Shown piece by piece: positions 1-64,000 of a DNA stretch of 64,000 nucleotides. Source of the stretch: an uncultured Acidobacteriota bacterium (GTDB lineage Bacteria > Acidobacteriota > Terriglobia > UBA7540); contig CAVQYM010000014.1 of the NCBI GenBank assembly GCA_963718175.1, positions 104,283-168,282 on the forward strand, in the 5' to 3' direction. Each line of letters begins with the position of its first letter. Positions within the stretch are counted from its first letter, which is position 1. A program made the position numbers and the translations under genes. The notes under the pieces were generated by a model. That model had not been told where the DNA came from. It saw nothing but the letters and a program-made list of their open reading frames with translations, and made no database searches.

Positions 1-502
1 GGCCGGATTGACCGCGCCGCTGCGCGACATGGTGCATTCGCTCGACTCGCGCCAGCCGATCTATGGCGTGCGGACCATGGAGGAATTCTACGAAGTGCGC
101 GCCCACAAAACGCTCGGTTTTGTGACCGACGCCATGGCGGAACTGGGGATTCTGGGACTGGTTTTGGCTTTGGTCGGGCTCTATGGTCTGATGACCTATT
201 CCGTGAGCCTGCGGCAGCGCGAATTGGGGATCCGTATGGCGATTGGAGCGGAACCTGCTGCCGTGGTCGGAATGGTGCTGAAGCAGGGGATGATTTTGGC
301 CGGCGTTGGGGTAGCTATCGGCTTGGCCCTGAGTCTTGCTGCGGCAAAACCCACCGCCGCCGTGGTGCAAGGCCGCGGTTTCAATTTGCCTCTCGTCGCC
401 CTGGTCACCCTCTCGCTTCTGGCGATGGCCGCCCTGGGCGCGTATATTCCCGCCCGCCGCGCCTCGCGGGTCGATCCCAATACCGTCTTGCGGCAGGAGT
501 AG
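1..502 (+). CDS. ABC-transporter permease, FtsX/MacB-type C-terminal fragment (5' end outside window)
   Basis: Frame is open from the window edge to TAG at 500-502. Hydrophobic FtsX-type helices and the conserved tail GAYIPARRASRVDPNTVLRQE are typical of MacB/ADOP-family permeases. Confidence 0.8.
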   Translation, partial: AGLTAPLRDMVHSLDSRQPIYGVRTMEEFYEVRAHKTLGFVTDAMAELGILGLVLALVGLYGLMTYSVSLRQRELGIRMAIGAEPAAVVGMVLKQGMILAGVGVAIGLALSLAAAKPTAAVVQGRGFNLPLVALVTLSLLAMAALGAYIPARRASRVDPNTVLRQE

Positions 503-513
503 GCTCGAACACC

Positions 514-1626
514 TTACTTCGCGGCCTGGAGGGCAAGCACCGCGAAAGCCGTGGCCGCATCGCTCATGAAATGCCCGGTGTAGGTAGACGAGTCTTCCTG
601 CTTGTTCAACGAGTAAGCCAGCCATCGGCCTTCGGTCTTGTCCTGGTTCAGCGCGAGCCAGGCGAGACCCCGCTTCATCTGGGGCTGATCGCGCTTCATC
701 CCTGCCTGCTCGAGCACGAACATGACGACTCCGGTGGCATAGCCATCGCTTTTGGTCTCGAGGGGCGTGCCATCGTGCCGCTTCCACCCGCCCACGAACG
801 AAGACAGGCTGAAGCCTCCGTCCGCCTGCTGCTTGCTCAGCGCTTCATCGATGATGGATTTCTGCTGGGCCGGGGTGAGGAGGCCCGGCACCTTGGTTGA
901 CGCCCAGAGCAGAATCACCCGGTTAATCAGGATTTGCGAATCGCGTTCCTGGACAAGATAATCGCGGAGCAACTTCATATTGTCCTGAATCTCCGGGGCT
1001 GACTGATAATTGCCGGGCGCGCTCCCCACCGCCAGCGCCGCCAGCGCGGCCCCGTAATACTGCGAATCCCCCTCCCACGGCGAGTTGTGAAATTGTAGCC
1101 AGGACCACGCTCCCTGGGCCTCCCCCGTCTTCAGTTGTTCGGCCCACATGTTGTCGAGGGCCAGCCGCGCGTCAGGGCTTAGCTTGCCCGTGGGAGCGTC
1201 ATAACCCACCAGGATTACCGCGTTGAGAATGGACTCCGTTCCGCGCGACTCGGCGGTCTTGGGAACGCCCCGCTTCGCGTCGGGGTAGAAGGGCTCAACC
1301 TCCTTCCACATCCGAACGCGCTTGGTGACGCTGTCCAGAAGCTGGCGTTCCGGCGCGCAGGGGGCTTGCTCGGCGAGTGTCGCTCGAAGGGCGGGCCGGG
1401 CCATGGCGTAGGGCAATACTGTGTGGCAGGAGACGCAGAAAGTATTGTGATCGCGGGCCGCGACGTCCCAGCCCATCCACCAAACCATTCGCCCATCCAG
1501 GTAGGCGGCGGCCGCTTTGCCATTCCAGGACGGGGCGTCTGCGGTCGAGGAAGACTTATCCGAAGCGAATATGCTCGCACCCAGGCACGCAGCCAGAATG
1601 CAGATCGCGAAAGTAACTGCCCTCAT
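514..1626 (-). CDS. Secreted alpha/alpha-toroid (prenyltransferase/squalene-oxidase-repeat-like) protein with one CxxCH motif
   Basis: 370-aa ORF with signal peptide MRAVTFAICILAACLGASIFA. Carries a CVSCH motif and QW-like repeats (QQADGGFS, KTEGRWL). Confidence 0.6.
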   Translation of the reverse strand: MRAVTFAICILAACLGASIFASDKSSSTADAPSWNGKAAAAYLDGRMVWWMGWDVAARDHNTFCVSCHTVLPYAMARPALRATLAEQAPCAPERQLLDSVTKRVRMWKEVEPFYPDAKRGVPKTAESRGTESILNAVILVGYDAPTGKLSPDARLALDNMWAEQLKTGEAQGAWSWLQFHNSPWEGDSQYYGAALAALAVGSAPGNYQSAPEIQDNMKLLRDYLVQERDSQILINRVILLWASTKVPGLLTPAQQKSIIDEALSKQQADGGFSLSSFVGGWKRHDGTPLETKSDGYATGVVMFVLEQAGMKRDQPQMKRGLAWLALNQDKTEGRWLAYSLNKQEDSSTYTGHFMSDAATAFAVLALQAAK

Positions 1627-1831
1627 GGGACTTTTCCTCCCTTACGATTTGGGACTTCGGATAACCTTCTCCCCACTCAAGCCGAGCCCGAGGCGGGTTC
1701 ACACAAGTATAAAGCCGTTGAGCGCCATTCACAATTCACAACTTCTGACAAGCGCGGACAGGGGCGAAGATAGAGCCCAACATGCCCCTGGTGTCTAAAG
1801 AAACCCACAGAGTCCGCCGATAGGATTGGAT

Positions 1832-4800
1832 ATGGCAAAGTGCAGTCCCAAGGCGCGGTTGTGTCTCGCAGCCATATTGTCCTGCCTCGCCCTGGCTGGC
1901 CCTATGAGGGCTCAGCAGTACAGTTTTCGCTACTACGGAACCGAGGAAGGCCTCACCAGCGTGGCGGTGAAAGCCCTTTTCCAGGATCGCACGGGCTTTC
2001 TGTGGGTCGGAACGGAAAACGGATTGTTCCGCTACGATGGCCAGCGGTTTCAGCGCTACGGGTCTGCCGAGGGTCTTCCTTCCGACATAGTCCTAAGTGT
2101 CGGCGAGGCTCCGGATGGAAGCCTCCTGGCGGGGTACCGGGCGGGTCTCTTCGAGCAAAAGGGCGAGCGTTTCGAGAAAGTGCCGCTGCCGGGTGCCCGT
2201 GGCATTGACGGCTTCAACTCGATTCTTTTTGATGGCATAGGGCGAACCTTCATCGCCGCGGAGGGTGGGCTTATGGAAGCCACCACCCCTGACGCAGGTG
2301 GCGGTCTAACCCTTCGCTTGTTCCCCGCGCCAGTCAGTGCAGGCGGGTCCGACGCTCACGGGATTTTCCTTGAACCGGGGGTGGTATGGTTCGGTTGCGG
2401 CACCAGCGTGTGCCGGATGAGCCAGTCGGGGGTTACTGTTTTCGGCAAGCCCGCCGGTCTGCCAGAGGGAAACTGGACGAGCATCCGCCGGGATGGCAGC
2501 GGCGATCTGTGGGTGCACGACTCGCAGAAGTTCGCTGTGCTGCGACATAGGAGCACGCGCTTTGATACCTTCAATCCAGGGTTTCCGCAAACGGCGGGCG
2601 GGAGACAGATGGAGGTGGACAGCCGGGGTAGATTGCTGGTGCCCACCACCCAAGGCCTGGCCATTAATGAAGGGCGACACTTCCGAACTGTGGGCGTCCG
2701 CGAAGGCCTGCGAGGTCCGGTCTATTCCGTGTTGCGCGACCGGGAGGGTTCGGTCTGGCTGGGGTTGGCCGGGCGCCGCCTGGCAAGGTGGAGGGGTTAC
2801 GACGAATGGGAAGAGTTCACCGCAGACAGTGGCCTGGACAGCGAACTGATCTACTCCATTCTGCTTCCGGGCAATGGCACGGTACTCATCGGTACGGCGG
2901 ACGGCCTGTTCACCGGACGGAAGACCGGAGACCGGTGGACCTGGCAAAGGGACTCTCGTGTGGGGAGGATACCCGTCGTCACCCTGCATCTGGAACAGGA
3001 CAGAAGTCTCTGGCTGGGAACGGGGGGCCATGGTATGGCCCACATCGAGGCGCGAACCGGGCGAATCGAGTGGCTCAAGCAGGATCGCGGGTTGGCAGGG
3101 TTGGCCCTTTTCTCGATGACGATCGACCGGTCACACCGAATCTGGGCGGCCACGGAGCGCGGGCTCTATGTCGCGAATCTCTCCGAAAAACGCTTCCGGC
3201 GCGTGGAGGAGGTTCCGGCGGTTCGTTGCTGGGCCGTAACCGAGGGGCCGGACGGGGAGATTCTGGTTGGCGCGACCGTGGGGCTCTTCCGGATGGCAGG
3301 AGGCCGGTGGCGGCACATCACGACCGCCGACGGGCTGCGCAACGACGTGATTATGTCCGTTGCTGCAACCCGGAGCAACGAATTCTGGGTTGGCTATTGG
3401 TTTTCCGGCAGCGTGACGCGGGTTCGGGTGGAGGGGGAACGCCTGTCGATGACGCACTACGGCAGCGAACTGGGGCTGCGGGGGGAAATGACTTACTTCC
3501 TCGGCTTCGATGCGCGCGGCCAATTGTGGGCAGGGACAGACCAGGGTGTGCGAGTTTTCACCGGAGACCACTGGGATCAATACGACACCAATGACGGCTT
3601 AGTCTGGGACGATTGCGATCTGGAAGGTTTTGCGGCGGAGCCCGATGGCACGGTGTGGATCGGCACCAGTGGGGGCTTGGCCCGTTTCACGCCCGGCCCT
3701 CAAACCCGCCAAGTGCGCTCCCCTGCCGTGGTGTTCACGCAACTGACACTGGGGAGGACCGGCGTCGAGCGAGACCGCTACATTTCTACAAGCTATGCCT
3801 CAAATTCCCTCGCGGCGCGGTACTCGGCGCTCACCTTCGCCCATGAAAGCTCCGTGCTTTTTCGCTATCGGCTGCAACCGCTCTTCGGCGACTGGCGAGA
3901 GACTTCGCAGCAGGAGTTACAGTTCCCAGGGTTGCCACCCGACGATTACCGGCTGGAGGTGCAAGCCCGCGAGACGGGAGGTCCGTGGAGCGAACCGCCG
4001 GCGGTCTTCGCCTTTGAAATCCGGCCGCCCTGGTGGCGCGCGTGGTGGTTCCTGAGCTTGTTGGGTCTGACGCCGCCCGCCATCGTGCTCCTGTTCTTGC
4101 GCCAGAGGAACCTGCGGCAAAAGCAGATTCAGCGGGCGCTCGAGGAGGCTGTCTCGGCCCGCACCGCAGAGTTAGCGGAGGAAAAGGCCCACGTCGAACA
4201 GGAGAAAGCGCGAGCGGAGCAGGAAACCTGGCGTGCCGACGCCGCCAACCGCGCCAAGAGCGAGTTCCTGGCGAACATGAGTCATGAGATTCGAACCCCC
4301 ATGAATGGCGTCCTGGGAATGACGGATCTCCTCCTGGGAACGGCATTGAACTCTGAACAGAGCGAATATGCCGCCATGGTTAAGGCCTCCGCCGAGTCAC
4401 TGCTGACCATCATCAACGACATTCTGGACTTCTCCAAGATTGAGGCGGGCAGGTTCGAATTGGAGAACATCGACTTCAACCTGCGAGGCAGCATTGAGCC
4501 GACCCTGAAGACGTTGGCCCTGCGGGCCCACCAGAATGGATTGGAGCTGAACGGCATGATCGAGCCTGACGTGCCCGAGGCGGTGGTGGGTGACCCCAGC
4601 CGCTTGCGCCAGGTTCTGATCAACCTGCTCGGCAACTCCCTGAAATTTACCAAAAAAGGAGAAGTCAACCTCAGGGTCCAACGGGAGTCTGGGAATGATG
4701 AGTCCATTCGTCTTCACTTCAGTGTGCAGGACACCGGCATCGGCATCCCCGTCGAGAAGCAGGCAAGCATCTTCGACGCCTTCACACAGGTTGATGGCTC

Positions 4801-5440
4801 CACTGCCCGCCGCTTTGGGGGCACGGGCTTGGGACTGACCATCTGCCGCCAACTGGTAGAAATGATGGGCGGCCGTATCTGGGTCGAAAGTGCGCCCGGC
4901 CAAGGGAGCACCTTCCATTTCACGGCCAGCTTCGGCATTTCCAAGGCTGCCGAGTCTCCGCTGCGCATAAAGAAGGCCCAACTGAAAGGCATGCGGGCGC
5001 TCGTGGTGGATGACTACCTAAGGCCCCTTCATATCCTGCTTGCTGAAGACAACGTTGTGAACCAGATGCTGGCCTCGCGCGTACTCGAAAAACACGGTCA
5101 TCATGTGGTCATCGCCGCGAATGGGCGGCAAGCGCTGGAGCGACTTGCGAGCGAGAGATTCGACTTGGTCCTCATGGACGTGCAGATGCCCGAGATCGAC
5201 GGGTTTGAGGCCACCGCAACGATACGAAAGATGGAAGAGGGGACGGGAATCCACCTCCCCATCGTGGCCATGACCGCCCATGCCATGCAAGGTGACAAGG
5301 AGCGCTGCCTGGCGGCGCGTATGGACGCCTATGTCTCCAAACCCATCAACGTCAAGGAACTCCTCGCGGTTGTTCAGGCGGTGGTGGAAGGGCCCAGGAT
5401 GGCAACCGAGCACGCCGTTCCCGAACAGTGTACGCAATGA
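1832..5440 (+). CDS. Hybrid sensor histidine kinase/response regulator with periplasmic beta-propeller plus Y_Y_Y-type sensor
   Basis: Signal peptide, repeated propeller motifs ([16 protein letters not shown] etc.), and a TM segment [20 protein letters not shown]-box [12 protein letters not shown] boxes ([22 protein letters not shown]), and a C-terminal receiver ([24 protein letters not shown]). ATG at 1832 preferred over TTG at 1826. Confidence 0.9.
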
Positions 5441-5517
5441 CCGAGCCCCATGCCCCCAAGCTGCGGGCGTGAGGTGACCGGGAAAGGGGCGGCGGCCCAT
5501 GGGACAGTTTAACCGCT

Positions 5518-6465
5518 TCAGTCCTGCCCAAGTACTTTCCGGATCGCGGGGACGGGAAGGCCAGACTGATCCACCAACGCCTGGAGTTCCATGGCGAGCT
5601 GGCGCATTTCATCGGGCGCTTGGCTACAATGCCAACCGGCGCCGACTTCAGCGAATTTAGTGGAAAACAATAGGCGCATGGCGGCGACTAAAATAAAACG
5701 CGGGACGATCCTGAGGATGTTCGTAGCCGGCGGGATGATTCTGAACCCGGTGGCGCGGAGCACTGCAAGCGTTTCCCGCCAGGCATCAACCAGCAGCCTG
5801 AGATCGGCCGTAGACCGGCTTAGGGCATACGTGTCGCAGCCATGTTTGATAATAAGCGCCCCGATCGGGGCGACAAGTGCGGCATGTGTCGCAAGGTAGT
5901 CGGTAATATCGGTTGATGCTTTGGCGTGCAAACCTGCTCGGCGGAAAATGCCAATCAACCGCGTCAGCCTCGGCGTTATCCGGCCATCGATTTCCCCAAA
6001 GGGCGAGGAAATTTTGGAACCGCCCATTCCGCTGATGGCACGGATAACGTCTCCATCGCGCTTTCCCCCTGCGAACACGAAGCCCATCATGACCCGATCT
6101 TTGCCGAGCGCTCTGGTAAGTTCCTCCGGGCCGGCAAGGTTGTTGGTCATGAAGACGATGTTCGGAGACCGGTTTTGGGCCAAAACTGGCAAAAGGTCGG
6201 CCACTTGGTTTTTGCGCACGACGACGAGCACATAGTCGTAGAGATCGTCCGGATCGAGGCGGTTGATGACCTGCACTTTGGTAACGCTACGTTTATTATT
6301 CTTAAAAGGATCCTCGATAACAATCCCCTCGTCCCGCACCTCCTCGAAGCGCTTTCCACGGGCGAGAACTGTCACGTCAATCCCCGCGTTGTGCAAACCT
6401 GCCGCGCAGACCGAACCGTTTACTCCGGCTCCAATGACCAGCAGCCTCGCGTTGTCCATATTCAT
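5518..6465 (-). CDS. Ketopantoate reductase (ApbA/PanE) family NAD(P)-dependent oxidoreductase
   Basis: Rossmann motif LLVIGAGVNGSVCAAGL near the N-terminus and overall ApbA/PanE-like layout. Start at the MNMDN ATG (6465), preceded by GGAGG. The longer ORF to 6546 has no RBS. Confidence 0.75.
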   Translation of the reverse strand: MNMDNARLLVIGAGVNGSVCAAGLHNAGIDVTVLARGKRFEEVRDEGIVIEDPFKNNKRSVTKVQVINRLDPDDLYDYVLVVVRKNQVADLLPVLAQNRSPNIVFMTNNLAGPEELTRALGKDRVMMGFVFAGGKRDGDVIRAISGMGGSKISSPFGEIDGRITPRLTRLIGIFRRAGLHAKASTDITDYLATHAALVAPIGALIIKHGCDTYALSRSTADLRLLVDAWRETLAVLRATGFRIIPPATNILRIVPRFILVAAMRLLFSTKFAEVGAGWHCSQAPDEMRQLAMELQALVDQSGLPVPAIRKVLGQD

Positions 6466-6590
6466 CCAGACCTCCGCAGATGGGCGCAACCCTCCGACAT
6501 TGAGTTCTGCGATTCCGCGCTCTGCTGTCACGCAACCACGCAGCATTGGAGGTACAGTTTTTAACTCTTACCCTTTCACTCTACCCTTTG

Positions 6591-6923
6591 CTATATTCGC
6601 TCAATGACCACCGCCGTGCCGTAGCAAAGAACCTCCGTTGCCGACCCTTGGCTGACCACTTCCGACGCGTCGTAGCGCAAGCCCACCACGGCATTCGCAC
6701 CCAATTCCGTGGCGTGCTCGAGGAGCAGATCGTAGGCTTGCTGACGCGCTTGTTCGCACATCTCGGTATACGCGCCGATCTTGCCGCCAATAATGTTCTT
6801 GAGGCCGCCCACAATTCCTTGCACGATCGTCGGGGATCTCACAATAATTCCCCGCACGATGCCCTTATATTCGCGAATTCGGTATCCCTCTACCGTGAAG
6901 GTGGTCGTTACTGGCATTGACAT
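6591..6923 (-). CDS. YbjQ/UPF0145 family protein
   Basis: 110-aa ORF with the family-typical sequence TTTFTVEGYRIREYKGIVRGIIVRS...GGKIGAYTEMCEQARQQAYDLLLEHA..LGANAVVGLRYD. Confidence 0.85.
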   Translation of the reverse strand: MSMPVTTTFTVEGYRIREYKGIVRGIIVRSPTIVQGIVGGLKNIIGGKIGAYTEMCEQARQQAYDLLLEHATELGANAVVGLRYDASEVVSQGSATEVLCYGTAVVIERI

Positions 6924-7093
6924 TGGGTGTCTCCCTTGTTTGTCCGCTCGGTTCAGCTCGGCATTGTAACCTTTTATGCCCGGCCTTCACCACCGTATGG
7001 AAGAACCCCTGGAATATCAGCAGCTTGACTTTCGCCTTCAATAAGCATAGAAAGCTTATCGGATTTTCTTCCAGAAAAAAAAGGAGAACCCCC

Positions 7094-7426
7094 ATGTCCC
7101 CCAAAACTCCAAAGTGGGAAGAGGCAGCCCCTGGTGTCAAAGTTCTACGGCTTTACCAAACCGAGTTGAACCCTGACTGGCCCCGGATCGTGATTCTCGA
7201 GCTTACGGCCGATAAGTTCAGTGAGTTTGAGCAGGACCCCTTGGGATTTGACAAAAAACACAAGCTTTATCCTGAGCAGCCGATGAGGTGGGTTTCGTGT
7301 TGCTCAAGGCCACCCAAAGTAGAGGGGGTTCAACCGGTGCCTGATGCAAAGCGTTGGACAGTGGTCCTGCTCCACGCCCATGCGAGTAATGTGGCATGTG
7401 CAGCATGCCGGAACGAATCACACTGA
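7094..7426 (+). CDS. Hypothetical small protein
   Basis: ATG at 7094 preceded by AAGGAG. The longer ORF from 6917 overlaps the YbjQ gene start. No recognisable domain. Confidence 0.4.
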   Translation: MSPKTPKWEEAAPGVKVLRLYQTELNPDWPRIVILELTADKFSEFEQDPLGFDKKHKLYPEQPMRWVSCCSRPPKVEGVQPVPDAKRWTVVLLHAHASNVACAACRNESH

Positions 7427-7450
7427 CGCCGAGTCCGGAAGCCAGCCAGG

Positions 7451-9841
7451 TCAATGCTCGAAGAATTCCGAGGGCGGGAGGCCCAGGCGCTGAATTAGGT
7501 CCCGGAACGCCGGCTCGGACCGAATGGGATCGAAGGCGGGGTCAACCTTGATTCGGGTCAGGTAGGGGTCGCGTTCCTGGTAGGCCTTTTTCAGCCAGGC
7601 GAGTCCCTGCTTTCCCTGCCCGAGGGCGACATAGACTTGCGCGAAGAAGGATGGTGGTACATACCCTCCGTGGGCTCGTGCTTGCCATTCTTTTAGCACA
7701 TCGTTGGCTTGGGTTTGATTTCGCGCTAGGGCATAGGCCCGCGCCAGACCGACGGTCCGGTTCAAATCGTTGCCGGAAAGGCTTGCGGCCTTTTGGCACT
7801 CTCCGGTAGCGTTCTGGTACATTTTCTTGGCCAGGTAGCTGAGCCCCAGGCAATCGTGCGCGTTAACCGAGTTGGGCTCCAAGTCGACAACCTTCTGGCA
7901 TTCTTTAATGGCTTCGTCGTACCGGCGAGCATAGTAAAACGTCCATCCGATCATAACCTGCGTCGAGATGGACAGTGGGTCAAGTCCTTGGGCCCGGTGG
8001 GCCTCGGCCAGGGCTTCGTCTGCCCTGCCCATCTCCGATAGGTAATCTGCATACCTGAGATGGGCTTCCAAACTGCCGGTGTCGAGTTCGAGGGCGCGCT
8101 TGAATTCTCGCTCGGCCTCCGGCCAGTTCCAATCCTCCATAAATCGAACCTCTCCCAGCGCGGTGTGCGCCTCGGCCAGGTTTGGAGCAATTCCCACGGC
8201 CTTAAGCGCATATTCCTTCGCTTTGGGCATCTTTATCGCGGGAGGTAGTTCATCCGTCAGCCAGTAATAATCGGCTAATCCGGCATAGGCGGGAGCATAA
8301 TTCGGATCGAGCTGCGCCGCCTTTTCGAAGTATTGCCGGGCTTTCAGCCAGTCGTGTTCAGTCCCCTTGTACCATTCATAGCGGCCTCGAAGATAAGCTT
8401 CGTAAGCGGCAGGGACTACGGGAGGCGCGCCGGCAAGATGTTCGCGTTCCTGCTGCGTCACGGCAATTCTGACTTCATTGGCGATGGCGCTGGCCACGTC
8501 GCCCTGTAGCTTGAGCACATCGATCAGGTCGCGCTCGTAACTCTTAGTCCAGAGTTGCTTGTCCGTGGGTGCGTAGATCAATTGGGCGTTGATCCGCACC
8601 TGGTCCCCCGCGCGCAACACGGTGCCTTCCACGATGGCGTCCACGTGCAGGGCTCGCGCCACCTCGGGCAGCGGCTTCTTTACGGCCTTGTACTGCATGA
8701 TGGAAATCCGTGAGATTACTCTTAGCGCCTTGATCTGGCCCAAATCGGTGATGAGTTGGTCGGTCATCCCATCGGCGAAATAGTCCTGGTCGGGATTGCC
8801 CGAGAGGTTTTCGAGAGGCAAGACAGCCAGGGATGCAATCTGGGCGTGCCCTCCCATGCCCAGCAATCGATCCCGAAGGCCCCCGGCATTAAGCAGAAGC
8901 AGTCCAGCCGCCAGGACGAAGGCCAAGGCGCCGGCCACGCCCCCCATCTTCCACCGCGAGTGTGCTTGGTGCGGGGGCGGGAGCGGACTTGTCGTCCTGG
9001 GCACGGCCAACTGCCGGAGGTCTACTTCCAATTCTTGCGCAGATTGGTATCGGTTTTCGGGCCCCTTCTCCAGGCACTTGACGATAATCCGCTCGAGTTC
9101 CGGAGAGATTCTGCCATTGAAGGCGCGCGGCGGCACGACCGGTTGGTGCAATATGGCATCGATCAAGCGCGATGCGATCTCTTCCCGAAATGGCCGCTGG
9201 CCGGTTGCCATCTCGTACAAAACTCCCCCCGCCGCGAATATATCCGTGCGGGCATCGGCCGGGTCGGACTGCAACTGTTCGGGCGCCATGTAAGGTAACG
9301 TTCCAACCGCAGCCTCCCTGCCGGTGCCGGAGTCCGTCGTGGTTTCCATGCCCGTGATCTCGTGTTGCGGCTTCAGCACCTTGGCGATACCGAAGTCAAG
9401 AATCTTCAACCGCCCGTCTGGGGTGATGCGCAGGTTGGACGGTTTCAGATCTCGATGGACAATCTTCTGAGCGTGCGCCGCCGCCAACCCACTGGCCAGT
9501 TGCATACCTAGACGCGCGATCTCCTTCTCCGGCATCGGGTCCCTGCCCAGCAATTCGCTGAGCGTCACTCCCGCTACATACTCGACGACAAGAAATTCCA
9601 GGCCTTCCACGCTTTCAAAATCCAGCAATGTTTCGATGTTGGGATGATTCAGTTTGGAAAGGGCCGCCGCTTCTTTGCGCAGCCGCTTGCGGGCCGACGG
9701 ATCGACCAGTTCACTCTGCGGCAGGAGCTTTACGGCTACATCGCGCTCCAGCCGTTCATCGCGCGCCAGATAAACCTCACCCATCCCCCCCACACCTATT
9801 TTTTCCAGAATGCGGTAGTGGCTGAGGGTTTGGCCGATCAT
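7451..9841 (-). CDS. Ser/Thr protein kinase with TM segment, TolB-N-like domain and C-terminal TPR repeats
   Basis: Hanks kinase motifs GVGGMGEVYLA, VAVK, HRDLKPSN, DFGIAK, APE. Followed by a TM segment, then TPR-like repeats through the C-terminal half. Confidence 0.9.
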   Translation of the reverse strand: MIGQTLSHYRILEKIGVGGMGEVYLARDERLERDVAVKLLPQSELVDPSARKRLRKEAAALSKLNHPNIETLLDFESVEGLEFLVVEYVAGVTLSELLGRDPMPEKEIARLGMQLASGLAAAHAQKIVHRDLKPSNLRITPDGRLKILDFGIAKVLKPQHEITGMETTTDSGTGREAAVGTLPYMAPEQLQSDPADARTDIFAAGGVLYEMATGQRPFREEIASRLIDAILHQPVVPPRAFNGRISPELERIIVKCLEKGPENRYQSAQELEVDLRQLAVPRTTSPLPPPHQAHSRWKMGGVAGALAFVLAAGLLLLNAGGLRDRLLGMGGHAQIASLAVLPLENLSGNPDQDYFADGMTDQLITDLGQIKALRVISRISIMQYKAVKKPLPEVARALHVDAIVEGTVLRAGDQVRINAQLIYAPTDKQLWTKSYERDLIDVLKLQGDVASAIANEVRIAVTQQEREHLAGAPPVVPAAYEAYLRGRYEWYKGTEHDWLKARQYFEKAAQLDPNYAPAYAGLADYYWLTDELPPAIKMPKAKEYALKAVGIAPNLAEAHTALGEVRFMEDWNWPEAEREFKRALELDTGSLEAHLRYADYLSEMGRADEALAEAHRAQGLDPLSISTQVMIGWTFYYARRYDEAIKECQKVVDLEPNSVNAHDCLGLSYLAKKMYQNATGECQKAASLSGNDLNRTVGLARAYALARNQTQANDVLKEWQARAHGGYVPPSFFAQVYVALGQGKQGLAWLKKAYQERDPYLTRIKVDPAFDPIRSEPAFRDLIQRLGLPPSEFFEH

Positions 9842-10106
9842 AGATTGGTAAGCCCCTCTCTAGTGCCTATCTTAGGATTCACCGCCGGGACAAGTCAATC
9901 TTTAACGGGTGACCTCAAGCTCCGCTTCGCCGGGCGCGTGGCGTATGGTAGAATTCGATGGTGCGCATCGGGCGCCTCCCGTCCGCGGAAAGGGCTGAGC
10001 CCGCCGAATGACATGCGGTTTCAAAACACCTCGATGGTGATCTTCCTTTCGCCCGAACCAGCGGACAACGGGCATGACAGGCTGCCAAGGCCTAAAGGAG
10101 GTCATC

Positions 10107-12038
10107 ATGTCCCTGCCCCATCGTTCTTTTCCCACGCGCAAGCTGCCCGCCAAGCCTCACCTCAAGCAACTCAAGAAACAGGCGAAGGATTTATTGAAAG
10201 CTTTTCGGGCTGGCGAAGCAACGGCTGTCGCGGAGGTGCACGCACACTATCGCGGCGCGATTTCCGGAGCCGCAGGCGAAGGACTCCAACTGAGTGACGC
10301 GCAACTGGTCCTAGCCCGTACTTATGGCTTCGAGAGTTGGATGAAGCTTAAAGTCTTCGTGGATGGAGTCACTATGAGCCGCTTTGTGGCTGCGGTCGAG
10401 ACCGGTGACATCGGACGCGTGGGCGCGATGCTCCGGCAGCGGCCGGAGCTGGTGCATATGGACACGGCCGGCAACGATGAGCATCGGGGTCTACATTATG
10501 CCGTGCTGCGCCGCGACGTGGCCATGGTGCGGTTGCTGATGCAAGCCGGCGCCGACGCGCGCCAGGGCATCTTCCCGCACCGCGATGCCACCACCGCGCT
10601 CGCCTTGGCGAAGGAGCGCGATGATGCGGACGTCGTCGCGGTGATCGAGGAAGAAGAGCAGCGCCGCCGCCAGCAGATGAGCTGTCCGAACGCCGCCGTC
10701 TCACCTGCCCAGGAGCAGATTAACGAGGCGATCCGCGAGGGCAATACCGGCGCGGCCATTCGCCTCCTGGAAGCGGACGGATCCCTGGTCCATGCTTGCG
10801 ACCGGGCCGGTGGGACGCCGCTGCACGCCGCGGCGGAAGAGACGAATGAGGAGATGGTAGAATGGTTGCTCAGCCGAGGAGCCAACGTCCGTAAGCGCGA
10901 CATCCAGGGCTTGACCCCGCTCGACCGCGCCGCGCGCGCCGCCGACCCACGCAACGATCACACCCAGCGATTTCCCGCCGTCGCTAAGCTGCTGCTCGAT
11001 CACGGCGCGGAGGTGACCCTCGATGCGGCGGTGGCGCTGGCCGATAGTCACCGCATCCGCCAACTGGTGAGCGGCGACCCCGGCCTGCTGCGGCGGGACA
11101 CGCATTGGTCGAGGGGCGGCCTCCTCAGCCTGGCAGTAAAACACGGACAGATCGAGATCGTTCGGCTGTTGCTTGACCTTGGGGCCGACGTGGATGAACG
11201 GATTCTGCTGAGCGAACTGGAGGAGCCCACGCCAAGCTGGGGCGCGCCCTTGTGGTATGCGGCTCTAGCGGGGCGGCGCGACATCGCCGAGCTGCTGCTC
11301 GACCGCGGCGCCGACCCCAACGCCAATGTGTACGCCTCCGGTTGGCCGCTCCGTAACGCGTACCAACGGAACGACGAAGCCATGAAGCGACTGCTGGTCG
11401 AGCGCGGCGCTAAGCCCCAGCCTTACATGGTCGCCGAGGCCCATGATCTGGTGGAGGCCCGGCGGTTGTTGGGGATGGATGCCAGTGAGGACCTGGCGCA
11501 GGAACTGGTCTGGTCCGCCGCGGTCAATGGTTGTCCAGCCATCGTCGAGTTGGCGCTGCCGCGCCTCGCCTGGCCTGCGCAGGACGCGCGCTGGCACTGG
11601 ATTCTGATCCAGCCGCTTCGCGGCCTGGGCGACAATTCCGGATTGAGGCCGGCCGCAACATCTGAAGACCGAATGGCGTGCATGTCCATCCTGCTTCGGC
11701 ACGGGATCGATGCGAACGTGTCGAGGCTTGGGCAAACGGTTCTCCACTTCGCGGCCGCGCGGGGCGGGATCCCGAATGAGGCGGACCGCGCCCGCTTTGC
11801 CGCCTTGTTGCTCGATGGGGGCGCCAGGCTCGACTTGCGTGATAACCTGCTGGAGTCCACGCCGTTGGGCTGGGCGTGCCGCTGGGGCAGGGAGGAACTG
11901 GTGGAGTTACTCGTCGCCCGCGGTGCGCCCTTGAACGAGCCGGACGCCCGAGCGTGGGCCACCCCGCTGGCGTGGGCGAAAAAGATGGGCCACGCCGCCA
12001 TCGAGCGTCGGCTTCGCGACCTTGGCGCGAAAGCCTGA
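10107..12038 (+). CDS. Ankyrin-repeat protein
   Basis: Many ANK units (GxTPLHxAA...VxxLLxxGAD), e.g. GGTPLHAAAEETNEEMVEWLLSRGANV and GQTVLHFAAARG. ATG at 10107 has AAAGGAGG 6 nt upstream. Confidence 0.85.
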   Translation: MSLPHRSFPTRKLPAKPHLKQLKKQAKDLLKAFRAGEATAVAEVHAHYRGAISGAAGEGLQLSDAQLVLARTYGFESWMKLKVFVDGVTMSRFVAAVETGDIGRVGAMLRQRPELVHMDTAGNDEHRGLHYAVLRRDVAMVRLLMQAGADARQGIFPHRDATTALALAKERDDADVVAVIEEEEQRRRQQMSCPNAAVSPAQEQINEAIREGNTGAAIRLLEADGSLVHACDRAGGTPLHAAAEETNEEMVEWLLSRGANVRKRDIQGLTPLDRAARAADPRNDHTQRFPAVAKLLLDHGAEVTLDAAVALADSHRIRQLVSGDPGLLRRDTHWSRGGLLSLAVKHGQIEIVRLLLDLGADVDERILLSELEEPTPSWGAPLWYAALAGRRDIAELLLDRGADPNANVYASGWPLRNAYQRNDEAMKRLLVERGAKPQPYMVAEAHDLVEARRLLGMDASEDLAQELVWSAAVNGCPAIVELALPRLAWPAQDARWHWILIQPLRGLGDNSGLRPAATSEDRMACMSILLRHGIDANVSRLGQTVLHFAAARGGIPNEADRARFAALLLDGGARLDLRDNLLESTPLGWACRWGREELVELLVARGAPLNEPDARAWATPLAWAKKMGHAAIERRLRDLGAKA

Positions 12039-12097
12039 GGCCACTTGCTCAAGGGTCGCTGTACCCGCAGTTCGAATTCTGAAGGAGGATGCCAGAG

Positions 12098-12541
12098 ATG
12101 AGTGCCGGTTCGAATACCGATGGTAACGTCAAAGAAGTTGTCCCGTTCTTCGGCGTATCCAACATGGAACGCTCTGTCCGCTACTACGTGGAGGGCCTCG
12201 GCTTCACGATGGAGAAGAAGTGGGTGGTGGACGGAAAGGTGCGCTGGTGCTGGCTGGCGCTGGGCGGAGCCGCCCTCATGCTCCAGGAGTTTTCCAAGCA
12301 GCGACTTGATTCAGGCGTAGCCCAGCGAAAATTGGGCGAGGGCGTGTCACTCTGCTTTCAATGTCAGGATGCACTGGCGATCTATCACGAGGTCAGGTCC
12401 CGCGGCGTCGAGGCCTCGGAGCCGCAGGTCGGAAACGCCCTGTGGGTTACGGGCCTGACGGACCCGGACGGCTACCGGCTCGAATTCGCAAGTCCAACGG
12501 ACATCCCGGAGGAGACGAAGCTATCGGAAGTGAAGGGCTGA
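12098..12541 (+). CDS. VOC (glyoxalase/bleomycin-resistance/dioxygenase) family protein
   Basis: Roughly 147-aa protein with VOC-like beta-alpha-beta-beta-beta sequence (VPFFGVSNMERSVRYYVEGLGF...DPDGYRLEF). GGAGG abuts the first ATG (12089), so the second ATG (12098) is favoured. Confidence 0.75.
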   Translation: MSAGSNTDGNVKEVVPFFGVSNMERSVRYYVEGLGFTMEKKWVVDGKVRWCWLALGGAALMLQEFSKQRLDSGVAQRKLGEGVSLCFQCQDALAIYHEVRSRGVEASEPQVGNALWVTGLTDPDGYRLEFASPTDIPEETKLSEVKG

Positions 12542-12644
12542 GGAGAATTACCTTCCCATCACTCATGACATCGCTCCATGGGGGCTGTATAATCCTCACG
12601 CTCGATCCGGAAACTAACTGACCCAGGGACAAGTTGCTTTTATT

Positions 12645-14906
12645 ATGATCGACCAAAAAATTCTTTCCATCGACTTACTACTGCACATTGCCAAGGTACT
12701 CGAAGTCCCCATGCACGGCCTGGTGGCTGTCATCGAGCTGCTGGATGATGGCGGCACGGTGCCGTTCATCGCGCGCTATCGCAAGGAGGCGACCGGAAAT
12801 CTCGATGAGGTTAAGGTTCGATGTATCGAAGAGAAGCTGACCTATTTCCGCGAGCTGGTGGCGCGCCGGGAAACGATCCTGGCGTCCATCGCCGAGCAGG
12901 GCAAGCTTACCGATGAACTGAGAAAGCGCATTGAAGCGACGATCGACAAGAGCGAGTTGGAGGACTTGTACTTACCCTACCGGCCGAAGCGCCGCACGAA
13001 AGCGACCATGGCACGCGAAAAGGGGCTGGAGCCGCTCGCTCTGTACTTGTGGGCGCAGCAGCCCGCCACCGAGCCGCTGGAAACCTTCGCCCGGGGTTTT
13101 GTGAATGCCGAAAAAGGTGTGAACAGCGTAGAAGAGGCGCTGGAAGGCGCGCGCCACATTGTAGCCGAGATGATCAGCGAGGACGCCGATCTGCGCAAGG
13201 CTCTGCGGCAGATGATGTTTGAAGAGGGCACGGTGGTCAGCCGGAAGGTTGCCGATGCCGTGGATGAGCAAGAGAAGTTCAAGATGTATTACGAGTACCG
13301 TGAGCCGGTGAAGGTAATTCCGTCCCACCGCATGCTGGCCATTCGTCGGGGTGAGAGCGAAGGCGTCCTCACCTCCTTCATCGAATTGGACCCCTTACGA
13401 GCTGTTTCCATGCTGAAAGCACGCATTTTGCGCGCGCCCGGCGATTGGACGCCGCAGCTCGAGCTAGCCATTGAGGATTCATGGGATCGCCTGCTCGATT
13501 CTTCGATTCAGGCCGAAATCCGGATAGAAGTAAAGCAGCGTTCGGATGGGGAAGCGATTCAGGTCTTTCGTGACAATCTGCACAACCTGCTTCTGGCGCC
13601 TCCGGCGGGGCCCATTTCGGTATTGGGAATCGACCCCGGGCTGCGCACCGGCTGCAAGGTTGCCGTGATCGACGCGACGGGCAAATTTCTTGCTCACGAC
13701 GTCATTTACCTGCACCGCTCTCAAGGCGAAGCCGAGGCCGCCGCCCAGAAGCTCGAGGCGTTGTTGCAGCAGCACAACGTGCGCGCTGTCGCCATCGGCA
13801 ACGGCACGGCATCCCGCGAGACGGATGCCTTTGTGCGTAATTTCCTGCGCGAGCGGCGGCTGGATAACGTTTTTTCCGTGACCGTCAGCGAGTCCGGGGC
13901 CAGCGTCTACTCCGCTTCGGAGGTGGCGCGGCAGGAGTTCCCCGATCTCGATCTCACCGTGCGCGGCGCCATTTCCATTGCCCGCCGCTTGCAGGACCCG
14001 CTCTCCGAACTGGTCAAAGTCGATCCCAAGTCCATCGGCGTCGGCCAATATCAGCACGATGTTGACCAGCGCCAGCTTCAGGCGTCGCTCGAAAGCGTGA
14101 TTGAAAGTTGCGTCAACCGGGTGGGCGTCGATCTGAATACTTCGTCGTGGACGCTGTTGCGCTACGTCGCCGGCGTCACGGAACGCACCGCTCTCAACAT
14201 CGTTACCTTTCGGAATGAGAACGGGAGCTTCCGTTCACGCGCGCAATTGCGGAAAGTTCCCGGCATCGGCCCCAAGACGTTCGAACAGGCGGCGGGGTTC
14301 CTGCGCATCCGCAACGGCGACAACCTGCTGGACATGACCGCCGTCCACCCGGAGTCCTACCAGATCGTGGAACAAATCGCCCAATCCCTGGGTGTTCCCA
14401 TCGAAGAGCTGGTTAAGCGCCCGGAGCTTCTGGAAAAGGTGGACCGCAACCGGCTATCGGCGGGGACGTATACGCTGAACGATATCCTCGAGGAGTTACG
14501 CAAGCCGGGGCGCGACCCCCGCGACAAGTTCGTTGCGCCCAGCTTCAATGAGCAGGTCCGCGAACTCACCGATGTGCAGCCCGGCATGGTGTTGGAAGGT
14601 GTGGTGACCAACGTGACCAAGTTCGGAGCCTTTGTGGATATCGGCGTTCATCAGGACGGACTGGTCCATATCAGCGAGCTTTCCAACCGCTACATCAAGG
14701 ACGCTTCGGACGTGGTCAAGGCTGGCCAGATCGTCAAGGTAAAAGTCTTGAGCGCGGATGCCAAAATGAAACGCATCGCCCTCTCCATCAAGGCCTTGCA
14801 AAAACCACCCGCCAAGCGCCCGCCCAAGCCGCAACCGCCACCAAAACCGGAACCCACACTGGAAGAGAAAATCGCCATTCTTGCTGCGAAGTGGAAGACC
14901 CGCTAA
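12645..14906 (+). CDS. tex: Tex-like transcription accessory protein (YqgF/HHH/S1 domains)
   Basis: TVPFIARYRKEATGNLDE motif at the N-terminus, a central YqgF-like region (VLGIDPGLRTGCKVAVID), HhH motifs, and a C-terminal S1 domain (GMVLEGVVTNVTKFGAFVDIG...GLVHISEL). Confidence 0.9.
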   Translation: MIDQKILSIDLLLHIAKVLEVPMHGLVAVIELLDDGGTVPFIARYRKEATGNLDEVKVRCIEEKLTYFRELVARRETILASIAEQGKLTDELRKRIEATIDKSELEDLYLPYRPKRRTKATMAREKGLEPLALYLWAQQPATEPLETFARGFVNAEKGVNSVEEALEGARHIVAEMISEDADLRKALRQMMFEEGTVVSRKVADAVDEQEKFKMYYEYREPVKVIPSHRMLAIRRGESEGVLTSFIELDPLRAVSMLKARILRAPGDWTPQLELAIEDSWDRLLDSSIQAEIRIEVKQRSDGEAIQVFRDNLHNLLLAPPAGPISVLGIDPGLRTGCKVAVIDATGKFLAHDVIYLHRSQGEAEAAAQKLEALLQQHNVRAVAIGNGTASRETDAFVRNFLRERRLDNVFSVTVSESGASVYSASEVARQEFPDLDLTVRGAISIARRLQDPLSELVKVDPKSIGVGQYQHDVDQRQLQASLESVIESCVNRVGVDLNTSSWTLLRYVAGVTERTALNIVTFRNENGSFRSRAQLRKVPGIGPKTFEQAAGFLRIRNGDNLLDMTAVHPESYQIVEQIAQSLGVPIEELVKRPELLEKVDRNRLSAGTYTLNDILEELRKPGRDPRDKFVAPSFNEQVRELTDVQPGMVLEGVVTNVTKFGAFVDIGVHQDGLVHISELSNRYIKDASDVVKAGQIVKVKVLSADAKMKRIALSIKALQKPPAKRPPKPQPPPKPEPTLEEKIAILAAKWKTR

Positions 14907-15019
14907 GCCGCGACAGGTTCAAAATTGCCCTCAAAGGTTTATCATGGAAGAGGGATTACTTTGTATTCCGGTGAGAGACATCTCGACTGAAATTGGTCGC
15001 ATGAGGAGGTAGAAGCGCA

Positions 15020-16648
15020 GTGTCAACATTCAGCGAAGTCTTTCGAGTCTCTGGGGCCCGCATCGAATCACTGGCGGAGCTGCCGGAGCCCACGCGTTCC
15101 CTGGAGGCAATTCTGGAAGCGGCGGAGAGAAACCCCGGCCTCGACGTGGAGGATGCAGCTTCGCTGATCGCCTGGGCGCGCGAGCCCGAACGGCGCGCAG
15201 AAATCCAAACCGCGGCGCAGCGGGTTCGCGAGCAGGTGGCCCCGCACACGGTGGAATTCATCATACCGGTTTATCTCACCAGCTTTTGCGAGAACGAATG
15301 CCTTTACTGCGGCTATCGTCAAAGCAACGCGCTGGCCGAGCGCGTGCGCCTGAGCCTGGACGAATTCAGCCGGGAGCTCGACCTGATTCTATCCTGGGGC
15401 CATCGGCAGATCGAACTGGTGCTTTCGGAAGACCCGGAATTCGGCCCCGAAGTGCTGGCGCCTTACGTGGACTTGACGCGCCGCAAGCTGGATGGCCTGG
15501 GCGGCGGCGTGGTGGGGCTCTGCTCGCCGGTTTATGAGCGTGAGGACTACGTGCGGCTGCGGCAGGCGGGCTTGGAATGGGTGGTGGAATGGCAGGAGAC
15601 TTATCACCAACCCCACTTCGACCGCTGGCACGTTGTCGGCTCGCCCAAGCGCGATATCGAATACCGCTTGGATTTGTGGGACCGCGTCATCGCGGCGGGC
15701 ATCAGGAAAGTCGCTCTGGGCGCGCTGCTGGGGCTCTACGACTGGCATTACGATGTGTTGGCCACCATCGAGCAAGGCAATTACCTGCGCCGGGCCTATG
15801 GCCTCGAGCCGCACGCCATCGGCATTCCGCGTCTCAAGCCGGCACGCGGCGTGCTGGCATCGCAAAAGCCCTCGCGCTTCACGGTTTCGGACGACGATTA
15901 CCGTTTGATCCTGAGCTTCTATCACCTTGCCTTCCCGCGCTCGCGGCTGTTCTTCAACACCCGCGAGAATTACGAAATGAATATCTCCATGGTGGCGGCG
16001 GGCGACCTCTTCACGGTGGACTGCGACACCTTTCCGGGAGGATACCTTCGCACGGACACGCCGGGGCAGTTTTCAACTCATGGTTTTCCTTCGCGGCGAG
16101 AGGTTGCCGGGGTGCTCGCGGCGCGCGGGCTCAAGAGTTTGTATCTGGAAGCCGAAACCCCGCTGCCTGCTTCCCCACGGCCCTCCACGGATGTGCTCCC
16201 TGACCTTGTGAAATGGCGGGAAGAACACGCGAAAACCCGCGCCGCCTTACAGGACTGGCAGGCCATTCTGGCGGGGCTGGCCGTGCGTCCTGGCGAAAAT
16301 CTCACCGACCGGCAAGCGGCGCTCGCCGCGCTGCGCATGACGATGTACTTCTTCAAAACTTATGTCATGGACCATTGCCGCCGGGAAGAAAACGCCCTTT
16401 TCCGCATCACCGCGCAAACCCCCGAGGCGACGGCGAAGCTCCAGGAAATTCGCGACGGGCACGAGCGCTTGGGGATCGACCTCGATAAGTTCGAAAGGCA
16501 GATGGCCTCCTACCGGCTCTCCGGCGATCCCAGCGTGCTGCTCACCGTGGGAGAACGCGCCATCCGCGAACTTAACGAGCACCTCGCCGGGGAAGAGGAG
16601 TTTGCGGAAAGAAACTCTGACGCCGCGGCACGGGCGTCCCGACCGTGA
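15020..16648 (+). CDS. ThiH/HydG/BioB-like radical SAM enzyme fused to a C-terminal hemerythrin-like (HHE) domain
   Basis: GTG start. CX3CX2C cluster motif in YLTSFCENECLYCGYRQSN. C-terminal ~140 aa carry HHE-type motifs (DHCRREENALF, DGHERL, NEHLAGEEEF). Confidence 0.75.
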   Translation: MSTFSEVFRVSGARIESLAELPEPTRSLEAILEAAERNPGLDVEDAASLIAWAREPERRAEIQTAAQRVREQVAPHTVEFIIPVYLTSFCENECLYCGYRQSNALAERVRLSLDEFSRELDLILSWGHRQIELVLSEDPEFGPEVLAPYVDLTRRKLDGLGGGVVGLCSPVYEREDYVRLRQAGLEWVVEWQETYHQPHFDRWHVVGSPKRDIEYRLDLWDRVIAAGIRKVALGALLGLYDWHYDVLATIEQGNYLRRAYGLEPHAIGIPRLKPARGVLASQKPSRFTVSDDDYRLILSFYHLAFPRSRLFFNTRENYEMNISMVAAGDLFTVDCDTFPGGYLRTDTPGQFSTHGFPSRREVAGVLAARGLKSLYLEAETPLPASPRPSTDVLPDLVKWREEHAKTRAALQDWQAILAGLAVRPGENLTDRQAALAALRMTMYFFKTYVMDHCRREENALFRITAQTPEATAKLQEIRDGHERLGIDLDKFERQMASYRLSGDPSVLLTVGERAIRELNEHLAGEEEFAERNSDAAARASRP

Positions 16649-16748
16649 GCAGCTACGGCCAGGAAGGCCGTCCCACAAGAGCTCGCGGCATTCCCCGCCA
16701 GGGGGTAAGGCGCTGAGCGAGGCTACAGCGCCTCGACAAGAGGTCCAG

Positions 16749-17708
16749 TCACTCCTTCCCGGAAAGGAGGAAGGCGATTGGACCGTAGAGGTTCCCGAGG
16801 AAGAACGGAATTCGTGGAACCTTAAGGTTCGTTGCGGCCAACGCTTCGGCCGCGGGTCGCCGCCGCAGGCGCGATGCGATGTAACGCAATATCTCCCGTC
16901 GCAGGGAGGGTTCTTGCAGGAAGTACTTGGTAAGGATGGCCGTGTGCGCGCAACCCGATTGGATAGCCCACCGGCGCACCGCGCGCCTTTCCGTGGAGTG
17001 ACGGTGAAGAATCCGAGCCGCAGGCTCGACAACGATCCTGGTGCTACCCAGCAAGATCCTCAGCAGAAGATCGGGTTCTTCACCGGAGCCGATGCGAGTT
17101 CCCCGGCCCAAGCGGGTATCGAAGTAACCGAAACGGTCGAAAGCCTCACGCCGAATTGCCATGTTGGCGTTGCCCACCAAGGCCGGGCGCATGGGGAAAG
17201 AGTTCTTTCTGGAATTCCCATTCACGGTTCGTTGCGATTCCGGGAACTGGGCGCGGTGAAGAAAATCGAAGGCTTGGCTGACCGGGTCGCGGAGGGTTTG
17301 GGCGAAGATGCTTCCCACGACCGCAAGAACTTGGGGGTCACGGAAAGGAGCCAGCAGGAGCGGAAGCCAGTTCGGATCGGCTACGGAATCATCGTCGAGG
17401 AATGCCATGATGTTCCCCGCTGCCGCGAGGATTCCGGCATTGCGTGCCCGACTGACCCCGCGTTGGGGCTCCGTGACAAGCCTTGCGTCGTGGCGCCGGG
17501 CGACTTCCTCAACGGCTGCGAGGTAGGGACCATTGTTGACAACGATGATTTCTGCAACTGCGGCCCGGAAAGGCCGCAGGGATTTCAGGCATTCCTCCAG
17601 ATCTGTCATGCGGTCGACAGTGCAAACGATGATGCTTGTCTGTTTCAGCAATTCGCCCAGGACTTCCATCGCCTCTTCCTGTGAAGGGTACCAGACTTTG
17701 CGTGGCAC
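16749..17708 (-). CDS. Glycosyltransferase family 2
   Basis: GT-A motifs: SIIVCTVDR, IIVVNNG, FLDDDSVADPNW (DxD). Confidence 0.8.
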   Translation of the reverse strand: MPRKVWYPSQEEAMEVLGELLKQTSIIVCTVDRMTDLEECLKSLRPFRAAVAEIIVVNNGPYLAAVEEVARRHDARLVTEPQRGVSRARNAGILAAAGNIMAFLDDDSVADPNWLPLLLAPFRDPQVLAVVGSIFAQTLRDPVSQAFDFLHRAQFPESQRTVNGNSRKNSFPMRPALVGNANMAIRREAFDRFGYFDTRLGRGTRIGSGEEPDLLLRILLGSTRIVVEPAARILHRHSTERRAVRRWAIQSGCAHTAILTKYFLQEPSLRREILRYIASRLRRRPAAEALAATNLKVPRIPFFLGNLYGPIAFLLSGKE

Positions 17709-17786
17709 CGAATCTTGTCTAACCGGATGGATCAGATTTCCGGAAAGGCAAAGACTTCAATGCTCGTTGTGATCACCCGGCGGGAC

Positions 17787-18863
17787 TCACTTCCGGGTCT
17801 CGTTCAGGAGTTCATCGTAAAGCTGAGTGAAGCCCCCGGTCATCTGCGCGGCACTGAAATGATCGCGAACATGGGCATACCCCGCTGCTCCCATGCTGTG
17901 GCGCATCTCGGGTTTCGGGAGCAGGAGGCGAAGCCTGGAAGCCAAGGCATCGGCATCGCGGGGCGGGACCAGCCAACCCGTTTTTGCATCTTCAATCAGC
18001 TCCGGGACGCCGCCCACCGAGGTGGCGACCACCGGCAAGCCTGCTGCCATGGCATCCAGCGCGGCGATCGGGAAACCCTCCTCGAGGGAAGGCATCACGA
18101 AGACATCCCAGCGAGGAAGAACGGATTTGGGGTCGTCGATCCATCCCAGGAACTCAACATGTCCCTCGAGGCCAGAGTGCGCGACCGCCTCTTCCAGTTT
18201 CCGGCGTTGCGGCCCCGACCCGGCAATCTCCACGCGAAGACCGGGGAATTCGCGCCGCAGCGCGCTTGCCGCGCTGAGCAAGTACTCGATCCCTTTCAGT
18301 TCCACCAGTCGCCCTGCCGTTCCGAGGATGATCTCCGACGTGGTGCGATGGGGAAGGGCAGGAGGGTCGCCAGGGGGGACGGTCACGCCGGCATAAATCA
18401 CCCGCACCGGTCCATCGATGACTCGACTCGCCACCGCTTGAGAGACCGCGACGACTGCATCTGCGTCCCGGGCAGAGAAGTAGACTGGCGTGAGGCCGCG
18501 CGGCTCGAGAATCCGGCCGTGCAGATGCCTGATAATCCTGGCTTGCGTGGCGGCGCGCGCGAGCCGGCAGACAGACCTCCCTCCGAAGTGAAGATGGACG
18601 ATCGCAAATTTCTGGTTGCGCAGGCTGCGCCAGAACCTCCAGGCTCCCACAGGATCTCGCGCCCCGCGCCACCAGTCGAGAGCGCGCGACTGCACGCCAG
18701 CCTGCTCAAGCATGCCTACCAGGGGACCCGCCCCAGCCAGAAACCAGGCATGGATGCGGTATCGTTCGGGATCGAGCCCCTCCGCGAGGACGCGCACAAT
18801 GCGGGCCATACCCGTACCCTCGGGCTGTGCCGTGCCAAGAATATGGAGTACCTGGTGAGCCAT
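17787..18863 (-). CDS. Glycosyltransferase family 4 (GT-B fold)
   Basis: C-terminal GT4 signature PSLEEGFPIAALDAMAAGLPVVATSVGGVPELIED. Confidence 0.85.
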   Translation of the reverse strand: MAHQVLHILGTAQPEGTGMARIVRVLAEGLDPERYRIHAWFLAGAGPLVGMLEQAGVQSRALDWWRGARDPVGAWRFWRSLRNQKFAIVHLHFGGRSVCRLARAATQARIIRHLHGRILEPRGLTPVYFSARDADAVVAVSQAVASRVIDGPVRVIYAGVTVPPGDPPALPHRTTSEIILGTAGRLVELKGIEYLLSAASALRREFPGLRVEIAGSGPQRRKLEEAVAHSGLEGHVEFLGWIDDPKSVLPRWDVFVMPSLEEGFPIAALDAMAAGLPVVATSVGGVPELIEDAKTGWLVPPRDADALASRLRLLLPKPEMRHSMGAAGYAHVRDHFSAAQMTGGFTQLYDELLNETRK

Positions 18864-18920
18864 GACTTCCCTCGAGCGCGAAGTTACGTTGCGTGAGAGG
18901 ACCTTGAGCAGCCAATACTC

Positions 18921-20483
18921 TCAATGTGGCGGAGTTTCAGGCCGAAAAACGAAGTCGGCGTCCTCGCAATGGAAGTTGCGGTCGAGCCGGTAATTCTGCT
19001 CGATGGCATGCGCAACCGAGTTTGGCCATATACCCTGATCGGTTCGGTTCCTGAGTTCTTCCAAGTCCCGGCCCAGAACGACCAGGTCGATTTTATGCGA
19101 GCGAAGAAGATCAACGATTTTGGTGTCGGGCCAGCCTTCGTCAACTACCATGCGCGTCCAGATCCATGGATCGAGCACCGGCAACGATTTTCCCGCCATC
19201 ACCACGGCGCCGGGATTTTCGGAGAGGATAAGCCCGCCAGGGTAATCCTTCACGTATTCGTAAGCCTGCCCACACTCGGACAACACATTCATTGGATCCG
19301 GGGTCGGCCGGTGAAGATTGAGAACCACCATCGCGGCCAGTAGCGCAGGCATCAGCGTGGAAACGGCGCTCCGAAGATCGGATTGGGTTCGCAAATAGCT
19401 ATAGGCCACTCCCGCACAACAGCAGAGCACCGCCTGCCATTCCAGGAAATAGTAGGATGCCGATGCTGACTTCACCACGCCGAGTGCCATCAGAAAAGAG
19501 GTGCCGAGATAGATGAGAGGGAGGGAAAGTTCAGGACGAGCCCGCACGTAAAACGCAAGCGCCAGGGCCAAGACAACCAGGAGATAGTCGGCGGCGAGCT
19601 GGTTGTGCAGCAGGGAGATCGCGGGTGACAGATCGTAGGGTCGAGCGGCGTTTATCCAGAATGCGCCGAAGGCAAACCAGCCGCCGGTTGCGCGTTGAGC
19701 CCAGAGGAACGCCAGACCCCAGAGCGCCAAGCTACCCGCGGCAAACCGCGTAGCTTTCACTCCCTCTCTTCTGAAAAGCATGTAGAGGAAACACGCAAGC
19801 GGCGCCGCAAGGAAGGTAATCTTGCAGAAAAGTGCGGTCACAAAGAAAGGCACGCCGAGATACCATCGGCGGGATCTCGCGAATAGGTATAGGCCGGTCA
19901 GCGAGAAGGCGAGACCGATCCAGTCGGCGCGAAACTGGGGTAACCACGTCGTTAACAGGGGGCGTGATAGGTAGAGCAGGCCAAATCCCATGCTGACGTG
20001 CGGTGCGCCGCCCCAATGACGCACCAGAAGTGCAATGAGTACCGCACACCAGATGCCTAAGAGCGCAGTCACAATCCTGGGAGCGGTGAAGCTGACGCCA
20101 AAGAGTCTCACGCACAGACCCGCGAGATAGTAAGGCAGCGGGCCAAAGGGATTGGTGACGTAAGGGAACTCGGTCGCCGGCGGATAGGCGGACAACCCGT
20201 GAGCCACGCGGACGCCTACGCCCAACACGGGCCCTTCATCGAAATCCAATTCGTAAGGGAGTGGCACCGCCCGGACAGCAGTGAGGAGGGTAATCAGGCA
20301 TCCCAAGCCCGCCGCCCATAAGAACAGGATTTCGACTTTTTCAAAGAGTACGCGGCTTCTCGGGATAAACATCTCCTCGGTTCCGCACTGAAGTAACGGG
20401 CAAGGGGAATCACCTGGGTATCGCGGGCATTGGGCGCAATACTTTACCCTCGATTCCGGCCCCGGCGCCCATACTACCGGCAT
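18921..20483 (-). CDS. GT-C-like multi-pass membrane glycosyltransferase candidate (paralog family C)
   Basis: Long hydrophobic ORF with acidic first-loop motif YELDFDEGPVLG..PYVTNPFGPLPYY, parallel to DDDEG..PYFVNPYPPLFHY in 43523-45193. C-terminal soluble domain present. True start may be the ATG at 20372. Confidence 0.65.
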   Translation of the reverse strand: MPVVWAPGPESRVKYCAQCPRYPGDSPCPLLQCGTEEMFIPRSRVLFEKVEILFLWAAGLGCLITLLTAVRAVPLPYELDFDEGPVLGVGVRVAHGLSAYPPATEFPYVTNPFGPLPYYLAGLCVRLFGVSFTAPRIVTALLGIWCAVLIALLVRHWGGAPHVSMGFGLLYLSRPLLTTWLPQFRADWIGLAFSLTGLYLFARSRRWYLGVPFFVTALFCKITFLAAPLACFLYMLFRREGVKATRFAAGSLALWGLAFLWAQRATGGWFAFGAFWINAARPYDLSPAISLLHNQLAADYLLVVLALALAFYVRARPELSLPLIYLGTSFLMALGVVKSASASYYFLEWQAVLCCCAGVAYSYLRTQSDLRSAVSTLMPALLAAMVVLNLHRPTPDPMNVLSECGQAYEYVKDYPGGLILSENPGAVVMAGKSLPVLDPWIWTRMVVDEGWPDTKIVDLLRSHKIDLVVLGRDLEELRNRTDQGIWPNSVAHAIEQNYRLDRNFHCEDADFVFRPETPPH

Positions 20484-20562
20484 CGCCCAGGTTTTTCAAC
20501 TGTTCAGGGGGCGTGGAACTGAAAAGGGTCCCGGAGACTGTTGCCATTGGAGGCGGAGGGGG

Positions 20563-21753
20563 TTACCCCAATCTGAATCCAAAGAGGCTTCGGAAAGATA
20601 CCACGTCTGCTGCTGCCATCAGGGCCGATAGGGCTGCCGCCACCCATAGCACGCGCCGGTCACGCGGGATTCTATCCCGTAGCGAAAACAGGAGAATCGG
20701 CAGAACCGGAATTACAAACCTCGGAAAAAACCGAATGATTCCGCCGTAGTTGTACGAAAGGAAAAAGAGCAGATACAGCGAGGTAAACAAGGCCTCGGGG
20801 TGATAGTCGGCCAAAACCCTGTTCCAACTACGTGGCAACCAGACCGCCACCGCCCCGGCCAGCGCTATGATCAACCATGCTACGAACCAGACCAGCCTCC
20901 ACCAGCGAAGGTCGCCATGAAGACCTGCGAGAAAACCCGGAACCATGGCGCCGAAAGGGTAGGTGATCGGCCATCCATTGGATCCCCAGTCGTCTTTGTA
21001 GGCGATGAAACTGGCGAAAGGAGTGCCCATCACCATCCGTACAGGTATGCAGTAGAGAACTCCCACGGCAAGTCCAACCAGGGTAATCGTTGCCAGTTGC
21101 CGGTAACTCCTTCGCCGAGCCAGGACGGCCGCGAAGCTTACCAGAGCAAACACTCCAACCGGCCGCACTGTTGTGCTCAGCGCGGCCAGCAAGGCGGCCA
21201 GGTTCCACCGGCCGGAGCGTGCCAGCAGAAAAGACGCAAAGAGCAAGCACATAAACAACGGTTCACTTCCCGCTCCCAGCGCGCGTTGAATCCACTCGAA
21301 GTTCACCACGACGAAGGTGGCGGCAACCCAGCCCCCGTACAGTCGGCGCACCAGAACACACACGCCCACCGATGCGAGAAACGATATAATTACCGCCGCC
21401 ATTAATCCGGGAATGGAACACAGCTTGGATAACCCCGCAATGACGTACGGGTACCCCCAGAAGAATTGCGCGGATTCTCCACCAGGAAAGCGCCATTGTC
21501 GAATCGTGTTCGCCACGTCCACATAGAACTGCGCATCGAAATGCGGCGCTGCCAGCGTCTCCCAACCACCTACTTTGTAGATGGTCCCAAGGTATATAGC
21601 TGACTCCATGAAGAGAATCAGGAGGATTTCAAGCAGAGAAGACTCGGCGCGGTCGGGGGCAGTGGCGGCATCGAGCGTGCCGGCGGGCATGACTCGGAAC
21701 CAGGATTTCCATTTGGAGTTCATGAGAACGTATATGAGTCCTTCCTCCGGCAT
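20563..21753 (-). CDS. Multi-pass membrane protein, GT-C-like candidate (paralog family A)
   Basis: 396-aa hydrophobic ORF. Long blocks are shared with 38166-39323 (RLYGGWVAA.F...N..WIQ...GSEPLFMCLL.ASFL.AR..RW..AALLA.LSTTVRP.GVFAL). Confidence 0.7.
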   Translation of the reverse strand: MPEEGLIYVLMNSKWKSWFRVMPAGTLDAATAPDRAESSLLEILLILFMESAIYLGTIYKVGGWETLAAPHFDAQFYVDVANTIRQWRFPGGESAQFFWGYPYVIAGLSKLCSIPGLMAAVIISFLASVGVCVLVRRLYGGWVAATFVVVNFEWIQRALGAGSEPLFMCLLFASFLLARSGRWNLAALLAALSTTVRPVGVFALVSFAAVLARRRSYRQLATITLVGLAVGVLYCIPVRMVMGTPFASFIAYKDDWGSNGWPITYPFGAMVPGFLAGLHGDLRWWRLVWFVAWLIIALAGAVAVWLPRSWNRVLADYHPEALFTSLYLLFFLSYNYGGIIRFFPRFVIPVLPILLFSLRDRIPRDRRVLWVAAALSALMAAADVVSFRSLFGFRLG

Positions 21754-21822
21754 ATTGTTGTCATGGCAACCGTAGCACGACCTGCAACTTATTGAGAAGC
21801 GGAGTTTCCCGTATGGGCGGAG

Positions 21823-22986
21823 TTAATGTAAGAGCATGTGAAACACCGCGCGCACATTCAGAGCACTCATGGCGCTTAATAAGCCGGCAACCACACTCAC
21901 TGGCAAAATAACCCATCCTTTGAGGAGACGCAACCGCAGATCCATGACGCTCTGGGGAATGATGGGTATGGAAAAGCGCGGATACTCTCGATACGCCCAG
22001 GTGGAATTGTAACTAACACAGAATGCCGCGAAGAGGAGGAAGAAAGATGACTCCACCTGTCCAGCGACATCGGCAAATGCTTTGCGCCGGCGTTTCCATA
22101 ATGTTACGAGGCCGAAGATTGTCAGCGCCACGTAAAAACCATTCTTGAGATGGTACGTCCATGGCCACCCACCCGTCAGGGCCTCGCGCAGGAGAGGGTA
22201 AAAGGGCAGCGTAATCGGCGAAGCGCTGTACCAGTCATCAGCGTAACCGTTAACCGGGGCCAAAGGATCTTTTGCGGCAAAGATGATCGGTGTGAGATAC
22301 AGTGCTCCCAGAAAACCAGCCATCAGCGCAGACTTCAGCAGGTCTCGCCATCGGCGGTGCCAGAGGAGAATTGCCCCGAGCGCGACGAGTAGGAATATCC
22401 CGGTCGGACGCGTCCATACCGCCAAAGCCGCACACGTCACGGCGCCCAGGGTATGTTCTTTCCTCCACAGCCATAGGGACGCAAAGAGAAAAACGACAAA
22501 GATCGACTCACAGCCACCCAGGCAAATTCGTTGTGTATAGGCGACATTCATAAAGGCAAAGAGCGTCGCGACTCGCCAACCCCATAGTCGGCCGCAAAAA
22601 TACAGGCCAAGAGCACCGCAGGCCACGGTGAGGAGCGGGAGACATCGCGCCACCGGCAAGGAGGTAAGCTTGGACACGATCGCCACGCAATACCCGGTGC
22701 CGCGGTAAAGATAACGAACGTTTTGCAAATCGGGCCCGGAGAACCGCCCCTCCAGAGTGGCTTGAGCAATGGTGAGATAGCCCGCGTTATCGCCGTGATT
22801 GCGGCTCATGTCCCAGAAGTTGTGAACCCTGGTAACAGCCACAATGAAGGTCACACAACAAAGTACGTAGCTCGTAAAGGCGGTGAGAGCGGATAACTCA
22901 TTCGGACGAAGGTCAGCTCGCGCCAGAGTTGCTCCATTCTGGATCGGACCTTTCGATTCAGGCGCAACATCTGAATTCTGGGGCAT
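21823..22986 (-). CDS. Multi-pass membrane protein, distant member of paralog family A
   Basis: 387-aa hydrophobic ORF with the same block order as family A (GWRVATLFAFMNVAYTQ...ESIFVVFLFASLWLWRK...AVWTRPTGIFLLVALG). Confidence 0.65.
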   Translation of the reverse strand: MPQNSDVAPESKGPIQNGATLARADLRPNELSALTAFTSYVLCCVTFIVAVTRVHNFWDMSRNHGDNAGYLTIAQATLEGRFSGPDLQNVRYLYRGTGYCVAIVSKLTSLPVARCLPLLTVACGALGLYFCGRLWGWRVATLFAFMNVAYTQRICLGGCESIFVVFLFASLWLWRKEHTLGAVTCAALAVWTRPTGIFLLVALGAILLWHRRWRDLLKSALMAGFLGALYLTPIIFAAKDPLAPVNGYADDWYSASPITLPFYPLLREALTGGWPWTYHLKNGFYVALTIFGLVTLWKRRRKAFADVAGQVESSFFLLFAAFCVSYNSTWAYREYPRFSIPIIPQSVMDLRLRLLKGWVILPVSVVAGLLSAMSALNVRAVFHMLLH

Positions 22987-23043
22987 GCTCTTGGACTCCG
23001 AGGCAAGGTAGTCGCAATTCCCGTGTTGATTCCAGGACCCGTA

Positions 23044-24825
23044 TTAGCTATCGGGCCGGATTCCTGGAGCAGCAGCACAACGCTCGACAGTCAGCGGTTC
23101 GTGTACCGGAGGCCGTCCCGGCGTGCGGTAGGCAAGCGAAATAGCACTGCGGTTCGTGTAGACCACGTCTGTACAAGAGAGTGAAATCTCCACGGGCGGC
23201 GCATCGGGTCCTACTGTGAATCGATACAAGGGCCCCCGCCCTCTTAAATCCTCCAATGTGTAAATTACCGGACGCGGAGCATAGTAAGACGGAAGGCGCG
23301 AGTTCACGACGTAGATCACGGCATTCGCGGGCAAAATACGGTTTAGAGCGCGAAAGTCCTCTGTAAACGCGACGAACTTGTGCAGGAAGGAGTCACGGCT
23401 TGTAATCCCCAAATCAACCTTGAGGAAGGGCCTTGCGTAGTAGCCCTGCACGGCCAGCCAGGGAAGACACATCGCGAATAGAACCATCCACCCGTGAGCG
23501 ATGAGGCGCGCTCCGAGGCGGGATGGCCACACTACCCAGGCACCGAGGACCAACACGGCATATTGAAGTCCGCCCAGGAATCGGAATTCGTGCGGCAGCA
23601 GCCAGGCCATGAGAATTGCTTGGCCACAAACGAGTCCGAAAAGGACCTTAAAAACCCGTTCGCGCTTCCAGGCCGTGAAGGCTACGACCCCAAAGGCGGC
23701 GACCACTCCCAGCGAAACAGAGGGAGCCAGCCAGACCAGGAGCGGCATCCAGCCTGTCCGATTTGTGTTCACCGAATCGGCGAGTTCGGCGATAACATCC
23801 GGCCCGAAATAGTGCGAATGAAACATGGACGCAGTGGCAAGGCCAAACGGCGATCCGCACTGCATGGTGGTCCACAGGATGATCGGGCCGTAAAACGCTG
23901 CCCATACACCGCCTGCGATCCCGGCCGCTTTCCTCCAGCCCATACTAGCCGCTGCCCGGTGGACACCGATCAACGTGAACACCGCAGAAAGGGGCAGAAT
24001 TGAGATCTTGGTGGAAGCGGCCGCATAAGCGCTCAGGCAAACGAGGACCAATCTGGTTTGCGCCTTCATCTCACCGGTTAGGCCTTCAGGAAGCAAGGCA
24101 AGAAGAAACGCCGTGACCGTCGCCAGATCTCCGAGGGCGTGCGGCCCACTCGTAACGTGCCAGACAGTGGGGTAAAGGCCAACGGCAGAGATCGCCCCCG
24201 TCATCCATCCGGCCGAGGTGCTGCCGGTCAGGTCCGACGCAACACCGGCGATAAGAAGAACCAGCGCTGCGCCCAGTCCCCAACTGACTACGTTTCCGGC
24301 TTCGGGAAATCCAACCGCATGGGCGGCACTGAGCCCCAACTGAAAGCCACACTGCGGGAAGATTGCTGCTTCATAGGGTTCACGATAGAGATATAGCCTA
24401 CCATCTTCCATGACGCGTTTGGGTACCAACATGTGGTAATGCAGTTCGTCAATTTTGGTGGAGGGCGCGACCGCGATCAAAAGGTTGACTGTGACCACCG
24501 CAGTGATCACGGCCATGAACCACCAGTCAGCACGGCGCGTTGTCCTCAGGCCAGGAGCAAAGGCCAGCCTCTTCGTAAGGCCGAATAGACCGCAGCAGCC
24601 AATCACTGTCGCCCCGACGCCGACCAGTTTCACCGCGCCGACCCCTCCCCCCAAGAACAGGACCAGCATCACGGCCAGATCGATGATAGCCACACCACTT
24701 ATGAGGGATGTTGGGAGGCGCCAGCGATGGGGAACCGATCCCAGGAGATGCGTAGCGCCCAGGCCTATGCCGCCGGCGGCGATCAGGCCGAGCAGGCCCC
24801 CGACTAAGGTCTTAACCGACTCCAT
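23044..24825 (-). CDS. Large multi-pass membrane protein, GT-C-like candidate
   Basis: 593-aa ORF that is hydrophobic nearly throughout. Acidic loop motif STKIDELHYHMLVPKR and a ~120-aa C-terminal soluble domain. First gene of the minus-strand gene set. Confidence 0.65.
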   Translation of the reverse strand: MESVKTLVGGLLGLIAAGGIGLGATHLLGSVPHRWRLPTSLISGVAIIDLAVMLVLFLGGGVGAVKLVGVGATVIGCCGLFGLTKRLAFAPGLRTTRRADWWFMAVITAVVTVNLLIAVAPSTKIDELHYHMLVPKRVMEDGRLYLYREPYEAAIFPQCGFQLGLSAAHAVGFPEAGNVVSWGLGAALVLLIAGVASDLTGSTSAGWMTGAISAVGLYPTVWHVTSGPHALGDLATVTAFLLALLPEGLTGEMKAQTRLVLVCLSAYAAASTKISILPLSAVFTLIGVHRAAASMGWRKAAGIAGGVWAAFYGPIILWTTMQCGSPFGLATASMFHSHYFGPDVIAELADSVNTNRTGWMPLLVWLAPSVSLGVVAAFGVVAFTAWKRERVFKVLFGLVCGQAILMAWLLPHEFRFLGGLQYAVLVLGAWVVWPSRLGARLIAHGWMVLFAMCLPWLAVQGYYARPFLKVDLGITSRDSFLHKFVAFTEDFRALNRILPANAVIYVVNSRLPSYYAPRPVIYTLEDLRGRGPLYRFTVGPDAPPVEISLSCTDVVYTNRSAISLAYRTPGRPPVHEPLTVERCAAAPGIRPDS

Positions 24826-25667
24826 GAAATCGTCCCTTCCTCCAGAAAGGCTGGAGCCCGAGGCACGTGCTCCTCAGAACGACCTGCTTGCACTCAAAGC
24901 GAAGGGAGGGGAACCATCGCGAATGGAAAAATGGACCCCTCGTTCGCCCTTCAGCCGAGCTCCGATCCCTAGGAAACCTCCCGGGAATTGGAAGAGCGCC
25001 GGCTTCATGTGGGAACAGGCAAATCGCGTGCTTCATCTGCCTCGCCGAATGAGTATAGACCAAGGCAACCCAAAGTTCGAGCCGCGGAGGCCCGGGAGGT
25101 GCGCGACATAGAAGTTGGGGATTTCTCTTGAGCTCTCATGGCGGTCCCTGCGCGGGGTACGTCAGGCGTGATGCGAGACAGGCGCTGGCGGAGGAAGTAC
25201 CGCGGGCGTCTCGCCCACCGTGGCATGGAGGTCCCGCGCATGTGCCAGCATGGCCAGGCCGGCCCCGCCCGCGAGTTTGTACATTTTGAAGCGCGGAATT
25301 CGTTCCCCAGCGCGCGAATAGTGGCAAAAAGGCTGTCAGTTCCCGTCAAATACGTGCGATTTTGTGTAAATGACGTGTCATTTTGCAGAAAATGTCCGTT
25401 TCTTGGTCGGGCAACTTGTCATCTTTTTGTTTGTTTTCATATACATAACGGCTTCGTTCGTATAAAAAAAGAATTCTTTTTCTTAGAACCCTCGCGGGCC
25501 ACCATGCAACCTCCCCTGCGTCGGATAAATTGTCTCGAGTTTTCCGCGTCGGTCTGGGCATTTATCCTTTCCTCCAGGTGACCCGGTGGGGCTGCCGCGT
25601 TCCCCACCCGTCCCTACCACTAGGCTAAACCAGCGCCCAGGTGAGTCGTCAAGTGAAATCTGGGCGG

Positions 25668-25727
25668 TTTTCCTACCGGTAGGAAAAAATCTTAACCATG
25701 AAGCGCATTTTTCCTGCCGGTAGGAAA
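25668..25727. promoter_or_regulatory. Pair of palindromic candidate operator sites (TTCCTNCCGGTAGGAA)
   Basis: Perfect 20-bp palindrome TTTTCCTACCGGTAGGAAAA at 25668-25687. A one-mismatch copy TTTTTCCTGCCGGTAGGAAA lies at 25708-25727, with centres 41 bp apart. Confidence 0.45.
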
Positions 25728-25812
25728 CCCGGCGTTGCGGCCTCGCGATATTCACCTCCCTTGGCGTCCTCTCACCCCGGCCGGCGCCGCGGGAAGAGTG
25801 CAGAATCTCCAG

Positions 25813-25887
25813 GGCGTGGCCAGGATGGCCACGCTAGGGGGCGGGAGCGGGACGCTCCCTTGACCGCGGGCAGGACGCCCGCGCTAC
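25813..25887. repeat. REP-like cluster of three GC-rich hairpins, the outer two ending in GCTA(C)
   Basis: GGCGTGGCCAGGATGGCCACGCTA, GGGAGCGGGACGCTCCC, GCGGGCAGGACGCCCGCGCTAC. Same hairpin-plus-GTAGCG/GCTAC module as the elements at 45304, 61204 and 62655. Confidence 0.5.
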
Positions 25888-25978
25888 AAGTCTTTGCCCT
25901 GGTCAGCAGGAGAGGCACAACCTCCAACTTCTATGTCGCGCACCCAGGCCCGGGAAATTTGGATTAACGTTCCTTCTG

Positions 25979-26007
25979 TTGACGGGAGGAGTGGCCTTCG
26001 GCAGAAT
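25979..26007 (+). promoter_or_regulatory. Candidate sigma70-type promoter of the plus-strand gene set
   Basis: TTGACG (25979-25984), a 17-nt spacer, then CAGAAT (26002-26007), about 110 nt upstream of the 26115 ATG. Confidence 0.3.
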
Positions 26008-26114
26008 AGGCCATGAGCCCAAAAGCCTGGCTTCAGCCAAAGTCTCGGCTGGAGGGGGTGCGCGCAACAGGGGCCTGCCGAGGATGCAAATTTGCGTCCC
26101 CTCCGTGGTTGACT

Positions 26115-26876
26115 ATGAAACCCAAAGACCTCCTGAAAGCCGTGCTCCCTTCTCCCGCTCGCCACTGGCTAAGGAATCAGCAACGGCGCGTCGAGCGTGT
26201 ACGGCGTGGCGTGCGGAGCGACGCCGACCTGGGCAGCTTGCGCCAGATCACTCCCGTCAACGCCGCCGATTATGGAGCGAGTCGCGGACAATGTATTGAC
26301 CGCCACTACATTGAAAACTTCCTGGCTGCGCACGCGGTCGACGTGCAAGGGCACGTGCTGGAATTCTCTGATGACTCCTATGCGCGCAAATTCGGCGGCA
26401 CCAAAGTGACGCAGAGGGATGTGCTGCACCTCACGGCAGATAACCCACGCGCAACCATGGTGGCCGACTTGGCCGAGGGCGACCCGATCCCTTCTGATAC
26501 CTTTGATTGCATTCTGTGCACGCAGGTTCTCCAGTATGTTTACGACCTTCACGCCGCGGTTCGAACGCTCTACCGCATATTGAAACCCGGCGGCGTGGTG
26601 CTGGTTACGGCGCCCGGCATCCAGAAGATCGACCGCGTCGACATGGAAAAGCACGGAGAATTCTGGCGTTTCACCGACCTCTGTCTGCGCCGGCTGTTCG
26701 AGGAAGTCTTCCCCAAGGGGCAGGTTGATGTCCGGGCTTACGGGAATGTATTGGCAGCCATCGCGTTTCTGCACGGGTTTGCTGTCGAGGACCTCCGGCG
26801 CAAGGACCTGGAATATTGCGACCCGGATTTTGAGGTTACGATCTCCCTGCGCGCAGCGAAGCCGAAGGCGGTTTAG
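26115..26876 (+). CDS. Class I SAM-dependent methyltransferase
   Basis: Methyltransf_11/23-like blocks (VLEFSDDSY, FDCILCTQVLQYVYDLHAAVRTLYRILKPGGVVLVTAP). Start at MKPKDLL (26115); the longer ORF from 26013 lacks support. Confidence 0.8.
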   Translation: MKPKDLLKAVLPSPARHWLRNQQRRVERVRRGVRSDADLGSLRQITPVNAADYGASRGQCIDRHYIENFLAAHAVDVQGHVLEFSDDSYARKFGGTKVTQRDVLHLTADNPRATMVADLAEGDPIPSDTFDCILCTQVLQYVYDLHAAVRTLYRILKPGGVVLVTAPGIQKIDRVDMEKHGEFWRFTDLCLRRLFEEVFPKGQVDVRAYGNVLAAIAFLHGFAVEDLRRKDLEYCDPDFEVTISLRAAKPKAV

Positions 26877-26882
26877 GTTTCC

Positions 26883-29234
26883 ATGAACACCAACCATCAT
26901 GGCCTGCCCCGGCGCGAACCCGATAACTCGCCGAAAGCTCAGCCGTTGGCGCTTGATTCACCGGGAAGTGCAGATCGTGAACTTCCGGACAGACTCGGGT
27001 CTGACGAGCGCGTCCGCCTGATGCGCGACGGCATGCTCAATAACGTTAGTCTACTCATTTCAGGCCTCATCGGTATTGTTCTCGTTCCGATCATGCTGAA
27101 GGGCTTGGGGGTTGAGTCTTACGGCCTGTGGATTGCCGCCCTCTCCCTGGCGGGAACTGTCGGACTCTTCGATTTCGGCCTGGGCATGAGCGTGACGCGT
27201 GAGGTAGCCGCGTCGCTCAACCGCGGGCAGGGGAATGAAACGGCGCCCTTTGTGAAGGCGGCTGGGACTGTTTTTTTCTTAGTCGGGGCCGTGGGCGGCA
27301 TGCTCATCGCTACCCTCGGCCTTCCCCTCAGCAGCGGTTTGCACCTCTCCGCGGCTAATCGCCAGATCGCACCGGCGGTGTTTGCGCTGGCCGGAGCCTC
27401 GTTCCTTGCAGATCGCCTCCTGGCCTTCACCACCGCGGTGCTCCGCGGGTTGCGGCGATTCGATATCACGAATTTGCTTGCGATCATAGCAGCTCTATTC
27501 CGTGCGATCGGAATCATTGCGCTCATCAAGGTCGGAACCGGGTTAGAGGGCGTGCTGATGTGGCAAGTGGTGGCTACCGCCGCGCCCGCCTTGGCCGGCC
27601 AGTGGGTGCTCGGTAATCTCGAAGGGAAATTCCGTTTCCGTCTGGGACGAATCGACTGGAACGTGGTGGGCGCTCACCTGCCATTTGGTTTAGCGAGTCA
27701 GCTCACCACCATTGTCGAGGTAATGATCTGGGATATGGTGCCGTTGGTGGTTGGTTTAGTCCTTGGTTCCCGCTGGATTGCGCCGTATTACATTGCCCAA
27801 CGATTCCCGACCTCAGTGGGTCCGGTTATATGGTCCATTGCCGAGGCGCTGTTTCCCGCGGTGAGCCAGCACCAAAGGGATCAGGAAATGGCCCGCACAC
27901 GGGAAATCCTCGAAGTCGGGACGCGATGGATTGTCGTCGTTGCCCTCCCTCTCTGCCTGGGATTGTGGATCGTTGCCCCAAAACTATTGCAGGCGTGGGT
28001 CGGAAACGTGCCGCCGGGTTCGACTCTGATCCTGCGTCTGATTACTGCGGCAGTGTTTGTGGAGGGGGTTGCGGCAGCCTCCATCCAGGTGCTCTGGGGG
28101 CGGGGAGCTTTGCGAACCATGGTGATCATCCCCTGTTGCCTGATGGTGACGAGCCTGGCGCTCACGCTGGTGCTCTTGCCCCGCATCGGCATTGTCGGGG
28201 CTGCTTGGGGGCTGGTTGTGCCGATGTTCCTCGCGGCTTTCGTGTATCTTCATATCGGCGCACGCACCTGCGGGATTCGCGTGGCGGACCTGATCTCCAC
28301 ATCTTTTCGCGGTTTACTTCTGCCGGTTCTGGCATTTCTGGCGCTGGGTTTCAGTATCAACTCTTTGACAGGCCCAGGATGGACGAGTGTAGTGGCAGCA
28401 CTCCTGGGAGGGGGGATAGGATACCTGATCAGCTTCATTCTTTCTGGAGCGCGCGAGGAAGAGTTAACGCTGGTCCGCAAGTTGACCGAGGTACCTCGCG
28501 CTGAGGCGTACCACTCGTACAGGCGGTTACGCCGTTTACTGGCTCGCATTGGGTTCCTCCGCAGTGGGTACTACCTGCTCCTGGCGGTTCGAGACGCCGT
28601 GAAGGATAGCCCAGCCCACGGCCAGGCTGAACTGAACCATGAGTTCGAGCCCCGCGAGGATCCGTGGGATTATGCTTCGGTCTCATACCAGGGAGATCGA
28701 ATCCGCAGCGAGGTGGCCGCGCTCGATTCTGTTCGCGGGGCAGCACGCTTCGGGAGGGCGTTGGAGGTGGGTTGTGCAGAAGGGATGTTCACTGAAATGC
28801 TTGCTCCGCGGTGCGAGTCCTTGCTCGCCGTGGACATATCATCCGTCGCCTTGACTCGAGCCCGCAGGCGACTCCAAGGGGATGAGCGCGTTCACTTTGC
28901 GGAGTGGGATCTTCGCGTCGATCCCGTAACTGACACCTATGATCTCATCGTCATGATCCATGCGTTGGAGTACATCCGTAATCCTCTTTATGTTCGCAGA
29001 GCGCGTTCCAAGTTAGTGAATAGTCTCCTCCCAGGGGGCTATTTTCTGGTGGGGACCATGAAGGTGGCGGAAATATATGAGGACGCCTGGTGGGGCCGGT
29101 ATTTCCTCCGCAGCGGCAAGAGAATCAACAATTTTTTCAGCGGCCACCCGGCACTGAAGGTGGTATGGACCGCGGAATTCTATTTGGGGAAAGACTTCGT
29201 TTCCTACGACGTTCTTCTTCAGAAGAAGGGTTGA
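26883..29234 (+). CDS. Wzx/MOP-type polysaccharide flippase fused to a C-terminal NodS-like SAM methyltransferase
   Basis: The N-terminal ~520 aa is multi-helix flippase-like (NNVSLLISGLIGIVLVPIMLKGLGVESYGLWIAALSL...). The C-terminal ~200 aa carries EDPWDY (28659-28667), LEVGCAEGMFTEMLAPRC (from 28761), YDLIVMIHALEYI and LPGGYFLVGT, which match the NodS pattern by eye. Confidence 0.8.
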   Translation: MNTNHHGLPRREPDNSPKAQPLALDSPGSADRELPDRLGSDERVRLMRDGMLNNVSLLISGLIGIVLVPIMLKGLGVESYGLWIAALSLAGTVGLFDFGLGMSVTREVAASLNRGQGNETAPFVKAAGTVFFLVGAVGGMLIATLGLPLSSGLHLSAANRQIAPAVFALAGASFLADRLLAFTTAVLRGLRRFDITNLLAIIAALFRAIGIIALIKVGTGLEGVLMWQVVATAAPALAGQWVLGNLEGKFRFRLGRIDWNVVGAHLPFGLASQLTTIVEVMIWDMVPLVVGLVLGSRWIAPYYIAQRFPTSVGPVIWSIAEALFPAVSQHQRDQEMARTREILEVGTRWIVVVALPLCLGLWIVAPKLLQAWVGNVPPGSTLILRLITAAVFVEGVAAASIQVLWGRGALRTMVIIPCCLMVTSLALTLVLLPRIGIVGAAWGLVVPMFLAAFVYLHIGARTCGIRVADLISTSFRGLLLPVLAFLALGFSINSLTGPGWTSVVAALLGGGIGYLISFILSGAREEELTLVRKLTEVPRAEAYHSYRRLRRLLARIGFLRSGYYLLLAVRDAVKDSPAHGQAELNHEFEPREDPWDYASVSYQGDRIRSEVAALDSVRGAARFGRALEVGCAEGMFTEMLAPRCESLLAVDISSVALTRARRRLQGDERVHFAEWDLRVDPVTDTYDLIVMIHALEYIRNPLYVRRARSKLVNSLLPGGYFLVGTMKVAEIYEDAWWGRYFLRSGKRINNFFSGHPALKVVWTAEFYLGKDFVSYDVLLQKKG

Positions 29235-29247
29235 TGGAATCCTGATT

Positions 29248-31032
29248 TTGACCAACTCCTTGAAATTGTCCATTGTCATGCCGACTCGCAACCGCAGGGA
29301 TGTTCTCGTGCGAAGAACCCTGCCTGCCATCTTCGAGCAGGACTTTCCGCCGGATGAGTATGAAGTGGTCGTGATCGTGGATGGCTCGACGGACGGCACC
29401 CTTGAGGCGCTGCGGGGCTTGAAGTCCAAATGCGCGCTCCAAATCCTCGAGCAGCCCGGCCGTGGACCGAGCGTGGCTCGCAACGTCGGCGTGGCTGCGG
29501 CAAGGGGCGAAGTGGTGGTGTTCCTTGATGACGATATTATTTGTGCTCCCGACCTCCTCAGACAGCATGTTGAGGCGCACGTCGACCCCCAACCCACCGT
29601 GGCCTATGGGAGGATTTCTCTGGCTCCCGGAACACCCGACTCGCTCCTCAAATGTGCCTACGAGACCTGGGGAGAGAATTACTATCGCACCCTTGATTCG
29701 CAAGGCGGACTGATGTGGCCGAAGGATGATTACATGATCAGCAATACCTCCGTGCCGCGCGCCACGATGCTTGCCTGTGGGGGATTTGACGAGACCATGC
29801 CGGCGAAGGAGGATTACGAACTAGGGTATCGCTTGTGGATGATGGGAATACGATTTCGGTACCTGCCCAAGATCGCGGCCTACGAGTTCCTCGTAAAAAC
29901 CTCGCGACAATTTGTGTTTAACGACGGCAAAATTTACGGCCGGACGGAAGTGTTGCTATGCCGGAAGCATCCCGACTATCGCCCGTATTCGGAGCTTGCG
30001 CACTTGGGGAAGATCTCGGGTTGGACGCGCCTCCGGCGGCGGATGATCGCGCAATTTCCCGTTTCGCTCGCCCCCCTTGTGGCCGTGCCCCTCTTGGTGT
30101 GTGAGCGGCTGTCCCGGTTCCGCGGAATGAAAAAGGCCGGCTTGCGTTTGTTAGGTACCGGGCGCGGAATTGTAGAGCTCCGCACCGAGGTTCACGAAGT
30201 GGGCTCATGGAAAGCGCTACAAACTGAATTCGGCATGCGTCTGCCGGTACTCCTCTATCACCACGTCGGTCCCTTACGTCCCCGAACCGTCCCCGGGCTG
30301 ACCGTTTCTCCCGAGCGATTCGAGCGCCATGTGTGCTGGCTGGCTCGCCGCGGCTATACCGGGATCTGCCCTGCGCATTGGGTCCGCTGGCGTCGTGAGG
30401 GAAAGGGTCTTCCGGACAAGCCTGTGCTGTTGACCTTTGATGACGGCTATGCGGATTTAGCCGAATACGCCTTGCCCGTGCTGCGCCGCTACGGCTTTGG
30501 CGCGGCTGTGTACATTGTCACCGGACAACTGGGCGGGACGAACGCGTGGGATGAGGCGCGGGGTTCCGGTACTCTCCACCTCATGAGCGCCGAACAGATT
30601 CGGTATTGGGCCAGGCAGGGAATCGAATTCGGCTCCCACAGCCGGACGCATGCGGACTTGACGACTCTCTCAGGAAATGACCTGTCAGAAGAAGTCGTCG
30701 GCAGTGGGGAGGATCTCGAGGCTATCTTAGGGTCGCGGGTGGTTTCCTTCGCCTATCCCTATGGGTTCCACAATCAGGCGGTGGACGATTGCGTTCGGAG
30801 CGCTTACGATCTGGCCTTCATCGCCGACGACGATAATGAGGGCATGAATCATTTGCAGACCGACCCCCACCTTTTGTTGCGCACCATGGTCCAAACCGAC
30901 GACTCTCTTGTTGCCCTGGAGTGTCGCGCGCGATGGGGCCGCAACCCCTTTCTTAACCTGCGGGCCCGAGTTGGCTTGCGTTCCCGCCTCAAACGCGCGG
31001 CGAGCACGGTCTTGGGTCGCGACAAATGGTGA
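29248..31032 (+). CDS. Bifunctional GT2 glycosyltransferase / NodB-homology (CE4) polysaccharide deacetylase fusion
   Basis: TTG start. GT2 motifs LSIVMPTRNRRD, VDGSTDGT, VVFLDDD. CE4 motifs TFDDGY (30433-30447), HSRTH (30637-30651), FAYPYG. Confidence 0.85.
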   Translation: MTNSLKLSIVMPTRNRRDVLVRRTLPAIFEQDFPPDEYEVVVIVDGSTDGTLEALRGLKSKCALQILEQPGRGPSVARNVGVAAARGEVVVFLDDDIICAPDLLRQHVEAHVDPQPTVAYGRISLAPGTPDSLLKCAYETWGENYYRTLDSQGGLMWPKDDYMISNTSVPRATMLACGGFDETMPAKEDYELGYRLWMMGIRFRYLPKIAAYEFLVKTSRQFVFNDGKIYGRTEVLLCRKHPDYRPYSELAHLGKISGWTRLRRRMIAQFPVSLAPLVAVPLLVCERLSRFRGMKKAGLRLLGTGRGIVELRTEVHEVGSWKALQTEFGMRLPVLLYHHVGPLRPRTVPGLTVSPERFERHVCWLARRGYTGICPAHWVRWRREGKGLPDKPVLLTFDDGYADLAEYALPVLRRYGFGAAVYIVTGQLGGTNAWDEARGSGTLHLMSAEQIRYWARQGIEFGSHSRTHADLTTLSGNDLSEEVVGSGEDLEAILGSRVVSFAYPYGFHNQAVDDCVRSAYDLAFIADDDNEGMNHLQTDPHLLLRTMVQTDDSLVALECRARWGRNPFLNLRARVGLRSRLKRAASTVLGRDKW

Positions 31033-31036
31033 TCCC

Positions 31037-32833
31037 ATGGAGAGCATGACCGCGCCCTTAAAGCTCTCGGTCGTGATGTCAACTTACAACCGCCGGGACG
31101 TTTTGGTCTCACAAACTCTGCCCGCTATCTTCAACCAGGACTTACCGGCAGATGCATATGAAGTGATTGTAATTGTCGATGGGTCGACCGACGGTACGGC
31201 TGCGGCGCTCCGCGAGCTTTGCCCGCCCTGTGCATTACGCATCATCGAGCAGCCGAATCGCGGCCTCAGTGCCGCACGGAATACCGCCATCGGCTTGGCG
31301 CGGAGCGGCCTGGTGATCTTCATTGACGACGATATCATCTGTAACCCTGACGTCTTCAGACGGCACGTGGAGGCACACGCGGACCAGGATCCTGTCGTAA
31401 TGCACGGCTCCCTCTTTCTCGCCCCCGGGGCTCCTGCCTCGATTCTCGCGTATGCCAACGAATCCTGGTACCGGAAATATAATTCCCGCCTCGATGTGCA
31501 AGGTGGGCTGAAATGGCCGGACGCGACATTCCTGATTGGCAATAGTTCGATGCCCCGTTCTACCCTTCTCGCTTGCGGTGGTCTCGACGAGGACCTGCTG
31601 GCGAAGGATGATTTCGAATTGGGCCTGCGCTTGTGGAAGATGGGGGTCCGATTTCAGTACCTCCCGGGCGCCGTGGCCTATGAGCTTTCGGTAAAAACCC
31701 CCCGCGCCTTCCTGTTTAACGACGGGGAAGCATTCGGACGGAGTGAGGTGATGCTTTGCCGTAAGCACCCCGACTACCGGCCGCGTTCGGATTTGCTGGC
31801 GGGGTTGGGGAGGACGGCGGGGTGGAAGCATCTCCCACGCCGGGTGGTCCTTCAGTCCCCGGTTTCCCCTGCCCATCTTCTTACGCCGCCGATTTGGGTG
31901 TGCGAGAAGCTGTGCCGGCTCCCGCTCATGCAGAAGGCGGGCCTGCGTTTCCTGGAAATCGGGCGTCGCATGACGGAGTTCCGCGCCGCCCTCAAGGAAG
32001 CCGGCTCGTGGGAAAAATTCGATCGCGAATTCGCGATGCGCTTGCCCGTCCTGCTCTATCACCATGTGGGTCCTTTACGCCCCGGAACCATCCCTGGTTT
32101 GACCGTTTCTCCTGAGCGGTTCGAGCGCCATGTACGCTGGCTCGCTCGTCGGGGGTACACCGGCATCTGTCCCTCCGATTGGGTCCGCTGGCGCCGCGAG
32201 GGGAAGGGCCTTCCCATTAAGCCTGTGCTGTTGACCTTCGATGACGGCTACGCGGATTTGGTCGAATATGCCTTGCCCGTGCTCCGCCGCTACGGCTTTG
32301 GCGCGGCAGTGTACATGGTCACCGGACAACTGGGCGGGACGAACGCATGGGACGAGGCGCGTGGTTCCGGAACCCTCCACCTTATGACGGCGGACCAGAT
32401 TCGATTTTGGGCCACGCAGGGAATCGAATTCGGCGCCCACAGCCGGACACACGCGGATTTGACGACTCTTTCGGCAAGCGAGTTGTCAGAAGAAGTCGTT
32501 GGCAGCGGGAAGGATCTCGAGTCTATCTTAGCGGCGAGGGTGGTTTCTTTCGCCTATCCTTATGGATTCCACAACCCGGCGGTGGACGATTGCGTTCGAA
32601 GAGTTTTTGATTTGGCCTTTCTCGCGGGCGACGAGGCCGAAGGGCTGAATCATCTTTTGACCGACCCCGCCCTGATGCGTCGGACCCTGGTCCACCCCAA
32701 CGATTCATTGCTGGATTTGGAGCTACGCGCGCGCTGGGGTCGCAACCCCATCCTGGACTTGCGTGCCCGACTTTGCCTGCGTTCGCGCTTCAAACGCGCG
32801 GTTCGCTTCATCTTTGGCCGCGGCAAAGCGTGA
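31037..32833 (+). CDS. Bifunctional GT2 / NodB-homology deacetylase fusion, tandem paralog
   Basis: ATG at 31037, 4 nt after the stop of the upstream paralog. Same architecture: LSVVMSTYNRRD, VIFIDDD, TFDDGY at 32234-32248, HSRTH. Confidence 0.85.
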   Translation: MESMTAPLKLSVVMSTYNRRDVLVSQTLPAIFNQDLPADAYEVIVIVDGSTDGTAAALRELCPPCALRIIEQPNRGLSAARNTAIGLARSGLVIFIDDDIICNPDVFRRHVEAHADQDPVVMHGSLFLAPGAPASILAYANESWYRKYNSRLDVQGGLKWPDATFLIGNSSMPRSTLLACGGLDEDLLAKDDFELGLRLWKMGVRFQYLPGAVAYELSVKTPRAFLFNDGEAFGRSEVMLCRKHPDYRPRSDLLAGLGRTAGWKHLPRRVVLQSPVSPAHLLTPPIWVCEKLCRLPLMQKAGLRFLEIGRRMTEFRAALKEAGSWEKFDREFAMRLPVLLYHHVGPLRPGTIPGLTVSPERFERHVRWLARRGYTGICPSDWVRWRREGKGLPIKPVLLTFDDGYADLVEYALPVLRRYGFGAAVYMVTGQLGGTNAWDEARGSGTLHLMTADQIRFWATQGIEFGAHSRTHADLTTLSASELSEEVVGSGKDLESILAARVVSFAYPYGFHNPAVDDCVRRVFDLAFLAGDEAEGLNHLLTDPALMRRTLVHPNDSLLDLELRARWGRNPILDLRARLCLRSRFKRAVRFIFGRGKA

Positions 32834-32947
32834 TCGATTCAAAACATGGTACGCTTGAACGCCAGGAGTCCCCCGATCCGGGAAGGAAAGCATAATGATC
32901 CACGCAAGGATGACCCCCAAGCCTCGCCGACTTTGGAGCCCCAAGTG

Positions 32948-34522
32948 ATGACGCGCCCAGAACCATCCAGCCTCCCCACCTCTTCCCGAGTTTTCGACAC
33001 CCCGACCCTTCTTTTCCTAATCGCTGCCTTCGTTTTTCTCTACACGTTTCTCTTCGTCCCGCCCTTCATTCCCATTTCATACAATGGGGACGGTATGTTT
33101 TTCTTACCTGCGGGCCAGCGGATGTACGAAGGGGAAATGATCTATCGCGACTTCTTTGAATTTGTCACTCCCGGCACGGCTCTTGTCTATCTCCTTCTGT
33201 TCAAGCTTTTCGGACTTAGGCCCTGGATTCCCAACCTGTTGTCCCTCCTCTTGGGGCTGGCTTTGGCCGGGCTCGGTGTAGTGATTGCGAAAAAAATGAT
33301 GCGCGCCAGCCTTACGTTCTTGCCGAGCGCGATCTTCCTGGTTGCGGCGCGCGAATTTCTATGCGAGCCCACGCATCACTGGTTCAGTCTTTTGGCCACA
33401 ACCGCTGCCATCGCCCCGTTGCTTGACCGGCGAACTCCGGCGCGGATCGCCGCCGCAGGTTTCTTCTGCGGCCTTACGTCGTGCTTTACCCAAACCCGCG
33501 GGGTGGCTGTCGTCGTGGGTTTTGGGGTCTTTTTATGGTGGGAATCCCGACGCCGGCAAGAGGCTGGGCGCGAATTGCTCAAGAAAGAAGGTTGGCTGGT
33601 TACGAGTTTCCTTGCCACCTTAATAGCGGTGAATGCTTATTTTATTTGGAAGGCGGGGCCGGCTCGCTTTCTGTGGTGTACGGTCGTCTATGTTCTCAAG
33701 TATTACCCCAAAATGGCGGATGTAGCCACCTTCCGGGTCTTTTGGTATAACTTCCCCGGGTTCGTTCCGCTGGGTAGATTCCTTCACTGGTTCCTTGCGG
33801 ATTGGGTTTTTCTGCACGCGATTATTCCACTTGTATTCATTCTGTTCTTTGCTCGTTACCGGCGGGACTCAGGCAAGGAATCGGTGGAGTTTTGGCAGCG
33901 CCCGATGTTGGTGGCGATGGTGGGCGCATTTTTGCTGCTCAGCATCGCACCTTCCCCCGCCTCGATCCGGATCGCTGCAAGCGCCCTGCCAGGAACCATA
34001 CTCCTTGCTTGGCTCATCGATTCCCCACGCAAGCTCGCTCGGACCCTTGCCGCGGCAATTGCCATTGTAGTCCTGCTCTTAGCCCTCCACGCGGTGGTGA
34101 GGAAACGACCCATCCCCAACTGGAACCTCACGACGCCTCAAGGCAAACTGGCTATCACCGAACTAAGCGACTACGAGGAATATACTTGGGTTCAGCAGCA
34201 CACCCGGCCATCGGAGTATTTCTTTGAGGCGGTTGGTTCCGATATGTACTTTCGCCTGGACCTCCGCAACCCCACACCCGTGCCGTACATAACCAACTGT
34301 GGTTTCACGACAACGGGGCAGGTGGCGGAGGTGATTCAGGGCCTGGAAAAACACAAGGTGCGTTACCTACTCTGGGAACATACCGACCTGGATGCAGTCC
34401 CCGATTGGGAGGATCCTTCTGACGCGCATCTCGGCCCAATTTTTGACTATATTCATAGCCACTACCAGGCTGTAAAGGTGTTCACGAACGCTGATGAGAT
34501 TTGGGAAAGGAAAGGCAGTTAG
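32948..34522 (+). CDS. GT-C-like membrane glycosyltransferase candidate (paralog family B, ArnT/PMT_2-like)
   Basis: Multi-helix N-terminal domain with loop motif YNGDGMFFLPAGQRMYEGEMIYRDFFEFVTPG. C-terminal soluble domain ends in ...YIHSHYQAVKVFTNADEIWERKG. ATG at 32948 preferred over the upstream start at 32846. Confidence 0.7.
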   Translation: MTRPEPSSLPTSSRVFDTPTLLFLIAAFVFLYTFLFVPPFIPISYNGDGMFFLPAGQRMYEGEMIYRDFFEFVTPGTALVYLLLFKLFGLRPWIPNLLSLLLGLALAGLGVVIAKKMMRASLTFLPSAIFLVAAREFLCEPTHHWFSLLATTAAIAPLLDRRTPARIAAAGFFCGLTSCFTQTRGVAVVVGFGVFLWWESRRRQEAGRELLKKEGWLVTSFLATLIAVNAYFIWKAGPARFLWCTVVYVLKYYPKMADVATFRVFWYNFPGFVPLGRFLHWFLADWVFLHAIIPLVFILFFARYRRDSGKESVEFWQRPMLVAMVGAFLLLSIAPSPASIRIAASALPGTILLAWLIDSPRKLARTLAAAIAIVVLLLALHAVVRKRPIPNWNLTTPQGKLAITELSDYEEYTWVQQHTRPSEYFFEAVGSDMYFRLDLRNPTPVPYITNCGFTTTGQVAEVIQGLEKHKVRYLLWEHTDLDAVPDWEDPSDAHLGPIFDYIHSHYQAVKVFTNADEIWERKGS

Positions 34523-34540
34523 TTGCAAAAGGTACAGGCA

Positions 34541-36112
34541 ATGACGCCCCCAGAGCAAACGTGCCTCACAACCGATTCCCGAACTCTCGACACCCCGACT
34601 CTCCTTTTCTTGCCGGCCGCACTGATTTTCCTTTACGCCCTCCTATTTGTTCCGCCATTCATCCCCATCGGCTCCGCCATTGGGGACACCATGGTCTACG
34701 TCAGCGACGGGAAGCGGATGTATGAGGGTGAACAGATTTACCGGGACTTCTTCCAATTCTCAACCCCCGGTACGTCCGTCGTATATTTCTTCTCATTTGA
34801 GATCTTCGGGCTCCGATTATGGGTTCCAAATCTCTCACTCTTGCTTTTGGGATTGGCCCTGGCCGGGCTAGGTGTGGTGATCGCGAGGAAGTTGATGCGG
34901 CCCAGCCTCGCGCTTCTGCCCAGCGCGATCTTCCTTGCCGGAATCTACAAAAACCAACTCCATCCCATTCATCATTGGTACAGTCTACTGTTCGCAATGG
35001 CCGCAATAGCATCGCTCGTCGAACGGCGAACCACTGCCAGGATTGCTGCCGCCGGTGGTTTTTGCGGCCTTACCGCGTGCTTTACTCAAACCCGAGGGGT
35101 TGCCGTGGCCTTGGGAATTGGCGCCTTTTTGTGGTGGGAGTCCCAACGGAGACAAGCGGACTGGCGCGATGCCGCCAAGAAAGAGGCGTACTTGGCAACA
35201 GGCTTGCTGGCCACGCTCATCGCCGGGAATGCCTATTTTGCTTGGAAGGCAGGCCTTGCCAGGTTTCTCTGGTGTACGGTTGTTTTTGGCATCAGGTACC
35301 ATCACCAGGCTGGGGGGCCCAATACCTTCCTGGGCTCTTGGCAGGACTTCCCTGCGATCGGACCACTGAGCAGTTTCCCCATACGCTTTGCGCAATGGTC
35401 TTTCATCTTTGCGGTTGTTCCTTTCACCTATGTTCTGTTCTTTGCCCGTTACTGGCGGGAGTCAAGGAAGGCATCGTCGGAGTACTGGGAACGCCCGATG
35501 TTGCTGGCAATGGTGGGTTCCTCCCTGCTTTTGAGTGTCGCCCCTGCTCCGTCCCTTGGCCGGATGGGTCCGAGTGTCCTGCCGGGAATCATCCTCCTGG
35601 GTTGGTTCCTCGACACTCCGCGAAAGCTCGCCCGGGTCCTTGCCGCCTCACTTACCGTGGGGGTATTGCTCATCGGTACTCACTCCGTGGCGGGCGTCCA
35701 ATCCCGCGAAAAGAGCATTCTGAACATGCCCCAAGGCCCTATTGCCATTACTGGCCCCGAACTGCGCGAGGAACTTGCGTGGGTCGAGCAGCACACCCGG
35801 CAATCGGAGTATTTCTACGCGACGGCGGATCCCGGACTGTACTTTTACGGAGACCTCCGCAACCCCACCCCCTTGCCTTTCGTCACCGATACGGGCTACA
35901 CGACGCGGGAGCAAGTGGCAGACGTCATCCGCGGCCTGGAACAACATCACGTGCGTTACATCTCCTGGGATGGTGTTGAGCTCGGTACGGTCGAAGACTG
36001 GGGAAACCCTGCTGACCATCGCCTTGGCCCACTTTGGAACTATATCCATAGCCACTACCGGCTGGTCAAAGTCTTTGCGGACTCCGACATCATCTGGGAA
36101 AGAAAATACTGA
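34541..36112 (+). CDS. GT-C-like membrane glycosyltransferase candidate (paralog family B), tandem duplicate
   Basis: Roughly two-thirds identical by eye to 32948-34522 (TPTLLFL...FVPPFIPI...RMYEGE.IYRDFF.F.TPG...CFTQTRGVAV...YIHSHY..VKVF...IWERK). Confidence 0.7.
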   Translation: MTPPEQTCLTTDSRTLDTPTLLFLPAALIFLYALLFVPPFIPIGSAIGDTMVYVSDGKRMYEGEQIYRDFFQFSTPGTSVVYFFSFEIFGLRLWVPNLSLLLLGLALAGLGVVIARKLMRPSLALLPSAIFLAGIYKNQLHPIHHWYSLLFAMAAIASLVERRTTARIAAAGGFCGLTACFTQTRGVAVALGIGAFLWWESQRRQADWRDAAKKEAYLATGLLATLIAGNAYFAWKAGLARFLWCTVVFGIRYHHQAGGPNTFLGSWQDFPAIGPLSSFPIRFAQWSFIFAVVPFTYVLFFARYWRESRKASSEYWERPMLLAMVGSSLLLSVAPAPSLGRMGPSVLPGIILLGWFLDTPRKLARVLAASLTVGVLLIGTHSVAGVQSREKSILNMPQGPIAITGPELREELAWVEQHTRQSEYFYATADPGLYFYGDLRNPTPLPFVTDTGYTTREQVADVIRGLEQHHVRYISWDGVELGTVEDWGNPADHRLGPLWNYIHSHYRLVKVFADSDIIWERKY

Positions 36113-36183
36113 ATTGATTTCTCCCCTCCTCATGGAAAAATCGGGACATTGCGTGGGCACAGGGACACATTATTTCACACGGG

Positions 36184-38002
36184 TCACACAGCGGCCGGAC
36201 GCCGCCCTTGACGATTGATCTGGGAAAGGGTGGCAACCAGGACCGCCACCAATCCGCTGATGATCATTCCCCAAGTTTCATCGGGGGTGTTTTTGAAAAC
36301 AAGCTGCACGCGATTATGACCTGAAGGTACCCGGACCACGATGGCGTCGTGGGCATCCCGCTCGACCTCTTCGACCTCGGTTCCGTTCACCCACACATGC
36401 CAGCCTGGATAATAGAAGAGTCGAACGCGCACCCGGGCAGGTTGCGGGCTATCCACGGTGAAGATGCGGGACTCCGTCTGCCAGGACTGGACCGCAAACT
36501 TCGTAAGGTTCGCGGATTCAGCGGGCGCGCCCTGACTCGGCAGTGATGGCCGATCCTGCCCATTCCAATCGAGCACGGCGAAACGCGGCGAAGGCAGCCA
36601 GGTGGGCAGTGGACCTTCTTCCGGGAATGCTCCCGCGGCTCGGGGAATGTAGTCCTCGTCGTCGTATACGACGCCGGATTGAAAAGGCGCGGTGAACTCA
36701 TTCCAATCGAGCGCACGCTTTCGGACGGCGGAGCAGGAAAGGATGAGTAAAAGGGAGTATGTGCACGCAGCCACCGGCAGCCACGGGCGCGCTCTCGCTT
36801 TGACTCAGGGCCGCCGCAATGAAAAAGGCCACCGCAAGATTCAGCGGAAAGAGCCAACGCCACGGATACTGAACATAGGAAAGGAATGGTGCATATTTCC
36901 AGACGATGAAACTGATAGGTACGCACATGAACGTTGAAACCGCCAGGATAATGGTGAGTGCGATGAAGATTTCGCGCCGCTGCGCGGGGAACTTCCTGGC
37001 CTGGAACCACGCCAGCCCACCGAAAGCAACTTGCCATAAGAATCCGGTAGTCAATAGAGCCTCATTCTTGAACGCCCAAATTGAGAGGTTGTTTAGTAGG
37101 AAGTCGCCGGAGAGACTCGCGAGGCGCAAGTTACCGACGTTGATCAAGGGTTGCTGGTACCACGCGGGTAACATATAAAAAGCCGCCAATCCAGCTCCCA
37201 ATATCTCTGCCAGAAGGAACACTGCTAGAAGCGACTTAGACCTTCGCATCCACGCCAGCGTCGCGATAACGATGGCTGCGCAATAGCTGGCGATCACCCC
37301 AGCCGGAGGGTTCGCGAGCCAAAGCAGAGCGATCAAGAGGGCCAGCACGGGCAAGCTGCGCTTCCGCTTCCCATCCAGGCGATAGACCGCCAGGATAAAC
37401 CAGGGGAATAGCGCCGCCGCCAGGAACTCCCCCAAAGCACTGCGCATATACAACACGAAGAGGTTATAAGGATTGATAACATAAACGAATGCGGCCACCA
37501 GGGAGGAACGATCATCAAAGAACTCCCGGCATAGGTGGAAGAATCCGAATCCGCCTAGCACGAGTCCCAGCCAGGCATAGGTCCCCAGGGCCAATCGCGA
37601 GGGCAGGCAGGCCAGCAGGGCGCCTCCCAGAATTCTGTCCATGGGGGGATAGAAGATCATCGTCGGGTTCCCGTAGCCATACATCGACTGGGCTGCCCAC
37701 CGGGCATACGCGATCCCCTCGTGCCACTGTCGGGCTACTTCGAACCAGAATCCCACGTGAAAAGTAACGTCCTCGCCGGGGTAATACCCAACCGAGAAGA
37801 AGGAGGCTATGACCGCGGTCGCAGTCAGCGCCAGGAGGACGCAAACCTTCACACGAGGAACCGAATTGAACACTCCTGACTCCTTTTCGACTTCACCAAG
37901 GGCACGACAACAGGTTCCGTCCCAGACAGCACCTGGAATTACAAGATTATCAGAGTTGCCCAGCGATACGTGTCGGCTGAGGCAGCTCAGATGACCCGCC
38001 AT
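36184..38002 (-). pseudogene. YfhO/PTPS-related-like GT-C membrane protein split by a frameshift
   Basis: ORF 36698-38359 (membrane domain) and ORF 36184-36774 overlap in different frames. The second ORF has a final TM segment plus a periplasmic domain with RLFYYPGWHVWVNG, typical of YfhO-type C-termini. The downstream frame is open only from 36803. The N-terminal start is uncertain: ATG 38002 is the candidate, and the longer ORF to 38359 overlaps the divergent gene. Confidence 0.6.
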
Positions 38003-38165
38003 TTGGCCGTGGTTCCCTTGGGCAGAGCCGCCCGATTGGGAACGGCTGCCTGTGCTAGAATACGCTTTATCAGCCATCGGTGGCTTGGCGATTCTCAAGG
38101 AGTTTCGATTCGCGGTGCTATCGCCTGGGAAATTGTAATCTGACACGGGAATTCTTGCACCTTTC

Positions 38166-39323
38166 ATGATCTCTGAGCAGAAGCCCTCACTCCAGTTGAC
38201 CCCCGCCCGCGAACGCAAAGTCGTGACGGCATTGGCTCCCCACGAACCTTCAGAGTCGGAAGTTCTCTTGATGCTCGCCATGATGTTTGCCGTGCACCTT
38301 TGGACGGTGTGCCGGGTGAGCAACTTCTGGGAGTTAGTGGTTTCGCGGACGGACGACATGGACTACGTGGAGGTCGCCCAGATCATCCGGAACTGGCATT
38401 TTTCGGGCGGGCCGGTGCCCGCGAACTTCTGGGGTTTTCCTTACGCAATCGCGGGCTTTTCAAAACTCTTCGCGGTGCCGGAATTAATGGCCGCCGCCCT
38501 GATTTCCGTGCTGTGCTCGCTGACTGTATGTGTTCTAGTGCATCGTTTATACGGGGGCTGGGTTGCCGCTTCCTTTATCTTCCTTAACTATGGGTGGATT
38601 CAGCTCTCCGTGGAGGGAGGTAGCGAGCCGCTGTTCATGTGCTTGTTGTATGCTTCGTTCCTGGCGGCTCGATTGGACCGGTGGAGCTTCGCCGCATTAC
38701 TGGCGTCGCTCAGCACAACGGTCCGTCCTCTGGGAGTGTTCGCCCTGCTGGGATTTGCGATTGTCCTTGCCCTACGAAGGAGCTACCGGCAACTGGCCGT
38801 CATCACGCTGATCGGCCTTGCCATCGGAGTGCTCTACGTCATGCCTCTTGGGGTGCTCTATGGCAACCCCTTCGCTAACCTTCTCTACCGAGGGGACTGG
38901 GGGCCTCACGGGTGGCCAATCACTTATCCATTCGGCGCCTTGATATCCAGTTTCCGCATGACCCTCCATACCGATACCCGATGGTATACGTTCGTTTACT
39001 CCGCAGTTTGGCCGATCCTGGCGTTGGTTGCGATCATCGTGGCGTGGCTTCCTCGTCGCCGCAAGTTGTTATGGGCAAATTACCAGGCCGAGGTTCTGTT
39101 TGCCACGACATACACTCTTTTCTTCCTGTCGTATAACTACATCGAGATTTTTTGGTTCATTTCCAGGTTCTTAATCCCGGTCCTGCCGTTGCTCGTCTTT
39201 TCAATGCGCGATTGGATACCGCACGACCGCCGAGTGCTCTGGGGGGCGGCCGTATTCTCCGCCTTGCTGTCGTCCGCAGATCTGGTGCACTTTAAAAATG
39301 TCTTTGGATTCAACTTGCCATAA
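38166..39323 (+). CDS. Multi-pass membrane protein, GT-C-like candidate (paralog family A)
   Basis: 385-aa hydrophobic ORF, roughly 60% identical by eye to 20563-21753 over most of its length. Confidence 0.7.
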   Translation: MISEQKPSLQLTPARERKVVTALAPHEPSESEVLLMLAMMFAVHLWTVCRVSNFWELVVSRTDDMDYVEVAQIIRNWHFSGGPVPANFWGFPYAIAGFSKLFAVPELMAAALISVLCSLTVCVLVHRLYGGWVAASFIFLNYGWIQLSVEGGSEPLFMCLLYASFLAARLDRWSFAALLASLSTTVRPLGVFALLGFAIVLALRRSYRQLAVITLIGLAIGVLYVMPLGVLYGNPFANLLYRGDWGPHGWPITYPFGALISSFRMTLHTDTRWYTFVYSAVWPILALVAIIVAWLPRRRKLLWANYQAEVLFATTYTLFFLSYNYIEIFWFISRFLIPVLPLLVFSMRDWIPHDRRVLWGAAVFSALLSSADLVHFKNVFGFNLP

Positions 39324-39648
39324 GTCGACGAAAGCCCGCACTGGCACAACGCCCAGACGGAGACAATCTGAGGGTAACGAAACCTTTCCGGCAACCCAAC
39401 ACCCAGGCTCCAGTTTCGAGGGCATTGGGAGCACTCGGCTTGAAGAATCCTCAGCACATTCTCCGTAACTTGGCGGCGACCTGACCTAGAGGAGATGCAA
39501 ACTTTGCCAATGTCATTATGCCGTGGCACTTGGCTTCCCAGCATCGTCGCTCTTTTCGATTGATCCATTGGCTTTTCAGTTGCCCGGGAAATATCGTTTG
39601 AGGAAGGCTTCAGGGGTGCCGCACGTGCCGTTGTTTCGTAGAAATATT

Positions 39649-41274
39649 ATGAAGGACATGGGGCTGCTTTGGCAGCGGCTGGCAAGCGGATGTCTGCCAG
39701 TGCTGTTGCTCGGTACATTCGTTTTTCTCTACCTCAGCCTCTTCCGCCTGCCCTTCACTCCAGTTTTCGGAGATGGCGGCGAGAATCTCTTTCTGCTCAA
39801 CGCAACGCGCATGTTGGACGGGGAGATAATCTACCGGAATTTTTTCGAATTGACCGCCCCGGGGATCACGGTGTTTAACCTCGGTCTCTTCAAGTTGTTC
39901 GGTGCCCGTGCTTGGGTTTCTAACGTGTCGCTTATTGTTGTAGGACTCAGCCTGACATGTCTGATTGTAACCATCTCGCGCAAAGTTCTCACCGGGGGAG
40001 CCGCCTTTCTTCCGGGTATGCTGTTCCTCACGTTCTTATTTGGCCCCGTGCTCGACAATACTCATCAATGGTATTCTGCGCTCGCCGAACTGGGCGCCGT
40101 CGCGGTGATCATCGAGAAAAGAACTCGGGCGCGGCTTCTGGCGGCAGGGTCTCTCTGTGGTCTGGCGTCCTTCTTCACGCAAACTCAGGGAGTCTTTGCC
40201 CTTGTGGGCCTCGGTATCTTCCTATTGTGGGAGAGGCGCAAAGCCGGCGAGGGGTGGTGGGAGATTTCCAGGCGCTCTGGATATTTGTTCGTGTCATTTG
40301 TGGCGACGGTTATCGCTACTGACTCGTATTTTGTCTGGAAAGCTGGTCTGAACCGATTTCTGTATTGCGTTGTTGGGTTCGTTTTCAAGTATTACCGCTA
40401 TGCTCGTGCGCAGAACTCCCTTGCCGTCGCCGTGCTTGAAATCCCGCAAATGACCCAATGGGATCAATTGCCCGCTTTGGGGTTATATCTCTTTATTCAT
40501 GGGCTTTTGCCGCTGGTATATGTTCTGTTCTGGATGCGATATCGGCGGCAGGCACTGGAACCGGAACATGGCAACCGCCTCATGTTGTTGAACATCATGG
40601 GCTTGCTGCTCTTCGCAAGCATTGCGCCCTCGCCCTCCACATATAGAATGTGCGCCATTGCTCCATTAGGCCTGATCCTTTTGGTCTGGCTGATTCGCGG
40701 ACGAGACAGGCTGCTTCGGGTTCTGAGCTTTGTCCTTTGCGTCGTTGCCTTATTTGTCGCCATTGCTTCTCCCTTGCGAATTCAAATTCAGAAGATGCCG
40801 TGCTTGAGCCTCCCTCGCGGTCGTATGGCGCTGGACCTGATGAGTTACGAAAAGCTTCTTTGGCTGTCCAAGAATACCGTTCCCGGCGAATACTTGTTCG
40901 CTGCCGACGGTGTAGGAATTCTCTTTCCGCTGGCTCTTCGTAATCCTGCGGAGGTGCCGTTTGTTAAGACCAATGACTATACGCGTCCCGAGCACGTTCG
41001 CAACAGTATTGCGGCTTTGGAAAGGGAGCACGTGCGTTTTGTCTTATCTGACCCGGAATTAGACCTGGGGGGCAACTATCTTCTGAAGGGCGAGCCCCAT
41101 GAGCCACCGCGGGGTTACTTGCGCTCGTTCTTTCACATCATTAAAGCGTTTTTGTTGGGCGACTATCAATCGGGGCACGACAACCTAGGGCCGCTCCGCA
41201 ACTACCTGCATTCGTGCTATCACCTCGCCAAAACACTTCCTGACAATACTGAGGTTTGGGAAAGAAACAAATAG
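39649..41274 (+). CDS. GT-C-like membrane glycosyltransferase candidate (paralog family B, third copy)
   Basis: Same block order as 32948 and 34541 (GDGGENLFLLNATRMLDGEIIYRNFFELTAPG ... FFTQTQGVFA ... NYLHSCYHLAKTLPDNTEVWERN). ATG at 39649 preferred over the upstream start at 39523. Confidence 0.7.
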   Translation: MKDMGLLWQRLASGCLPVLLLGTFVFLYLSLFRLPFTPVFGDGGENLFLLNATRMLDGEIIYRNFFELTAPGITVFNLGLFKLFGARAWVSNVSLIVVGLSLTCLIVTISRKVLTGGAAFLPGMLFLTFLFGPVLDNTHQWYSALAELGAVAVIIEKRTRARLLAAGSLCGLASFFTQTQGVFALVGLGIFLLWERRKAGEGWWEISRRSGYLFVSFVATVIATDSYFVWKAGLNRFLYCVVGFVFKYYRYARAQNSLAVAVLEIPQMTQWDQLPALGLYLFIHGLLPLVYVLFWMRYRRQALEPEHGNRLMLLNIMGLLLFASIAPSPSTYRMCAIAPLGLILLVWLIRGRDRLLRVLSFVLCVVALFVAIASPLRIQIQKMPCLSLPRGRMALDLMSYEKLLWLSKNTVPGEYLFAADGVGILFPLALRNPAEVPFVKTNDYTRPEHVRNSIAALEREHVRFVLSDPELDLGGNYLLKGEPHEPPRGYLRSFFHIIKAFLLGDYQSGHDNLGPLRNYLHSCYHLAKTLPDNTEVWERNK

Positions 41275-41546
41275 TTCCTAGATCTCGCGGCAGAGCATAG
41301 AGTCACGTAATATGCAGACTCGGGTCGCGCGTAGATACCTATTCCGGGGACACCGCGCCCAGTTGATGGAACTGGCCCCATGCCCCAGGCTCTGCCAATC
41401 GGAATTCTCCAACACGTGGTCGGGCCCACCGGACAGCACGACGCGCACAGTATGCTCCCGAAGCAAGACGAGGCAGTTCACTACCGCCAGCAAGAATCAG
41501 AACAAGACAGCCGATGGTTCGTTGTGGAGCAGGGGGCATGGAGTGG

Positions 41547-43499
41547 CTAGACGCCCTGCCAAACCAACTTCGCAAGAGCTTCCACGAACGCCTTTGCAGC
41601 GGCATCCTCCAGGGAGTCTGTCGACTCCAGGGGTCCTCCCAGTGATTTCATGACATAGGAGTGAAAAAGCCCTCTGGACACAACGCGCGTTTTCTGTTGG
41701 AAGGATTTGCTCCGCTCGTCCCAGGCGAGCAGATAGATTTCTATGGGCCCATCCCGAGGCCCTGCCAATTCGGCGCCGACGATCCGTCGGGTCTTCTCCC
41801 ACCATTGGGCGCCAGGACAGCAAGACATATCAGGGTGTTCAATAATGCGCGCTCTGGAATAGAGATCGGTGGGGGCGAATGGCGTTTCCACAGCATAGGG
41901 CAGCATTTCGCCCCAGCCTGAGGCAATCAAATGGCTCTCCGCCGGCCAAAGCACGACCAAACTATCTTGGGGCACTTCCTTCAGGTTTGTAATTAATTGC
42001 CCCGCCATGGTTTCAGACATCTCTCCGGTGCGTGCCCACGCAGCATTCTCCCGCCACAACCCCAAGGCCGAAATGCCGACAAGAAACACCATGCCTGAGA
42101 ACCGCCCATATCCAACTCCCCTCGCAGCCGTACGAAAAGGTGGCATTGCTAGAAAAGCTGTGGCGATGCACGGTCCGACCGCCGGGAGGTACAAATGGTA
42201 TGGGGCATGCATAACTGCCAGAAGGGGGAGATTGGAAATCCCATACCATACTAGGCCAAAATAAAGAACAATGGCGAGGGACCTCCGGCATTCCGAGCGG
42301 CGCCTGAAAAGGGTGAGCGCCCAAATCCCCAGCAAACCCAAGATGAACCCGAGAGCTAAGGCTGGAAAAGGAAATAAGAACTCTCGAAGGTTAAAGGCCT
42401 GGAGATCCCAAACGTGTGTCAACAAATGGCTAAAATGAAGCCAGAACCCTGCCGGGGTTGACACCGCCTCGTGCACATTGCTGCCCCAGCTATTCTCATG
42501 AAGAAAACTGGTGAACACGTATCGTCGCAATTCTAGATAAGCCAGGAGCAACACGCCGAAAGGGGCATACACCAGAATGAGTCGCCGCCAAAGTTTCCTT
42601 TTCGCCGGACTGTCGCGGGAAGGATTCACATCCTCTCCCCCCACTATTCGGAAGAGATCGTAAGTAACGAGCATGATGGGCAGGGTGACGGCACCCTCTT
42701 TGCTCAATAGGGCCGCGGCGAACGCCACCATGGATATCATAAGATATCGCATCAAGCCAGAGGCGCGAAAACGCATAAAGCACAAGAAGGCAGAAAGGTA
42801 AAGTAAAGTAGGTAAAAACTCGGCTACGGAACCCACGATCATGGAAATGGTCTGAGAATGAACCGGCTGCACCGCATAGAGCAACCCAGCCAAGCCCGCT
42901 CGGCAGGAATCTCCATCGGCGAAGCTCTTTGCCACTAGGAAGACCAGGAAAGATACGATGATATGCAGGAGGAGACCACTGAGGTGGTATCCTAACGGGT
43001 GAAGGCCCCAAAGGCGAAAACCGATCATATAGAACACGCTATAGAATGGGCGAAGTTCTTGCCTGGGCTCACCCCAGAGAACCTCCGCGATATCCGCATG
43101 GAACAATTGCAAGAATTGATTCAGTGACAAATTACGAAAAACGTGGAGATAGCCAAAGTCATCATTCAAAAAGTAGGTCTGGAGCGCCGGTAGGCACGCA
43201 ACCAGGCCGACGAGCGAAATAATTACCATGGGCCTGAGATGCCCCGGCAACGGATTCCAGGAAGGCGTCGAAGCGGGGATAAATTTGATTTCCCAGTGCT
43301 CCAGGACCCACAGCAACGCACCAATGGCCAGGGCAATGAGGAGGACCCAGCCCTCGCCCTCCCTGAAGAGGAGGAAGGAAGCCGCAATTCCTAAGCTCGA
43401 CACAAAAAGCAGGAAGGCGCCCGCAACCCAGCGGTCAGACCAGTAAGAGCCTGCGCCCAAAGGCGCAAGTTCCCGTTCCTCCCCTTTACCCATTCCCAC
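41547..43499 (-). CDS. Large GT-C-like membrane protein with C-terminal soluble domain
   Basis: 650-aa ORF. The N-terminal ~450 aa is multi-helix with loop motif TYFLNDDFGYLHVF. The C-terminal ~190 aa is soluble. Confidence 0.65.
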   Translation of the reverse strand: MGMGKGEERELAPLGAGSYWSDRWVAGAFLLFVSSLGIAASFLLFREGEGWVLLIALAIGALLWVLEHWEIKFIPASTPSWNPLPGHLRPMVIISLVGLVACLPALQTYFLNDDFGYLHVFRNLSLNQFLQLFHADIAEVLWGEPRQELRPFYSVFYMIGFRLWGLHPLGYHLSGLLLHIIVSFLVFLVAKSFADGDSCRAGLAGLLYAVQPVHSQTISMIVGSVAEFLPTLLYLSAFLCFMRFRASGLMRYLMISMVAFAAALLSKEGAVTLPIMLVTYDLFRIVGGEDVNPSRDSPAKRKLWRRLILVYAPFGVLLLAYLELRRYVFTSFLHENSWGSNVHEAVSTPAGFWLHFSHLLTHVWDLQAFNLREFLFPFPALALGFILGLLGIWALTLFRRRSECRRSLAIVLYFGLVWYGISNLPLLAVMHAPYHLYLPAVGPCIATAFLAMPPFRTAARGVGYGRFSGMVFLVGISALGLWRENAAWARTGEMSETMAGQLITNLKEVPQDSLVVLWPAESHLIASGWGEMLPYAVETPFAPTDLYSRARIIEHPDMSCCPGAQWWEKTRRIVGAELAGPRDGPIEIYLLAWDERSKSFQQKTRVVSRGLFHSYVMKSLGGPLESTDSLEDAAAKAFVEALAKLVWQGV

Positions 43500-43522
43500 A
43501 TCCTTCTAGCATTGCAACCATC

Positions 43523-45193
43523 TTAGGGGACGCTCTGCTGGGGCCGCGGCCTATAGATGACGTAATAACCGTCTGCGACGTTTGCGTCGCCGAGTTGCTC
43601 GGTAAGCGCGTAATGTTTCTCGATGGCTCCAACCATTTCATCTGTCCAAAAGTCGTTATCCAGAGTTCTCATAATGATTACGCCAAACTTCTGGGAGGAG
43701 ATCATCTCCACAAAGTCGGACTGGTCCCACACACCCGTTCTGGCAATAAACCACAGCATCCCGGGCTCAATCGGAATCTCCTTGTGAGCCTTCATCGTGA
43801 GGACCATGTTTTCGCAAAGCACCGGGCCAGGTGTTTCTTCAACGATCTTCAAAGCCGCCGCAGTACTCGAAAACCTCACGTCTTGGATATGTCTTTCACC
43901 CGGCGTAAGACGAAACACGCTGTCGATGCGGCGGAGTGAATCCGTGAACCCCGTGACCGCCGTCAGGAAAAGCAACAGGAACACCGCAGTTCCCCCCAGT
44001 GTGTATTGAGAAGACGGCCGCCAGCCTCGCAACACTCGCACAAAGAGCAACCCCGCCAAAGGGCAGCAGGCAAGGTTCCACTCCAGAAAATAATGGTTGC
44101 CCGAGCCCACTTTCCCATAAGTAGCCGAGGTCATAAGTGCCAGGACAAGTTGCGTGCCGAGGATCAGCAGCCCTCTGCGGTAAGGGCTTGACTGCACGCC
44201 CGCCCTCAGCCATCGGAGGAAGGTGCGGGGCTTGCTTGAAATCCCGTGGTTAAGGTAGGGAAGTAGCGCCAGGCAGGCCATTGCGGCAAGCGGGATCATG
44301 CGGATGAAGTTCTCTTGCATGCCCAACATCAAGTGGGTGATCGAGAAGGGTTGTCGAGCATTATAAAGGAACAAATGACGCAAAACCTCTCCGTGGGTCT
44401 CCCACGCGAGACAGCCCAAAATTCCCAGGCCGAGCGCAACCGAGAACCCGAAGAGCCGCAAGGCCCTTCGCCATTGGATGAGAGCAGTCGCGGCGAGGCA
44501 CGCCAACGGAGCCGCAATCATCGTTTGCTTCGTGAACACTCCCAAGACGAATAATCCAAAGGCCGCATATTGGTACTGAGATTTCGCCATGTAGCGTAGG
44601 AACACGTAGACACCCAGAAAGGTGATCAGTACCGCCAGGAGGTCGACACCCATTTCCGGGATATAGTTGCTCAGGGTGTCCAAGCGAAAGCAAAGCAAAG
44701 CCGACAGCAATGCGCCGCTCCCTCGAATCCCCCTGGGGATGCGTTGTGGGGAAGCACGGAAGACCAGGAGGCCAAAGATCATGCTGATCCCGAGGGCGGA
44801 TAAAACGCAGACGAACCGCCCCCCTACCAAATAGTCGCCGGTAATCCAGGCGGCAATTCGTGCCACATAATGGAAAAGGGGTGGATAAGGATTCACAAAA
44901 TAGGGATACTGTTGGATCGGGTGATAGAAAACCCGAAGGTTGGTAACATGTGCGATCCCCCACCACACGGCCCCCTCGTCGTCATCCCATCCGAACGGAT
45001 AGAAGATTTTTTGGAATGACGTGAGAGTGAAGGTAACGCCACCCAGCAGGAGCAGGGAGAAAAGCGTCCAGAGATAGACTTGGCGCAGATGCTCGCCCAG
45101 AGTCGGCAGCACCGCTCTTCCTGTGGGTACCAACCCGTCCTGACGGCCCTCAGCTTTCCCCGTTGCTTGCCCAGAGGAGGAACTTAGTGGCAT
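43523..45193 (-). CDS. GT-C-like membrane glycosyltransferase candidate (paralog family C)
   Basis: First-loop motif FGWDDDEGAVWWG...YPYFVNPYPPLFHY followed by many helices. The C-terminal soluble domain resembles that of 18921-20483. Confidence 0.65.
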   Translation of the reverse strand: MPLSSSSGQATGKAEGRQDGLVPTGRAVLPTLGEHLRQVYLWTLFSLLLLGGVTFTLTSFQKIFYPFGWDDDEGAVWWGIAHVTNLRVFYHPIQQYPYFVNPYPPLFHYVARIAAWITGDYLVGGRFVCVLSALGISMIFGLLVFRASPQRIPRGIRGSGALLSALLCFRLDTLSNYIPEMGVDLLAVLITFLGVYVFLRYMAKSQYQYAAFGLFVLGVFTKQTMIAAPLACLAATALIQWRRALRLFGFSVALGLGILGCLAWETHGEVLRHLFLYNARQPFSITHLMLGMQENFIRMIPLAAMACLALLPYLNHGISSKPRTFLRWLRAGVQSSPYRRGLLILGTQLVLALMTSATYGKVGSGNHYFLEWNLACCPLAGLLFVRVLRGWRPSSQYTLGGTAVFLLLFLTAVTGFTDSLRRIDSVFRLTPGERHIQDVRFSSTAAALKIVEETPGPVLCENMVLTMKAHKEIPIEPGMLWFIARTGVWDQSDFVEMISSQKFGVIIMRTLDNDFWTDEMVGAIEKHYALTEQLGDANVADGYYVIYRPRPQQSVP

Positions 45194-45303
45194 ATCTGTG
45201 CCCGTGACACTTCCGCTCCCGCCATGGTGGGCAGGAGGATCGAATCGAGGCGCGGCTCAAGATATCATAATGGTCACTGATGTTTATAGAATGCAAGGGC
45301 AAC

Positions 45304-45392
45304 GGTAGTGTCCTAATTTGAACGTAGCGCCGCCATCTTGGCGGCTCAATGCCGGCTGGAAGCCGGCGCTACATCGAAATTAGGACACTACC
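45304..45392. mobile_element. 89-bp MITE-like element with 16-bp perfect terminal inverted repeats and 8-bp target-site duplication
   Basis: TIRs GGTAGTGTCCTAATTT (45304-45319) and AAATTAGGACACTACC (45377-45392). Flanked by direct AGGGCAAC at 45296-45303 and 45393-45400. The interior holds two GC hairpins with GTAGCG/CGCTAC ends. Confidence 0.7.
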
Positions 45393-45401
45393 AGGGCAAC
45401 G

Positions 45402-47450
45402 CTAGTGGTAAGGCAGGCTTCGCAGGAGTTCCTCATCCCTCGCGGCTGGCCGCTGGGTTGACGTAAAAGCGCGCCGTGGAAAAAAGGCCTGTGAAGTCCC
45501 GATGGGAATCCCCGGTGGGTGGGCGGAACTCGAATCGAACTGAGCACTCAATCGGTCAGCGTTGGCCATGGCGCCGCCAGATCCTCCGAATGCAGAAAGG
45601 TACTCCGGCCTTCTCCAAGGGCGGAGCGATTCGGCAACGGCCGCACGTAGCTGGATTTGCAGGTTCTTCAGGCGCTCCTGATTTTCCGGGGATTGGGCCA
45701 GATTGAACTTCTCCGCCGGATCGCTCACCCAACGAAAGAGTTCCTCGCTGCCTTGCGCGTAGCGGATATATTGCCATTCGGGAGTGGTCAAGCTAGTTGA
45801 GGCTGGAAACGTCCCTTCTTTCAAAAACTCGGATACTGCAAATTCATCAAAGTCCCCGGGTTCAAATCCTGGCCTCCAAAAACGCTGGAGGCTGGCCCGT
45901 TGAAACGGGGTGTTGTTCATCCCGGCAAATTGTAGGATGGTCTCAAAGATCTCTTGTAATCGAACCAGATGCGGAATTCGAAGACCGGCGGGAATGTTGG
46001 GTCCCCAAATGATGAGAGGGACCCGCAACACCTCCCGGTAAAGGTTAGAACCATGATTGTAAGTGCCGTGCTCGCCGAAGCCCTCACCATGGTCGGATGT
46101 GATGATGACGATGGTGTTTTCCCATCCGGGAAGGCAGGAAAGAGATTCCAAAAGTTCGTTGACCGAGTCATCCAAGAACGCCAGGCAGTTATCGTAGCTG
46201 GTCATCAGGGAATCTTGGTCCTCGGCGGTCAGGTGCGGATGGCTCTTTGCCTCACCCATAGCTGATTCGATCCTCTTGACCCGCCAAGGGGACACGCGAC
46301 CGAAGCGGGAAGCGTGGTGCGCAGGCACAAGATAAGGTGCGTGTACGTCATAGTAGTTGATGAAGAGGTAGAAGGGCCTTGGCGAACGGTGGTGAAACCA
46401 GCGGAGGACGTCGCGGTTGATTTGGCCCGCGTCCCGACGCTCCAAGTCGTCTGGCTGCACATACTCCTGGTAGAAAGGTGGTAGAAACAGGCTGACCAAG
46501 AGCAGGCTTACGAGATTGTGTCGCAACGAGGTGCTATCGTCGTCATAAAACTCAAAACCGTTGCCCATCCCCCAGCCCATCCAGCCATAGACGAGGTTAG
46601 AAGTGAACCCCGCAGTCTCATAGCCCCGTGAACTCAACACCTCGGCGAGCGTCCACCAGCTCGGGTCCAACGGTTCGGCAAAATCGGCGCCGTGCTGATG
46701 AGGGAGCAGACCGGTGAACATCGATGCATGGGAGGGCAGTGTCCAGGGCGAAGCGGCGATGGCATTCTCAAAAACGACCCCCCGCCGCCCCCACTTGTCG
46801 ATGCGGGGGGTGGTCGGGCGAGAATACCCATAGAGAGAAACATGGTCCGCCCGCACCGTGTCGAGCGTAATCAGGATGATGTTGGGTTCGCGGATTTGCC
46901 CTGCGGGTTTAGGCGCAACGTCCGCCCGTCGCAGAGATGGCCTTATGGTATAGGCGCCCACCCCAAGTAGCGATACTGCAAGAACCATGGCGAGCAGGAG
47001 ACGCAAGGTTTTGAGAGGGAGGAGGCGTCCCGCGATGAAAGCACTTGCCCCCACGAGAACAATCCAAGGCCCCTTGGCCAGGATGAAGTGGATTGGGGAT
47101 TTACCCATCAAAGGGTTGACAGCGAAAACCCTTAGGTTGATGGCATTCGCGAGCACCAACATGGCGGCCAGACAGATTCCCACAATGACGGAACCCCCCC
47201 GCCAGATTCGGCTGCCGCGGCTGGCGACGAACAGTCCGGCAAGCAAGCCAAGAAACCCAACGGCCAAACCATCTACCAAGGGACCCAGGAATAAGATGAC
47301 GTAACTGACATCAGGTCGGATGAGAACCGGTGGGGCAGGATGTCGGTAACGATACACCCCCTCGAGGGCGCCCACGAGCAATCCCATCAGAACACCCACG
47401 GCTGTGTATCGGCCGGTCAACGGCATGGAATTGGGTTTATTCTCGGTCAT
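45402..47450 (-). CDS. Membrane-anchored sulfatase-fold (alkaline-phosphatase superfamily) hydrolase/transferase
   Basis: About 5 N-terminal helices, then a sulfatase domain (ILITLDTVRADH, SPWTLPSHASMFTG, ITSDHGEGFGEHG). The nucleophile position reads T-L-P-S-H instead of C/S-x-P-x-R. Start taken at MTENKP (47450). Confidence 0.8.
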   Translation of the reverse strand: MTENKPNSMPLTGRYTAVGVLMGLLVGALEGVYRYRHPAPPVLIRPDVSYVILFLGPLVDGLAVGFLGLLAGLFVASRGSRIWRGGSVIVGICLAAMLVLANAINLRVFAVNPLMGKSPIHFILAKGPWIVLVGASAFIAGRLLPLKTLRLLLAMVLAVSLLGVGAYTIRPSLRRADVAPKPAGQIREPNIILITLDTVRADHVSLYGYSRPTTPRIDKWGRRGVVFENAIAASPWTLPSHASMFTGLLPHQHGADFAEPLDPSWWTLAEVLSSRGYETAGFTSNLVYGWMGWGMGNGFEFYDDDSTSLRHNLVSLLLVSLFLPPFYQEYVQPDDLERRDAGQINRDVLRWFHHRSPRPFYLFINYYDVHAPYLVPAHHASRFGRVSPWRVKRIESAMGEAKSHPHLTAEDQDSLMTSYDNCLAFLDDSVNELLESLSCLPGWENTIVIITSDHGEGFGEHGTYNHGSNLYREVLRVPLIIWGPNIPAGLRIPHLVRLQEIFETILQFAGMNNTPFQRASLQRFWRPGFEPGDFDEFAVSEFLKEGTFPASTSLTTPEWQYIRYAQGSEELFRWVSDPAEKFNLAQSPENQERLKNLQIQLRAAVAESLRPWRRPEYLSAFGGSGGAMANADRLSAQFDSSSAHPPGIPIGTSQAFFPRRAFTSTQRPAARDEELLRSLPYH

Positions 47451-47726
47451 CTGCGCATCACTTCCATCGATCCTCCAGGATCGCGCCGCGCCCTGGAAAA
47501 TGCCGTGCGTCCGCATTTCAGCAGGATTGCCCACGAAGGAGCCCATATTCTCGATTTGGATTCCATTCTGGTGGCAAGTATACATTCTACGATCTCCCCT
47601 GAGAAGACCCCCACAGCAGCAGGTTAGCGCAGCAACAAAGAACCGATTGACAGGCCTTTGAGCGCGGCCCTACACTCAAAATTCAGGCGAAATCCTTAAG
47701 TTTAACTTTCACCGCGGGGGTGTTTC

Positions 47727-48569
47727 ATGGCTAAAGGTCCGTTGAACGATCAGCAGGTGCGCGATTACCAGGTCGACGGCTACGTATTGGCCCGAGGGCT
47801 CTTCGACGAAGAGGAAATAGGACTGCTGCGGCGCGCCGCCAAGGAAGACCGGGAACTCGATCAGCACTCGTATGGCCGAAAGGATGGAGAAGGCGGGATC
47901 GTGCGCCTCTCCTTGTGGAACCATCCCGGCGACACCCTGTACGGAATGTTCGCGCGCTCGGAGTCCGTGGTCAACTCCGCGGAGAAGCTTTTGGGCGGCG
48001 AGGTGTACCACTACCATTCCAAGATGATTATGAAGGATCCCAAGGTGGGTGGCGCCTGGACGTGGCACCAGGACTATGGGTACTGGTACCAAAACGGAGT
48101 TTTGTTTCCGTTGCTTTGCAGCGCCTTTATTGCCGTCGACCGGGCCACGCGGGAGAACGGTTGCCTGCAGGTCCTGCGCGGCTCGCACCAACTCGGGCGC
48201 ATTGATCACGTGCTGACGGGCCAGCAGGCCGGCGCGGATATGGAGCGCGTGAACGAGATCAAGAAGCGATTGGAGCTGGTCTACGTTGAAATGGAACCCG
48301 GTGATACGTTGTTTTTCCATTGCAACTTGCTGCACCGGTCCGATCAGAACCATTCTGATAACCCGCGCTGGTCCATGATTTGCTGCTACAACGCGGCGCG
48401 CAATGATCCCTACAAGGAATCCCACCATCCGCGTTACACCCCGCTCCAAAAAGTGGCTGACACCGCCATCAAGGCGGCCGGCCTGCGGCGCTTTAGCGAC
48501 CCTCATACGGACGTCGCTTGGTTGAGCCCCGACCGGGATGAAAGCGCCCGCAGCCTGGAGAAAAAATAG
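47727..48569 (+). CDS. Phytanoyl-CoA dioxygenase (PhyH) family Fe(II)/2-oxoglutarate oxygenase
   Basis: PhyH-like sequence with WHQDYGYW (HxD) and a distal FFHCNLLHRS histidine. Confidence 0.85.
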   Translation: MAKGPLNDQQVRDYQVDGYVLARGLFDEEEIGLLRRAAKEDRELDQHSYGRKDGEGGIVRLSLWNHPGDTLYGMFARSESVVNSAEKLLGGEVYHYHSKMIMKDPKVGGAWTWHQDYGYWYQNGVLFPLLCSAFIAVDRATRENGCLQVLRGSHQLGRIDHVLTGQQAGADMERVNEIKKRLELVYVEMEPGDTLFFHCNLLHRSDQNHSDNPRWSMICCYNAARNDPYKESHHPRYTPLQKVADTAIKAAGLRRFSDPHTDVAWLSPDRDESARSLEKK

Positions 48570-48683
48570 GTCCCTCGGGTTTGGGAGGGCTTCATGACCG
48601 ACGCCAAAACCGATCTGCTGCGGCACACGCTGGCCACGCTCGCTTATCGAGGCGGCAAAGTGCTGCGTGGCGCCCCCTCTGAC

Positions 48684-50508
48684 GCATCTTCCTTTTTGTT
48701 TTAGGCGGGATATTTTATCGAACTGCTTGGGATGATGGCAGTTGCGCGTTGTCTTGGACGTCGAGCTCCTGACTACATAGTCGGCAGGGTGACGCCGAGT
48801 GCCTTGAGAATTTCTTGCTGGCGGGCGTCCGGTTGAGGCAGCTTGGTCAGCGTGGTTTTCTCATCGACCGGGTAGTGCAGCAGGCACAGGCGGGTCAAGG
48901 CCCGCAGCGCATCCGGCAAGGTGATGGCGTCGGCCCGAGTCTCGGTGGTGCCAAAGGCCGCTCGTAATCGCCGCTCCATCTCACGACTGACTTTCAAGGC
49001 CAGCAGGCAGCAGAACACGTGCCCCCGCGTGCGGCTCTCTTTGCGCACCCAGACGGGCCGCACCTCCAGCAAGCCCGTCTTCAGGGTGCGAAAATCGCGC
49101 TCTACCTTCTGGAGCGAAACATAGCTGTCATGCACTTGCTGGGCGCTCATCGCGGCGGGGGCCACGTCGGTGGTCACCACATAGCAGCCTGCCAACTCCA
49201 GCGCCCGGTCGATCGCTGCTTCGTTCCTTTGCAACTTCAACTGCGTGCCTTCGAGCGGGATTTCCACCAGGCCCGTCAACTTGTGCCGCTCGACCCAGGC
49301 TTGCATCGCCCGTTGGCCCGCTTCCGGCTGGCAGCGGGGGTGGGTGCGCACCTGCTCGTTGCGCGCCTGGATCTGGGCTTCCAGCTTCGTCAGTTTGTCG
49401 TCCAGGCGATGCTGCTCGCGCTGTGCCTCCTGCGGATTCCGGCGCAGGATATAGCGCACGCCCTCCGCTTCCACTTCCGAGACGGTCTCACTGAACAGGT
49501 TCAACTGCAAGGTTCCTTGGGCCAGCAGCCGGCGAACCTGCGGGTCGGTCAAGGCCGTGATATAGCGCAACCCCGCTCCCGTCAGCGCTTGCTTCCCCTT
49601 ACTTTTCACCATCCCCCGGTCCCCCACGAAGACCAATTCCTCCACCCCGAATTGTCCCTGCAGAATCTGGATCTGTTCTACCACGGTGGTGGGATCACTG
49701 CGGTTCCCTTCGAACACCCGCACGGCCAGCGGTTCGCCTGCCTCGTCCGCCAACAGGCCGATGACGATTTGCAACTTGCCCCGCTTTCCGTCGCGGTTGT
49801 AACCGTACTCCCCCAACTCGTTCTTCTCCCCTTCCAGATAACTGCTCGTCACGTCGTAGAGAAACAGCCGGGGCGGCTGGCCGCGTCGAGCCAGGTAGCG
49901 GCGATACAGGGTCTTTTCCATCTTCCCCTGACGAGCCGCCAAGTCATCCAAGGCGGCATACAGATCGTCCTCGTCGAACTTCCCCAGGCCCAGCACTTCG
50001 GCCACCGCCTGATCCTGGGCCCAGCGCACCGCGGAAAGGCGCGAGCCCTGGTGAGCGACACGGGCCAACACCAGGAACAGAGCGAGTTTCGCCAGCCGGC
50101 TATGACCGAGCGCGGCGCCGATGCCCAGAGCCTTGGCGATCTGCTTGAGCACGAACAAGAGGCCGAACACGCCTCCCAACTGAGGGGCCCGGGAGAGCTC
50201 GGCGGCCTGATCGAACTCGCCCCGCAACAGGCGGCGGAGGGCTTCGATGCGGGCGGGGAGCCAATGCGAGAGGTTGGCGAGGGTGCGGTTCTTAACCTTG
50301 CCGTGATGGCGAAAAGATTCGCGCAGGAGGATGGCGGGCGGGGAGTTGCGGTTAGGGACGGTTGTGATATACATGACTCCCGTATACCATCATAATCTAG
50401 CAATGTCAAGGACAATCTTCAATATACATGACTACACTATGATGCCAAAAAACAGGACAACCCCTCTCGATGCAAGGATTTTGAGTCAATCACTAGAAGG
50501 AAGATCCG
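48684..50508 (-). mobile_element. IS4/IS1634-family insertion sequence (~1.8 kb)
   Basis: Single DDE transposase ORF. Imperfect terminal inverted repeats (C)GCATCTTCCTT... and ...AAGGAAGATCCG. Direct TCTGA(C) duplication at 48678-48683 and 50509-50514. Confidence 0.8.
48773..50374 (-). CDS. IS1634/IS4-family DDE transposase
   Basis: 533-aa ORF. The N-terminus MYITTVPNRNSPPAILLRESFRHHGKVKNRTLANLS matches what I recall of IS1634-type transposases. Confidence 0.8.
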   Translation of the reverse strand: MYITTVPNRNSPPAILLRESFRHHGKVKNRTLANLSHWLPARIEALRRLLRGEFDQAAELSRAPQLGGVFGLLFVLKQIAKALGIGAALGHSRLAKLALFLVLARVAHQGSRLSAVRWAQDQAVAEVLGLGKFDEDDLYAALDDLAARQGKMEKTLYRRYLARRGQPPRLFLYDVTSSYLEGEKNELGEYGYNRDGKRGKLQIVIGLLADEAGEPLAVRVFEGNRSDPTTVVEQIQILQGQFGVEELVFVGDRGMVKSKGKQALTGAGLRYITALTDPQVRRLLAQGTLQLNLFSETVSEVEAEGVRYILRRNPQEAQREQHRLDDKLTKLEAQIQARNEQVRTHPRCQPEAGQRAMQAWVERHKLTGLVEIPLEGTQLKLQRNEAAIDRALELAGCYVVTTDVAPAAMSAQQVHDSYVSLQKVERDFRTLKTGLLEVRPVWVRKESRTRGHVFCCLLALKVSREMERRLRAAFGTTETRADAITLPDALRALTRLCLLHYPVDEKTTLTKLPQPDARQQEILKALGVTLPTM

Positions 50509-50967
50509 TCTGACTTCGCCGAGTTTCGCGTCAGCCCGACCACTCGCACACCGGCTCAAATCCTGGCCCACCTCGGCGACCTGCTTGACTGGGCGCTTTC
50601 GCTCGCCGAGGGCCAAGAAGCGTGGCACAATTCCCCCCCGCTCAGTTGGGAGACAGGAACGGCACGCTTCTTTGCCGCGCTGGAAGCCTTTGACCAGCGG
50701 CTTTCTTCCGCGGCGCCACTCGCTTGTTCCGCGGAAGGGCTGTTTCAGGGAGCTATTGCTGATTCTCTTACGCACGTTGGCCAGATTGCTATGCTGCGCC
50801 GCCTGGCCGGCTGCCCGGTACTTGGTGAGAATTACCATAGGGCGGAAATCACCGCCGGCCGGGTGGGCCCGGAACAGGCCAAGCCGAAGTTCGAGTTCGA
50901 ATAAGCGTTGGAAGAGGAGCGGGATTCGACGAACGGTCTCATCGATGTATATTCCTTGCAGATAAAT

Positions 50968-51221
50968 ATGAGAGTAGCGCACAAAAGTCAGCTTGCGAAG
51001 TGGGGAAACAGCCTGCAGTGAGGCTTCCCCGGCGAATCATTGAATCCGCCTGCCTGCGGGAAGGCGACCCGCTGAACTTGAGTGTGGGCAAGGATGGCGC
51101 GGTTGTCATGCGGCCCGCCCACCGCGAGTATCGCCTGGAAGAACTGGTTTCCGGGATCACGGCCAGGAATCGGCATGACGAAACCGATTGGGGCGGGCCG
51201 GTCGGTAAAGAACAAGCTTGA
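50968..51221 (+). pseudogene. MazE/PemI (AbrB/SpoVT-fold) antitoxin remnant with a frameshift and no toxin partner
   Basis: ATG 50968 gives MRVAHKSQLAKWGNSLQ followed by a stop. The other frame continues (A)VRLPRRIIESACLREGDPLNLSV...LEELVSGITARNRHDETDWGGPVGKE. The canonical KWGNSLAVRLP motif is broken by a 1-nt loss near 51013-51018. Confidence 0.65.
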
Positions 51222-51240
51222 AGGCTAGCTGTCAAGGCTA

Positions 51241-51477
51241 TCACGTTTCAGGGAGGGATTCCTCGTACTCCTCGAGAGCTTGTGCAGCGTGTTCCGATTT
51301 CAGTTTGAGTACATCGAGCTGGACGGTCAGGGCGGGCAGTAGGTCGTGGTAAGAAGGGCTGCCGAGCTTGTGGCGCTTTAGTCTGCGGTGCAGGGTTTCC
51401 ACCGCGCGAGAGTACTCTTCGACTTCATCAAGCATTTGTTCGATGGTCGACAACGACGGAACAGATTTCGTAGCCAT
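51241..51477 (-). CDS. Small helical hypothetical protein (78 aa)
   Basis: ORF with plausible coding character and no recognised domain. Lies directly downstream of the heptamer array. Confidence 0.45.
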
Positions 51478-51529
51478 CCCTCACCAATCTCTTTTCAGTC
51501 GCCCCGCGAGCCGCGCCACGGTTGCGTTC

Positions 51530-51627
51530 CTGCCGACTGCCTACTGCCGACTGCCTTCTGCCTACTGCCGACTGCCTTCTGCCTACTGCCGACTGCCGAC
51601 TGCCTTCTGCCCGCTGCCTACTGCTTT
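51530..51627. repeat. Tandem heptanucleotide array, 14 x CTGCCNN, with a 21-bp super-period
   Basis: Units ctgccga, ctgccta, ctgccga, ctgcctt, and so on, counted directly. The array abuts the peptidase stop codon (51628-51630) and ends 52 bp upstream of the 51477 start. Confidence 0.9.
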
Positions 51628-53466
51628 CTACCACCCCACCGGTTTTCCCTGATTCTGTTCCTCCAGCCACTTTTCCAGTGGTGCGAAGTAATCGCGGATG
51701 GCCGTGGCGTCCATTTGCCGCTGGCCGGTCAGGGCCTCGAGAGCGTCGGGCCACGGGCGGCTTTGGCCCATTTCGAGCATCTTGGCCAGACGGGCGCCCG
51801 CTTCCTTGTTATCGTAAATCGAGCAGCGGTTAAGCGGTTCCGTGCAACCGGCGGTTTTCGCCAGCGCGCGATGAAACTGGAATTGCAGGATGTCCGCCAG
51901 AAAATAGCGCGTGTAGGGAACGTTCGCCGCCACGTGGTATTTTGCTCCGGGGTCGAAGTCTTCCTCGCTGCGCGGCAGGGGAGGGGCAACGCCCTGGTAC
52001 TTCAAGCGCAGGGCCCACCAGGCCTGATTGTATTGCGCGGGCGTGATCTCCCCAGCGAAGACCTTCCAGCGCCATTGATCGATGAGAAGCCCAAAGGGCA
52101 GGAAGGCGATTTTTTCCAGGGCCTTTTGCATGAGCAAGCCCAAGTCCTTAGAAGGATCGGGAGCCCGCTCGATCAGTCCGAGTTTCACCAGGTATGGAGG
52201 CGTGATAGAGAGTGCGATGGTGTCGCCGATGGCCTCGTGGAAACCGTCATTGGCGCTATCGCGAAACAGGTAAGGTTGATGGCGGTAGGCCCGCTGGTAG
52301 AAGTTGTGTCCCAGTTCGTGATGGATGGTGGAAAAATATTCGGAGGTGATATCGATGCACATTTTCACGCGCAGGTCTTGATCGGCGTCCACATCCCAGG
52401 CGCTGGCGTGGCACACTACGTCGCGGTCGCGCGGTTTGGTGAACATCGACCGCTCCCAGAACGTCTGCGGCAGGGATGCGAAGCCGAGCGACGTAAAGAA
52501 GTGCTCGCCGTAGCGAACCATGCCCCGGGCGTCGGTCGAGCGGCTTTTCAATATTTGCGTCAGGTCGTAGCCCGGGTCGGCATTAGGCGGCGCGACCAGG
52601 GGATAGACGTTTTCCCAGGATTGCGCCCACAGATTGCCGAGCAGGTCGGCGCGTATGGGGCCGCTGGCGGGAACCGCCTGGTCGCCGTATTTCTGGCGCA
52701 GCTTCCAGCGCACGTAGGCGTGGAGCTGCACGTAAAGCGGGCGCACCTGATCCCACAGGCGGTCCAGTTCGCGCGCAAAATCATCCGGAGGCATGTCGTA
52801 CTTGGAGCGCCATAGCGCGCCCGTGTCCTTAAATCCCAGTTCCCGCGCCCCCTGATTGGAGAGCTCCACGAAGCGCACAAAATCCTTGCGCATGGGCCGC
52901 GCAATCAGGTGCCAGCCTGCCCAGGCCACGCGCAGTTCGTCGGGGTCGCGGCTGGTGGCCATCAGGCGTGTCAGGTCTTCGATATCCAGGCATTGGTCTT
53001 TGCCGGGCGGGCACCATTTCCCCTTGCCGTAAACGCCCTCCATGCGGGAAGCAATCTCGGTAATCTCCGCACTCTTGGGTGGATCGGCAGGAGTAGGGAG
53101 TACCAGAGAAACCTTCAGCAGCAGCATCTTACGAGCCAGGTCGGCGGGCAGTTTCAGTCCATCGAAGCGCGTGGCCTGCTTCGCGAACTCGACCTGTGCG
53201 GCAATGGCGCGCTCATCGGCCAGGGCTGCCAGGGCTTCCGTGTCGTCCGTGATGTATGTTGCCTTCACCCAATCGGCGCGGCTGGCAATCACGCTGAGTT
53301 CAAGCAGTTTGGCCTCCGCGTTCTTGAGGAAGGCTTCCGCCTCCGCTACGGTGGGAGGCTGCTGGGCAGAAGGTTTTTCGTCAGCGTTTGACATGGACAC
53401 AACTCCAAATAGGATGACTCCAAGAACCACCCCTACTAGGTTATAAATTGCAAAACCTGGTTTCAT
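51628..53466 (-). CDS. Peptidyl-dipeptidase A (M2, angiotensin-converting-enzyme-like) metallopeptidase, secreted
   Basis: HHELGHNFY zinc motif plus a downstream HEAIGD glutamate. Signal peptide from [32 protein letters not shown] before the ATG at 53466. Confidence 0.85.
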
Positions 53467-53761
53467 GTTACTCCCCTTTTGACATTTCTTGCGCCGGGCG
53501 CCAAACACCCTTGCGGAAACAAACCCTCGCAGGAGATAAAGGACCATCCCGGAGAGCCGTATCTTAGGCCGATTAGTGGTGCCGAACAAGAGGGCGGGGA
53601 ACAGAGTCGGGTGGAGAGCGTGGTAGTGAGATGGGCCCGTCATCACTCTTTTTATCGCATAGCCCGGTTTTCTCAAGCACTGATCCCCGGTCCATGGTTT
53701 CTTTTTCCTCTTTTTCCTTCAATTCCATTCCGAGTCCCCACCCCCGTGGGGAGTTATGTCT

Positions 53762-53790
53762 TTGACGCCTTTCCTGAACTCGGGTATAAC
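53762..53790 (+). promoter_or_regulatory. Sigma70-type promoter of SGNH hydrolase copy 1
   Basis: TTGACG (53762-53767), a 17-nt spacer, then TATAAC (53785-53790). GGGAGG RBS and ATG at 53810. Confidence 0.55.
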
Positions 53791-53809
53791 ACGGGCAAGG
53801 GAGGGAGCT

Positions 53810-54574
53810 ATGGACAATGTGAGGAAAGTCATCGTCGGCCTGTGCCTGAGCCTTTGCCTGCCTTTTTCCGTGCGGGCGCAATTCGTGCAGGATTTCAACC
53901 CGTCGCCGTCGCCGTGTTGCCTGCCGGGGGCGGTGGCCCATCTCGCGGAGGAACTCCAGGACTGGAATCAGTTGGGCCGTTACCACCAGGACAATTTGCG
54001 GCTCGAGGCAGCACCTGCTGTCGAGGGCCGCGTGGTATTCCTGGGCGATTCGATCACGGACGGATGGGATTTGGCGAAATACTTTCCCGGAAAACCTTAT
54101 GTCAACCGTGGCATCAGCGGACAAACGACCGTGCAGATGCTTGTCCGAATGCATCCTGATGTGGTCCACCTCAACCCGGCGGCGTTCATTCTGTTGGCAG
54201 GCACCAACGACATCGCCCGCAACACCGGTCCGGAGACGCTGGAGATGGTGGAGGACAACATTCGCGCCATGTGCGAACTGGCCGAAAGTCACAAAATCAA
54301 AATCATCCTATGTCTGCTCACTCCCGTCAGCGATTACGGCAAGAGTAAACAGACCGAGCGCCGCCCCCCCGCGGATATTGTGAACCTCAACCACTGGCTG
54401 GAGAGTTATGCGCGGGATGTCCATGCCCAGGTTGCGGACTACTACACGGCCCTTGTGGACGACAAAGGGATGTTACGCGAGGGCTACTCTGACGACGGGT
54501 TACATCCCAATGCCCACGGCTATGAATTGCTGGCCCCCCTCGCGGAAGCCGCCATCGAGGGGGCGCTAAAATAG
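53810..54574 (+). CDS. Secreted SGNH/GDSL hydrolase (esterase/acylhydrolase)
   Basis: Signal peptide MDNVRKVIVGLCLSLCLPFSVRA. SGNH blocks FLGDSITDGW, GISGQT, LLAGTNDI, DDGLHPN. Confidence 0.85.
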   Translation: MDNVRKVIVGLCLSLCLPFSVRAQFVQDFNPSPSPCCLPGAVAHLAEELQDWNQLGRYHQDNLRLEAAPAVEGRVVFLGDSITDGWDLAKYFPGKPYVNRGISGQTTVQMLVRMHPDVVHLNPAAFILLAGTNDIARNTGPETLEMVEDNIRAMCELAESHKIKIILCLLTPVSDYGKSKQTERRPPADIVNLNHWLESYARDVHAQVADYYTALVDDKGMLREGYSDDGLHPNAHGYELLAPLAEAAIEGALK

Positions 54575-54646
54575 GAGCGGCTAGTCCGAGGTCAGAAAGG
54601 CCGGGATGCGGGATTCGAGGAACGCGGGGACAGACGGGACGTTTAC

Positions 54647-54991
54647 CTATTTTCCCGCCACCGGATTAGGCCGCGCGGGCTTGCGAACCTCTTCAAACTG
54701 GTTGATGCGAACGACCCCGTTCGGAAGGACGGCGCGGATGTCGAGGTGACCTCCCATGGCCTCAATGATCTTCCGCAGCGTGCTGATATACATGTCGGAG
54801 CGGCGCTCGACTTTGGAAATGGCGGCCTGATTAACGTGCAGCAGTTCCGCCAGGTGTTCCTGCGTCAGATCAAGCGCCCCGCGCAGCTCGTCCAGAGCCA
54901 TTTCCTGAATCATCTGGTCCGCCTTCGCTTGCGAGCGCTCCCGCGCCGCCGCAGACATTTTCGCTTGCAGGGCCTTGAAATTCTTAGCCAT
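54647..54991 (-). CDS. XRE-family helix-turn-helix protein
   Basis: HTH segment LTQEHLAELLHVNQAAISKVERR. Start at MAKNFKAL (54991). Confidence 0.75.
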   Translation of the reverse strand: MAKNFKALQAKMSAAARERSQAKADQMIQEMALDELRGALDLTQEHLAELLHVNQAAISKVERRSDMYISTLRKIIEAMGGHLDIRAVLPNGVVRINQFEEVRKPARPNPVAGK

Positions 54992-55056
54992 CGGTAGAAC
55001 CTTCCTTCTCCAGGGCGGCCAAATGCTTGTCGTAGATGCGATCCGCTGACGACTTT

Positions 55057-55500
55057 CTAAGCCAACTCCTTGACCATCACCCATGCGGTGGTGCCATCCG
55101 CGTAGTAGTGCTCGATTTCATCGACCTTGCGGTAACCGCGGCCTTGGTAAAACATCTGAGCCCCAAGATTGTCCTGGGCGGTTTCAAGTTCGATGGTGCG
55201 TAGACCGTGATCGGCCGCCCACTGCTCGGCCGCCTGCATGAGAAGTGAACCCACGCCACTGCGGCGCCAGGCTTCCAGGACATCGATGGTGATGATGTGA
55301 AGGGTGCTGCGCGGCTCACGGAGGGCAATCAGGAAACCCGTGATTTCGCCGGCTTCTTCCGCCACCCAGGTCTGCGCGCGCCGGTGGCCAAGGGAAGCCG
55401 TCAGATCCTCGCGGGTGTAGGAAATCCCCGGAACAAAACAGACTTGATCGATGCCGTAGAGGGTTGGCAGGTCATCGGGATGGTAGGCACGAAGGCGCAT
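55057..55500 (-). CDS. GNAT family N-acetyltransferase (RimI-like)
   Basis: Acetyl-CoA motif VLEAWRRSGVGSLLM and the RimI-like tail YYADGTTAWVMVKEL. Its start codon overlaps the upstream stop in an ATGA overlap at 55498-55502. Confidence 0.8.
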   Translation of the reverse strand: MRLRAYHPDDLPTLYGIDQVCFVPGISYTREDLTASLGHRRAQTWVAEEAGEITGFLIALREPRSTLHIITIDVLEAWRRSGVGSLLMQAAEQWAADHGLRTIELETAQDNLGAQMFYQGRGYRKVDEIEHYYADGTTAWVMVKELA

Positions 55501-56633
55501 CAGGCGACTTCCAGCATCCGGTCGATATCGGTCTCGTCATTGTAAAGATACGGCGAAACCCGAATCATGCCGTGGCGCAAACTCACCGCAATCTGGTGGG
55601 CCGAGAGCTTTCGATGCAATTCCGCGGTCGCTCCGGCCTCCAGGGCGTGGAAACCCAGAATCGTCGATTCGTGGCCGGGGGACGACCCCGCGGAGAGAAT
55701 GTAGCCTCGGACGCACAATCCTTCTTCCAGGCGGCTCAGCAGACGGCGGCAATGGGCGTTCACGGCGCCGACCGTGACCCCTTCCACGAATTCCAAGGAC
55801 GCCTCCAGGCCATGGAGGTTGATGAAGTTTCCGGTTTCGCCGGAATCGAACACGCGCGCGTCGTGAATCAAACGGAATTCCTCGGTGGGAAGGGAATCAA
55901 AATCATCCGCGCCTTCCACCGAATACCAATTGATGACCGGCAGGTCGAGCTTGGCCAATAATTCCCGCGCCACATAGGCAAACCCGGTCCCATAGGGCCC
56001 CAGGAGGAACTTGTATGCCGCGCAGGCCATGACATCGACCGGCAGCGCGTGCAGGTCCAGATCATTGGCACCCACGCCTTGCGTGCCATCCACCACAAAT
56101 ATGCCGCCCCGGTCGCGAATGAGCGAGCCAAAGGCCGCAAGATCAATGCGATAGCCGGTGGAATAATCCACCCAATCGAGCGCCAGAACGCGCGTGTGGG
56201 AGGTCAGCTCCGCCGCCACCTGATCAATGGTCACTTCCCCCCCGGCCGGGTGGATGACCTTCACGGTTACGCCTTTCCGCCGCAAGTGAAGCCAAGTAAA
56301 CAGGTTAGAGGGAAAGTTCGAGCTCGCCACTACGACTTCATCGCCCGCACCCAGAGCCAGGCCCGCCGCCACGATGCCAATTCCTTGCGTGGCGCTGTTG
56401 GTGATCGTGATTTCCCCTGCTTCCGCGCCGGTCAAACGGGCAATACGTCCGCGGACGCGCTCCGGCAGGCCAAAATATTCCGGGGCCTTCAACCGGTCGG
56501 GGCGAGACTTGAGTTCAATGGCTTGGTGAATCCGCTCCACCGTAACCCGCGGGAAAGGGCCTTGGTAGGCACAGTCGAGGTAGATTACGGGCGAAAAGTC
56601 CGAAAATTCCTGACGGAAGTTGCGCATAGACAA
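55500..56633 (-). CDS. Aminotransferase class V-fold PLP-dependent enzyme (cysteine-desulfurase-like)
   Basis: Class V layout with the PLP-lysine region ACAAYKFLLGPYGTG. Confidence 0.75.
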   Translation of the reverse strand: MSMRNFRQEFSDFSPVIYLDCAYQGPFPRVTVERIHQAIELKSRPDRLKAPEYFGLPERVRGRIARLTGAEAGEITITNSATQGIGIVAAGLALGAGDEVVVASSNFPSNLFTWLHLRRKGVTVKVIHPAGGEVTIDQVAAELTSHTRVLALDWVDYSTGYRIDLAAFGSLIRDRGGIFVVDGTQGVGANDLDLHALPVDVMACAAYKFLLGPYGTGFAYVARELLAKLDLPVINWYSVEGADDFDSLPTEEFRLIHDARVFDSGETGNFINLHGLEASLEFVEGVTVGAVNAHCRRLLSRLEEGLCVRGYILSAGSSPGHESTILGFHALEAGATAELHRKLSAHQIAVSLRHGMIRVSPYLYNDETDIDRMLEVA

Positions 56634-56642
56634 AAAATCCCT

Positions 56643-57467
56643 CTACTTGCCGAACAGTCGGTCGAGCAGGGAGCTATGGGCTTTCTCGGGCATTCGTGGA
56701 ATATCCACAATGAGAGGTTCGATCTTGTCGCGTGGCCAGGATTGGCGTGCGCGGTCCCACGCCACAACCTCCAGCAACGAGGTCCATAGCTCCAGACAGT
56801 GGAGGCATTTGGCGCGATGCTCTTCCGCCGGGGACTTGTCGTACCAACTCGTTTGGCCGTCAAGAATACGGATGAGCTGCCGGAGGGGTGTGCAATCCTT
56901 CTGTCCGTCCGCCCGCGCCGCCCGGCAGATGCCGAGCCAGGCTGCCGGCCACAAGCACTGGTCCTCACTTCGTTCCAGTACCTGGGCGTAGTTGGCACGC
57001 AGCCGCCCCAACCCCTCTCCCGCCACGGCAGGAGTAACCCGAAGAGTCTTTTCGAGAGTTGCTTGCGAATACCCAGCCAGGGCCAGAAAAGCAACCTCCT
57101 GATTAACCACGGGCAGGCCGCTGAGCAGAGCGCCAAGCGTCTGAACGCTGGGCGCGGGAGGCTCCGCGGCATCCTGCGAGGATTCGAGCTTGGTGGCGAT
57201 CCAATCCAGCAGAAAGGCGCGCAGTCCCACCAGAAACTCCCGCTCCGACTGATGCGAGAAACCCCTCAGGGCTGCGCACTCGTTGGCGCTCAAGGCGCGG
57301 AGGACCTGGCGCCAACAATCCAAACGCGCCTCGGGCGCCCAGGGCGAATAAACGCCGAGAAACTGGAGCGCCATGGGAGTGTAATCAGCCAGGAAGGCTC
57401 TCCAGGCCTCAGGATTCCCTTCCTCGCATCCTGGAAGGATTTTGTGAAACGTCATCAACTTGGACAT
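56643..57467 (-). CDS. ECF-sigma-like protein with C-terminal zf-HC2 (ZAS-type) motif
   Basis: Region-2-like N-terminus (EEGNPEAWRAFLADYTP). Region-4-like HTH (LLSGLPVVNQEVAFLALAGYSQATLEKTLRVTPAVAGEGLGRLR). H-x3-C-x2-C motif (HRAKCLHC, 56796-56819). Confidence 0.5.
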   Translation of the reverse strand: MSKLMTFHKILPGCEEGNPEAWRAFLADYTPMALQFLGVYSPWAPEARLDCWRQVLRALSANECAALRGFSHQSEREFLVGLRAFLLDWIATKLESSQDAAEPPAPSVQTLGALLSGLPVVNQEVAFLALAGYSQATLEKTLRVTPAVAGEGLGRLRANYAQVLERSEDQCLWPAAWLGICRAARADGQKDCTPLRQLIRILDGQTSWYDKSPAEEHRAKCLHCLELWTSLLEVVAWDRARQSWPRDKIEPLIVDIPRMPEKAHSSLLDRLFGK

Positions 57468-57551
57468 GGTGGAATTTCAGAAGCCCGGCCAGGCAGACTG
57501 TGGCGCCGCCTGCGATAAATCTCGAGGAAAACCATCCCCCTTGTTTGTCTT

Positions 57552-58082
57552 TTACCGCTGCTGGCCCGCCCGGACCGTCCGGTCCAAGTGCGCTGCCACC
57601 AAGGCGGCAGTATCACTAACCGCTTGATCCAGAGCCGGAGGATTGAAGGGCCTGATGATGGTGTCCTGCCACAAGGAGGCGCCACCGCGGTCGGAAATAA
57701 AAACTTCGGAGTGCACGTGCTTCAGACGGCGCGACTCCAGGCACGATCCCCGAAGGGTTGCGTCGGCATCTTTTGCCTTGGTGACCAATCGAAACCGCCC
57801 CCGCTTTCCCAACGCCTCAACCAGTTTGTCGCTCAATGCATTGTCGATGGTCTCAATGTAGAGAGTGCGAATCCGCATCAATTTCCGAATGTCGGTGGTG
57901 GTGGATGTGTCCGGGCCGGATTCTAATCCCGGTCCGCTTCGAGGACCGAGCGTGGGCCGCTCCTCCTGCTGTTGCTGAGGTTGTCCCTGGGGGGCGGGTG
58001 GATTGGCTTCCTGGCCCGCTTGAGCCCCTATCGCGAAACTGGCAAACAGACAAACTGCCAAGTGCTGTGCGCCCCATTTCAT
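57552..58082 (-). CDS. Secreted hypothetical protein
   Basis: Signal peptide MKWGAQHLAVCLFASFAIGAQA followed by a Pro/Gln-rich linker. No recognised domain. Confidence 0.55.
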   Translation of the reverse strand: MKWGAQHLAVCLFASFAIGAQAGQEANPPAPQGQPQQQQEERPTLGPRSGPGLESGPDTSTTTDIRKLMRIRTLYIETIDNALSDKLVEALGKRGRFRLVTKAKDADATLRGSCLESRRLKHVHSEVFISDRGGASLWQDTIIRPFNPPALDQAVSDTAALVAAHLDRTVRAGQQR

Positions 58083-58138
58083 AGCGACCTCCCCGGGCCG
58101 AGATCATGCCCACCTGGCCCGTCCAAGCCGCACGGCCC

Positions 58139-58468
58139 CTATCGGCCATAAGCGTGTTGCATTTCCCTTAACGATTTTTGCCGATCTTTCATATCCTGCA
58201 ACGCGTCCTTCTGCCTCTGTTTCAGATCGCGGCGTTCGCGCTGCATTTGGTGGTTTGCCTGGGCGCGCGTAGCGCTGTTAACCCGCCGGCCCTTCCAGGA
58301 CTGCTTCATGTTCTGCTGTTGAACCTTCAAGGCATTCCGCTCCAGCTTCTGCTGTGACTTAAGCATCTTTCGTTGCGCCCGCCAATCGATACCCTGGGCT
58401 TGGCCCGCAGGGGCCGAACTGATCCCCAGACATATCGTGGCGACCATCACGATCAGGAAGTTACGCAT
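58139..58468 (-). CDS. Small secreted basic coiled-coil protein
   Basis: Signal peptide MRNFLIVMVATICLGISSAPA followed by a K/Q/R-rich helical sequence. Confidence 0.5.
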   Translation of the reverse strand: MRNFLIVMVATICLGISSAPAGQAQGIDWRAQRKMLKSQQKLERNALKVQQQNMKQSWKGRRVNSATRAQANHQMQRERRDLKQRQKDALQDMKDRQKSLREMQHAYGR

Positions 58469-58598
58469 TCTGCCTCCACGCGCGCTCCGATGATTGCCCG
58501 ACGCGAACGCTTACCGCCATAAGCCGCGCGGCTTGGAGCATCCCCTCTCCACCAGCATCTTAGCCAGATTATGAACAGAGTACAATAGTTTCCCGTGC

Positions 58599-59672
58599 TC
58601 AATATGGGGTTTCGCCCAGCAACCCCTCCCACGTACGCAGACCGGTCCGGCTCAAGTAAACCGGGATGTTCTTGAACAGCGGGTTCTCGGCTTCAATCTC
58701 CCGAATCATGGCCCGCTTCACGTGGGACAACCCCCCCGAGAGGATCGTGAGCGACCCACCGTCTCCCCCTGCCCCATTCACCTTCCACCCCAAAGCGCCG
58801 TGCGCCTTCGCGATCTCGATCACTCGTCGCGCATCCGGACTCACCAGGTCAGGATGAAGACGTTCCTGCGCCTCCGTGTTCTCGATCATGGCTTTTCCAA
58901 GCCCGGCAAAGTCGCCGGCATAAACGGCATCTCGGGATTTTTCTGGCGTCGCCCGCAGGTCCTGGAGCTTTTGACAATCCGCTCCCAGACCCTCGAGTTC
59001 CCGAATTACTTTCTTATGAACTTCGGACGAGGTGTGAGATTTGCCGAAGTAGATCAATACCAGTCGTCTCTCCAGCTCCCACCATGTCGTGTTCGGCACC
59101 TGGACGGGGGAAACGCTGGCATACGGATAATCGAACATCTCGATATAATTGATGCCACCATAAGCCGAACATAACTGGTCTTGGATGCCGCACTGGAGCT
59201 TGAGCATCTGCGTCTCGATCGCCTGGGCCGTGTAAGCGACCTCGTGCGCGGTCAGATGCCCCCGGGTGAGGCGGTCGAGCGCTCCCACCAGCGCCACGCC
59301 CACGGCCGCGGAGGTTCCCGTGGAGGCTCCGCTCGGCGCCTCGGAAAATATCGTGACGTTTAAGGCCACGTTCGAGGGGACCTTCATGCGCTCGACGGCC
59401 GCCTCCAGCAGCGGATGCTCGCCCCATCCGCCCGTCCGGTGGGTCACGGCAAAGCGCTGGCCGTAGTTTTCCGCAAAGACCACAACTTGCTGAGGCTGGT
59501 CGTCGCGGTGAAACACTTCCACCTGAACTTCCACGTAGGGATACACGCCGATATTGAAGATCTTCCCCGTTTTGGCAAACCAGGTATCCGTCCAGCCGCC
59601 ATTGTCACAAATTCGAATGGGCGCAACACCATTGATGATGCGCAGTGGTCGCTTGCCAACCATTTCCTTCAT
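58599..59672 (-). CDS. GHMP-family sugar kinase (HddA/fucokinase-like)
   Basis: APIRICDNGGWTDTW N-terminal motif and GHMP motif II SEAPSGASTGTSAAV. ATG at 59672 has GGAGG 7 nt upstream. Confidence 0.8.
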   Translation of the reverse strand: MKEMVGKRPLRIINGVAPIRICDNGGWTDTWFAKTGKIFNIGVYPYVEVQVEVFHRDDQPQQVVVFAENYGQRFAVTHRTGGWGEHPLLEAAVERMKVPSNVALNVTIFSEAPSGASTGTSAAVGVALVGALDRLTRGHLTAHEVAYTAQAIETQMLKLQCGIQDQLCSAYGGINYIEMFDYPYASVSPVQVPNTTWWELERRLVLIYFGKSHTSSEVHKKVIRELEGLGADCQKLQDLRATPEKSRDAVYAGDFAGLGKAMIENTEAQERLHPDLVSPDARRVIEIAKAHGALGWKVNGAGGDGGSLTILSGGLSHVKRAMIREIEAENPLFKNIPVYLSRTGLRTWEGLLGETPY

Positions 59673-60010
59673 CCCACGCCTCCTGGCCACAGTTGGTGCG
59701 CGAAACGGCGGTCCGCCATGCGGCGAGGCATGATCTCCGGTTCGGCGCTCCGGGCCGCATGATCGTACCACAAGAACGTAGGGAAGCTGGATGCAGTGTG
59801 AAGCTTGGTTATTCCCTTGCCGTCGGGGGGAACAAACAACCTCCGCTCCTGACTCTCCCATCTAACCAGAAAGCTAAAGTATGTAAAAGCCAGCAATCCC
59901 GGTCCACGTGCTTTACCGAAGGGGACTAGGCGCAGGGGGAACAGGAAATGCCGTGAGATGGATGCCCACAAAATGTGCGCCACCTGGAACGGAGTTGAGG
60001 AAAAACTCTG

Positions 60011-61201
60011 ATGATCATGATGAAGGTGAAACATTCTCTGAATGACCCGGCGCACCATGGAGCCAATGACTTCCCACGCCTAATCGCCGCGGGGCGAGGA
60101 CTCTGCCTTGTCCTTCTGGCGACGTCACTGTTCCTGGCGGATCAGCCGCTGAGAAGCCAGCAAGCGACGGAAGCACAGGCGCCGCCCATCACCCAGCGTG
60201 TGATCGTGGTCAACGTGCTCGCCACAGTGCACGATAAAAAGGGAGCGATCGTCCGCGATCTGACCCAGAATGATTTCGAATTGAAGGAAGATGACCGTCC
60301 GCAGAATATTCGCTACTTCTCGCATGAGACGGACCTTCCGCTAACCCTCGGCCTGCTGGTGGACACCAGCCTCAGCCAGCGGCGCGTTCTCGGTGAGGAG
60401 CGCGACGCCAGCGCCACTTTTCTCGATCAGGTGCTGCGCGTCGACAAGGACCAAGCTTTCGTCATTCACTTTGACCGGGAAGTGGAACTCCTCCAAGACC
60501 TCACCTCCTCCCGCCAGAAGTTGCAGGCAGCGCTGGGTCTTCTGCGAGTACCACAGCGTTCGAGTGAAGGCGGGGGTGATTCAACGGATCCTGGGCAGGG
60601 GCAAAGCGGCGGGGGCGGGGGCCGGCGACGGGGCGGATTCGGTGGTGGCACCACCCTTTACGATGCTATTTACTTGGCGTCCAACGAAATAACCGCCAAG
60701 CAGGGAGGACGCAAAGCGCTGATCGTCCTTTCCGATGGAGTGGACCGCGGGAGCAAGAAAACCCTGGCCAGCGCCATCGAAGCCGCCCAACGCGCCGACA
60801 CCCTGGTTTATTCCATCCTCTTTGCCGATGAACAGGGATATGGCGGCGGAGGCGGAGGCTATGGCGGTCACCATGGAATGGGAGGCGGAATGGGCGGGAT
60901 GGGCGGCGGCATGGGCCGGCATGGCGGGGGATATCCACGTCCGCAAGAATCCCGGCCGGACGGCAAGAAAATTCTCGAACGACTCGCCAAGGACACAGGG
61001 GGGCACTTTTTCGAGGTTTCCAAGAAGCACCCGGTGGATGAAACTTTCAGCCAAATCCAGGAAGAACTGCGTAATCAATACAGCCTAGGATATACCCCGA
61101 ACCCACCCAACACCGAACCCGGGTATCACAAAATAACTCTAACCACGAAGAAGAAAGACCTCATCGTGCAAGCTCGGGATGGGTACTACGGTGGGAAGTA
61201 G
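60011..61201 (+). CDS. VWA-domain protein of the acidobacterial VWFA-related type, with Gly-rich insert
   Basis: N-terminal signal/TM segment. Block VIVVNVLATVHDKKGAIVRDLTQNDFELKEDDRPQNIRYF, VWA body (ALIVLSDGVDRGS), and a GGGGGYGGHHGMGGGMGGMGGGMG tract. Confidence 0.8.
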   Translation: MIMMKVKHSLNDPAHHGANDFPRLIAAGRGLCLVLLATSLFLADQPLRSQQATEAQAPPITQRVIVVNVLATVHDKKGAIVRDLTQNDFELKEDDRPQNIRYFSHETDLPLTLGLLVDTSLSQRRVLGEERDASATFLDQVLRVDKDQAFVIHFDREVELLQDLTSSRQKLQAALGLLRVPQRSSEGGGDSTDPGQGQSGGGGGRRRGGFGGGTTLYDAIYLASNEITAKQGGRKALIVLSDGVDRGSKKTLASAIEAAQRADTLVYSILFADEQGYGGGGGGYGGHHGMGGGMGGMGGGMGRHGGGYPRPQESRPDGKKILERLAKDTGGHFFEVSKKHPVDETFSQIQEELRNQYSLGYTPNPPNTEPGYHKITLTTKKKDLIVQARDGYYGGK

Positions 61202-61203
61202 AA

Positions 61204-61294
61204 AGTGTAGCGCGGACCTGTTTTGTAGGTCCGCGGCTTTTTCTTGCCTATTGGGGACGAGCCGCGGACCTACAAAACAGGCGCGCGCTACACT
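61204..61294. repeat. Palindromic REP-like element: two 34-bp inverted arms with a 23-nt spacer
   Basis: AGTGTAGCGCGGACCTGTTTTGTAGGTCCGCGGC at 61204-61237 and GCCGCGGACCTACAAAACAGGCGCGCGCTACACT at 61261-61294, between convergent genes. Confidence 0.8.
61212..61245 (+). terminator. Candidate intrinsic terminator of the VWA gene
   Basis: Stem GCGGACCT/AGGTCCGC with a 7-nt loop, followed by GGCTTTTTCTT. Confidence 0.5.
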
Positions 61295-61299
61295 GGCTT

Positions 61300-62064
61300 C
61301 TATTTCAATGCCCCCTCGATGGCGGCTTCCGCGAGGGGGGCCAGCAATTCATATCCGCGCGCGTTGGGATGCAGTCCGTCGTCAGAGTAGCCCTCTCGTA
61401 ACATGCCTTTGTCGTCCACCAGCGCCGTGTAGTAATCCGCAACCTGGGCGTGGACATCCCGCGCATAACTTTCCAACCAGTGGTTGAGGTTCACAATATC
61501 CGCGGGTGGGCGGCGCTCGGTCTGTTTACTCTTGCCGTAATCGCTGACGGGAGTGAGCAGACATAGGATGATTTTGATTTTGTGGCTTTCGGCCAGCTCG
61601 CACATGGCGCGAATGTTGTCCTCCACCATTTCCAGCGTCTCCGGTCCGGTATTGCGGGCGATATCGTTGGTGCCGGCCAACAAAATAAACGCCGCGGGCC
61701 GGAGGTGGATCATATCAGGATGCATGCGCACGAGCATCTGCACGGTCGTCTGTCCGCTGATGCCACGGTTGACATAAGGTTTTCCGGGAAAGTATTTCGC
61801 CAAATCCCATCCGTCGGTGATCGAATCCCCCAGGAATACCACGCGCCCCTCCACGGCCGGCGCTGCCTCGAGCCGTAAATCATCCTGGTGGTAACGGCCC
61901 AACTGGTTCCAGTCCTGAAGTTCCTCCGCGAGATGAGCCACCGCCCCCGGCAGGCAACACGGCGAGGGCGCCGGATTGAAATCCTGCACGAATTGGGCCC
62001 GCGCGGAAAGAGGCAGGCAGAAGGTCAGGCACAGGCCCATGATGATCTTGTTCAGTTTGTCCAT
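61300..62064 (-). CDS. Secreted SGNH/GDSL hydrolase, near-identical paralog of 53810-54574
   Basis: The protein differs from copy 1 mainly in the signal peptide and at a few other positions. Same SGNH blocks. Confidence 0.85.
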   Translation of the reverse strand: MDKLNKIIMGLCLTFCLPLSARAQFVQDFNPAPSPCCLPGAVAHLAEELQDWNQLGRYHQDDLRLEAAPAVEGRVVFLGDSITDGWDLAKYFPGKPYVNRGISGQTTVQMLVRMHPDMIHLRPAAFILLAGTNDIARNTGPETLEMVEDNIRAMCELAESHKIKIILCLLTPVSDYGKSKQTERRPPADIVNLNHWLESYARDVHAQVADYYTALVDDKGMLREGYSDDGLHPNARGYELLAPLAEAAIEGALK

Positions 62065-62083
62065 AGCTCCCTCCCTTGCCCGT

Positions 62084-62112
62084 GTTATACGCGAGTTCAG
62101 GAAAGCCGTCAA
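62084..62112 (-). promoter_or_regulatory. Sigma70-type promoter of SGNH hydrolase copy 2
   Basis: On the minus strand, TTGACG (62107-62112), a 17-nt spacer, then TATAAC (62084-62089). Duplicated together with the gene. Confidence 0.55.
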
Positions 62113-62632
62113 AGACATAACTAGCCTGCCGGTACGATATGGTGAGGGAAATTCGGCGCGATCTTTCCAATCCAGAGGAGAATACTCAAGTTCGCACTAG
62201 CCTATGGCCATCACCTTGCTGGAATTAGGAGCGGAGGGTCGTCTCGGGGTGGAATCGCGCAGCATGCCTAGTAGGTGTCAGGTACCAGGTGCCAGGGGAC
62301 TGGGGGCTAGGAACTTGCTGTCAACTGTCGGCTCAACTCGAAAAGAACGTAAGATTCCAGCGTGCGCCAAATGGGGCGACTCACCAATCTGCTATTCGAG
62401 CTTCGAAACGGGGCGCTGACCCCTAGAGATGTTAAAAATGAAGATCGATCCGGCTATGTGCATGAAAACACAAGCAAATGACGCAATGTCGTGCGATAAT
62501 TCAGCTTTTTTACATGAAAATGCACCAACGGCGCGACAATCGACAACAATCGGTCGCCCCCCTTGGCCGAAAATGCAAGAATTGCGCGATAATTCGGGGC
62601 GAAGGCGGATCCCAAATCTGCTCATCGGGTCA

Positions 62633-62872
62633 CCGGATGACGAGCCGCGGAGGTGTAGCGGCGAGTTTACCTCGCCATCGAAACGTAGCGGCGAGTTTAC
62701 CTCGCCACAGGCGGCGTGAGGCCGCCGCGAAAATGGCGGGGTAAACCCGCCGCTACGAAAGCCAAGGCCTATCAGGGGCGGCCTGTGCCACCACGCCACC
62801 GATCAGAGCACCGGCGTTTGCTGGCCCTGCGAAGGCCGCTCCGTACACGGGGGCCGGATGACGAGCCGCGGA
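62633..62872. repeat. Composite REP-like repeat cluster
   Basis: GTAGCGGCGAGTTTACCTCGCC occurs twice (62655-62676, 62685-62706), with inverted partner GGCGGGGTAAACCCGCCGCTAC (62735-62756). The cluster is bracketed by direct copies of CCGGATGACGAGCCGCGGA (62633-62651, 62854-62872). Confidence 0.75.
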
Positions 62873-63100
62873 CGTAGTCAAAGGACATCAACCTCTGTTT
62901 TGCAATACTGTAAGTTCTTGCTTTTCCAGCAAGAATTTCCATGCCGGGCGCAGGGCCGAACGGCGTTCGGCTTGGGCCAGCGCGGCTGGCCCCTGCATAT
63001 CCGGCTGCGTCGCAATGGCTGCTGACAACTGACCACTGACAACCCACAACCGTGTATAATCGGCTGCATTCTGGGCTGGCTTTGTAGGGAAGGGGAATTC

Positions 63101-64000
63101 ATGTCCAACACTCTGACTTCTTCGGACCGACGCGTTATCGTCATTGCCATCGTGGTGGCGGGCATCTCCCTGGCCATCGGGGTGAAGTACTTCTCCCATG
63201 CCTTCCCCGAAGCTGCCATCCAATTCCAAGTAAACCGGGATGATTCTACTCCCCTGGCCACCAAGTTCCTGGCCGATAGCGGTTGGAGTGTCTCGGGCTA
63301 CCGCCACACGGCGATGTTTGACTTTGATGACGACGCCAAGGTTTATCTGGAGCGCACGCAAGGCTTGACCCGCATGAACTCTCTGACCCGCGGTCCCATT
63401 CACCTCTGGCATTGGTCGCATCGCTGGTTCAAGCCTCAACAAAAGGAGGAGTTCCGCGTCGAGGTCACGCCGGCGGGACAGGTGGTGGGGTTTGACCGCG
63501 AGCTGCCGGAATCGGCGCCCGGAGCGAATCTGGATACGGCGGCGGCGCGAGCCGTGGCGGAGAAGTTCCTGGTGGCGGTCATGGGGCGCGACCTGGCGGG
63601 CTTGGAATTCGTCGATACGGTCAGTGAGAAGCGCCCGGCCCGGACGGATTCCTCGTTCACCTGGAAACAGAAGGATGTGGATCTGGGCGATGGCAGCTTG
63701 CGCCTGGAAGTGGAAGTGGACGGTGACCAGGTGGCCGGCTACCGGGAGTTCGTGAAAATTCCGGAGGGCTGGACGCGCGACTACAAGAAGCTGCGCTCCC
63801 GGAACGAGGCCGCGAGTCTCGTGGACGAGGTTCCCTGGATTCTGTTGTGTATTGCCGGACTGGCGCTCTTGATCCAGGGCCTCCGCAAACGCGATGTGCC
63901 CATTCGCCTCTCGCTCGGTTTCGCGTTGGTCGCGGCGCTACTCTATTTTCTCGGCCAGTTGAACACGTTTTCGCTGGCGGAATTCGAATATCACACCACG
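63101..64000 (+). CDS. Membrane protein, 5' part (runs off the window); possibly the N-terminal region of a CPBP/CAAX-type protease
   Basis: ATG at 63101, open for 300 codons to the window end (my own translation: MSNTLTSSDRRVIVIAIVVAGISLAIGVKYF...). One N-terminal TM, a ~230-aa extracytoplasmic domain, then further TMs. The family call is weak. Confidence 0.55.
   Translation, partial: MSNTLTSSDRRVIVIAIVVAGISLAIGVKYFSHAFPEAAIQFQVNRDDSTPLATKFLADSGWSVSGYRHTAMFDFDDDAKVYLERTQGLTRMNSLTRGPIHLWHWSHRWFKPQQKEEFRVEVTPAGQVVGFDRELPESAPGANLDTAAARAVAEKFLVAVMGRDLAGLEFVDTVSEKRPARTDSSFTWKQKDVDLGDGSLRLEVEVDGDQVAGYREFVKIPEGWTRDYKKLRSRNEAASLVDEVPWILLCIAGLALLIQGLRKRDVPIRLSLGFALVAALLYFLGQLNTFSLAEFEYHTT

Follow-up and report, generated by a model that had tools for sequence, protein, structure and literature searches.

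Support for eleven GT-C-fold membrane glycosyltransferase genes in one conserved 31-kb surface-sugar locus of a soil acidobacterium

Gene content and organization of the locus

The window, i.e., the whole 64-kb stretch of DNA analyzed, harbors a locus (g01–g18) whose genes are tightly packed in few co-directional blocks. The eleven genes assigned to the GT-C fold fall into five sequence families, namely, A (g04, g05, and g14); B (g11, g12, and g15); g03/g17, to which g16 is more distantly related; g06; and g13. Several of the eleven genes belong to families for which no Pfam or NCBIfam model exists. A preliminary description of this DNA had listed eleven long ORFs as almost entirely multi-helix membrane proteins, and transmembrane (TM) helices were indeed seen in all eleven products. 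Each of these polytopic proteins carries a conserved acidic motif directly after a TM helix, including every motif quoted earlier: DFDEG (g03), DDDEG (g17), KIDELHYH (g06), NDDFGY (g16), and GD...YRDFF (family B), all found to be invariant or almost so in the family alignments. Ten of the ORFs exist as first described or differ only in the start codon; gene calls on a 99.97%-identical Logan contig, L078, place g15 at 39616–41274 and g16 at 41547–43493.

The remaining ORF, 36184–38002, was found to be split by a frameshift, as it consists of two ORFs in different frames (36698–38359 and 36184–36774). The frame change of this PTPS_related/YfhO-like gene, g13 (36184–37873, reverse strand), was located at about 36767–36783 by tblastn with an intact homologue as query, and the window contains one extra base near 36791 relative to L078. 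In L078, g13 is intact and encodes a 562-aa PTPS_related protein (564 aa in a related MAG). The frameshift is probably an assembly error.

The two stand-alone cytoplasmic glycosyltransferases reported earlier were confirmed. The GT2 enzyme g01 (16749–17708, reverse strand; 319 aa, no TM helix) showed the Pfam domain Glycos_transf_2 (1.4e-21), and the GT4 enzyme g02 (17787–18863, reverse strand; 358 aa) showed Glycos_transf_1 (1.4e-42) and Glyco_transf_4, every NCBIfam match of g02 being below cutoff. They are not the only GT2 or GT4 domains of the locus, as two further GT2 domains are fused to deacetylases. Between the divergent gene blocks lies an apparently non-coding region of about 1.3 kb (24826–26114) with short low-complexity ORFs only and no match in Rfam, which presumably contains promoter and regulatory sequence. 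The genes that follow on the forward strand begin with g07 (26115–26876; gene call from L078), a 253-aa SAM-dependent methyltransferase (Pfam Methyltransf_11/23/12), and g08 (26883–29234), a 783-aa Wzx/MOP-type flippase with about 12 TM helices and a C-terminal NodS-like methyltransferase. Pfam placed Polysacc_synt at residues 52–329 (6.3e-10) and NodS at residues 584–727 (1.7e-20) of g08, and an identical 783-aa product was called in L078. The fusions g09 (29248–31032, 594 aa) and g10 (31046–32833, 595 aa, 68% identity to g09) each combine a GT2 domain with a CE4 polysaccharide deacetylase domain according to Pfam (g09: Glycos_transf_2, 3e-25, and Polysacc_deac_1, 6e-23). The flippase–methyltransferase fusion, the separate methyltransferase, the GT2-deacetylase fusions, and the frameshift in g13 had all been overlooked in the preliminary description.

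The best PDB relative of g01 was PglI (1.3e-9), whose substrate is an Und-PP-linked oligosaccharide, and neither ArnC nor GtrB was matched in PDB. The GT2 part of g09 was EpsD-like from end to end (2e-57, below cutoff); its PDB relatives were GT2 enzymes of the LLO or polymer type, and those of its deacetylase part were of the PgaB/IcaB type. No convincing TM helix was found in g09, and the protein is probably cytoplasmic. In these comparisons, g01, g09, and g10 resemble GT2 enzymes of the PglI and EpsD-like kind, by which polymers or lipid-linked oligosaccharides are lengthened, and not ArnC. At the far end of the locus, g18 (45402–47585, reverse strand; up to 727 aa) encodes a membrane-anchored sulfatase-superfamily enzyme of EptA/LtaS architecture, with about six N-terminal hydrophobic segments and a Sulfatase domain (5.7e-44). 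Its partial matches to phosphoethanolamine-transferase models were all below cutoff.

In agreement with the earlier account, the scanned ORFs of the window contained no genes for Wzy, Wzz/Wza, a priming phosphoglycosyltransferase, or nucleotide-sugar synthesis; WaaL and export genes were likewise not found among them. No polyprenyl-phosphate sugar synthase of the ArnC/GtrB/DPM1 type was found in the 64-kb window, and the donor supply is therefore unaccounted for.

Structure models of family B and g06

Family B includes g11 (32948–34522, forward strand; 524 aa), with the motifs GD48 and YRD68FF and a C-terminal alpha/beta domain, g12 (34541–36112, forward strand; 523 aa, 58% identity to g11), and the paralogue g15 (forward strand; 552 aa, 36–37% identity to g11 and g12). 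Asp68 is conserved to at least 90% in the family B alignments; g15 lacks it, with YRNFF in place of YRDFF. Neither Pfam nor NCBIfam gave a match for g11. Its AlphaFold model (pLDDT 84, pTM 0.85) was compared with PDB using Foldseek, and all 12 matches at E ≤ 0.001 were GT-C enzymes, including STT3 (2e-7), ArnT (1e-5, TM-score 0.53), ALG9, and PglB. AftB, ALG3, and Emb followed with weaker E-values.

The top seven of these matches were catalytic subunits of oligosaccharyltransferases (OST), PglB was significant too, and a C-terminal soluble domain like that of family B is likewise found in OST enzymes. Some GT-Cs, especially family B, might accordingly use a flipped polyprenyl-diphosphate oligosaccharide as donor, acting as an oligosaccharyltransferase, ligase, or polymerase that replaces Wzy/WaaL. 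In that case, the locus would serve to glycosylate proteins or lipids, the oligosaccharide being transferred en bloc. The presence of Wzx next to the missing Wzy and WaaL, and the absence of an Und-P-sugar synthase from the window, fit such a role. We nevertheless consider it distinctly unlikely: the TM-scores are only about 0.5, ArnT and ALG9 match family B equally well, and distant family B relatives match PMT_2. ArnT, ALG9, and the PMT_2 family use monophosphate donors. Moreover, eleven paralogues far exceed what a single transfer step needs.

The 593-aa product of g06 (23044–24825, reverse strand) contains the invariant KIDELHYH motif at residues 124–131. Its family has no Pfam or NCBIfam model, and Pfam gave no match for g06 or for 168 of its homologues; the fold was assigned from the AlphaFold model (pLDDT 88, pTM 0.91). 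The best 14 Foldseek matches in PDB were all GT-C enzymes, led by ALG12 (4.4e-5) and followed by ALG9, AglB, DPY19, STT3, and PglB. The motif is predicted to lie on the periplasmic side because of an Arg/Lys-rich loop at residues 83–97. The predicted structures thus show the GT-C fold for family B and g06.

The transporters in the g11 and g06 Foldseek lists all had E-values above 0.03 and TM-scores of around 0.1. It is highly improbable that the eleven proteins are, for the most part, transporters, polymerases or ligases of the Wzy/WaaL type, or membrane proteins of some unrelated kind. A chance-level match of g11 to Wzy_C (E 0.033) and a general multi-helix resemblance are all that speak for such an identity; it is disfavored by the significant Foldseek matches of g11 and g06, which are exclusively GT-C enzymes, and by the lack of any match to a Pfam transporter or Wzy family. 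None of the eleven looks like a transporter or a Wzy/WaaL enzyme.

Profile evidence for the remaining membrane glycosyltransferases

Family A comprises the GT-C candidates g04 (20563–21753, reverse strand; 396 aa), its paralogue g05 (21823–22986, reverse strand; 387 aa), and g14 (38166–39323, forward strand; 385 aa); the family-level evidence applies to all three. Identity of g04 was 55% with g14 and 28% with g05. The invariant D...Y pair of the family (D73...Y77 in g04, after TM1) is in the same place as the acidic motifs of the other families. Three family A homologues (P0003, P0004, and P0065) reached the GT87 gathering score, and g05 matched NCBIfam NF046093 ("cell surface glycopolymer formation protein") at 1.8e-7, below cutoff. 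Some g04 homologues bear the JGI name "Gpi18-like mannosyltransferase." Alignment of family A (A2) with family B (A4) by hhalign gave a probability of 93% (E 2.6e-7), with D73 aligned to D48 of family B.

The g03/g17 PMT_2-like family includes g03 (18921–20483, reverse strand; 520 aa, DFDEG at residue 80) and g17 (43523–45193, reverse strand; 556 aa, WDDDEG at residue 70), which share 24.6% identity over their full length (E 5e-22). Its alignment (A6) matched family B (A4) with 92% probability (E 6.9e-7) over 445 columns, C-terminal domain included. Sequence comparison thus shows family A and g03/g17 to be homologous to family B with aligned catalytic-loop Asp residues, making them GT-C candidates. 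In the Pfam scan, g03 scored below the PMT_2 gathering score of 26.1 bits (23.9 bits), g17 exactly at it, and g16 above it (27.0 bits). The link of g16 (reverse strand; 648 aa, with three TM helices preceding NDDFGY at residue 110) to family B by hhalign was at E 3.9e-4 and 35% probability. For g13, PTPS_related was matched above its gathering score (31.1 versus 26.4 bits), along with a weak match to the YfhO C-terminal. These Pfam scores, at or near threshold, support assigning g13, g16, and g17 to the GT-C enzymes. No significant link by hhalign was observed between g06 or g13 and the remaining GT-C families of the locus.

The GT-C signature that had been read from the ORFs is therefore supported by structure models and Foldseek for four genes, by profile–profile links for five more, and by Pfam for g13, g16, and g17. 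This supports the main point of the preliminary description, namely, that a single envelope-glycan locus encodes some eleven enzymes with the GT-C fold.

Comparison with related loci

The locus was found to be syntenic, with identical flanking genes, in the related Terriglobia MAG GCA_035314965.1, where the core g01–g14 and g18 is kept, g15–g17 are absent, and three family B genes stand in tandem instead. The g08 homologue there (555 aa) has no methyltransferase domain. A module of a g17-like gene, an ArnC-like GT2 gene, and a g16-like gene recurs elsewhere, the ArnC/DPMS-like GT2 being the next gene after the g17-like gene in six related loci; this GT2 is missing here. An IS1634 transposase adjoins the locus.

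Such differences among close relatives, together with the lost GT2, the missing Asp of g15, the frameshifted g13, and the neighboring transposase, would fit an island that holds no single pathway but a set of exchangeable modules for decoration. Each GT-C would then work independently with a donor system of its own, the targets would be different envelope polymers, and some copies would be in decay. Such a collection is unlikely in view of the syntenic core with its identical flanks, the tight packing in few co-directional blocks, and the probable assembly error in g13.

The order g07–g12 is identical in the MAG. In 18 of 76 related loci, a family B gene and a GT2-deacetylase fusion lie no more than 10 kb apart, and in 14 loci the fusion is one of the two closest neighbors of the family B gene to its left or right. 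The pairs ArnC/ArnD, LgmA/LgmC, and FlmF2/NaxD, with which g09 and g10 can be compared, make a polyprenyl-P-HexNAc-type donor and then deacetylate it. By analogy, g07–g12 could by themselves make up a multi-component system for transmembrane glycosylation with an amino sugar, in which g09/g10 would make polyprenyl-P-HexNAc and deacetylate it, the NodS-like domain would N-methylate the free amine, the Wzx/MOP protein would flip this monosaccharide donor, and the downstream family B GT-Cs would transfer it to an envelope acceptor. The arrangement, closely spaced and all on one strand, of a methyltransferase, a flippase–methyltransferase, two GT2-deacetylase fusions, and two family B genes is consistent with this, as are the recurrence of both the gene order and the pairing in relatives, ArnT among the top structural matches of family B, and the MOP- or MATE-type flippases that carry polyprenyl-P-sugar donors in known GT-C systems (PMC11127046, PMC8035078). 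The system is possible, if somewhat doubtful, as the GT2 domains of g09/g10 match EpsD-like, PglI, TarP, and PcManGT-type enzymes; DPMS and GtrB are matched weakly and over the N-terminal half only, and ArnC not at all, though the PDB library searched contains it. Unlike typical ArnC and GtrB enzymes, g09/g10 also have no TM helices at the C-terminus.

A proposed route of glycan assembly

GT-C enzymes use C55-P-sugar donors at the outer side of the membrane, an extracellular loop carries their DxD-like motif, and Wzx- or MATE-type flippases can serve them (PMC8035078, PMC11127046). The locus suggests a glycan whose construction or decoration takes place largely outside the cytoplasmic membrane. 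On balance, it is probable that this conserved chromosomal locus of a Terriglobia (Acidobacteriota) bacterium directs the synthesis of a lipid-linked glycan, with assembly in the cytoplasm, flipping, and then elaboration in the periplasm, a mechanism that we infer as a whole. At the cytoplasmic face, the GT4 g02, the GT2 g01, and the fusions g09 and g10 would extend a polyprenyl-diphosphate-linked oligosaccharide, the CE4 domains of g09/g10 de-N-acetylating the added HexNAc residues. The methyltransferase g07, and g08 through its NodS-like domain, may then methylate the intermediate, which the Wzx domain of g08 would flip to the periplasmic face. There, the GT-C enzymes would branch or extend it with sugars supplied as polyprenyl phosphates; we infer this periplasmic use of polyprenyl-phosphate donors, whose synthases would be encoded outside the window. 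The priming enzyme, a polymerase or exporter, if any, and the final acceptor would likewise not be encoded within it. Weighing against this route are the donor synthase, priming, Wzy, and export genes that were not found, the absence of a significant hhalign link for g06 and g13, the Asp missing from g15, and the frameshift of g13 in this assembly.

No earlier description of such a locus was found for Acidobacteria in the searchable literature; the novelty suggested for bacteria of this kind stands to that extent, as "not found." A phospho-substituent could finally be added by the EptA/LtaS-like g18, a gene that is an addition to the preliminary account of the locus.

Organization of the glycan locus and its accessory genes

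The glycan locus comprises 18 tightly packed genes (g01–g18, numbered along the window; 16749–47585), of which 11 (g03–g06 and g11–g17) code for GT-C candidates. A minus-strand block containing g06, g05, g04, g03, g02, and g01, in this order, diverges from a plus-strand block running from g07 to g12; beyond g12, g13 lies on the minus strand, g14 and g15 on the plus strand, and g16–g18 on the minus strand. The GC content of the island is 0.576 as against 0.608 and 0.595 in its flanks. The 1.3-kb divergent intergenic region between the two blocks (24826–26114) is unusually long for a compact locus and showed no convincing ORF and no Rfam match, while the equivalent gap in a related MAG spans only ∼430 nt (L079 6497–6930). 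Riboswitches and other RNAs were looked for, and none were found.

Pfam analysis of the accessory genes identified a GT2 (g01), a GT4 (g02), a methyltransferase (g07), a Polysacc_synt (Wzx-type) flippase with a C-terminal NodS-like methyltransferase domain (g08, 783 aa, 26883–29234), two fusions of GT2 with a polysaccharide deacetylase (g09 and g10), and a membrane-anchored, EptA/LtaS-like enzyme of the sulfatase superfamily (g18). Comparison with PDB relatives placed g01 nearest to PglI and not with ArnC. The GT2 domains of g09/g10 were EpsD-like, akin to GT2 enzymes elongating lipid-linked oligosaccharides or polymers and not to ArnC, and their deacetylase domains were CE4 of the PgaB/IcaB/HfsH type. 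A convincing TM helix was absent from both g09 and g10. The idea that such a helix places the deacetylase in the periplasm was dropped because the hydrophobic stretch concerned is short, proline-rich, and not conserved in g10. The Wzx-NodS fusion g08 lies directly upstream of the two GT2-deacetylase fusions, and the pairing of a deacetylase with a NodS-like methyltransferase recalls NodB/NodS chemistry. The corresponding Wzx of a syntenic MAG (L081 2810–4477) has 555 aa and is devoid of the NodS-like domain.

The locus harbors both a flippase (g08) and GT-C transferase candidates. No ArnC/GtrB/CsbB-type C55-P-sugar synthase encoded with the GT-C genes was found in the window; likewise, a small GtrA-like flippase was not found there, and there was no room for such an ORF. 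Among the scanned ORFs of the window, no priming phosphoglycosyltransferase, Wzy, or Wzc/Wza was detected, Wzx alone being found; the genome may carry the missing components of a Wzx/Wzy pathway at another site.

The preliminary description had taken 36184–38002 as one continuous ORF, which had to be corrected, as g13 is split into two ORFs. A Logan contig (L078) aligned with window positions 25906–44523 at 99.97% identity, with four substitutions and one gap. Relative to this short-read assembly, the window carries an extra base near 36791 (36770–36800) in a GCGCGC/GC-repeat context. The g13 homologue is intact in L078 (562 aa) as well as in a related MAG (564 aa). Since a nearly identical contig retains the intact gene, the frameshift more probably reflects an error of assembly or a difference between strains than decay of long standing, and a true pseudogene is disfavored.

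Assignment of the eleven membrane proteins to GT-C

All eleven candidates were multi-helix membrane proteins by hydropathy, with helix maps obtained from AlphaFold models for g11 and g06, and each was consistent with the about 8–13 TM helices taken as the mark of GT-C polytopy. All-against-all BLAST grouped them into family A (g04, g05, and g14), family B (g11, g12, and g15), and the pair g03 with g17, leaving g06, g13, and g16 as singletons. The direct Pfam evidence for the eleven was thin. With PMT_2 (PF13231; gathering score 26.1 bits), g16 scored 27.0, g17 26.1, and g03 23.9 bits. With PTPS_related (PF10131; gathering score 26.4 bits), a family which we take to belong to the Pfam GT-C clan, g13 scored 31.1 bits, and its intact homologues carry precomputed PF10131 matches. 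The window members of families A and B, and g06, showed no Pfam match even at E up to 10, apart from a chance-level match of g11 to Wzy_C.

Profile searches against PDB sequences with the family alignments A1, A2, A3, A6, A7, and A8 returned nothing, and hhalign comparisons of the narrow family alignments (A with B, g06 with B, and A with g06) were not significant. Links between families surfaced only with a more diverse alignment of family B (A4). Against family B, the g03/g17 profile gave 92% probability over 445 columns, including the C-terminal domain, and g16 gave 35% probability (E 3.9e-4); g13 gave no significant match to A4, A7, A3, or A6. Searching all ORFs of the loci collected with the family A, family B, and g06 profiles by hmmsearch yielded no cross-family matches.

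The family A profile matched that of diverse family B with 93% probability (E 2.6e-7), the invariant D73 of family A aligning on D48 of family B. At the GT87 gathering score (PF09594, 25 bits), g04, g05, and g14 had no match, and three homologues (P0003, P0004, and P0065) scored 25.6, 30.1, and 26.5 bits, covering nearly the whole domain; several homologues are named "Gpi18-like mannosyltransferase" by JGI. Comparison of family A with genuine GT87 neighbor proteins by hhalign was not significant. Family A can be regarded as no more than a peripheral relative of GT87. At six loci (L030, L038, L042, L047, L058, and L065, e.g., L065 1739–3115), genuine GT87 proteins (458 aa, E 1.5e-28) are encoded no more than two genes away from more distant members of family B; here, too, two GT-C genes are repeatedly found together.

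Structural similarity of family B and g06

Neither family B nor g06 is covered by an existing Pfam or NCBIfam model. No Pfam domain was present in the 120 listed of 237 family B homologues, for which every source-given name was "hypothetical protein," nor in the 120 listed of 168 g06 homologues. An exhaustive profile search of metagenomes recovered 451 representatives of family B at 50% identity with E ≤ 1e-30 and 4,085 with E ≤ 1e-3; weak PMT_2 matches were seen in 9 of 49 distant relatives (best 1.2e-6).

The preliminary description had compared these proteins with known GT-C folds, and the modeled structures bore this out, as the significant Foldseek matches of both models were all GT-C. 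For g11 (pLDDT 84, pTM 0.85), 12 of 12 PDB matches with E ≤ 0.001 were GT-C enzymes (STT3, ArnT, ALG9, and PglB), with best scores of 2e-7 for STT3 and a TM-score of 0.53 for ArnT; AftB, ALG3, and Emb were among the matches of weaker E, and transporters appeared at chance level only. For g06 (pLDDT 88, pTM 0.91), the best 14 PDB matches were all GT-C (ALG12, ALG9, AglB, DPY19, STT3, and PglB), with ALG12 at 4.4e-5 and ALG9 at a TM-score of 0.47. The models thus predict a GT-C-like three-dimensional structure for family B (through g11) and g06, and the profile comparisons point to probable GT-C proteins in family A, g03, g13, g16, and g17. Overall, GT-C membership is independently supported for all eleven, most strongly for family B and g06 and most weakly for g03 and g13, the evidence for these two being at the sequence level only. 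By analogy with known GT-C enzymes, the candidates would take their sugars from polyprenyl-phosphate- or -diphosphate-linked donors on the outer side of the membrane.

Some of the GT-C candidates, especially family B, could use a diphosphate-linked glycan as an oligosaccharyltransferase, ligase, or polymerase. STT3 and PglB stand among the matches of g11; on the side of the ligases and polymerases, the sole profile match was that of Wzy_C (PF04932) on g11 (E 0.033), and no WaaL, Wzy, or SEDS structure was present among the best 50 Foldseek matches of the g11 and g06 models.

Each of the acidic motifs pointed out in the preliminary description was present and was invariant or nearly so in the family alignments, shortly (5–25 residues) after a TM helix. 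Their sidedness was deduced from TM-helix parity and positive-inside charge only. Three helices precede the motif in g16 and four in g06, the latter with a strongly basic loop at residues 83–97, and the motif would therefore lie on the periplasmic side. In g15 (39616–41274), YRNFF replaces YRDFF at about residue 75, with Asn in place of an Asp conserved at least 90% in family B; judged from this substitution, the activity of g15 may be altered or lost.

Conservation of the locus and its relatives

Terriglobia MAGs were the nearest relatives. In GCA_035314965.1, the locus is bordered by the same genes as in the window (radical-SAM/hemerythrin on one side, PhyH and Peptidase_M2 on the other); it contains nine GT-C genes, its Wzx is unfused, and g15–g17 and the IS1634 element are absent. 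The variable segment g15–g17 points to modular decoration as the role of at least some of the island. Family B was present in 77 loci of GTDB species genomes, nearly all of Acidobacteriota and often in 2–4 tandem copies, and a GT2-deacetylase fusion lay within 10 kb of family B in 18 of 76 loci. A cultured relative, Silvibacterium bohemicum S15, also carries a family B homologue (L063).

A GT2 of 239 aa, whose best PDB relatives are ArnC (8e-12), DPMS, and GtrB, is encoded immediately after a g17-like gene at six related loci. This ArnC/DPMS-like gene lies after the g17-like gene at L008 3898–4617, L013 7579–8298, L017 5415–6134, and L037 8975–9694, and between g17-like and g16-like genes at L051 13556–14296 and L019 17433–18146. 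No copy of it was detected in the window by tblastn. The window has 23 nt between g17 and g16 and lacks the GT2 that intervenes in L051 and L019.

Proposed pathway and comparison with known systems

The favored reading is one of cytoplasmic assembly, flipping, and periplasmic elaboration. A lipid-linked oligosaccharide would be assembled, de-N-acetylated, and methylated in the cytoplasm, flipped by Wzx, and then elaborated in the periplasm by the GT-C enzymes and the EptA/LtaS-like g18. Cytoplasmic assembly and deacetylation are favored because g01 is PglI-like and g09/g10 combine EpsD-like GT2 and CE4 domains without a convincing TM helix. The proposed order matches the established logic of GT-C systems (PMC8035078; PMC11127046).

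Several multi-component transmembrane glycosylation systems were compared (GtrABC, CsbB/GtcA/YfhO, GacIJKL, ArnC/ArnT, and the GT136 systems). Like them, the locus combines polytopic GT-C proteins bearing an extracytoplasmic acidic motif with a MOP/Wzx-type flippase and GT-A enzymes (PMC8035078; PMC11127046), and in its relatives an ArnC/DPMS-like GT2 accompanies g17-like GT-C genes. However, the known systems have one GT-C per module as against eleven in 31 kb, the window is without an ArnC/GtrB-type synthase and a GtrA-type flippase, and family B and g06 have no counterpart among Pfam/NCBIfam models.

Alternatively, the central operon could encode a system of the ArnC/ArnD/ArnT kind that supplies an amino-sugar donor. 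Similar to the lipid A/LPS amino-sugar systems ArnC-ArnD-ArnT, Bordetella LgmABCD, and Francisella FlmF2-NaxD-FlmK, the locus brings together a CE4-type deacetylase with GT2 and with a GT-C that resembles ArnT, and an EptA-like enzyme lies nearby; a likeness to the Lgm and Nax systems would be a tentative one. In contrast to these systems, its GT2 domains are not ArnC-like by sequence, and GT2 and deacetylase are fused and duplicated.

In the synthesis of mycobacterial arabinogalactan, LAM, and PIM, GT-C enzymes of different families (Emb, Aft, and PimE/GT87) use polyprenyl-phosphate sugars to make a single envelope glycan on the outer side of the membrane. The locus resembles this machinery in having several GT-C families, in the presence of AftB and Emb among the structural matches, and in family A bordering on GT87. 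It differs in belonging to a diderm acidobacterium, in its negligible sequence similarity (no PDB sequence matches), and in having a Wzx flippase together with GT2-deacetylase fusions; no DPA/DPR pathway genes were found.

In the eukaryotic/archaeal N-glycan pathway, cytoplasmic ALG glycosyltransferases and a flippase are followed by the lumenal GT-C enzymes ALG3/9/12/6/8/10 and then STT3/AglB. The logic of Leloir glycosyltransferases, a MOP-type flippase, and many GT-C enzymes is common to the locus, and g06 and family B had their best structural matches in ALG9, ALG12, STT3, and AglB, at TM-scores of only 0.45–0.55. The likeness is one of analogy, orthology being unsupported. A diderm periplasmic assembly line resembling the ER-lumenal ALG pathway, including stepwise extension and en bloc transfer, is considered improbable. 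Under it, about ten GT-C enzymes, from families of which at least two (B and g06) are unclassified, would lengthen a flipped lipid-linked oligosaccharide whose amino sugars are deacetylated and N-methylated; an STT3/PglB-like member of family B would then pass the finished glycan as one block to a protein or a lipid.

Acidobacteria rank among the most abundant bacteria in soil, and characterization of their envelope glycans and exopolysaccharides has barely begun. Searches of the accessible literature for such a locus in Acidobacteria found nothing specific. The GT-C fold and the general mechanism have precedents; what appears to be new is the dense packing of GT-C genes, the occurrence of unclassified families, and the set of accessory genes that goes with them. 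A GT-C share of 11 in 18 genes of a conserved locus implies that much of the complexity of one glycan arises outside the cytoplasmic membrane. Such elaboration is well documented in mycobacterial cell walls and eukaryotic N-glycan precursors; to our knowledge, it is known in Gram-negative bacteria only as single-sugar decorations. Defining families B and g06 would help to annotate soil metagenomes better and could lead to new GT families in CAZy, as in the recent case of GT136.

Genes flanking the locus

On one side, a ThiH/HydG-like radical-SAM enzyme fused to a hemerythrin domain (15020–16648, plus strand) flanks the locus in the window and in the related MAG. On the other, an IS1634-family transposase (48773–50374, minus strand; NCBIfam 4.9e-101) is inserted between the PhyH and Peptidase_M2 genes and is not found at the equivalent position in the syntenic MAG. 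The Peptidase_M2 protein (51628–53676, minus strand; E 1e-228) is a full-length bacterial homologue of angiotensin-converting enzyme. A GDSL-lipase gene is present as an inverted duplication (53752–54578 and 61296–62122), the two 827-nt copies being 91% complementary and 6.7 kb apart.

Follow-up and report, generated by a model that had tools for sequence, protein, structure and literature searches.

NodS, the sole characterized member of its methyltransferase family, N-methylates chitooligosaccharides that have been deacetylated by NodB (PMC11681206). The Arn system deploys the GT2 enzyme ArnC, the NodB-family deformylase ArnD, a flippase, and the GT-C enzyme ArnT (PMC12690121), and a MATE/MOP-family flippase has been proposed in a three-component GT-C system, that of Citrobacter undP-Ribf with its GT136 GT-C (PMC11127046). 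In the Caulobacter holdfast pathway, the HfsH deacetylase acts ahead of the HfsF flippase (bioRxiv 10.1101/523142). Here we describe a 64,000-nucleotide stretch of DNA from an uncultured Terriglobia (Acidobacteriota) bacterium, referred to below as the window, in which a single ORF joins a predicted MOP-superfamily flippase to a NodS-like SAM-dependent methyltransferase. This fusion occupies the second position in a compact operon, in the order methyltransferase, flippase-methyltransferase, two GT2-NodB genes, and two GT-C genes. The features of the locus are as follows:

18921 to 20483, reverse strand: PMT_2-like GT-C membrane protein, encoded in an operon that lies upstream and runs divergently (PMT_2 at 23.9 bits, under the gathering score of 26.1); a paralogue of the protein encoded at 43523 to 45193
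26013 to 26876, forward strand: generic class I methyltransferase (Methyltransf_11/23; Pfam), with its probable start at 26115 (L001 gene call)
26883 to 29234, forward strand: fusion ORF of predicted MOP-superfamily flippase and NodS-like SAM methyltransferase, 783 aa in a single stop-free frame
27045 to 28448, forward strand: predicted flippase domain, aa 55-522, with 14 TM helices, N-in/C-in (AF2, Foldseek, Pfam, K/R count)
28449 to 28682, forward strand: conserved helical connector, aa 523-600 (alignment of 41 fused proteins)
28683 to 29231, forward strand: NodS-like class I SAM-dependent methyltransferase domain, aa 601-783, predicted to be cytoplasmic (Pfam, PDB, Foldseek)
29248 to 31032, forward strand: GT2-NodB (Glycos_transf_2 + Polysacc_deac_1), copy a (Pfam, NCBIfam)
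31046 to 32833, forward strand: GT2-NodB of the same composition, copy b, a paralogue of copy a (Pfam, NCBIfam)
32948 to 34522, forward strand: predicted GT-C fold glycosyltransferase U558, of a family without a Pfam model (AF2 and Foldseek)
34523 to 36112, forward strand: predicted GT-C paralogue, 58% identical to U558 (sequence comparison)
36698 to 38359, reverse strand: PTPS_related polytopic membrane protein (Pfam PF10131, 31 bits), which we take to be GT-C-like
39523 to 41274, forward strand: third predicted GT-C paralogue of the U558 family, 36-37% identical (sequence comparison)
41547 to 43499 and 43523 to 45193, reverse strand: two PMT_2-type GT-C membrane glycosyltransferases (Pfam)

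The likeness to NodS (Bradyrhizobium/Azorhizobium; 3OFJ/3OFK) lies in the SAM motifs and in the partnership with a NodB-type deacetylase and a GT2 enzyme. However, NodS is only about 24-35% identical to the fusion domain and has neither the flippase nor the 78-aa connector, whereas the fusion locus is missing NodA, a NodC-type synthase, and the nod context; further, the substrate of NodS is a soluble chito-oligomer, whereas that of the fusion is probably lipid-linked. With the Wzx/MurJ flippases (PST/MVF families), the fusion shares Polysacc_synt membership, 14 TM helices, N-in/C-in topology, and the fold (TM 0.72-0.78), but the catalytic C-terminal domain is confined to the fusion and Wzy/Wzz/Wza partners were not recognized in the window. 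The logic of the Arn pathway is apparently shared, as are its enzyme superfamilies. It starts with a GT2 enzyme that produces an N-acylated amino sugar on a lipid carrier; a NodB-fold enzyme acting on the cytoplasmic side then exposes the amine, and the product is flipped and transferred by a GT-C. The differences are that GT2 and NodB form one polypeptide here, that the flippase is MOP-type rather than the SMR-type ArnE/F, that an extra predicted N-methylation is built into the flippase, and that the GT2 sequence is not of the ArnC kind. The three-component systems (GtrA/B/C, CsbB/GtcA/YfhO, and Citrobacter undP-Ribf) likewise combine a cytoplasmic lipid-sugar synthase, a flippase, and a GT-C. 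We know of none that deacetylates and methylates the lipid-linked donor or fuses a tailoring enzyme to the flippase. Finally, the Caulobacter HfsG/HfsH/HfsF set presents a GT2, a cytoplasmic NodB-type deacetylase, and a Wzx-like flippase in the same order, but as separate proteins, without a methyltransferase, and in a Wzy-dependent pathway with the HfsABD export apparatus.

The fusion that the earlier note on this DNA had read from one ORF is real, and it is conserved across dozens of lineages. An NCBI/ENA contig 835,555 bp long carries the exact protein, and an independent Logan assembly (ERR10755942) differs from the window ORF by one nucleotide (R348Q). Full-length fused homologues range in identity from 78% to about 30%; they make up about 38 representatives among the best 150 clusters at 50% identity, and an intact single-ORF fusion occurs in 17 species genomes, mostly Terriglobia (Terriglobia, Acidobacteriaceae, Terracidiphilus, Binataceae, and "Proteobacteria" MAGs). 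The possibility that two genes have been merged by errors in sequencing or assembly, or by a frameshift or stop that went unnoticed in the linker, could be raised because the gene is broken into overlapping ORFs in three related loci (L009, L027, and L035), and because flippase and methyltransferase are separate adjacent genes in four others (L028-L030 and L065). However, these split cases come from error-prone MAG assemblies and break within the flippase domain, never at the junction, whereas the sequence and length of the connector are conserved at 33-78% identity. Together with the uninterrupted frame, the independent assembly, and the fused homologues, this makes an artefact next to negligible as an explanation, and we ruled it out as the source of the fusion. 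The earlier note also knew of no described fusion of this kind, and none was found in the searchable literature; our searches on flippase-methyltransferase fusions, on NodS with polysaccharide deacetylases outside rhizobia, and on N-methylglucosamine in bacterial polysaccharides returned nothing relevant.

The N-terminal domain is supported by both profile and structure as a MOP-superfamily flippase, predicted to translocate lipid-linked sugars. It matches Polysacc_synt (PF01943) over aa 52-329 with 39.4 bits against a gathering threshold of 28.2, with a further weak MurJ match over aa 270-500 (Pfam), and its closest folds in the PDB include MurJ (TMt 0.72-0.77) and WzxE (0.78). The NCBIfam WZX_like O-unit flippase subfamily aligns with only 52 residues (aa 58-109) and scores 32.8 bits against a threshold of 300. 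Topology was read from the helices of the AlphaFold2 (AF2) model together with the K/R count, in place of an ambiguous crude Kyte-Doolittle count. This yields 14 TM helices; the inside loops together with the N-terminal tail contain 20 K/R, the outside loops none, which places the C-terminus in the cytoplasm, as had been anticipated. The connector comprises helices at 525-553, 557-574 (amphipathic), and 577-588. Across the 41 fused proteins it has only six insertion columns, with a column conservation of 0.4-0.7, and it is also seen at the N-terminus of stand-alone methyltransferase homologues, which align from aa ~520-545. The connector may be pictured as a rigid element that carries the methyltransferase on the cytoplasmic C-terminus of the flippase. 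The model of the entire ORF has a mean pLDDT of 83.4 and a pTM of 0.62, the latter leaving it uncertain how the two domains are oriented to each other.

The methyltransferase domain is NodS-like, though without the status of a NodS orthologue. NodS (PF05401; aa 584-727) is its top Pfam match at 74.1 bits against a gathering threshold of 24, ahead of Methyltransf_12 (54 bits) and Methyltransf_25/11/23. Sequence matches in the PDB are led by NodS (3ofj; E=4.8e-17), followed by the sugar N-methyltransferases CalS10, GenN, and DesVI, and Foldseek recovers NodS (3ofk) with a TM-score on the target of 0.84-0.87. The likeness to NodS noted earlier by eye thus held, whereas orthology did not: the NCBIfam NodS equivalog model (NF041650) gives 80.6 bits against a cutoff of 300, and the substrate specificity of NodS is hence not transferable to this domain. 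The SAM-binding motif LEVGCAEG starts at nucleotide 28761 (L627), where it had been placed, but EDPWDY spans aa 592-597 (28656-28673), the range of 28659-28667 previously given for it covering only DPW. E628, G630, and G634 are invariant and D651 and D676 are at least 90% conserved, so that the glycine motif and acidic residues of a class I Rossmann fold are intact, and the domain is predicted to be active, a view that forms part of the account we consider probable overall. In a neighbor-joining tree of the methyltransferase cores, constructed without support values, fused and stand-alone forms are interleaved.

Among the close relatives, fused, split, methyltransferase-deleted, and flippase-deleted versions are all seen, with either half lost cleanly. 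Such natural one-half deletion variants indicate that physical coupling is dispensable for function; the tethering of the last tailoring step to the exporter, suggested in the earlier note, therefore fails as a requirement, since these relatives keep single halves only. Three unfused relatives (P0017, P0021, and P0027) were considered as ancestral orthologues and rejected on the evidence of locus L002, which retains an out-of-frame 40-bp relic 95% identical to window positions 29037-29076, implying that the methyltransferase domain was deleted. A flippase-NodB protein (P0042), in which the flippase and an "SGYxLLLA" connector relic are joined to the GT2-NodB gene that follows, at its residue 322, was likewise rejected as an independent "designed" fusion, being an in-frame deletion product in a decayed locus.

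The surrounding genes provide the context for the activity of the fusion. The upstream methyltransferase ends 7 nucleotides before the fusion ORF and retains this position in most related Terriglobia loci. NodB enzymes do lie immediately downstream, as noted earlier, though not as plain NodB proteins: both are GT2-NodB fusions. In copy a, the GT2 domain scores 195 bits against the NCBIfam EPS_EpsD-like model, as opposed to 18 for ArnC, 25 for GtrB, and 31 for DPMS, and the deacetylase domain is PgaB-, IcaB-, and HfsH-like with the motifs TFDDG, HSRTH, and YPYG present. The sole hydrophobic helix in the GT2-NodB proteins is a stretch in copy a (aa 267-285; KD 2.01), which lies inside the EpsD-like GT2 profile and whose counterpart in copy b lacks hydrophobicity. 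Downstream membrane proteins of the kind annotated as "hypothetical" are, according to a modeled structure, GT-C glycosyltransferases. U558 was modeled with a pLDDT of 87.2 and a pTM of 0.88, its Foldseek matches include DPY19, STT3, ArnT, PglB, ALG9, and AftA, and its homologues are labeled hypothetical in every annotation. This family is often represented by three to four paralogues per locus, and the window holds about seven predicted GT-C glycosyltransferases in all. The PTPS_related protein is kept beside the module in related loci. Promoter and terminator scans of positions 24700-36400 were at chance level.

A broader view of the coupling with deacetylases comes from 80 loci that were chosen by the methyltransferase motif [LF]E[VI]GC[AS]EGxF alone. 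A NodB homologue is found within 5 kb in 60 of the 80, no more than 500 bp away or in the same ORF in 47, and in the same polypeptide as the NodS-like domain in eight (GT2+NodS+NodB and similar); a flippase lies within 5 kb in 32. Single polypeptides of the types GT2+NodS+NodB, NodS+NodB+GT2, and NodS+NodB (Pfam) are distributed across Acidobacteria gp6, Thermoleophilia, Thermoanaerobaculia, Acidimicrobiia, and Bacillota, and Clavibacter has a PIG-L deacetylase+NodS fusion (Pfam). The GT2+NodS+NodB-type proteins are devoid of TM helices, which places deacetylase and methyltransferase together in the cytoplasm. A periplasmic NodB domain, with which N-methylation in the cytoplasm could not take place, was ruled out on these grounds and from the position of the hydrophobic stretch of copy a within the GT2 profile. 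This linkage and the topology lend support that is indirect, though strong on the comparative side, to the sequence of deacetylation, N-methylation, and flipping put forward in the earlier note, while the methylation of an amine and not of a hydroxyl, the kind of sugar, the lipid carrier (Und-P-monosaccharide or Und-PP-oligosaccharide), and the final acceptor are what we infer.

Taken together, the explanation that we favor as probable is that the ORF encodes a bifunctional inner-membrane protein acting in a five-step pathway. The GT2 domain would add an N-acetyl-hexosamine to a polyprenyl-phosphate-linked acceptor at the cytoplasmic face, and the fused NodB domain would take off the acetyl group. 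The NodS-like domain would then N-methylate the exposed amine at the entrance to the flippase, which would carry the modified lipid-linked sugar across to the periplasmic side, where the GT-C enzymes of the cluster would transfer it to an envelope acceptor. This chain of addition, deacetylation, N-methylation, flipping, and transfer to the envelope, taken as a whole, is somewhat better than an even bet. The pathway looks nearer to the Arn-like or three-component type than to the classical Wzx/Wzy O-antigen route.

One alternative accepts the fusion but assigns the methyltransferase a substrate other than a deacetylated amine: it might O-methylate a sugar hydroxyl, for instance to mark a chain end or license export in the manner of the WbdD cap, or its target might be the head group of a lipid or some other substrate close to the membrane. 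The failure at the NodS equivalog cutoff is compatible with this, as are the ready interchange of N-, O-, and C-methylation among class I methyltransferase folds and the Foldseek matches to phosphatidylethanolamine N-methyltransferase, TehB, ChlM, and DhpI (TMt 0.6-0.74). Moreover, a second methyltransferase is encoded upstream, to which the methylation of the amine could instead belong, and a relative without the NodS domain still keeps its NodB domains. Yet NodS ranks first by profile, sequence, and fold, and the frequent adjacency or fusion to de-N-acetylases whose folds, NodB and PIG-L, are unrelated is hard to account for unless the freed amine is the substrate; we therefore regard this alternative as unlikely.

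The other two alternatives concern the fate of the sugar. The same chemistry could serve a classical Wzx/Wzy heteropolysaccharide (EPS or O-antigen), in which an Und-PP-linked GlcN(Me) repeat unit is flipped, polymerized, and exported. This is possible, though we think it doubtful: the Polysacc_synt membership of the flippase, a GT2 whose closest matches are the EPS glycosyltransferase EpsD and HfsG-like proteins, the presence of a GT4 gene (17787-18863), the HfsH/HfsF precedent, and three polytopic paralogues that could be Wzy-like (m387, m396, and p385, one with a weak match to a "cell surface glycopolymer formation protein") all speak for it. However, a priming phosphoglycosyltransferase was not found, and Wzy, Wzz/PCP, and Wza/OPX were not recognized, among the ORFs screened with Pfam and NCBIfam across 0.5-63 kb; further, the GT-C enzymes are the conserved partners across loci, and the minimal loci (L013, L018, and L020) hold only methyltransferases, GT2-NodB genes, and four GT-C paralogues. 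Because no priming phosphoglycosyltransferase was detected in the window, the Und-PP version stands as a proposal only, and so does the Und-P-monosaccharide version, because the GT2 is far closer to EpsD-like enzymes than to ArnC, GtrB, or DPMS. A more radical departure would be a MATE-like transporter that exports a soluble N-methylated chito-oligomer, similar to Nod factors and built by GT2, NodB, and NodS, which would serve as a secreted signal rather than an envelope glycan. Here, the parallel of the triad with NodC/NodB/NodS and the MATE transporters among the fold matches are outweighed by a GT2 that scores 20.8 bits on the NodC model against a cutoff of 550 and lacks the membrane domain of a processive synthase, by the absence of NodA from the locus, by the higher Foldseek scores of MurJ and WzxE, and by the co-conserved GT-C enzymes, which require lipid-linked donors. 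Such an exporter is thus very improbable.

Returning to the pathway of N-methylation, flipping, and GT-C transfer, its wider reading can be offered only tentatively. This envisions an undescribed "tailor-at-the-gate" pathway, widespread in soil and peat Acidobacteria, wherein GT2-NodB would make a polyprenyl-phosphate-linked hexosamine, the flippase-mounted NodS-like domain would N-methylate it on entry into the transporter, and the new, Pfam-less family of GT-Cs would attach a cationic N-methyl-amino sugar to envelope glycans, lipid A, or proteins. It would amount to an Arn-like charge modification with built-in channelling or proofreading and with rapid modular gain and loss, the last being suggested by the clean deletion of either half in sister lineages.

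Acidobacteriota rank among the most abundant soil bacteria and, to our knowledge, their envelope glycans are almost uncharacterized. The locus predicts a testable chemistry, namely an N-methylated hexosamine at the cell surface, and the fused, split, and deleted variants offer a natural test of whether a flippase that carries the last cytoplasmic tailoring enzyme gains channelling or quality control by it. For a large family of "hypothetical" membrane proteins, the analysis predicts a GT-C fold and points to a probable function. Should the product be a cationic sugar decoration, it may influence the acid tolerance of peat and soil bacteria, their resistance to cationic antimicrobials, and their phage receptors. 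More generally, the domain fusions indicate that the NodC/NodB/NodS enzyme triad extends far past the rhizobial Nod factors, to at least seven phyla.

The gene at 26883-29234 on the forward strand is a single uninterrupted ORF of 783 codons, as the earlier note had claimed, and its product is a member of both Pfam families proposed for it, namely Polysacc_synt (PF01943; aa 52-329, 39.4 bits against a GA cutoff of 28.2) and NodS (PF05401; aa 584-727, 74.1 bits against a GA cutoff of 24), the latter outranking Methyltransf_12, 25, 11, and 23. The Pfam MurJ profile also weakly matches aa 270-500. Of the methyltransferase motifs cited in that note, LEVGCAEG does start at nt 28761, and EDPWDY is present but spans nt 28656-28673, a little more than the 28659-28667 quoted. 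Among PDB sequences, the C-terminal 233 aa match NodS best (E=4.8e-17); next, with E-values from 1e-5 to 1e-3, are the amino-sugar N-methyltransferases CalS10, GenN, and DesVI and generic methyltransferases. An AlphaFold2 model with 41 fused homologues as input (mean pLDDT 83.4, pTM 0.62) contains 14 long helices in aa 55-522, connector helices at 525-553, 557-574, and 577-588, and a Rossmann-type alpha/beta domain at aa 601-781. In Foldseek searches, its top PDB match is NodS (3ofk/3ofj, TM-score on target 0.84-0.87), after which come MurJ (0.72-0.77) and WzxE (0.78). The assignment to NodS thus stands as the top profile, sequence, and fold match but not at the level of the NCBIfam NodS equivalog, the cutoff of which is missed (80.6 versus 300), as is that of NCBIfam WZX_like (32.8 versus 300). 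On these scores the methyltransferase should be named NodS-like rather than NodS.

By the modeled helix boundaries, 20 Lys/Arg residues fall in the N-terminal tail and the seven inside loops and none in the seven outside loops; the C-terminal tail has 39. Because of the 14 helices and this inside bias, the methyltransferase domain is predicted to be cytoplasmic, where SAM is available, in line with the C-terminal orientation expected earlier.

The fusion is real and old. An identical protein is found on an 835,555-bp NCBI/ENA contig, and in an independent Logan assembly (run ERR10755942) the gene differs at one nucleotide (R348Q). A homologous protein search recovered about 60 full-length fused homologues (750-795 aa) at 78% to 34% identity, and when the representatives of 50%-identity clusters were searched exhaustively, 308 clusters matched at E<1e-30, with 38 full-length fused proteins among the best 150. 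In species-representative genomes, 17 loci have an intact single-ORF fusion, mostly in MAGs of Terriglobia, Acidobacteriaceae, or Terracidiphilus; further hosts are Binataceae and two "Proteobacteria" MAGs, and in a Nitrospirota MAG the gene is split. Of the SAM-binding residues, E628, G630, and G634 are invariant and D651 and D676 at least 90% conserved. Across 41 fused proteins, the connector (aa 523-600) has a column conservation of 0.4-0.7, equal to that of the catalytic domains, and only 6 insertion columns, which argues for a connector of set geometry and against a flexible linker. A literature search found no paper on this architecture or module, in keeping with the suggestion that such a fusion had not been described. 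Homologues already bear the automated annotation [quoted passage not shown].

Both fused and separate orthologues exist, and either half can be deleted. In a syntenic relative (L002-L004), the flippase is 86% identical and the protein ends at 559 aa. DNA alignment reveals two deletions, equivalent to window positions 28502-29036 and 29077-29244 (11629-11673 in L002-L004), between which a 40-bp relic survives, read out of frame and with 95% identity to window 29037-29076; thus, the methyltransferase domain was lost in this lineage, in which the upstream methyltransferase is duplicated. At L014, a clean deletion equivalent to 26866-28446 (9960-10000 in L014) has removed the entire TM domain, leaving a stand-alone methyltransferase that starts inside the connector; elsewhere in this MAG, at L031, the fusion is present. 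In P0042, a homologous protein from L085, an in-frame deletion removes the methyltransferase and the downstream GT2, so that the flippase is joined directly to the NodB domain of the next gene. Sister lineages therefore show three distinct clean deletions, which suggests that loci of this family readily recombine and lose segments. Fused and stand-alone methyltransferase cores also interleave in a rough NJ tree. Furthermore, two metagenome proteins of about 800 aa (P0090 and P0095), 43-45% identical and of the same flippase clade, end in an FkbM-type methyltransferase (Methyltransf_21), indicating that this flippase captured tailoring enzymes more than once. Taken together, the deletions, the tree, and the FkbM capture show that covalent coupling, though favored, is not essential and that the loci turn over quickly.

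The fusion lies in a co-directional, tightly packed operon (gaps of 7-114 nt), the genes of which and their notable neighbors are as follows.

26013-26876, forward: generic class I methyltransferase, first gene, upstream of the fusion
29248-31032 and 31046-32833, forward: two paralogous GT2 + Polysacc_deac_1 (NodB) fusion genes, downstream of the fusion
32948-34522 and 34523-36112, forward: two paralogous polytopic "hypothetical" proteins, operon end
39523-41274, forward: third paralogue of that pair, by sequence
45402-47585, reverse: sulfatase/EptA-like protein, 727 aa, four N-terminal TM helices, phosphoethanolamine-transferase or LtaS-like architecture
20563-21753 (reverse), 21823-22986 (reverse), and 38166-39323 (forward): three polytopic paralogues, 385-396 aa, 7-9 TM helices, no family assignment
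23044-24825, reverse: polytopic membrane protein, 593 aa, no family match

The NodB domains anticipated downstream are indeed there, with the TFDDG, HSxxH, and YPYG motifs retained, but each is joined to a GT2 in one gene. The hypothetical proteins at 32948-36112 have no Pfam or NCBIfam match, and every homologue is unnamed. An AlphaFold2 model (pLDDT 87.2, pTM 0.88) matches the GT-C enzymes DPY19, STT3, ArnT, PglB, ALG9, and AftA in Foldseek searches; these proteins and their paralogue at 39523-41274 are thus predicted to be GT-C glycosyltransferases that end in an alpha/beta domain. The family reaches four tandem copies in related loci (L013, L018, L020). The 18-50 kb region further encodes three PMT_2-type proteins (one under the Pfam threshold), one PTPS_related membrane protein, and one GT4. 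The sulfatase/EptA-like gene adjoins the GT-C genes, and its product is a further candidate envelope-modifying enzyme. The 385-396-aa paralogues recur next to the module in related loci and might act as Wzy-like polymerases or ligases; one of them weakly matches the model named "AZOBR_p60025 cell surface glycopolymer formation protein". The window ORFs screened contained no detected phosphoglycosyltransferase, Wzz/PCP, or OPX domain.

The 593-aa protein is encoded divergently, directly upstream of the operon, and is kept at that position in the related loci L002-L004, L006, L014, and L025. A 1.2-kb intergenic stretch richer in AT (24826-26012) separates the divergent operons; within it, at ~25670-25730, lies a near-repeat, cctaccggtaggaaaa ... 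cctgccggtaggaaac, to which a regulator may bind. Elsewhere in the window, 15020-16648 (forward) encodes a radical-SAM protein with a hemerythrin (HHE) domain fused at its C-terminus, and 51628-53676 (reverse) a bacterial homologue of angiotensin-converting enzyme that is full-length and matches the Peptidase_M2 profile from end to end (761 bits). An 827-nt inverted repeat with 91% complementarity (53752-54578 and 61296-62122) has one 272-aa GDSL-lipase ORF in each arm and, in the 6.7 kb between them, genes for a class-V aminotransferase, a GHMP kinase, and a VWA protein; this may be an invertible or a duplicated segment.

With regard to the role of the methyltransferase, we drew 80 loci from species genomes by its peptide pattern alone and searched their six-frame ORFs with the window's proteins. 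A NodB-domain homologue lies in the same ORF or within 500 bp in 47 of the 80 and within 5 kb in 60; a flippase lies within 5 kb in 32, and in 19 it shares one open frame with the methyltransferase (17 being intact fusions). In eight loci, methyltransferase and NodB domain occupy one ORF. By Pfam, such polypeptides include GT2+NodS+Polysacc_deac_1 (L071 of Acidobacteria gp6; L064 and L074 of Thermoleophilia), NodS+deacetylase+GT2 (L083, Thermoanaerobaculia), and NodS+deacetylase (L066, Acidimicrobiia; L075, Bacillota); GT2+NodS (L036) and, in Clavibacter, PIG-L de-N-acetylase+NodS are also seen. The multidomain NodS/deacetylase polypeptides have no TM segments, which places the deacetylase on the same membrane side as the GT2 and the methyltransferase. 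NodS, the sole characterized family member, N-methylates the amine unmasked by NodB (PMC11681206), and members of the NodS-like family recur beside, or fused to, de-N-acetylases with two distinct folds. It is mainly this chemistry and recurrent linkage that argue for NodB deacetylation probably being followed by N-methylation by the NodS-like domain.

In the scheme we propose, GT2 would add a HexNAc to a polyprenyl-phosphate-linked acceptor, the GT2-fused NodB domain would deacetylate it, and the flippase-borne NodS-like domain would N-methylate the freed amine on the cytoplasmic side, at the mouth of the transporter; the MOP flippase would then translocate the product, and the GT-C enzymes would transfer it to an envelope acceptor. 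The same logic is seen in the ArnC/ArnD/ArnEF/ArnT pathway (PMC12690121) and in three-component systems, one with a proposed MATE/MOP-family flippase (PMC11127046), whereas HfsH, which acts ahead of the HfsF flippase, offers a Wzx-pathway precedent (bioRxiv 10.1101/523142). As to the carrier, the evidence points two ways. The GT2 domain resembles EpsD (195 bits) far more than ArnC, GtrB, or DPMS (18-31 bits), and this favors an Und-PP-oligosaccharide, as for a Wzx-type carrier. On the other hand, it is GT-C enzymes that are conserved as partners, and the ORFs screened included no priming enzyme, which favors an Und-P-monosaccharide, as in an Arn-like or three-component donor. We rate the system as a form of glycan assembly that depends on a flippase and includes cytoplasmic tailoring, arranged in the manner of an Arn-like or three-component pathway. 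Under the proposed scheme, N-methyl-hexosamine would be present in acidobacterial envelopes, which is a testable prediction.
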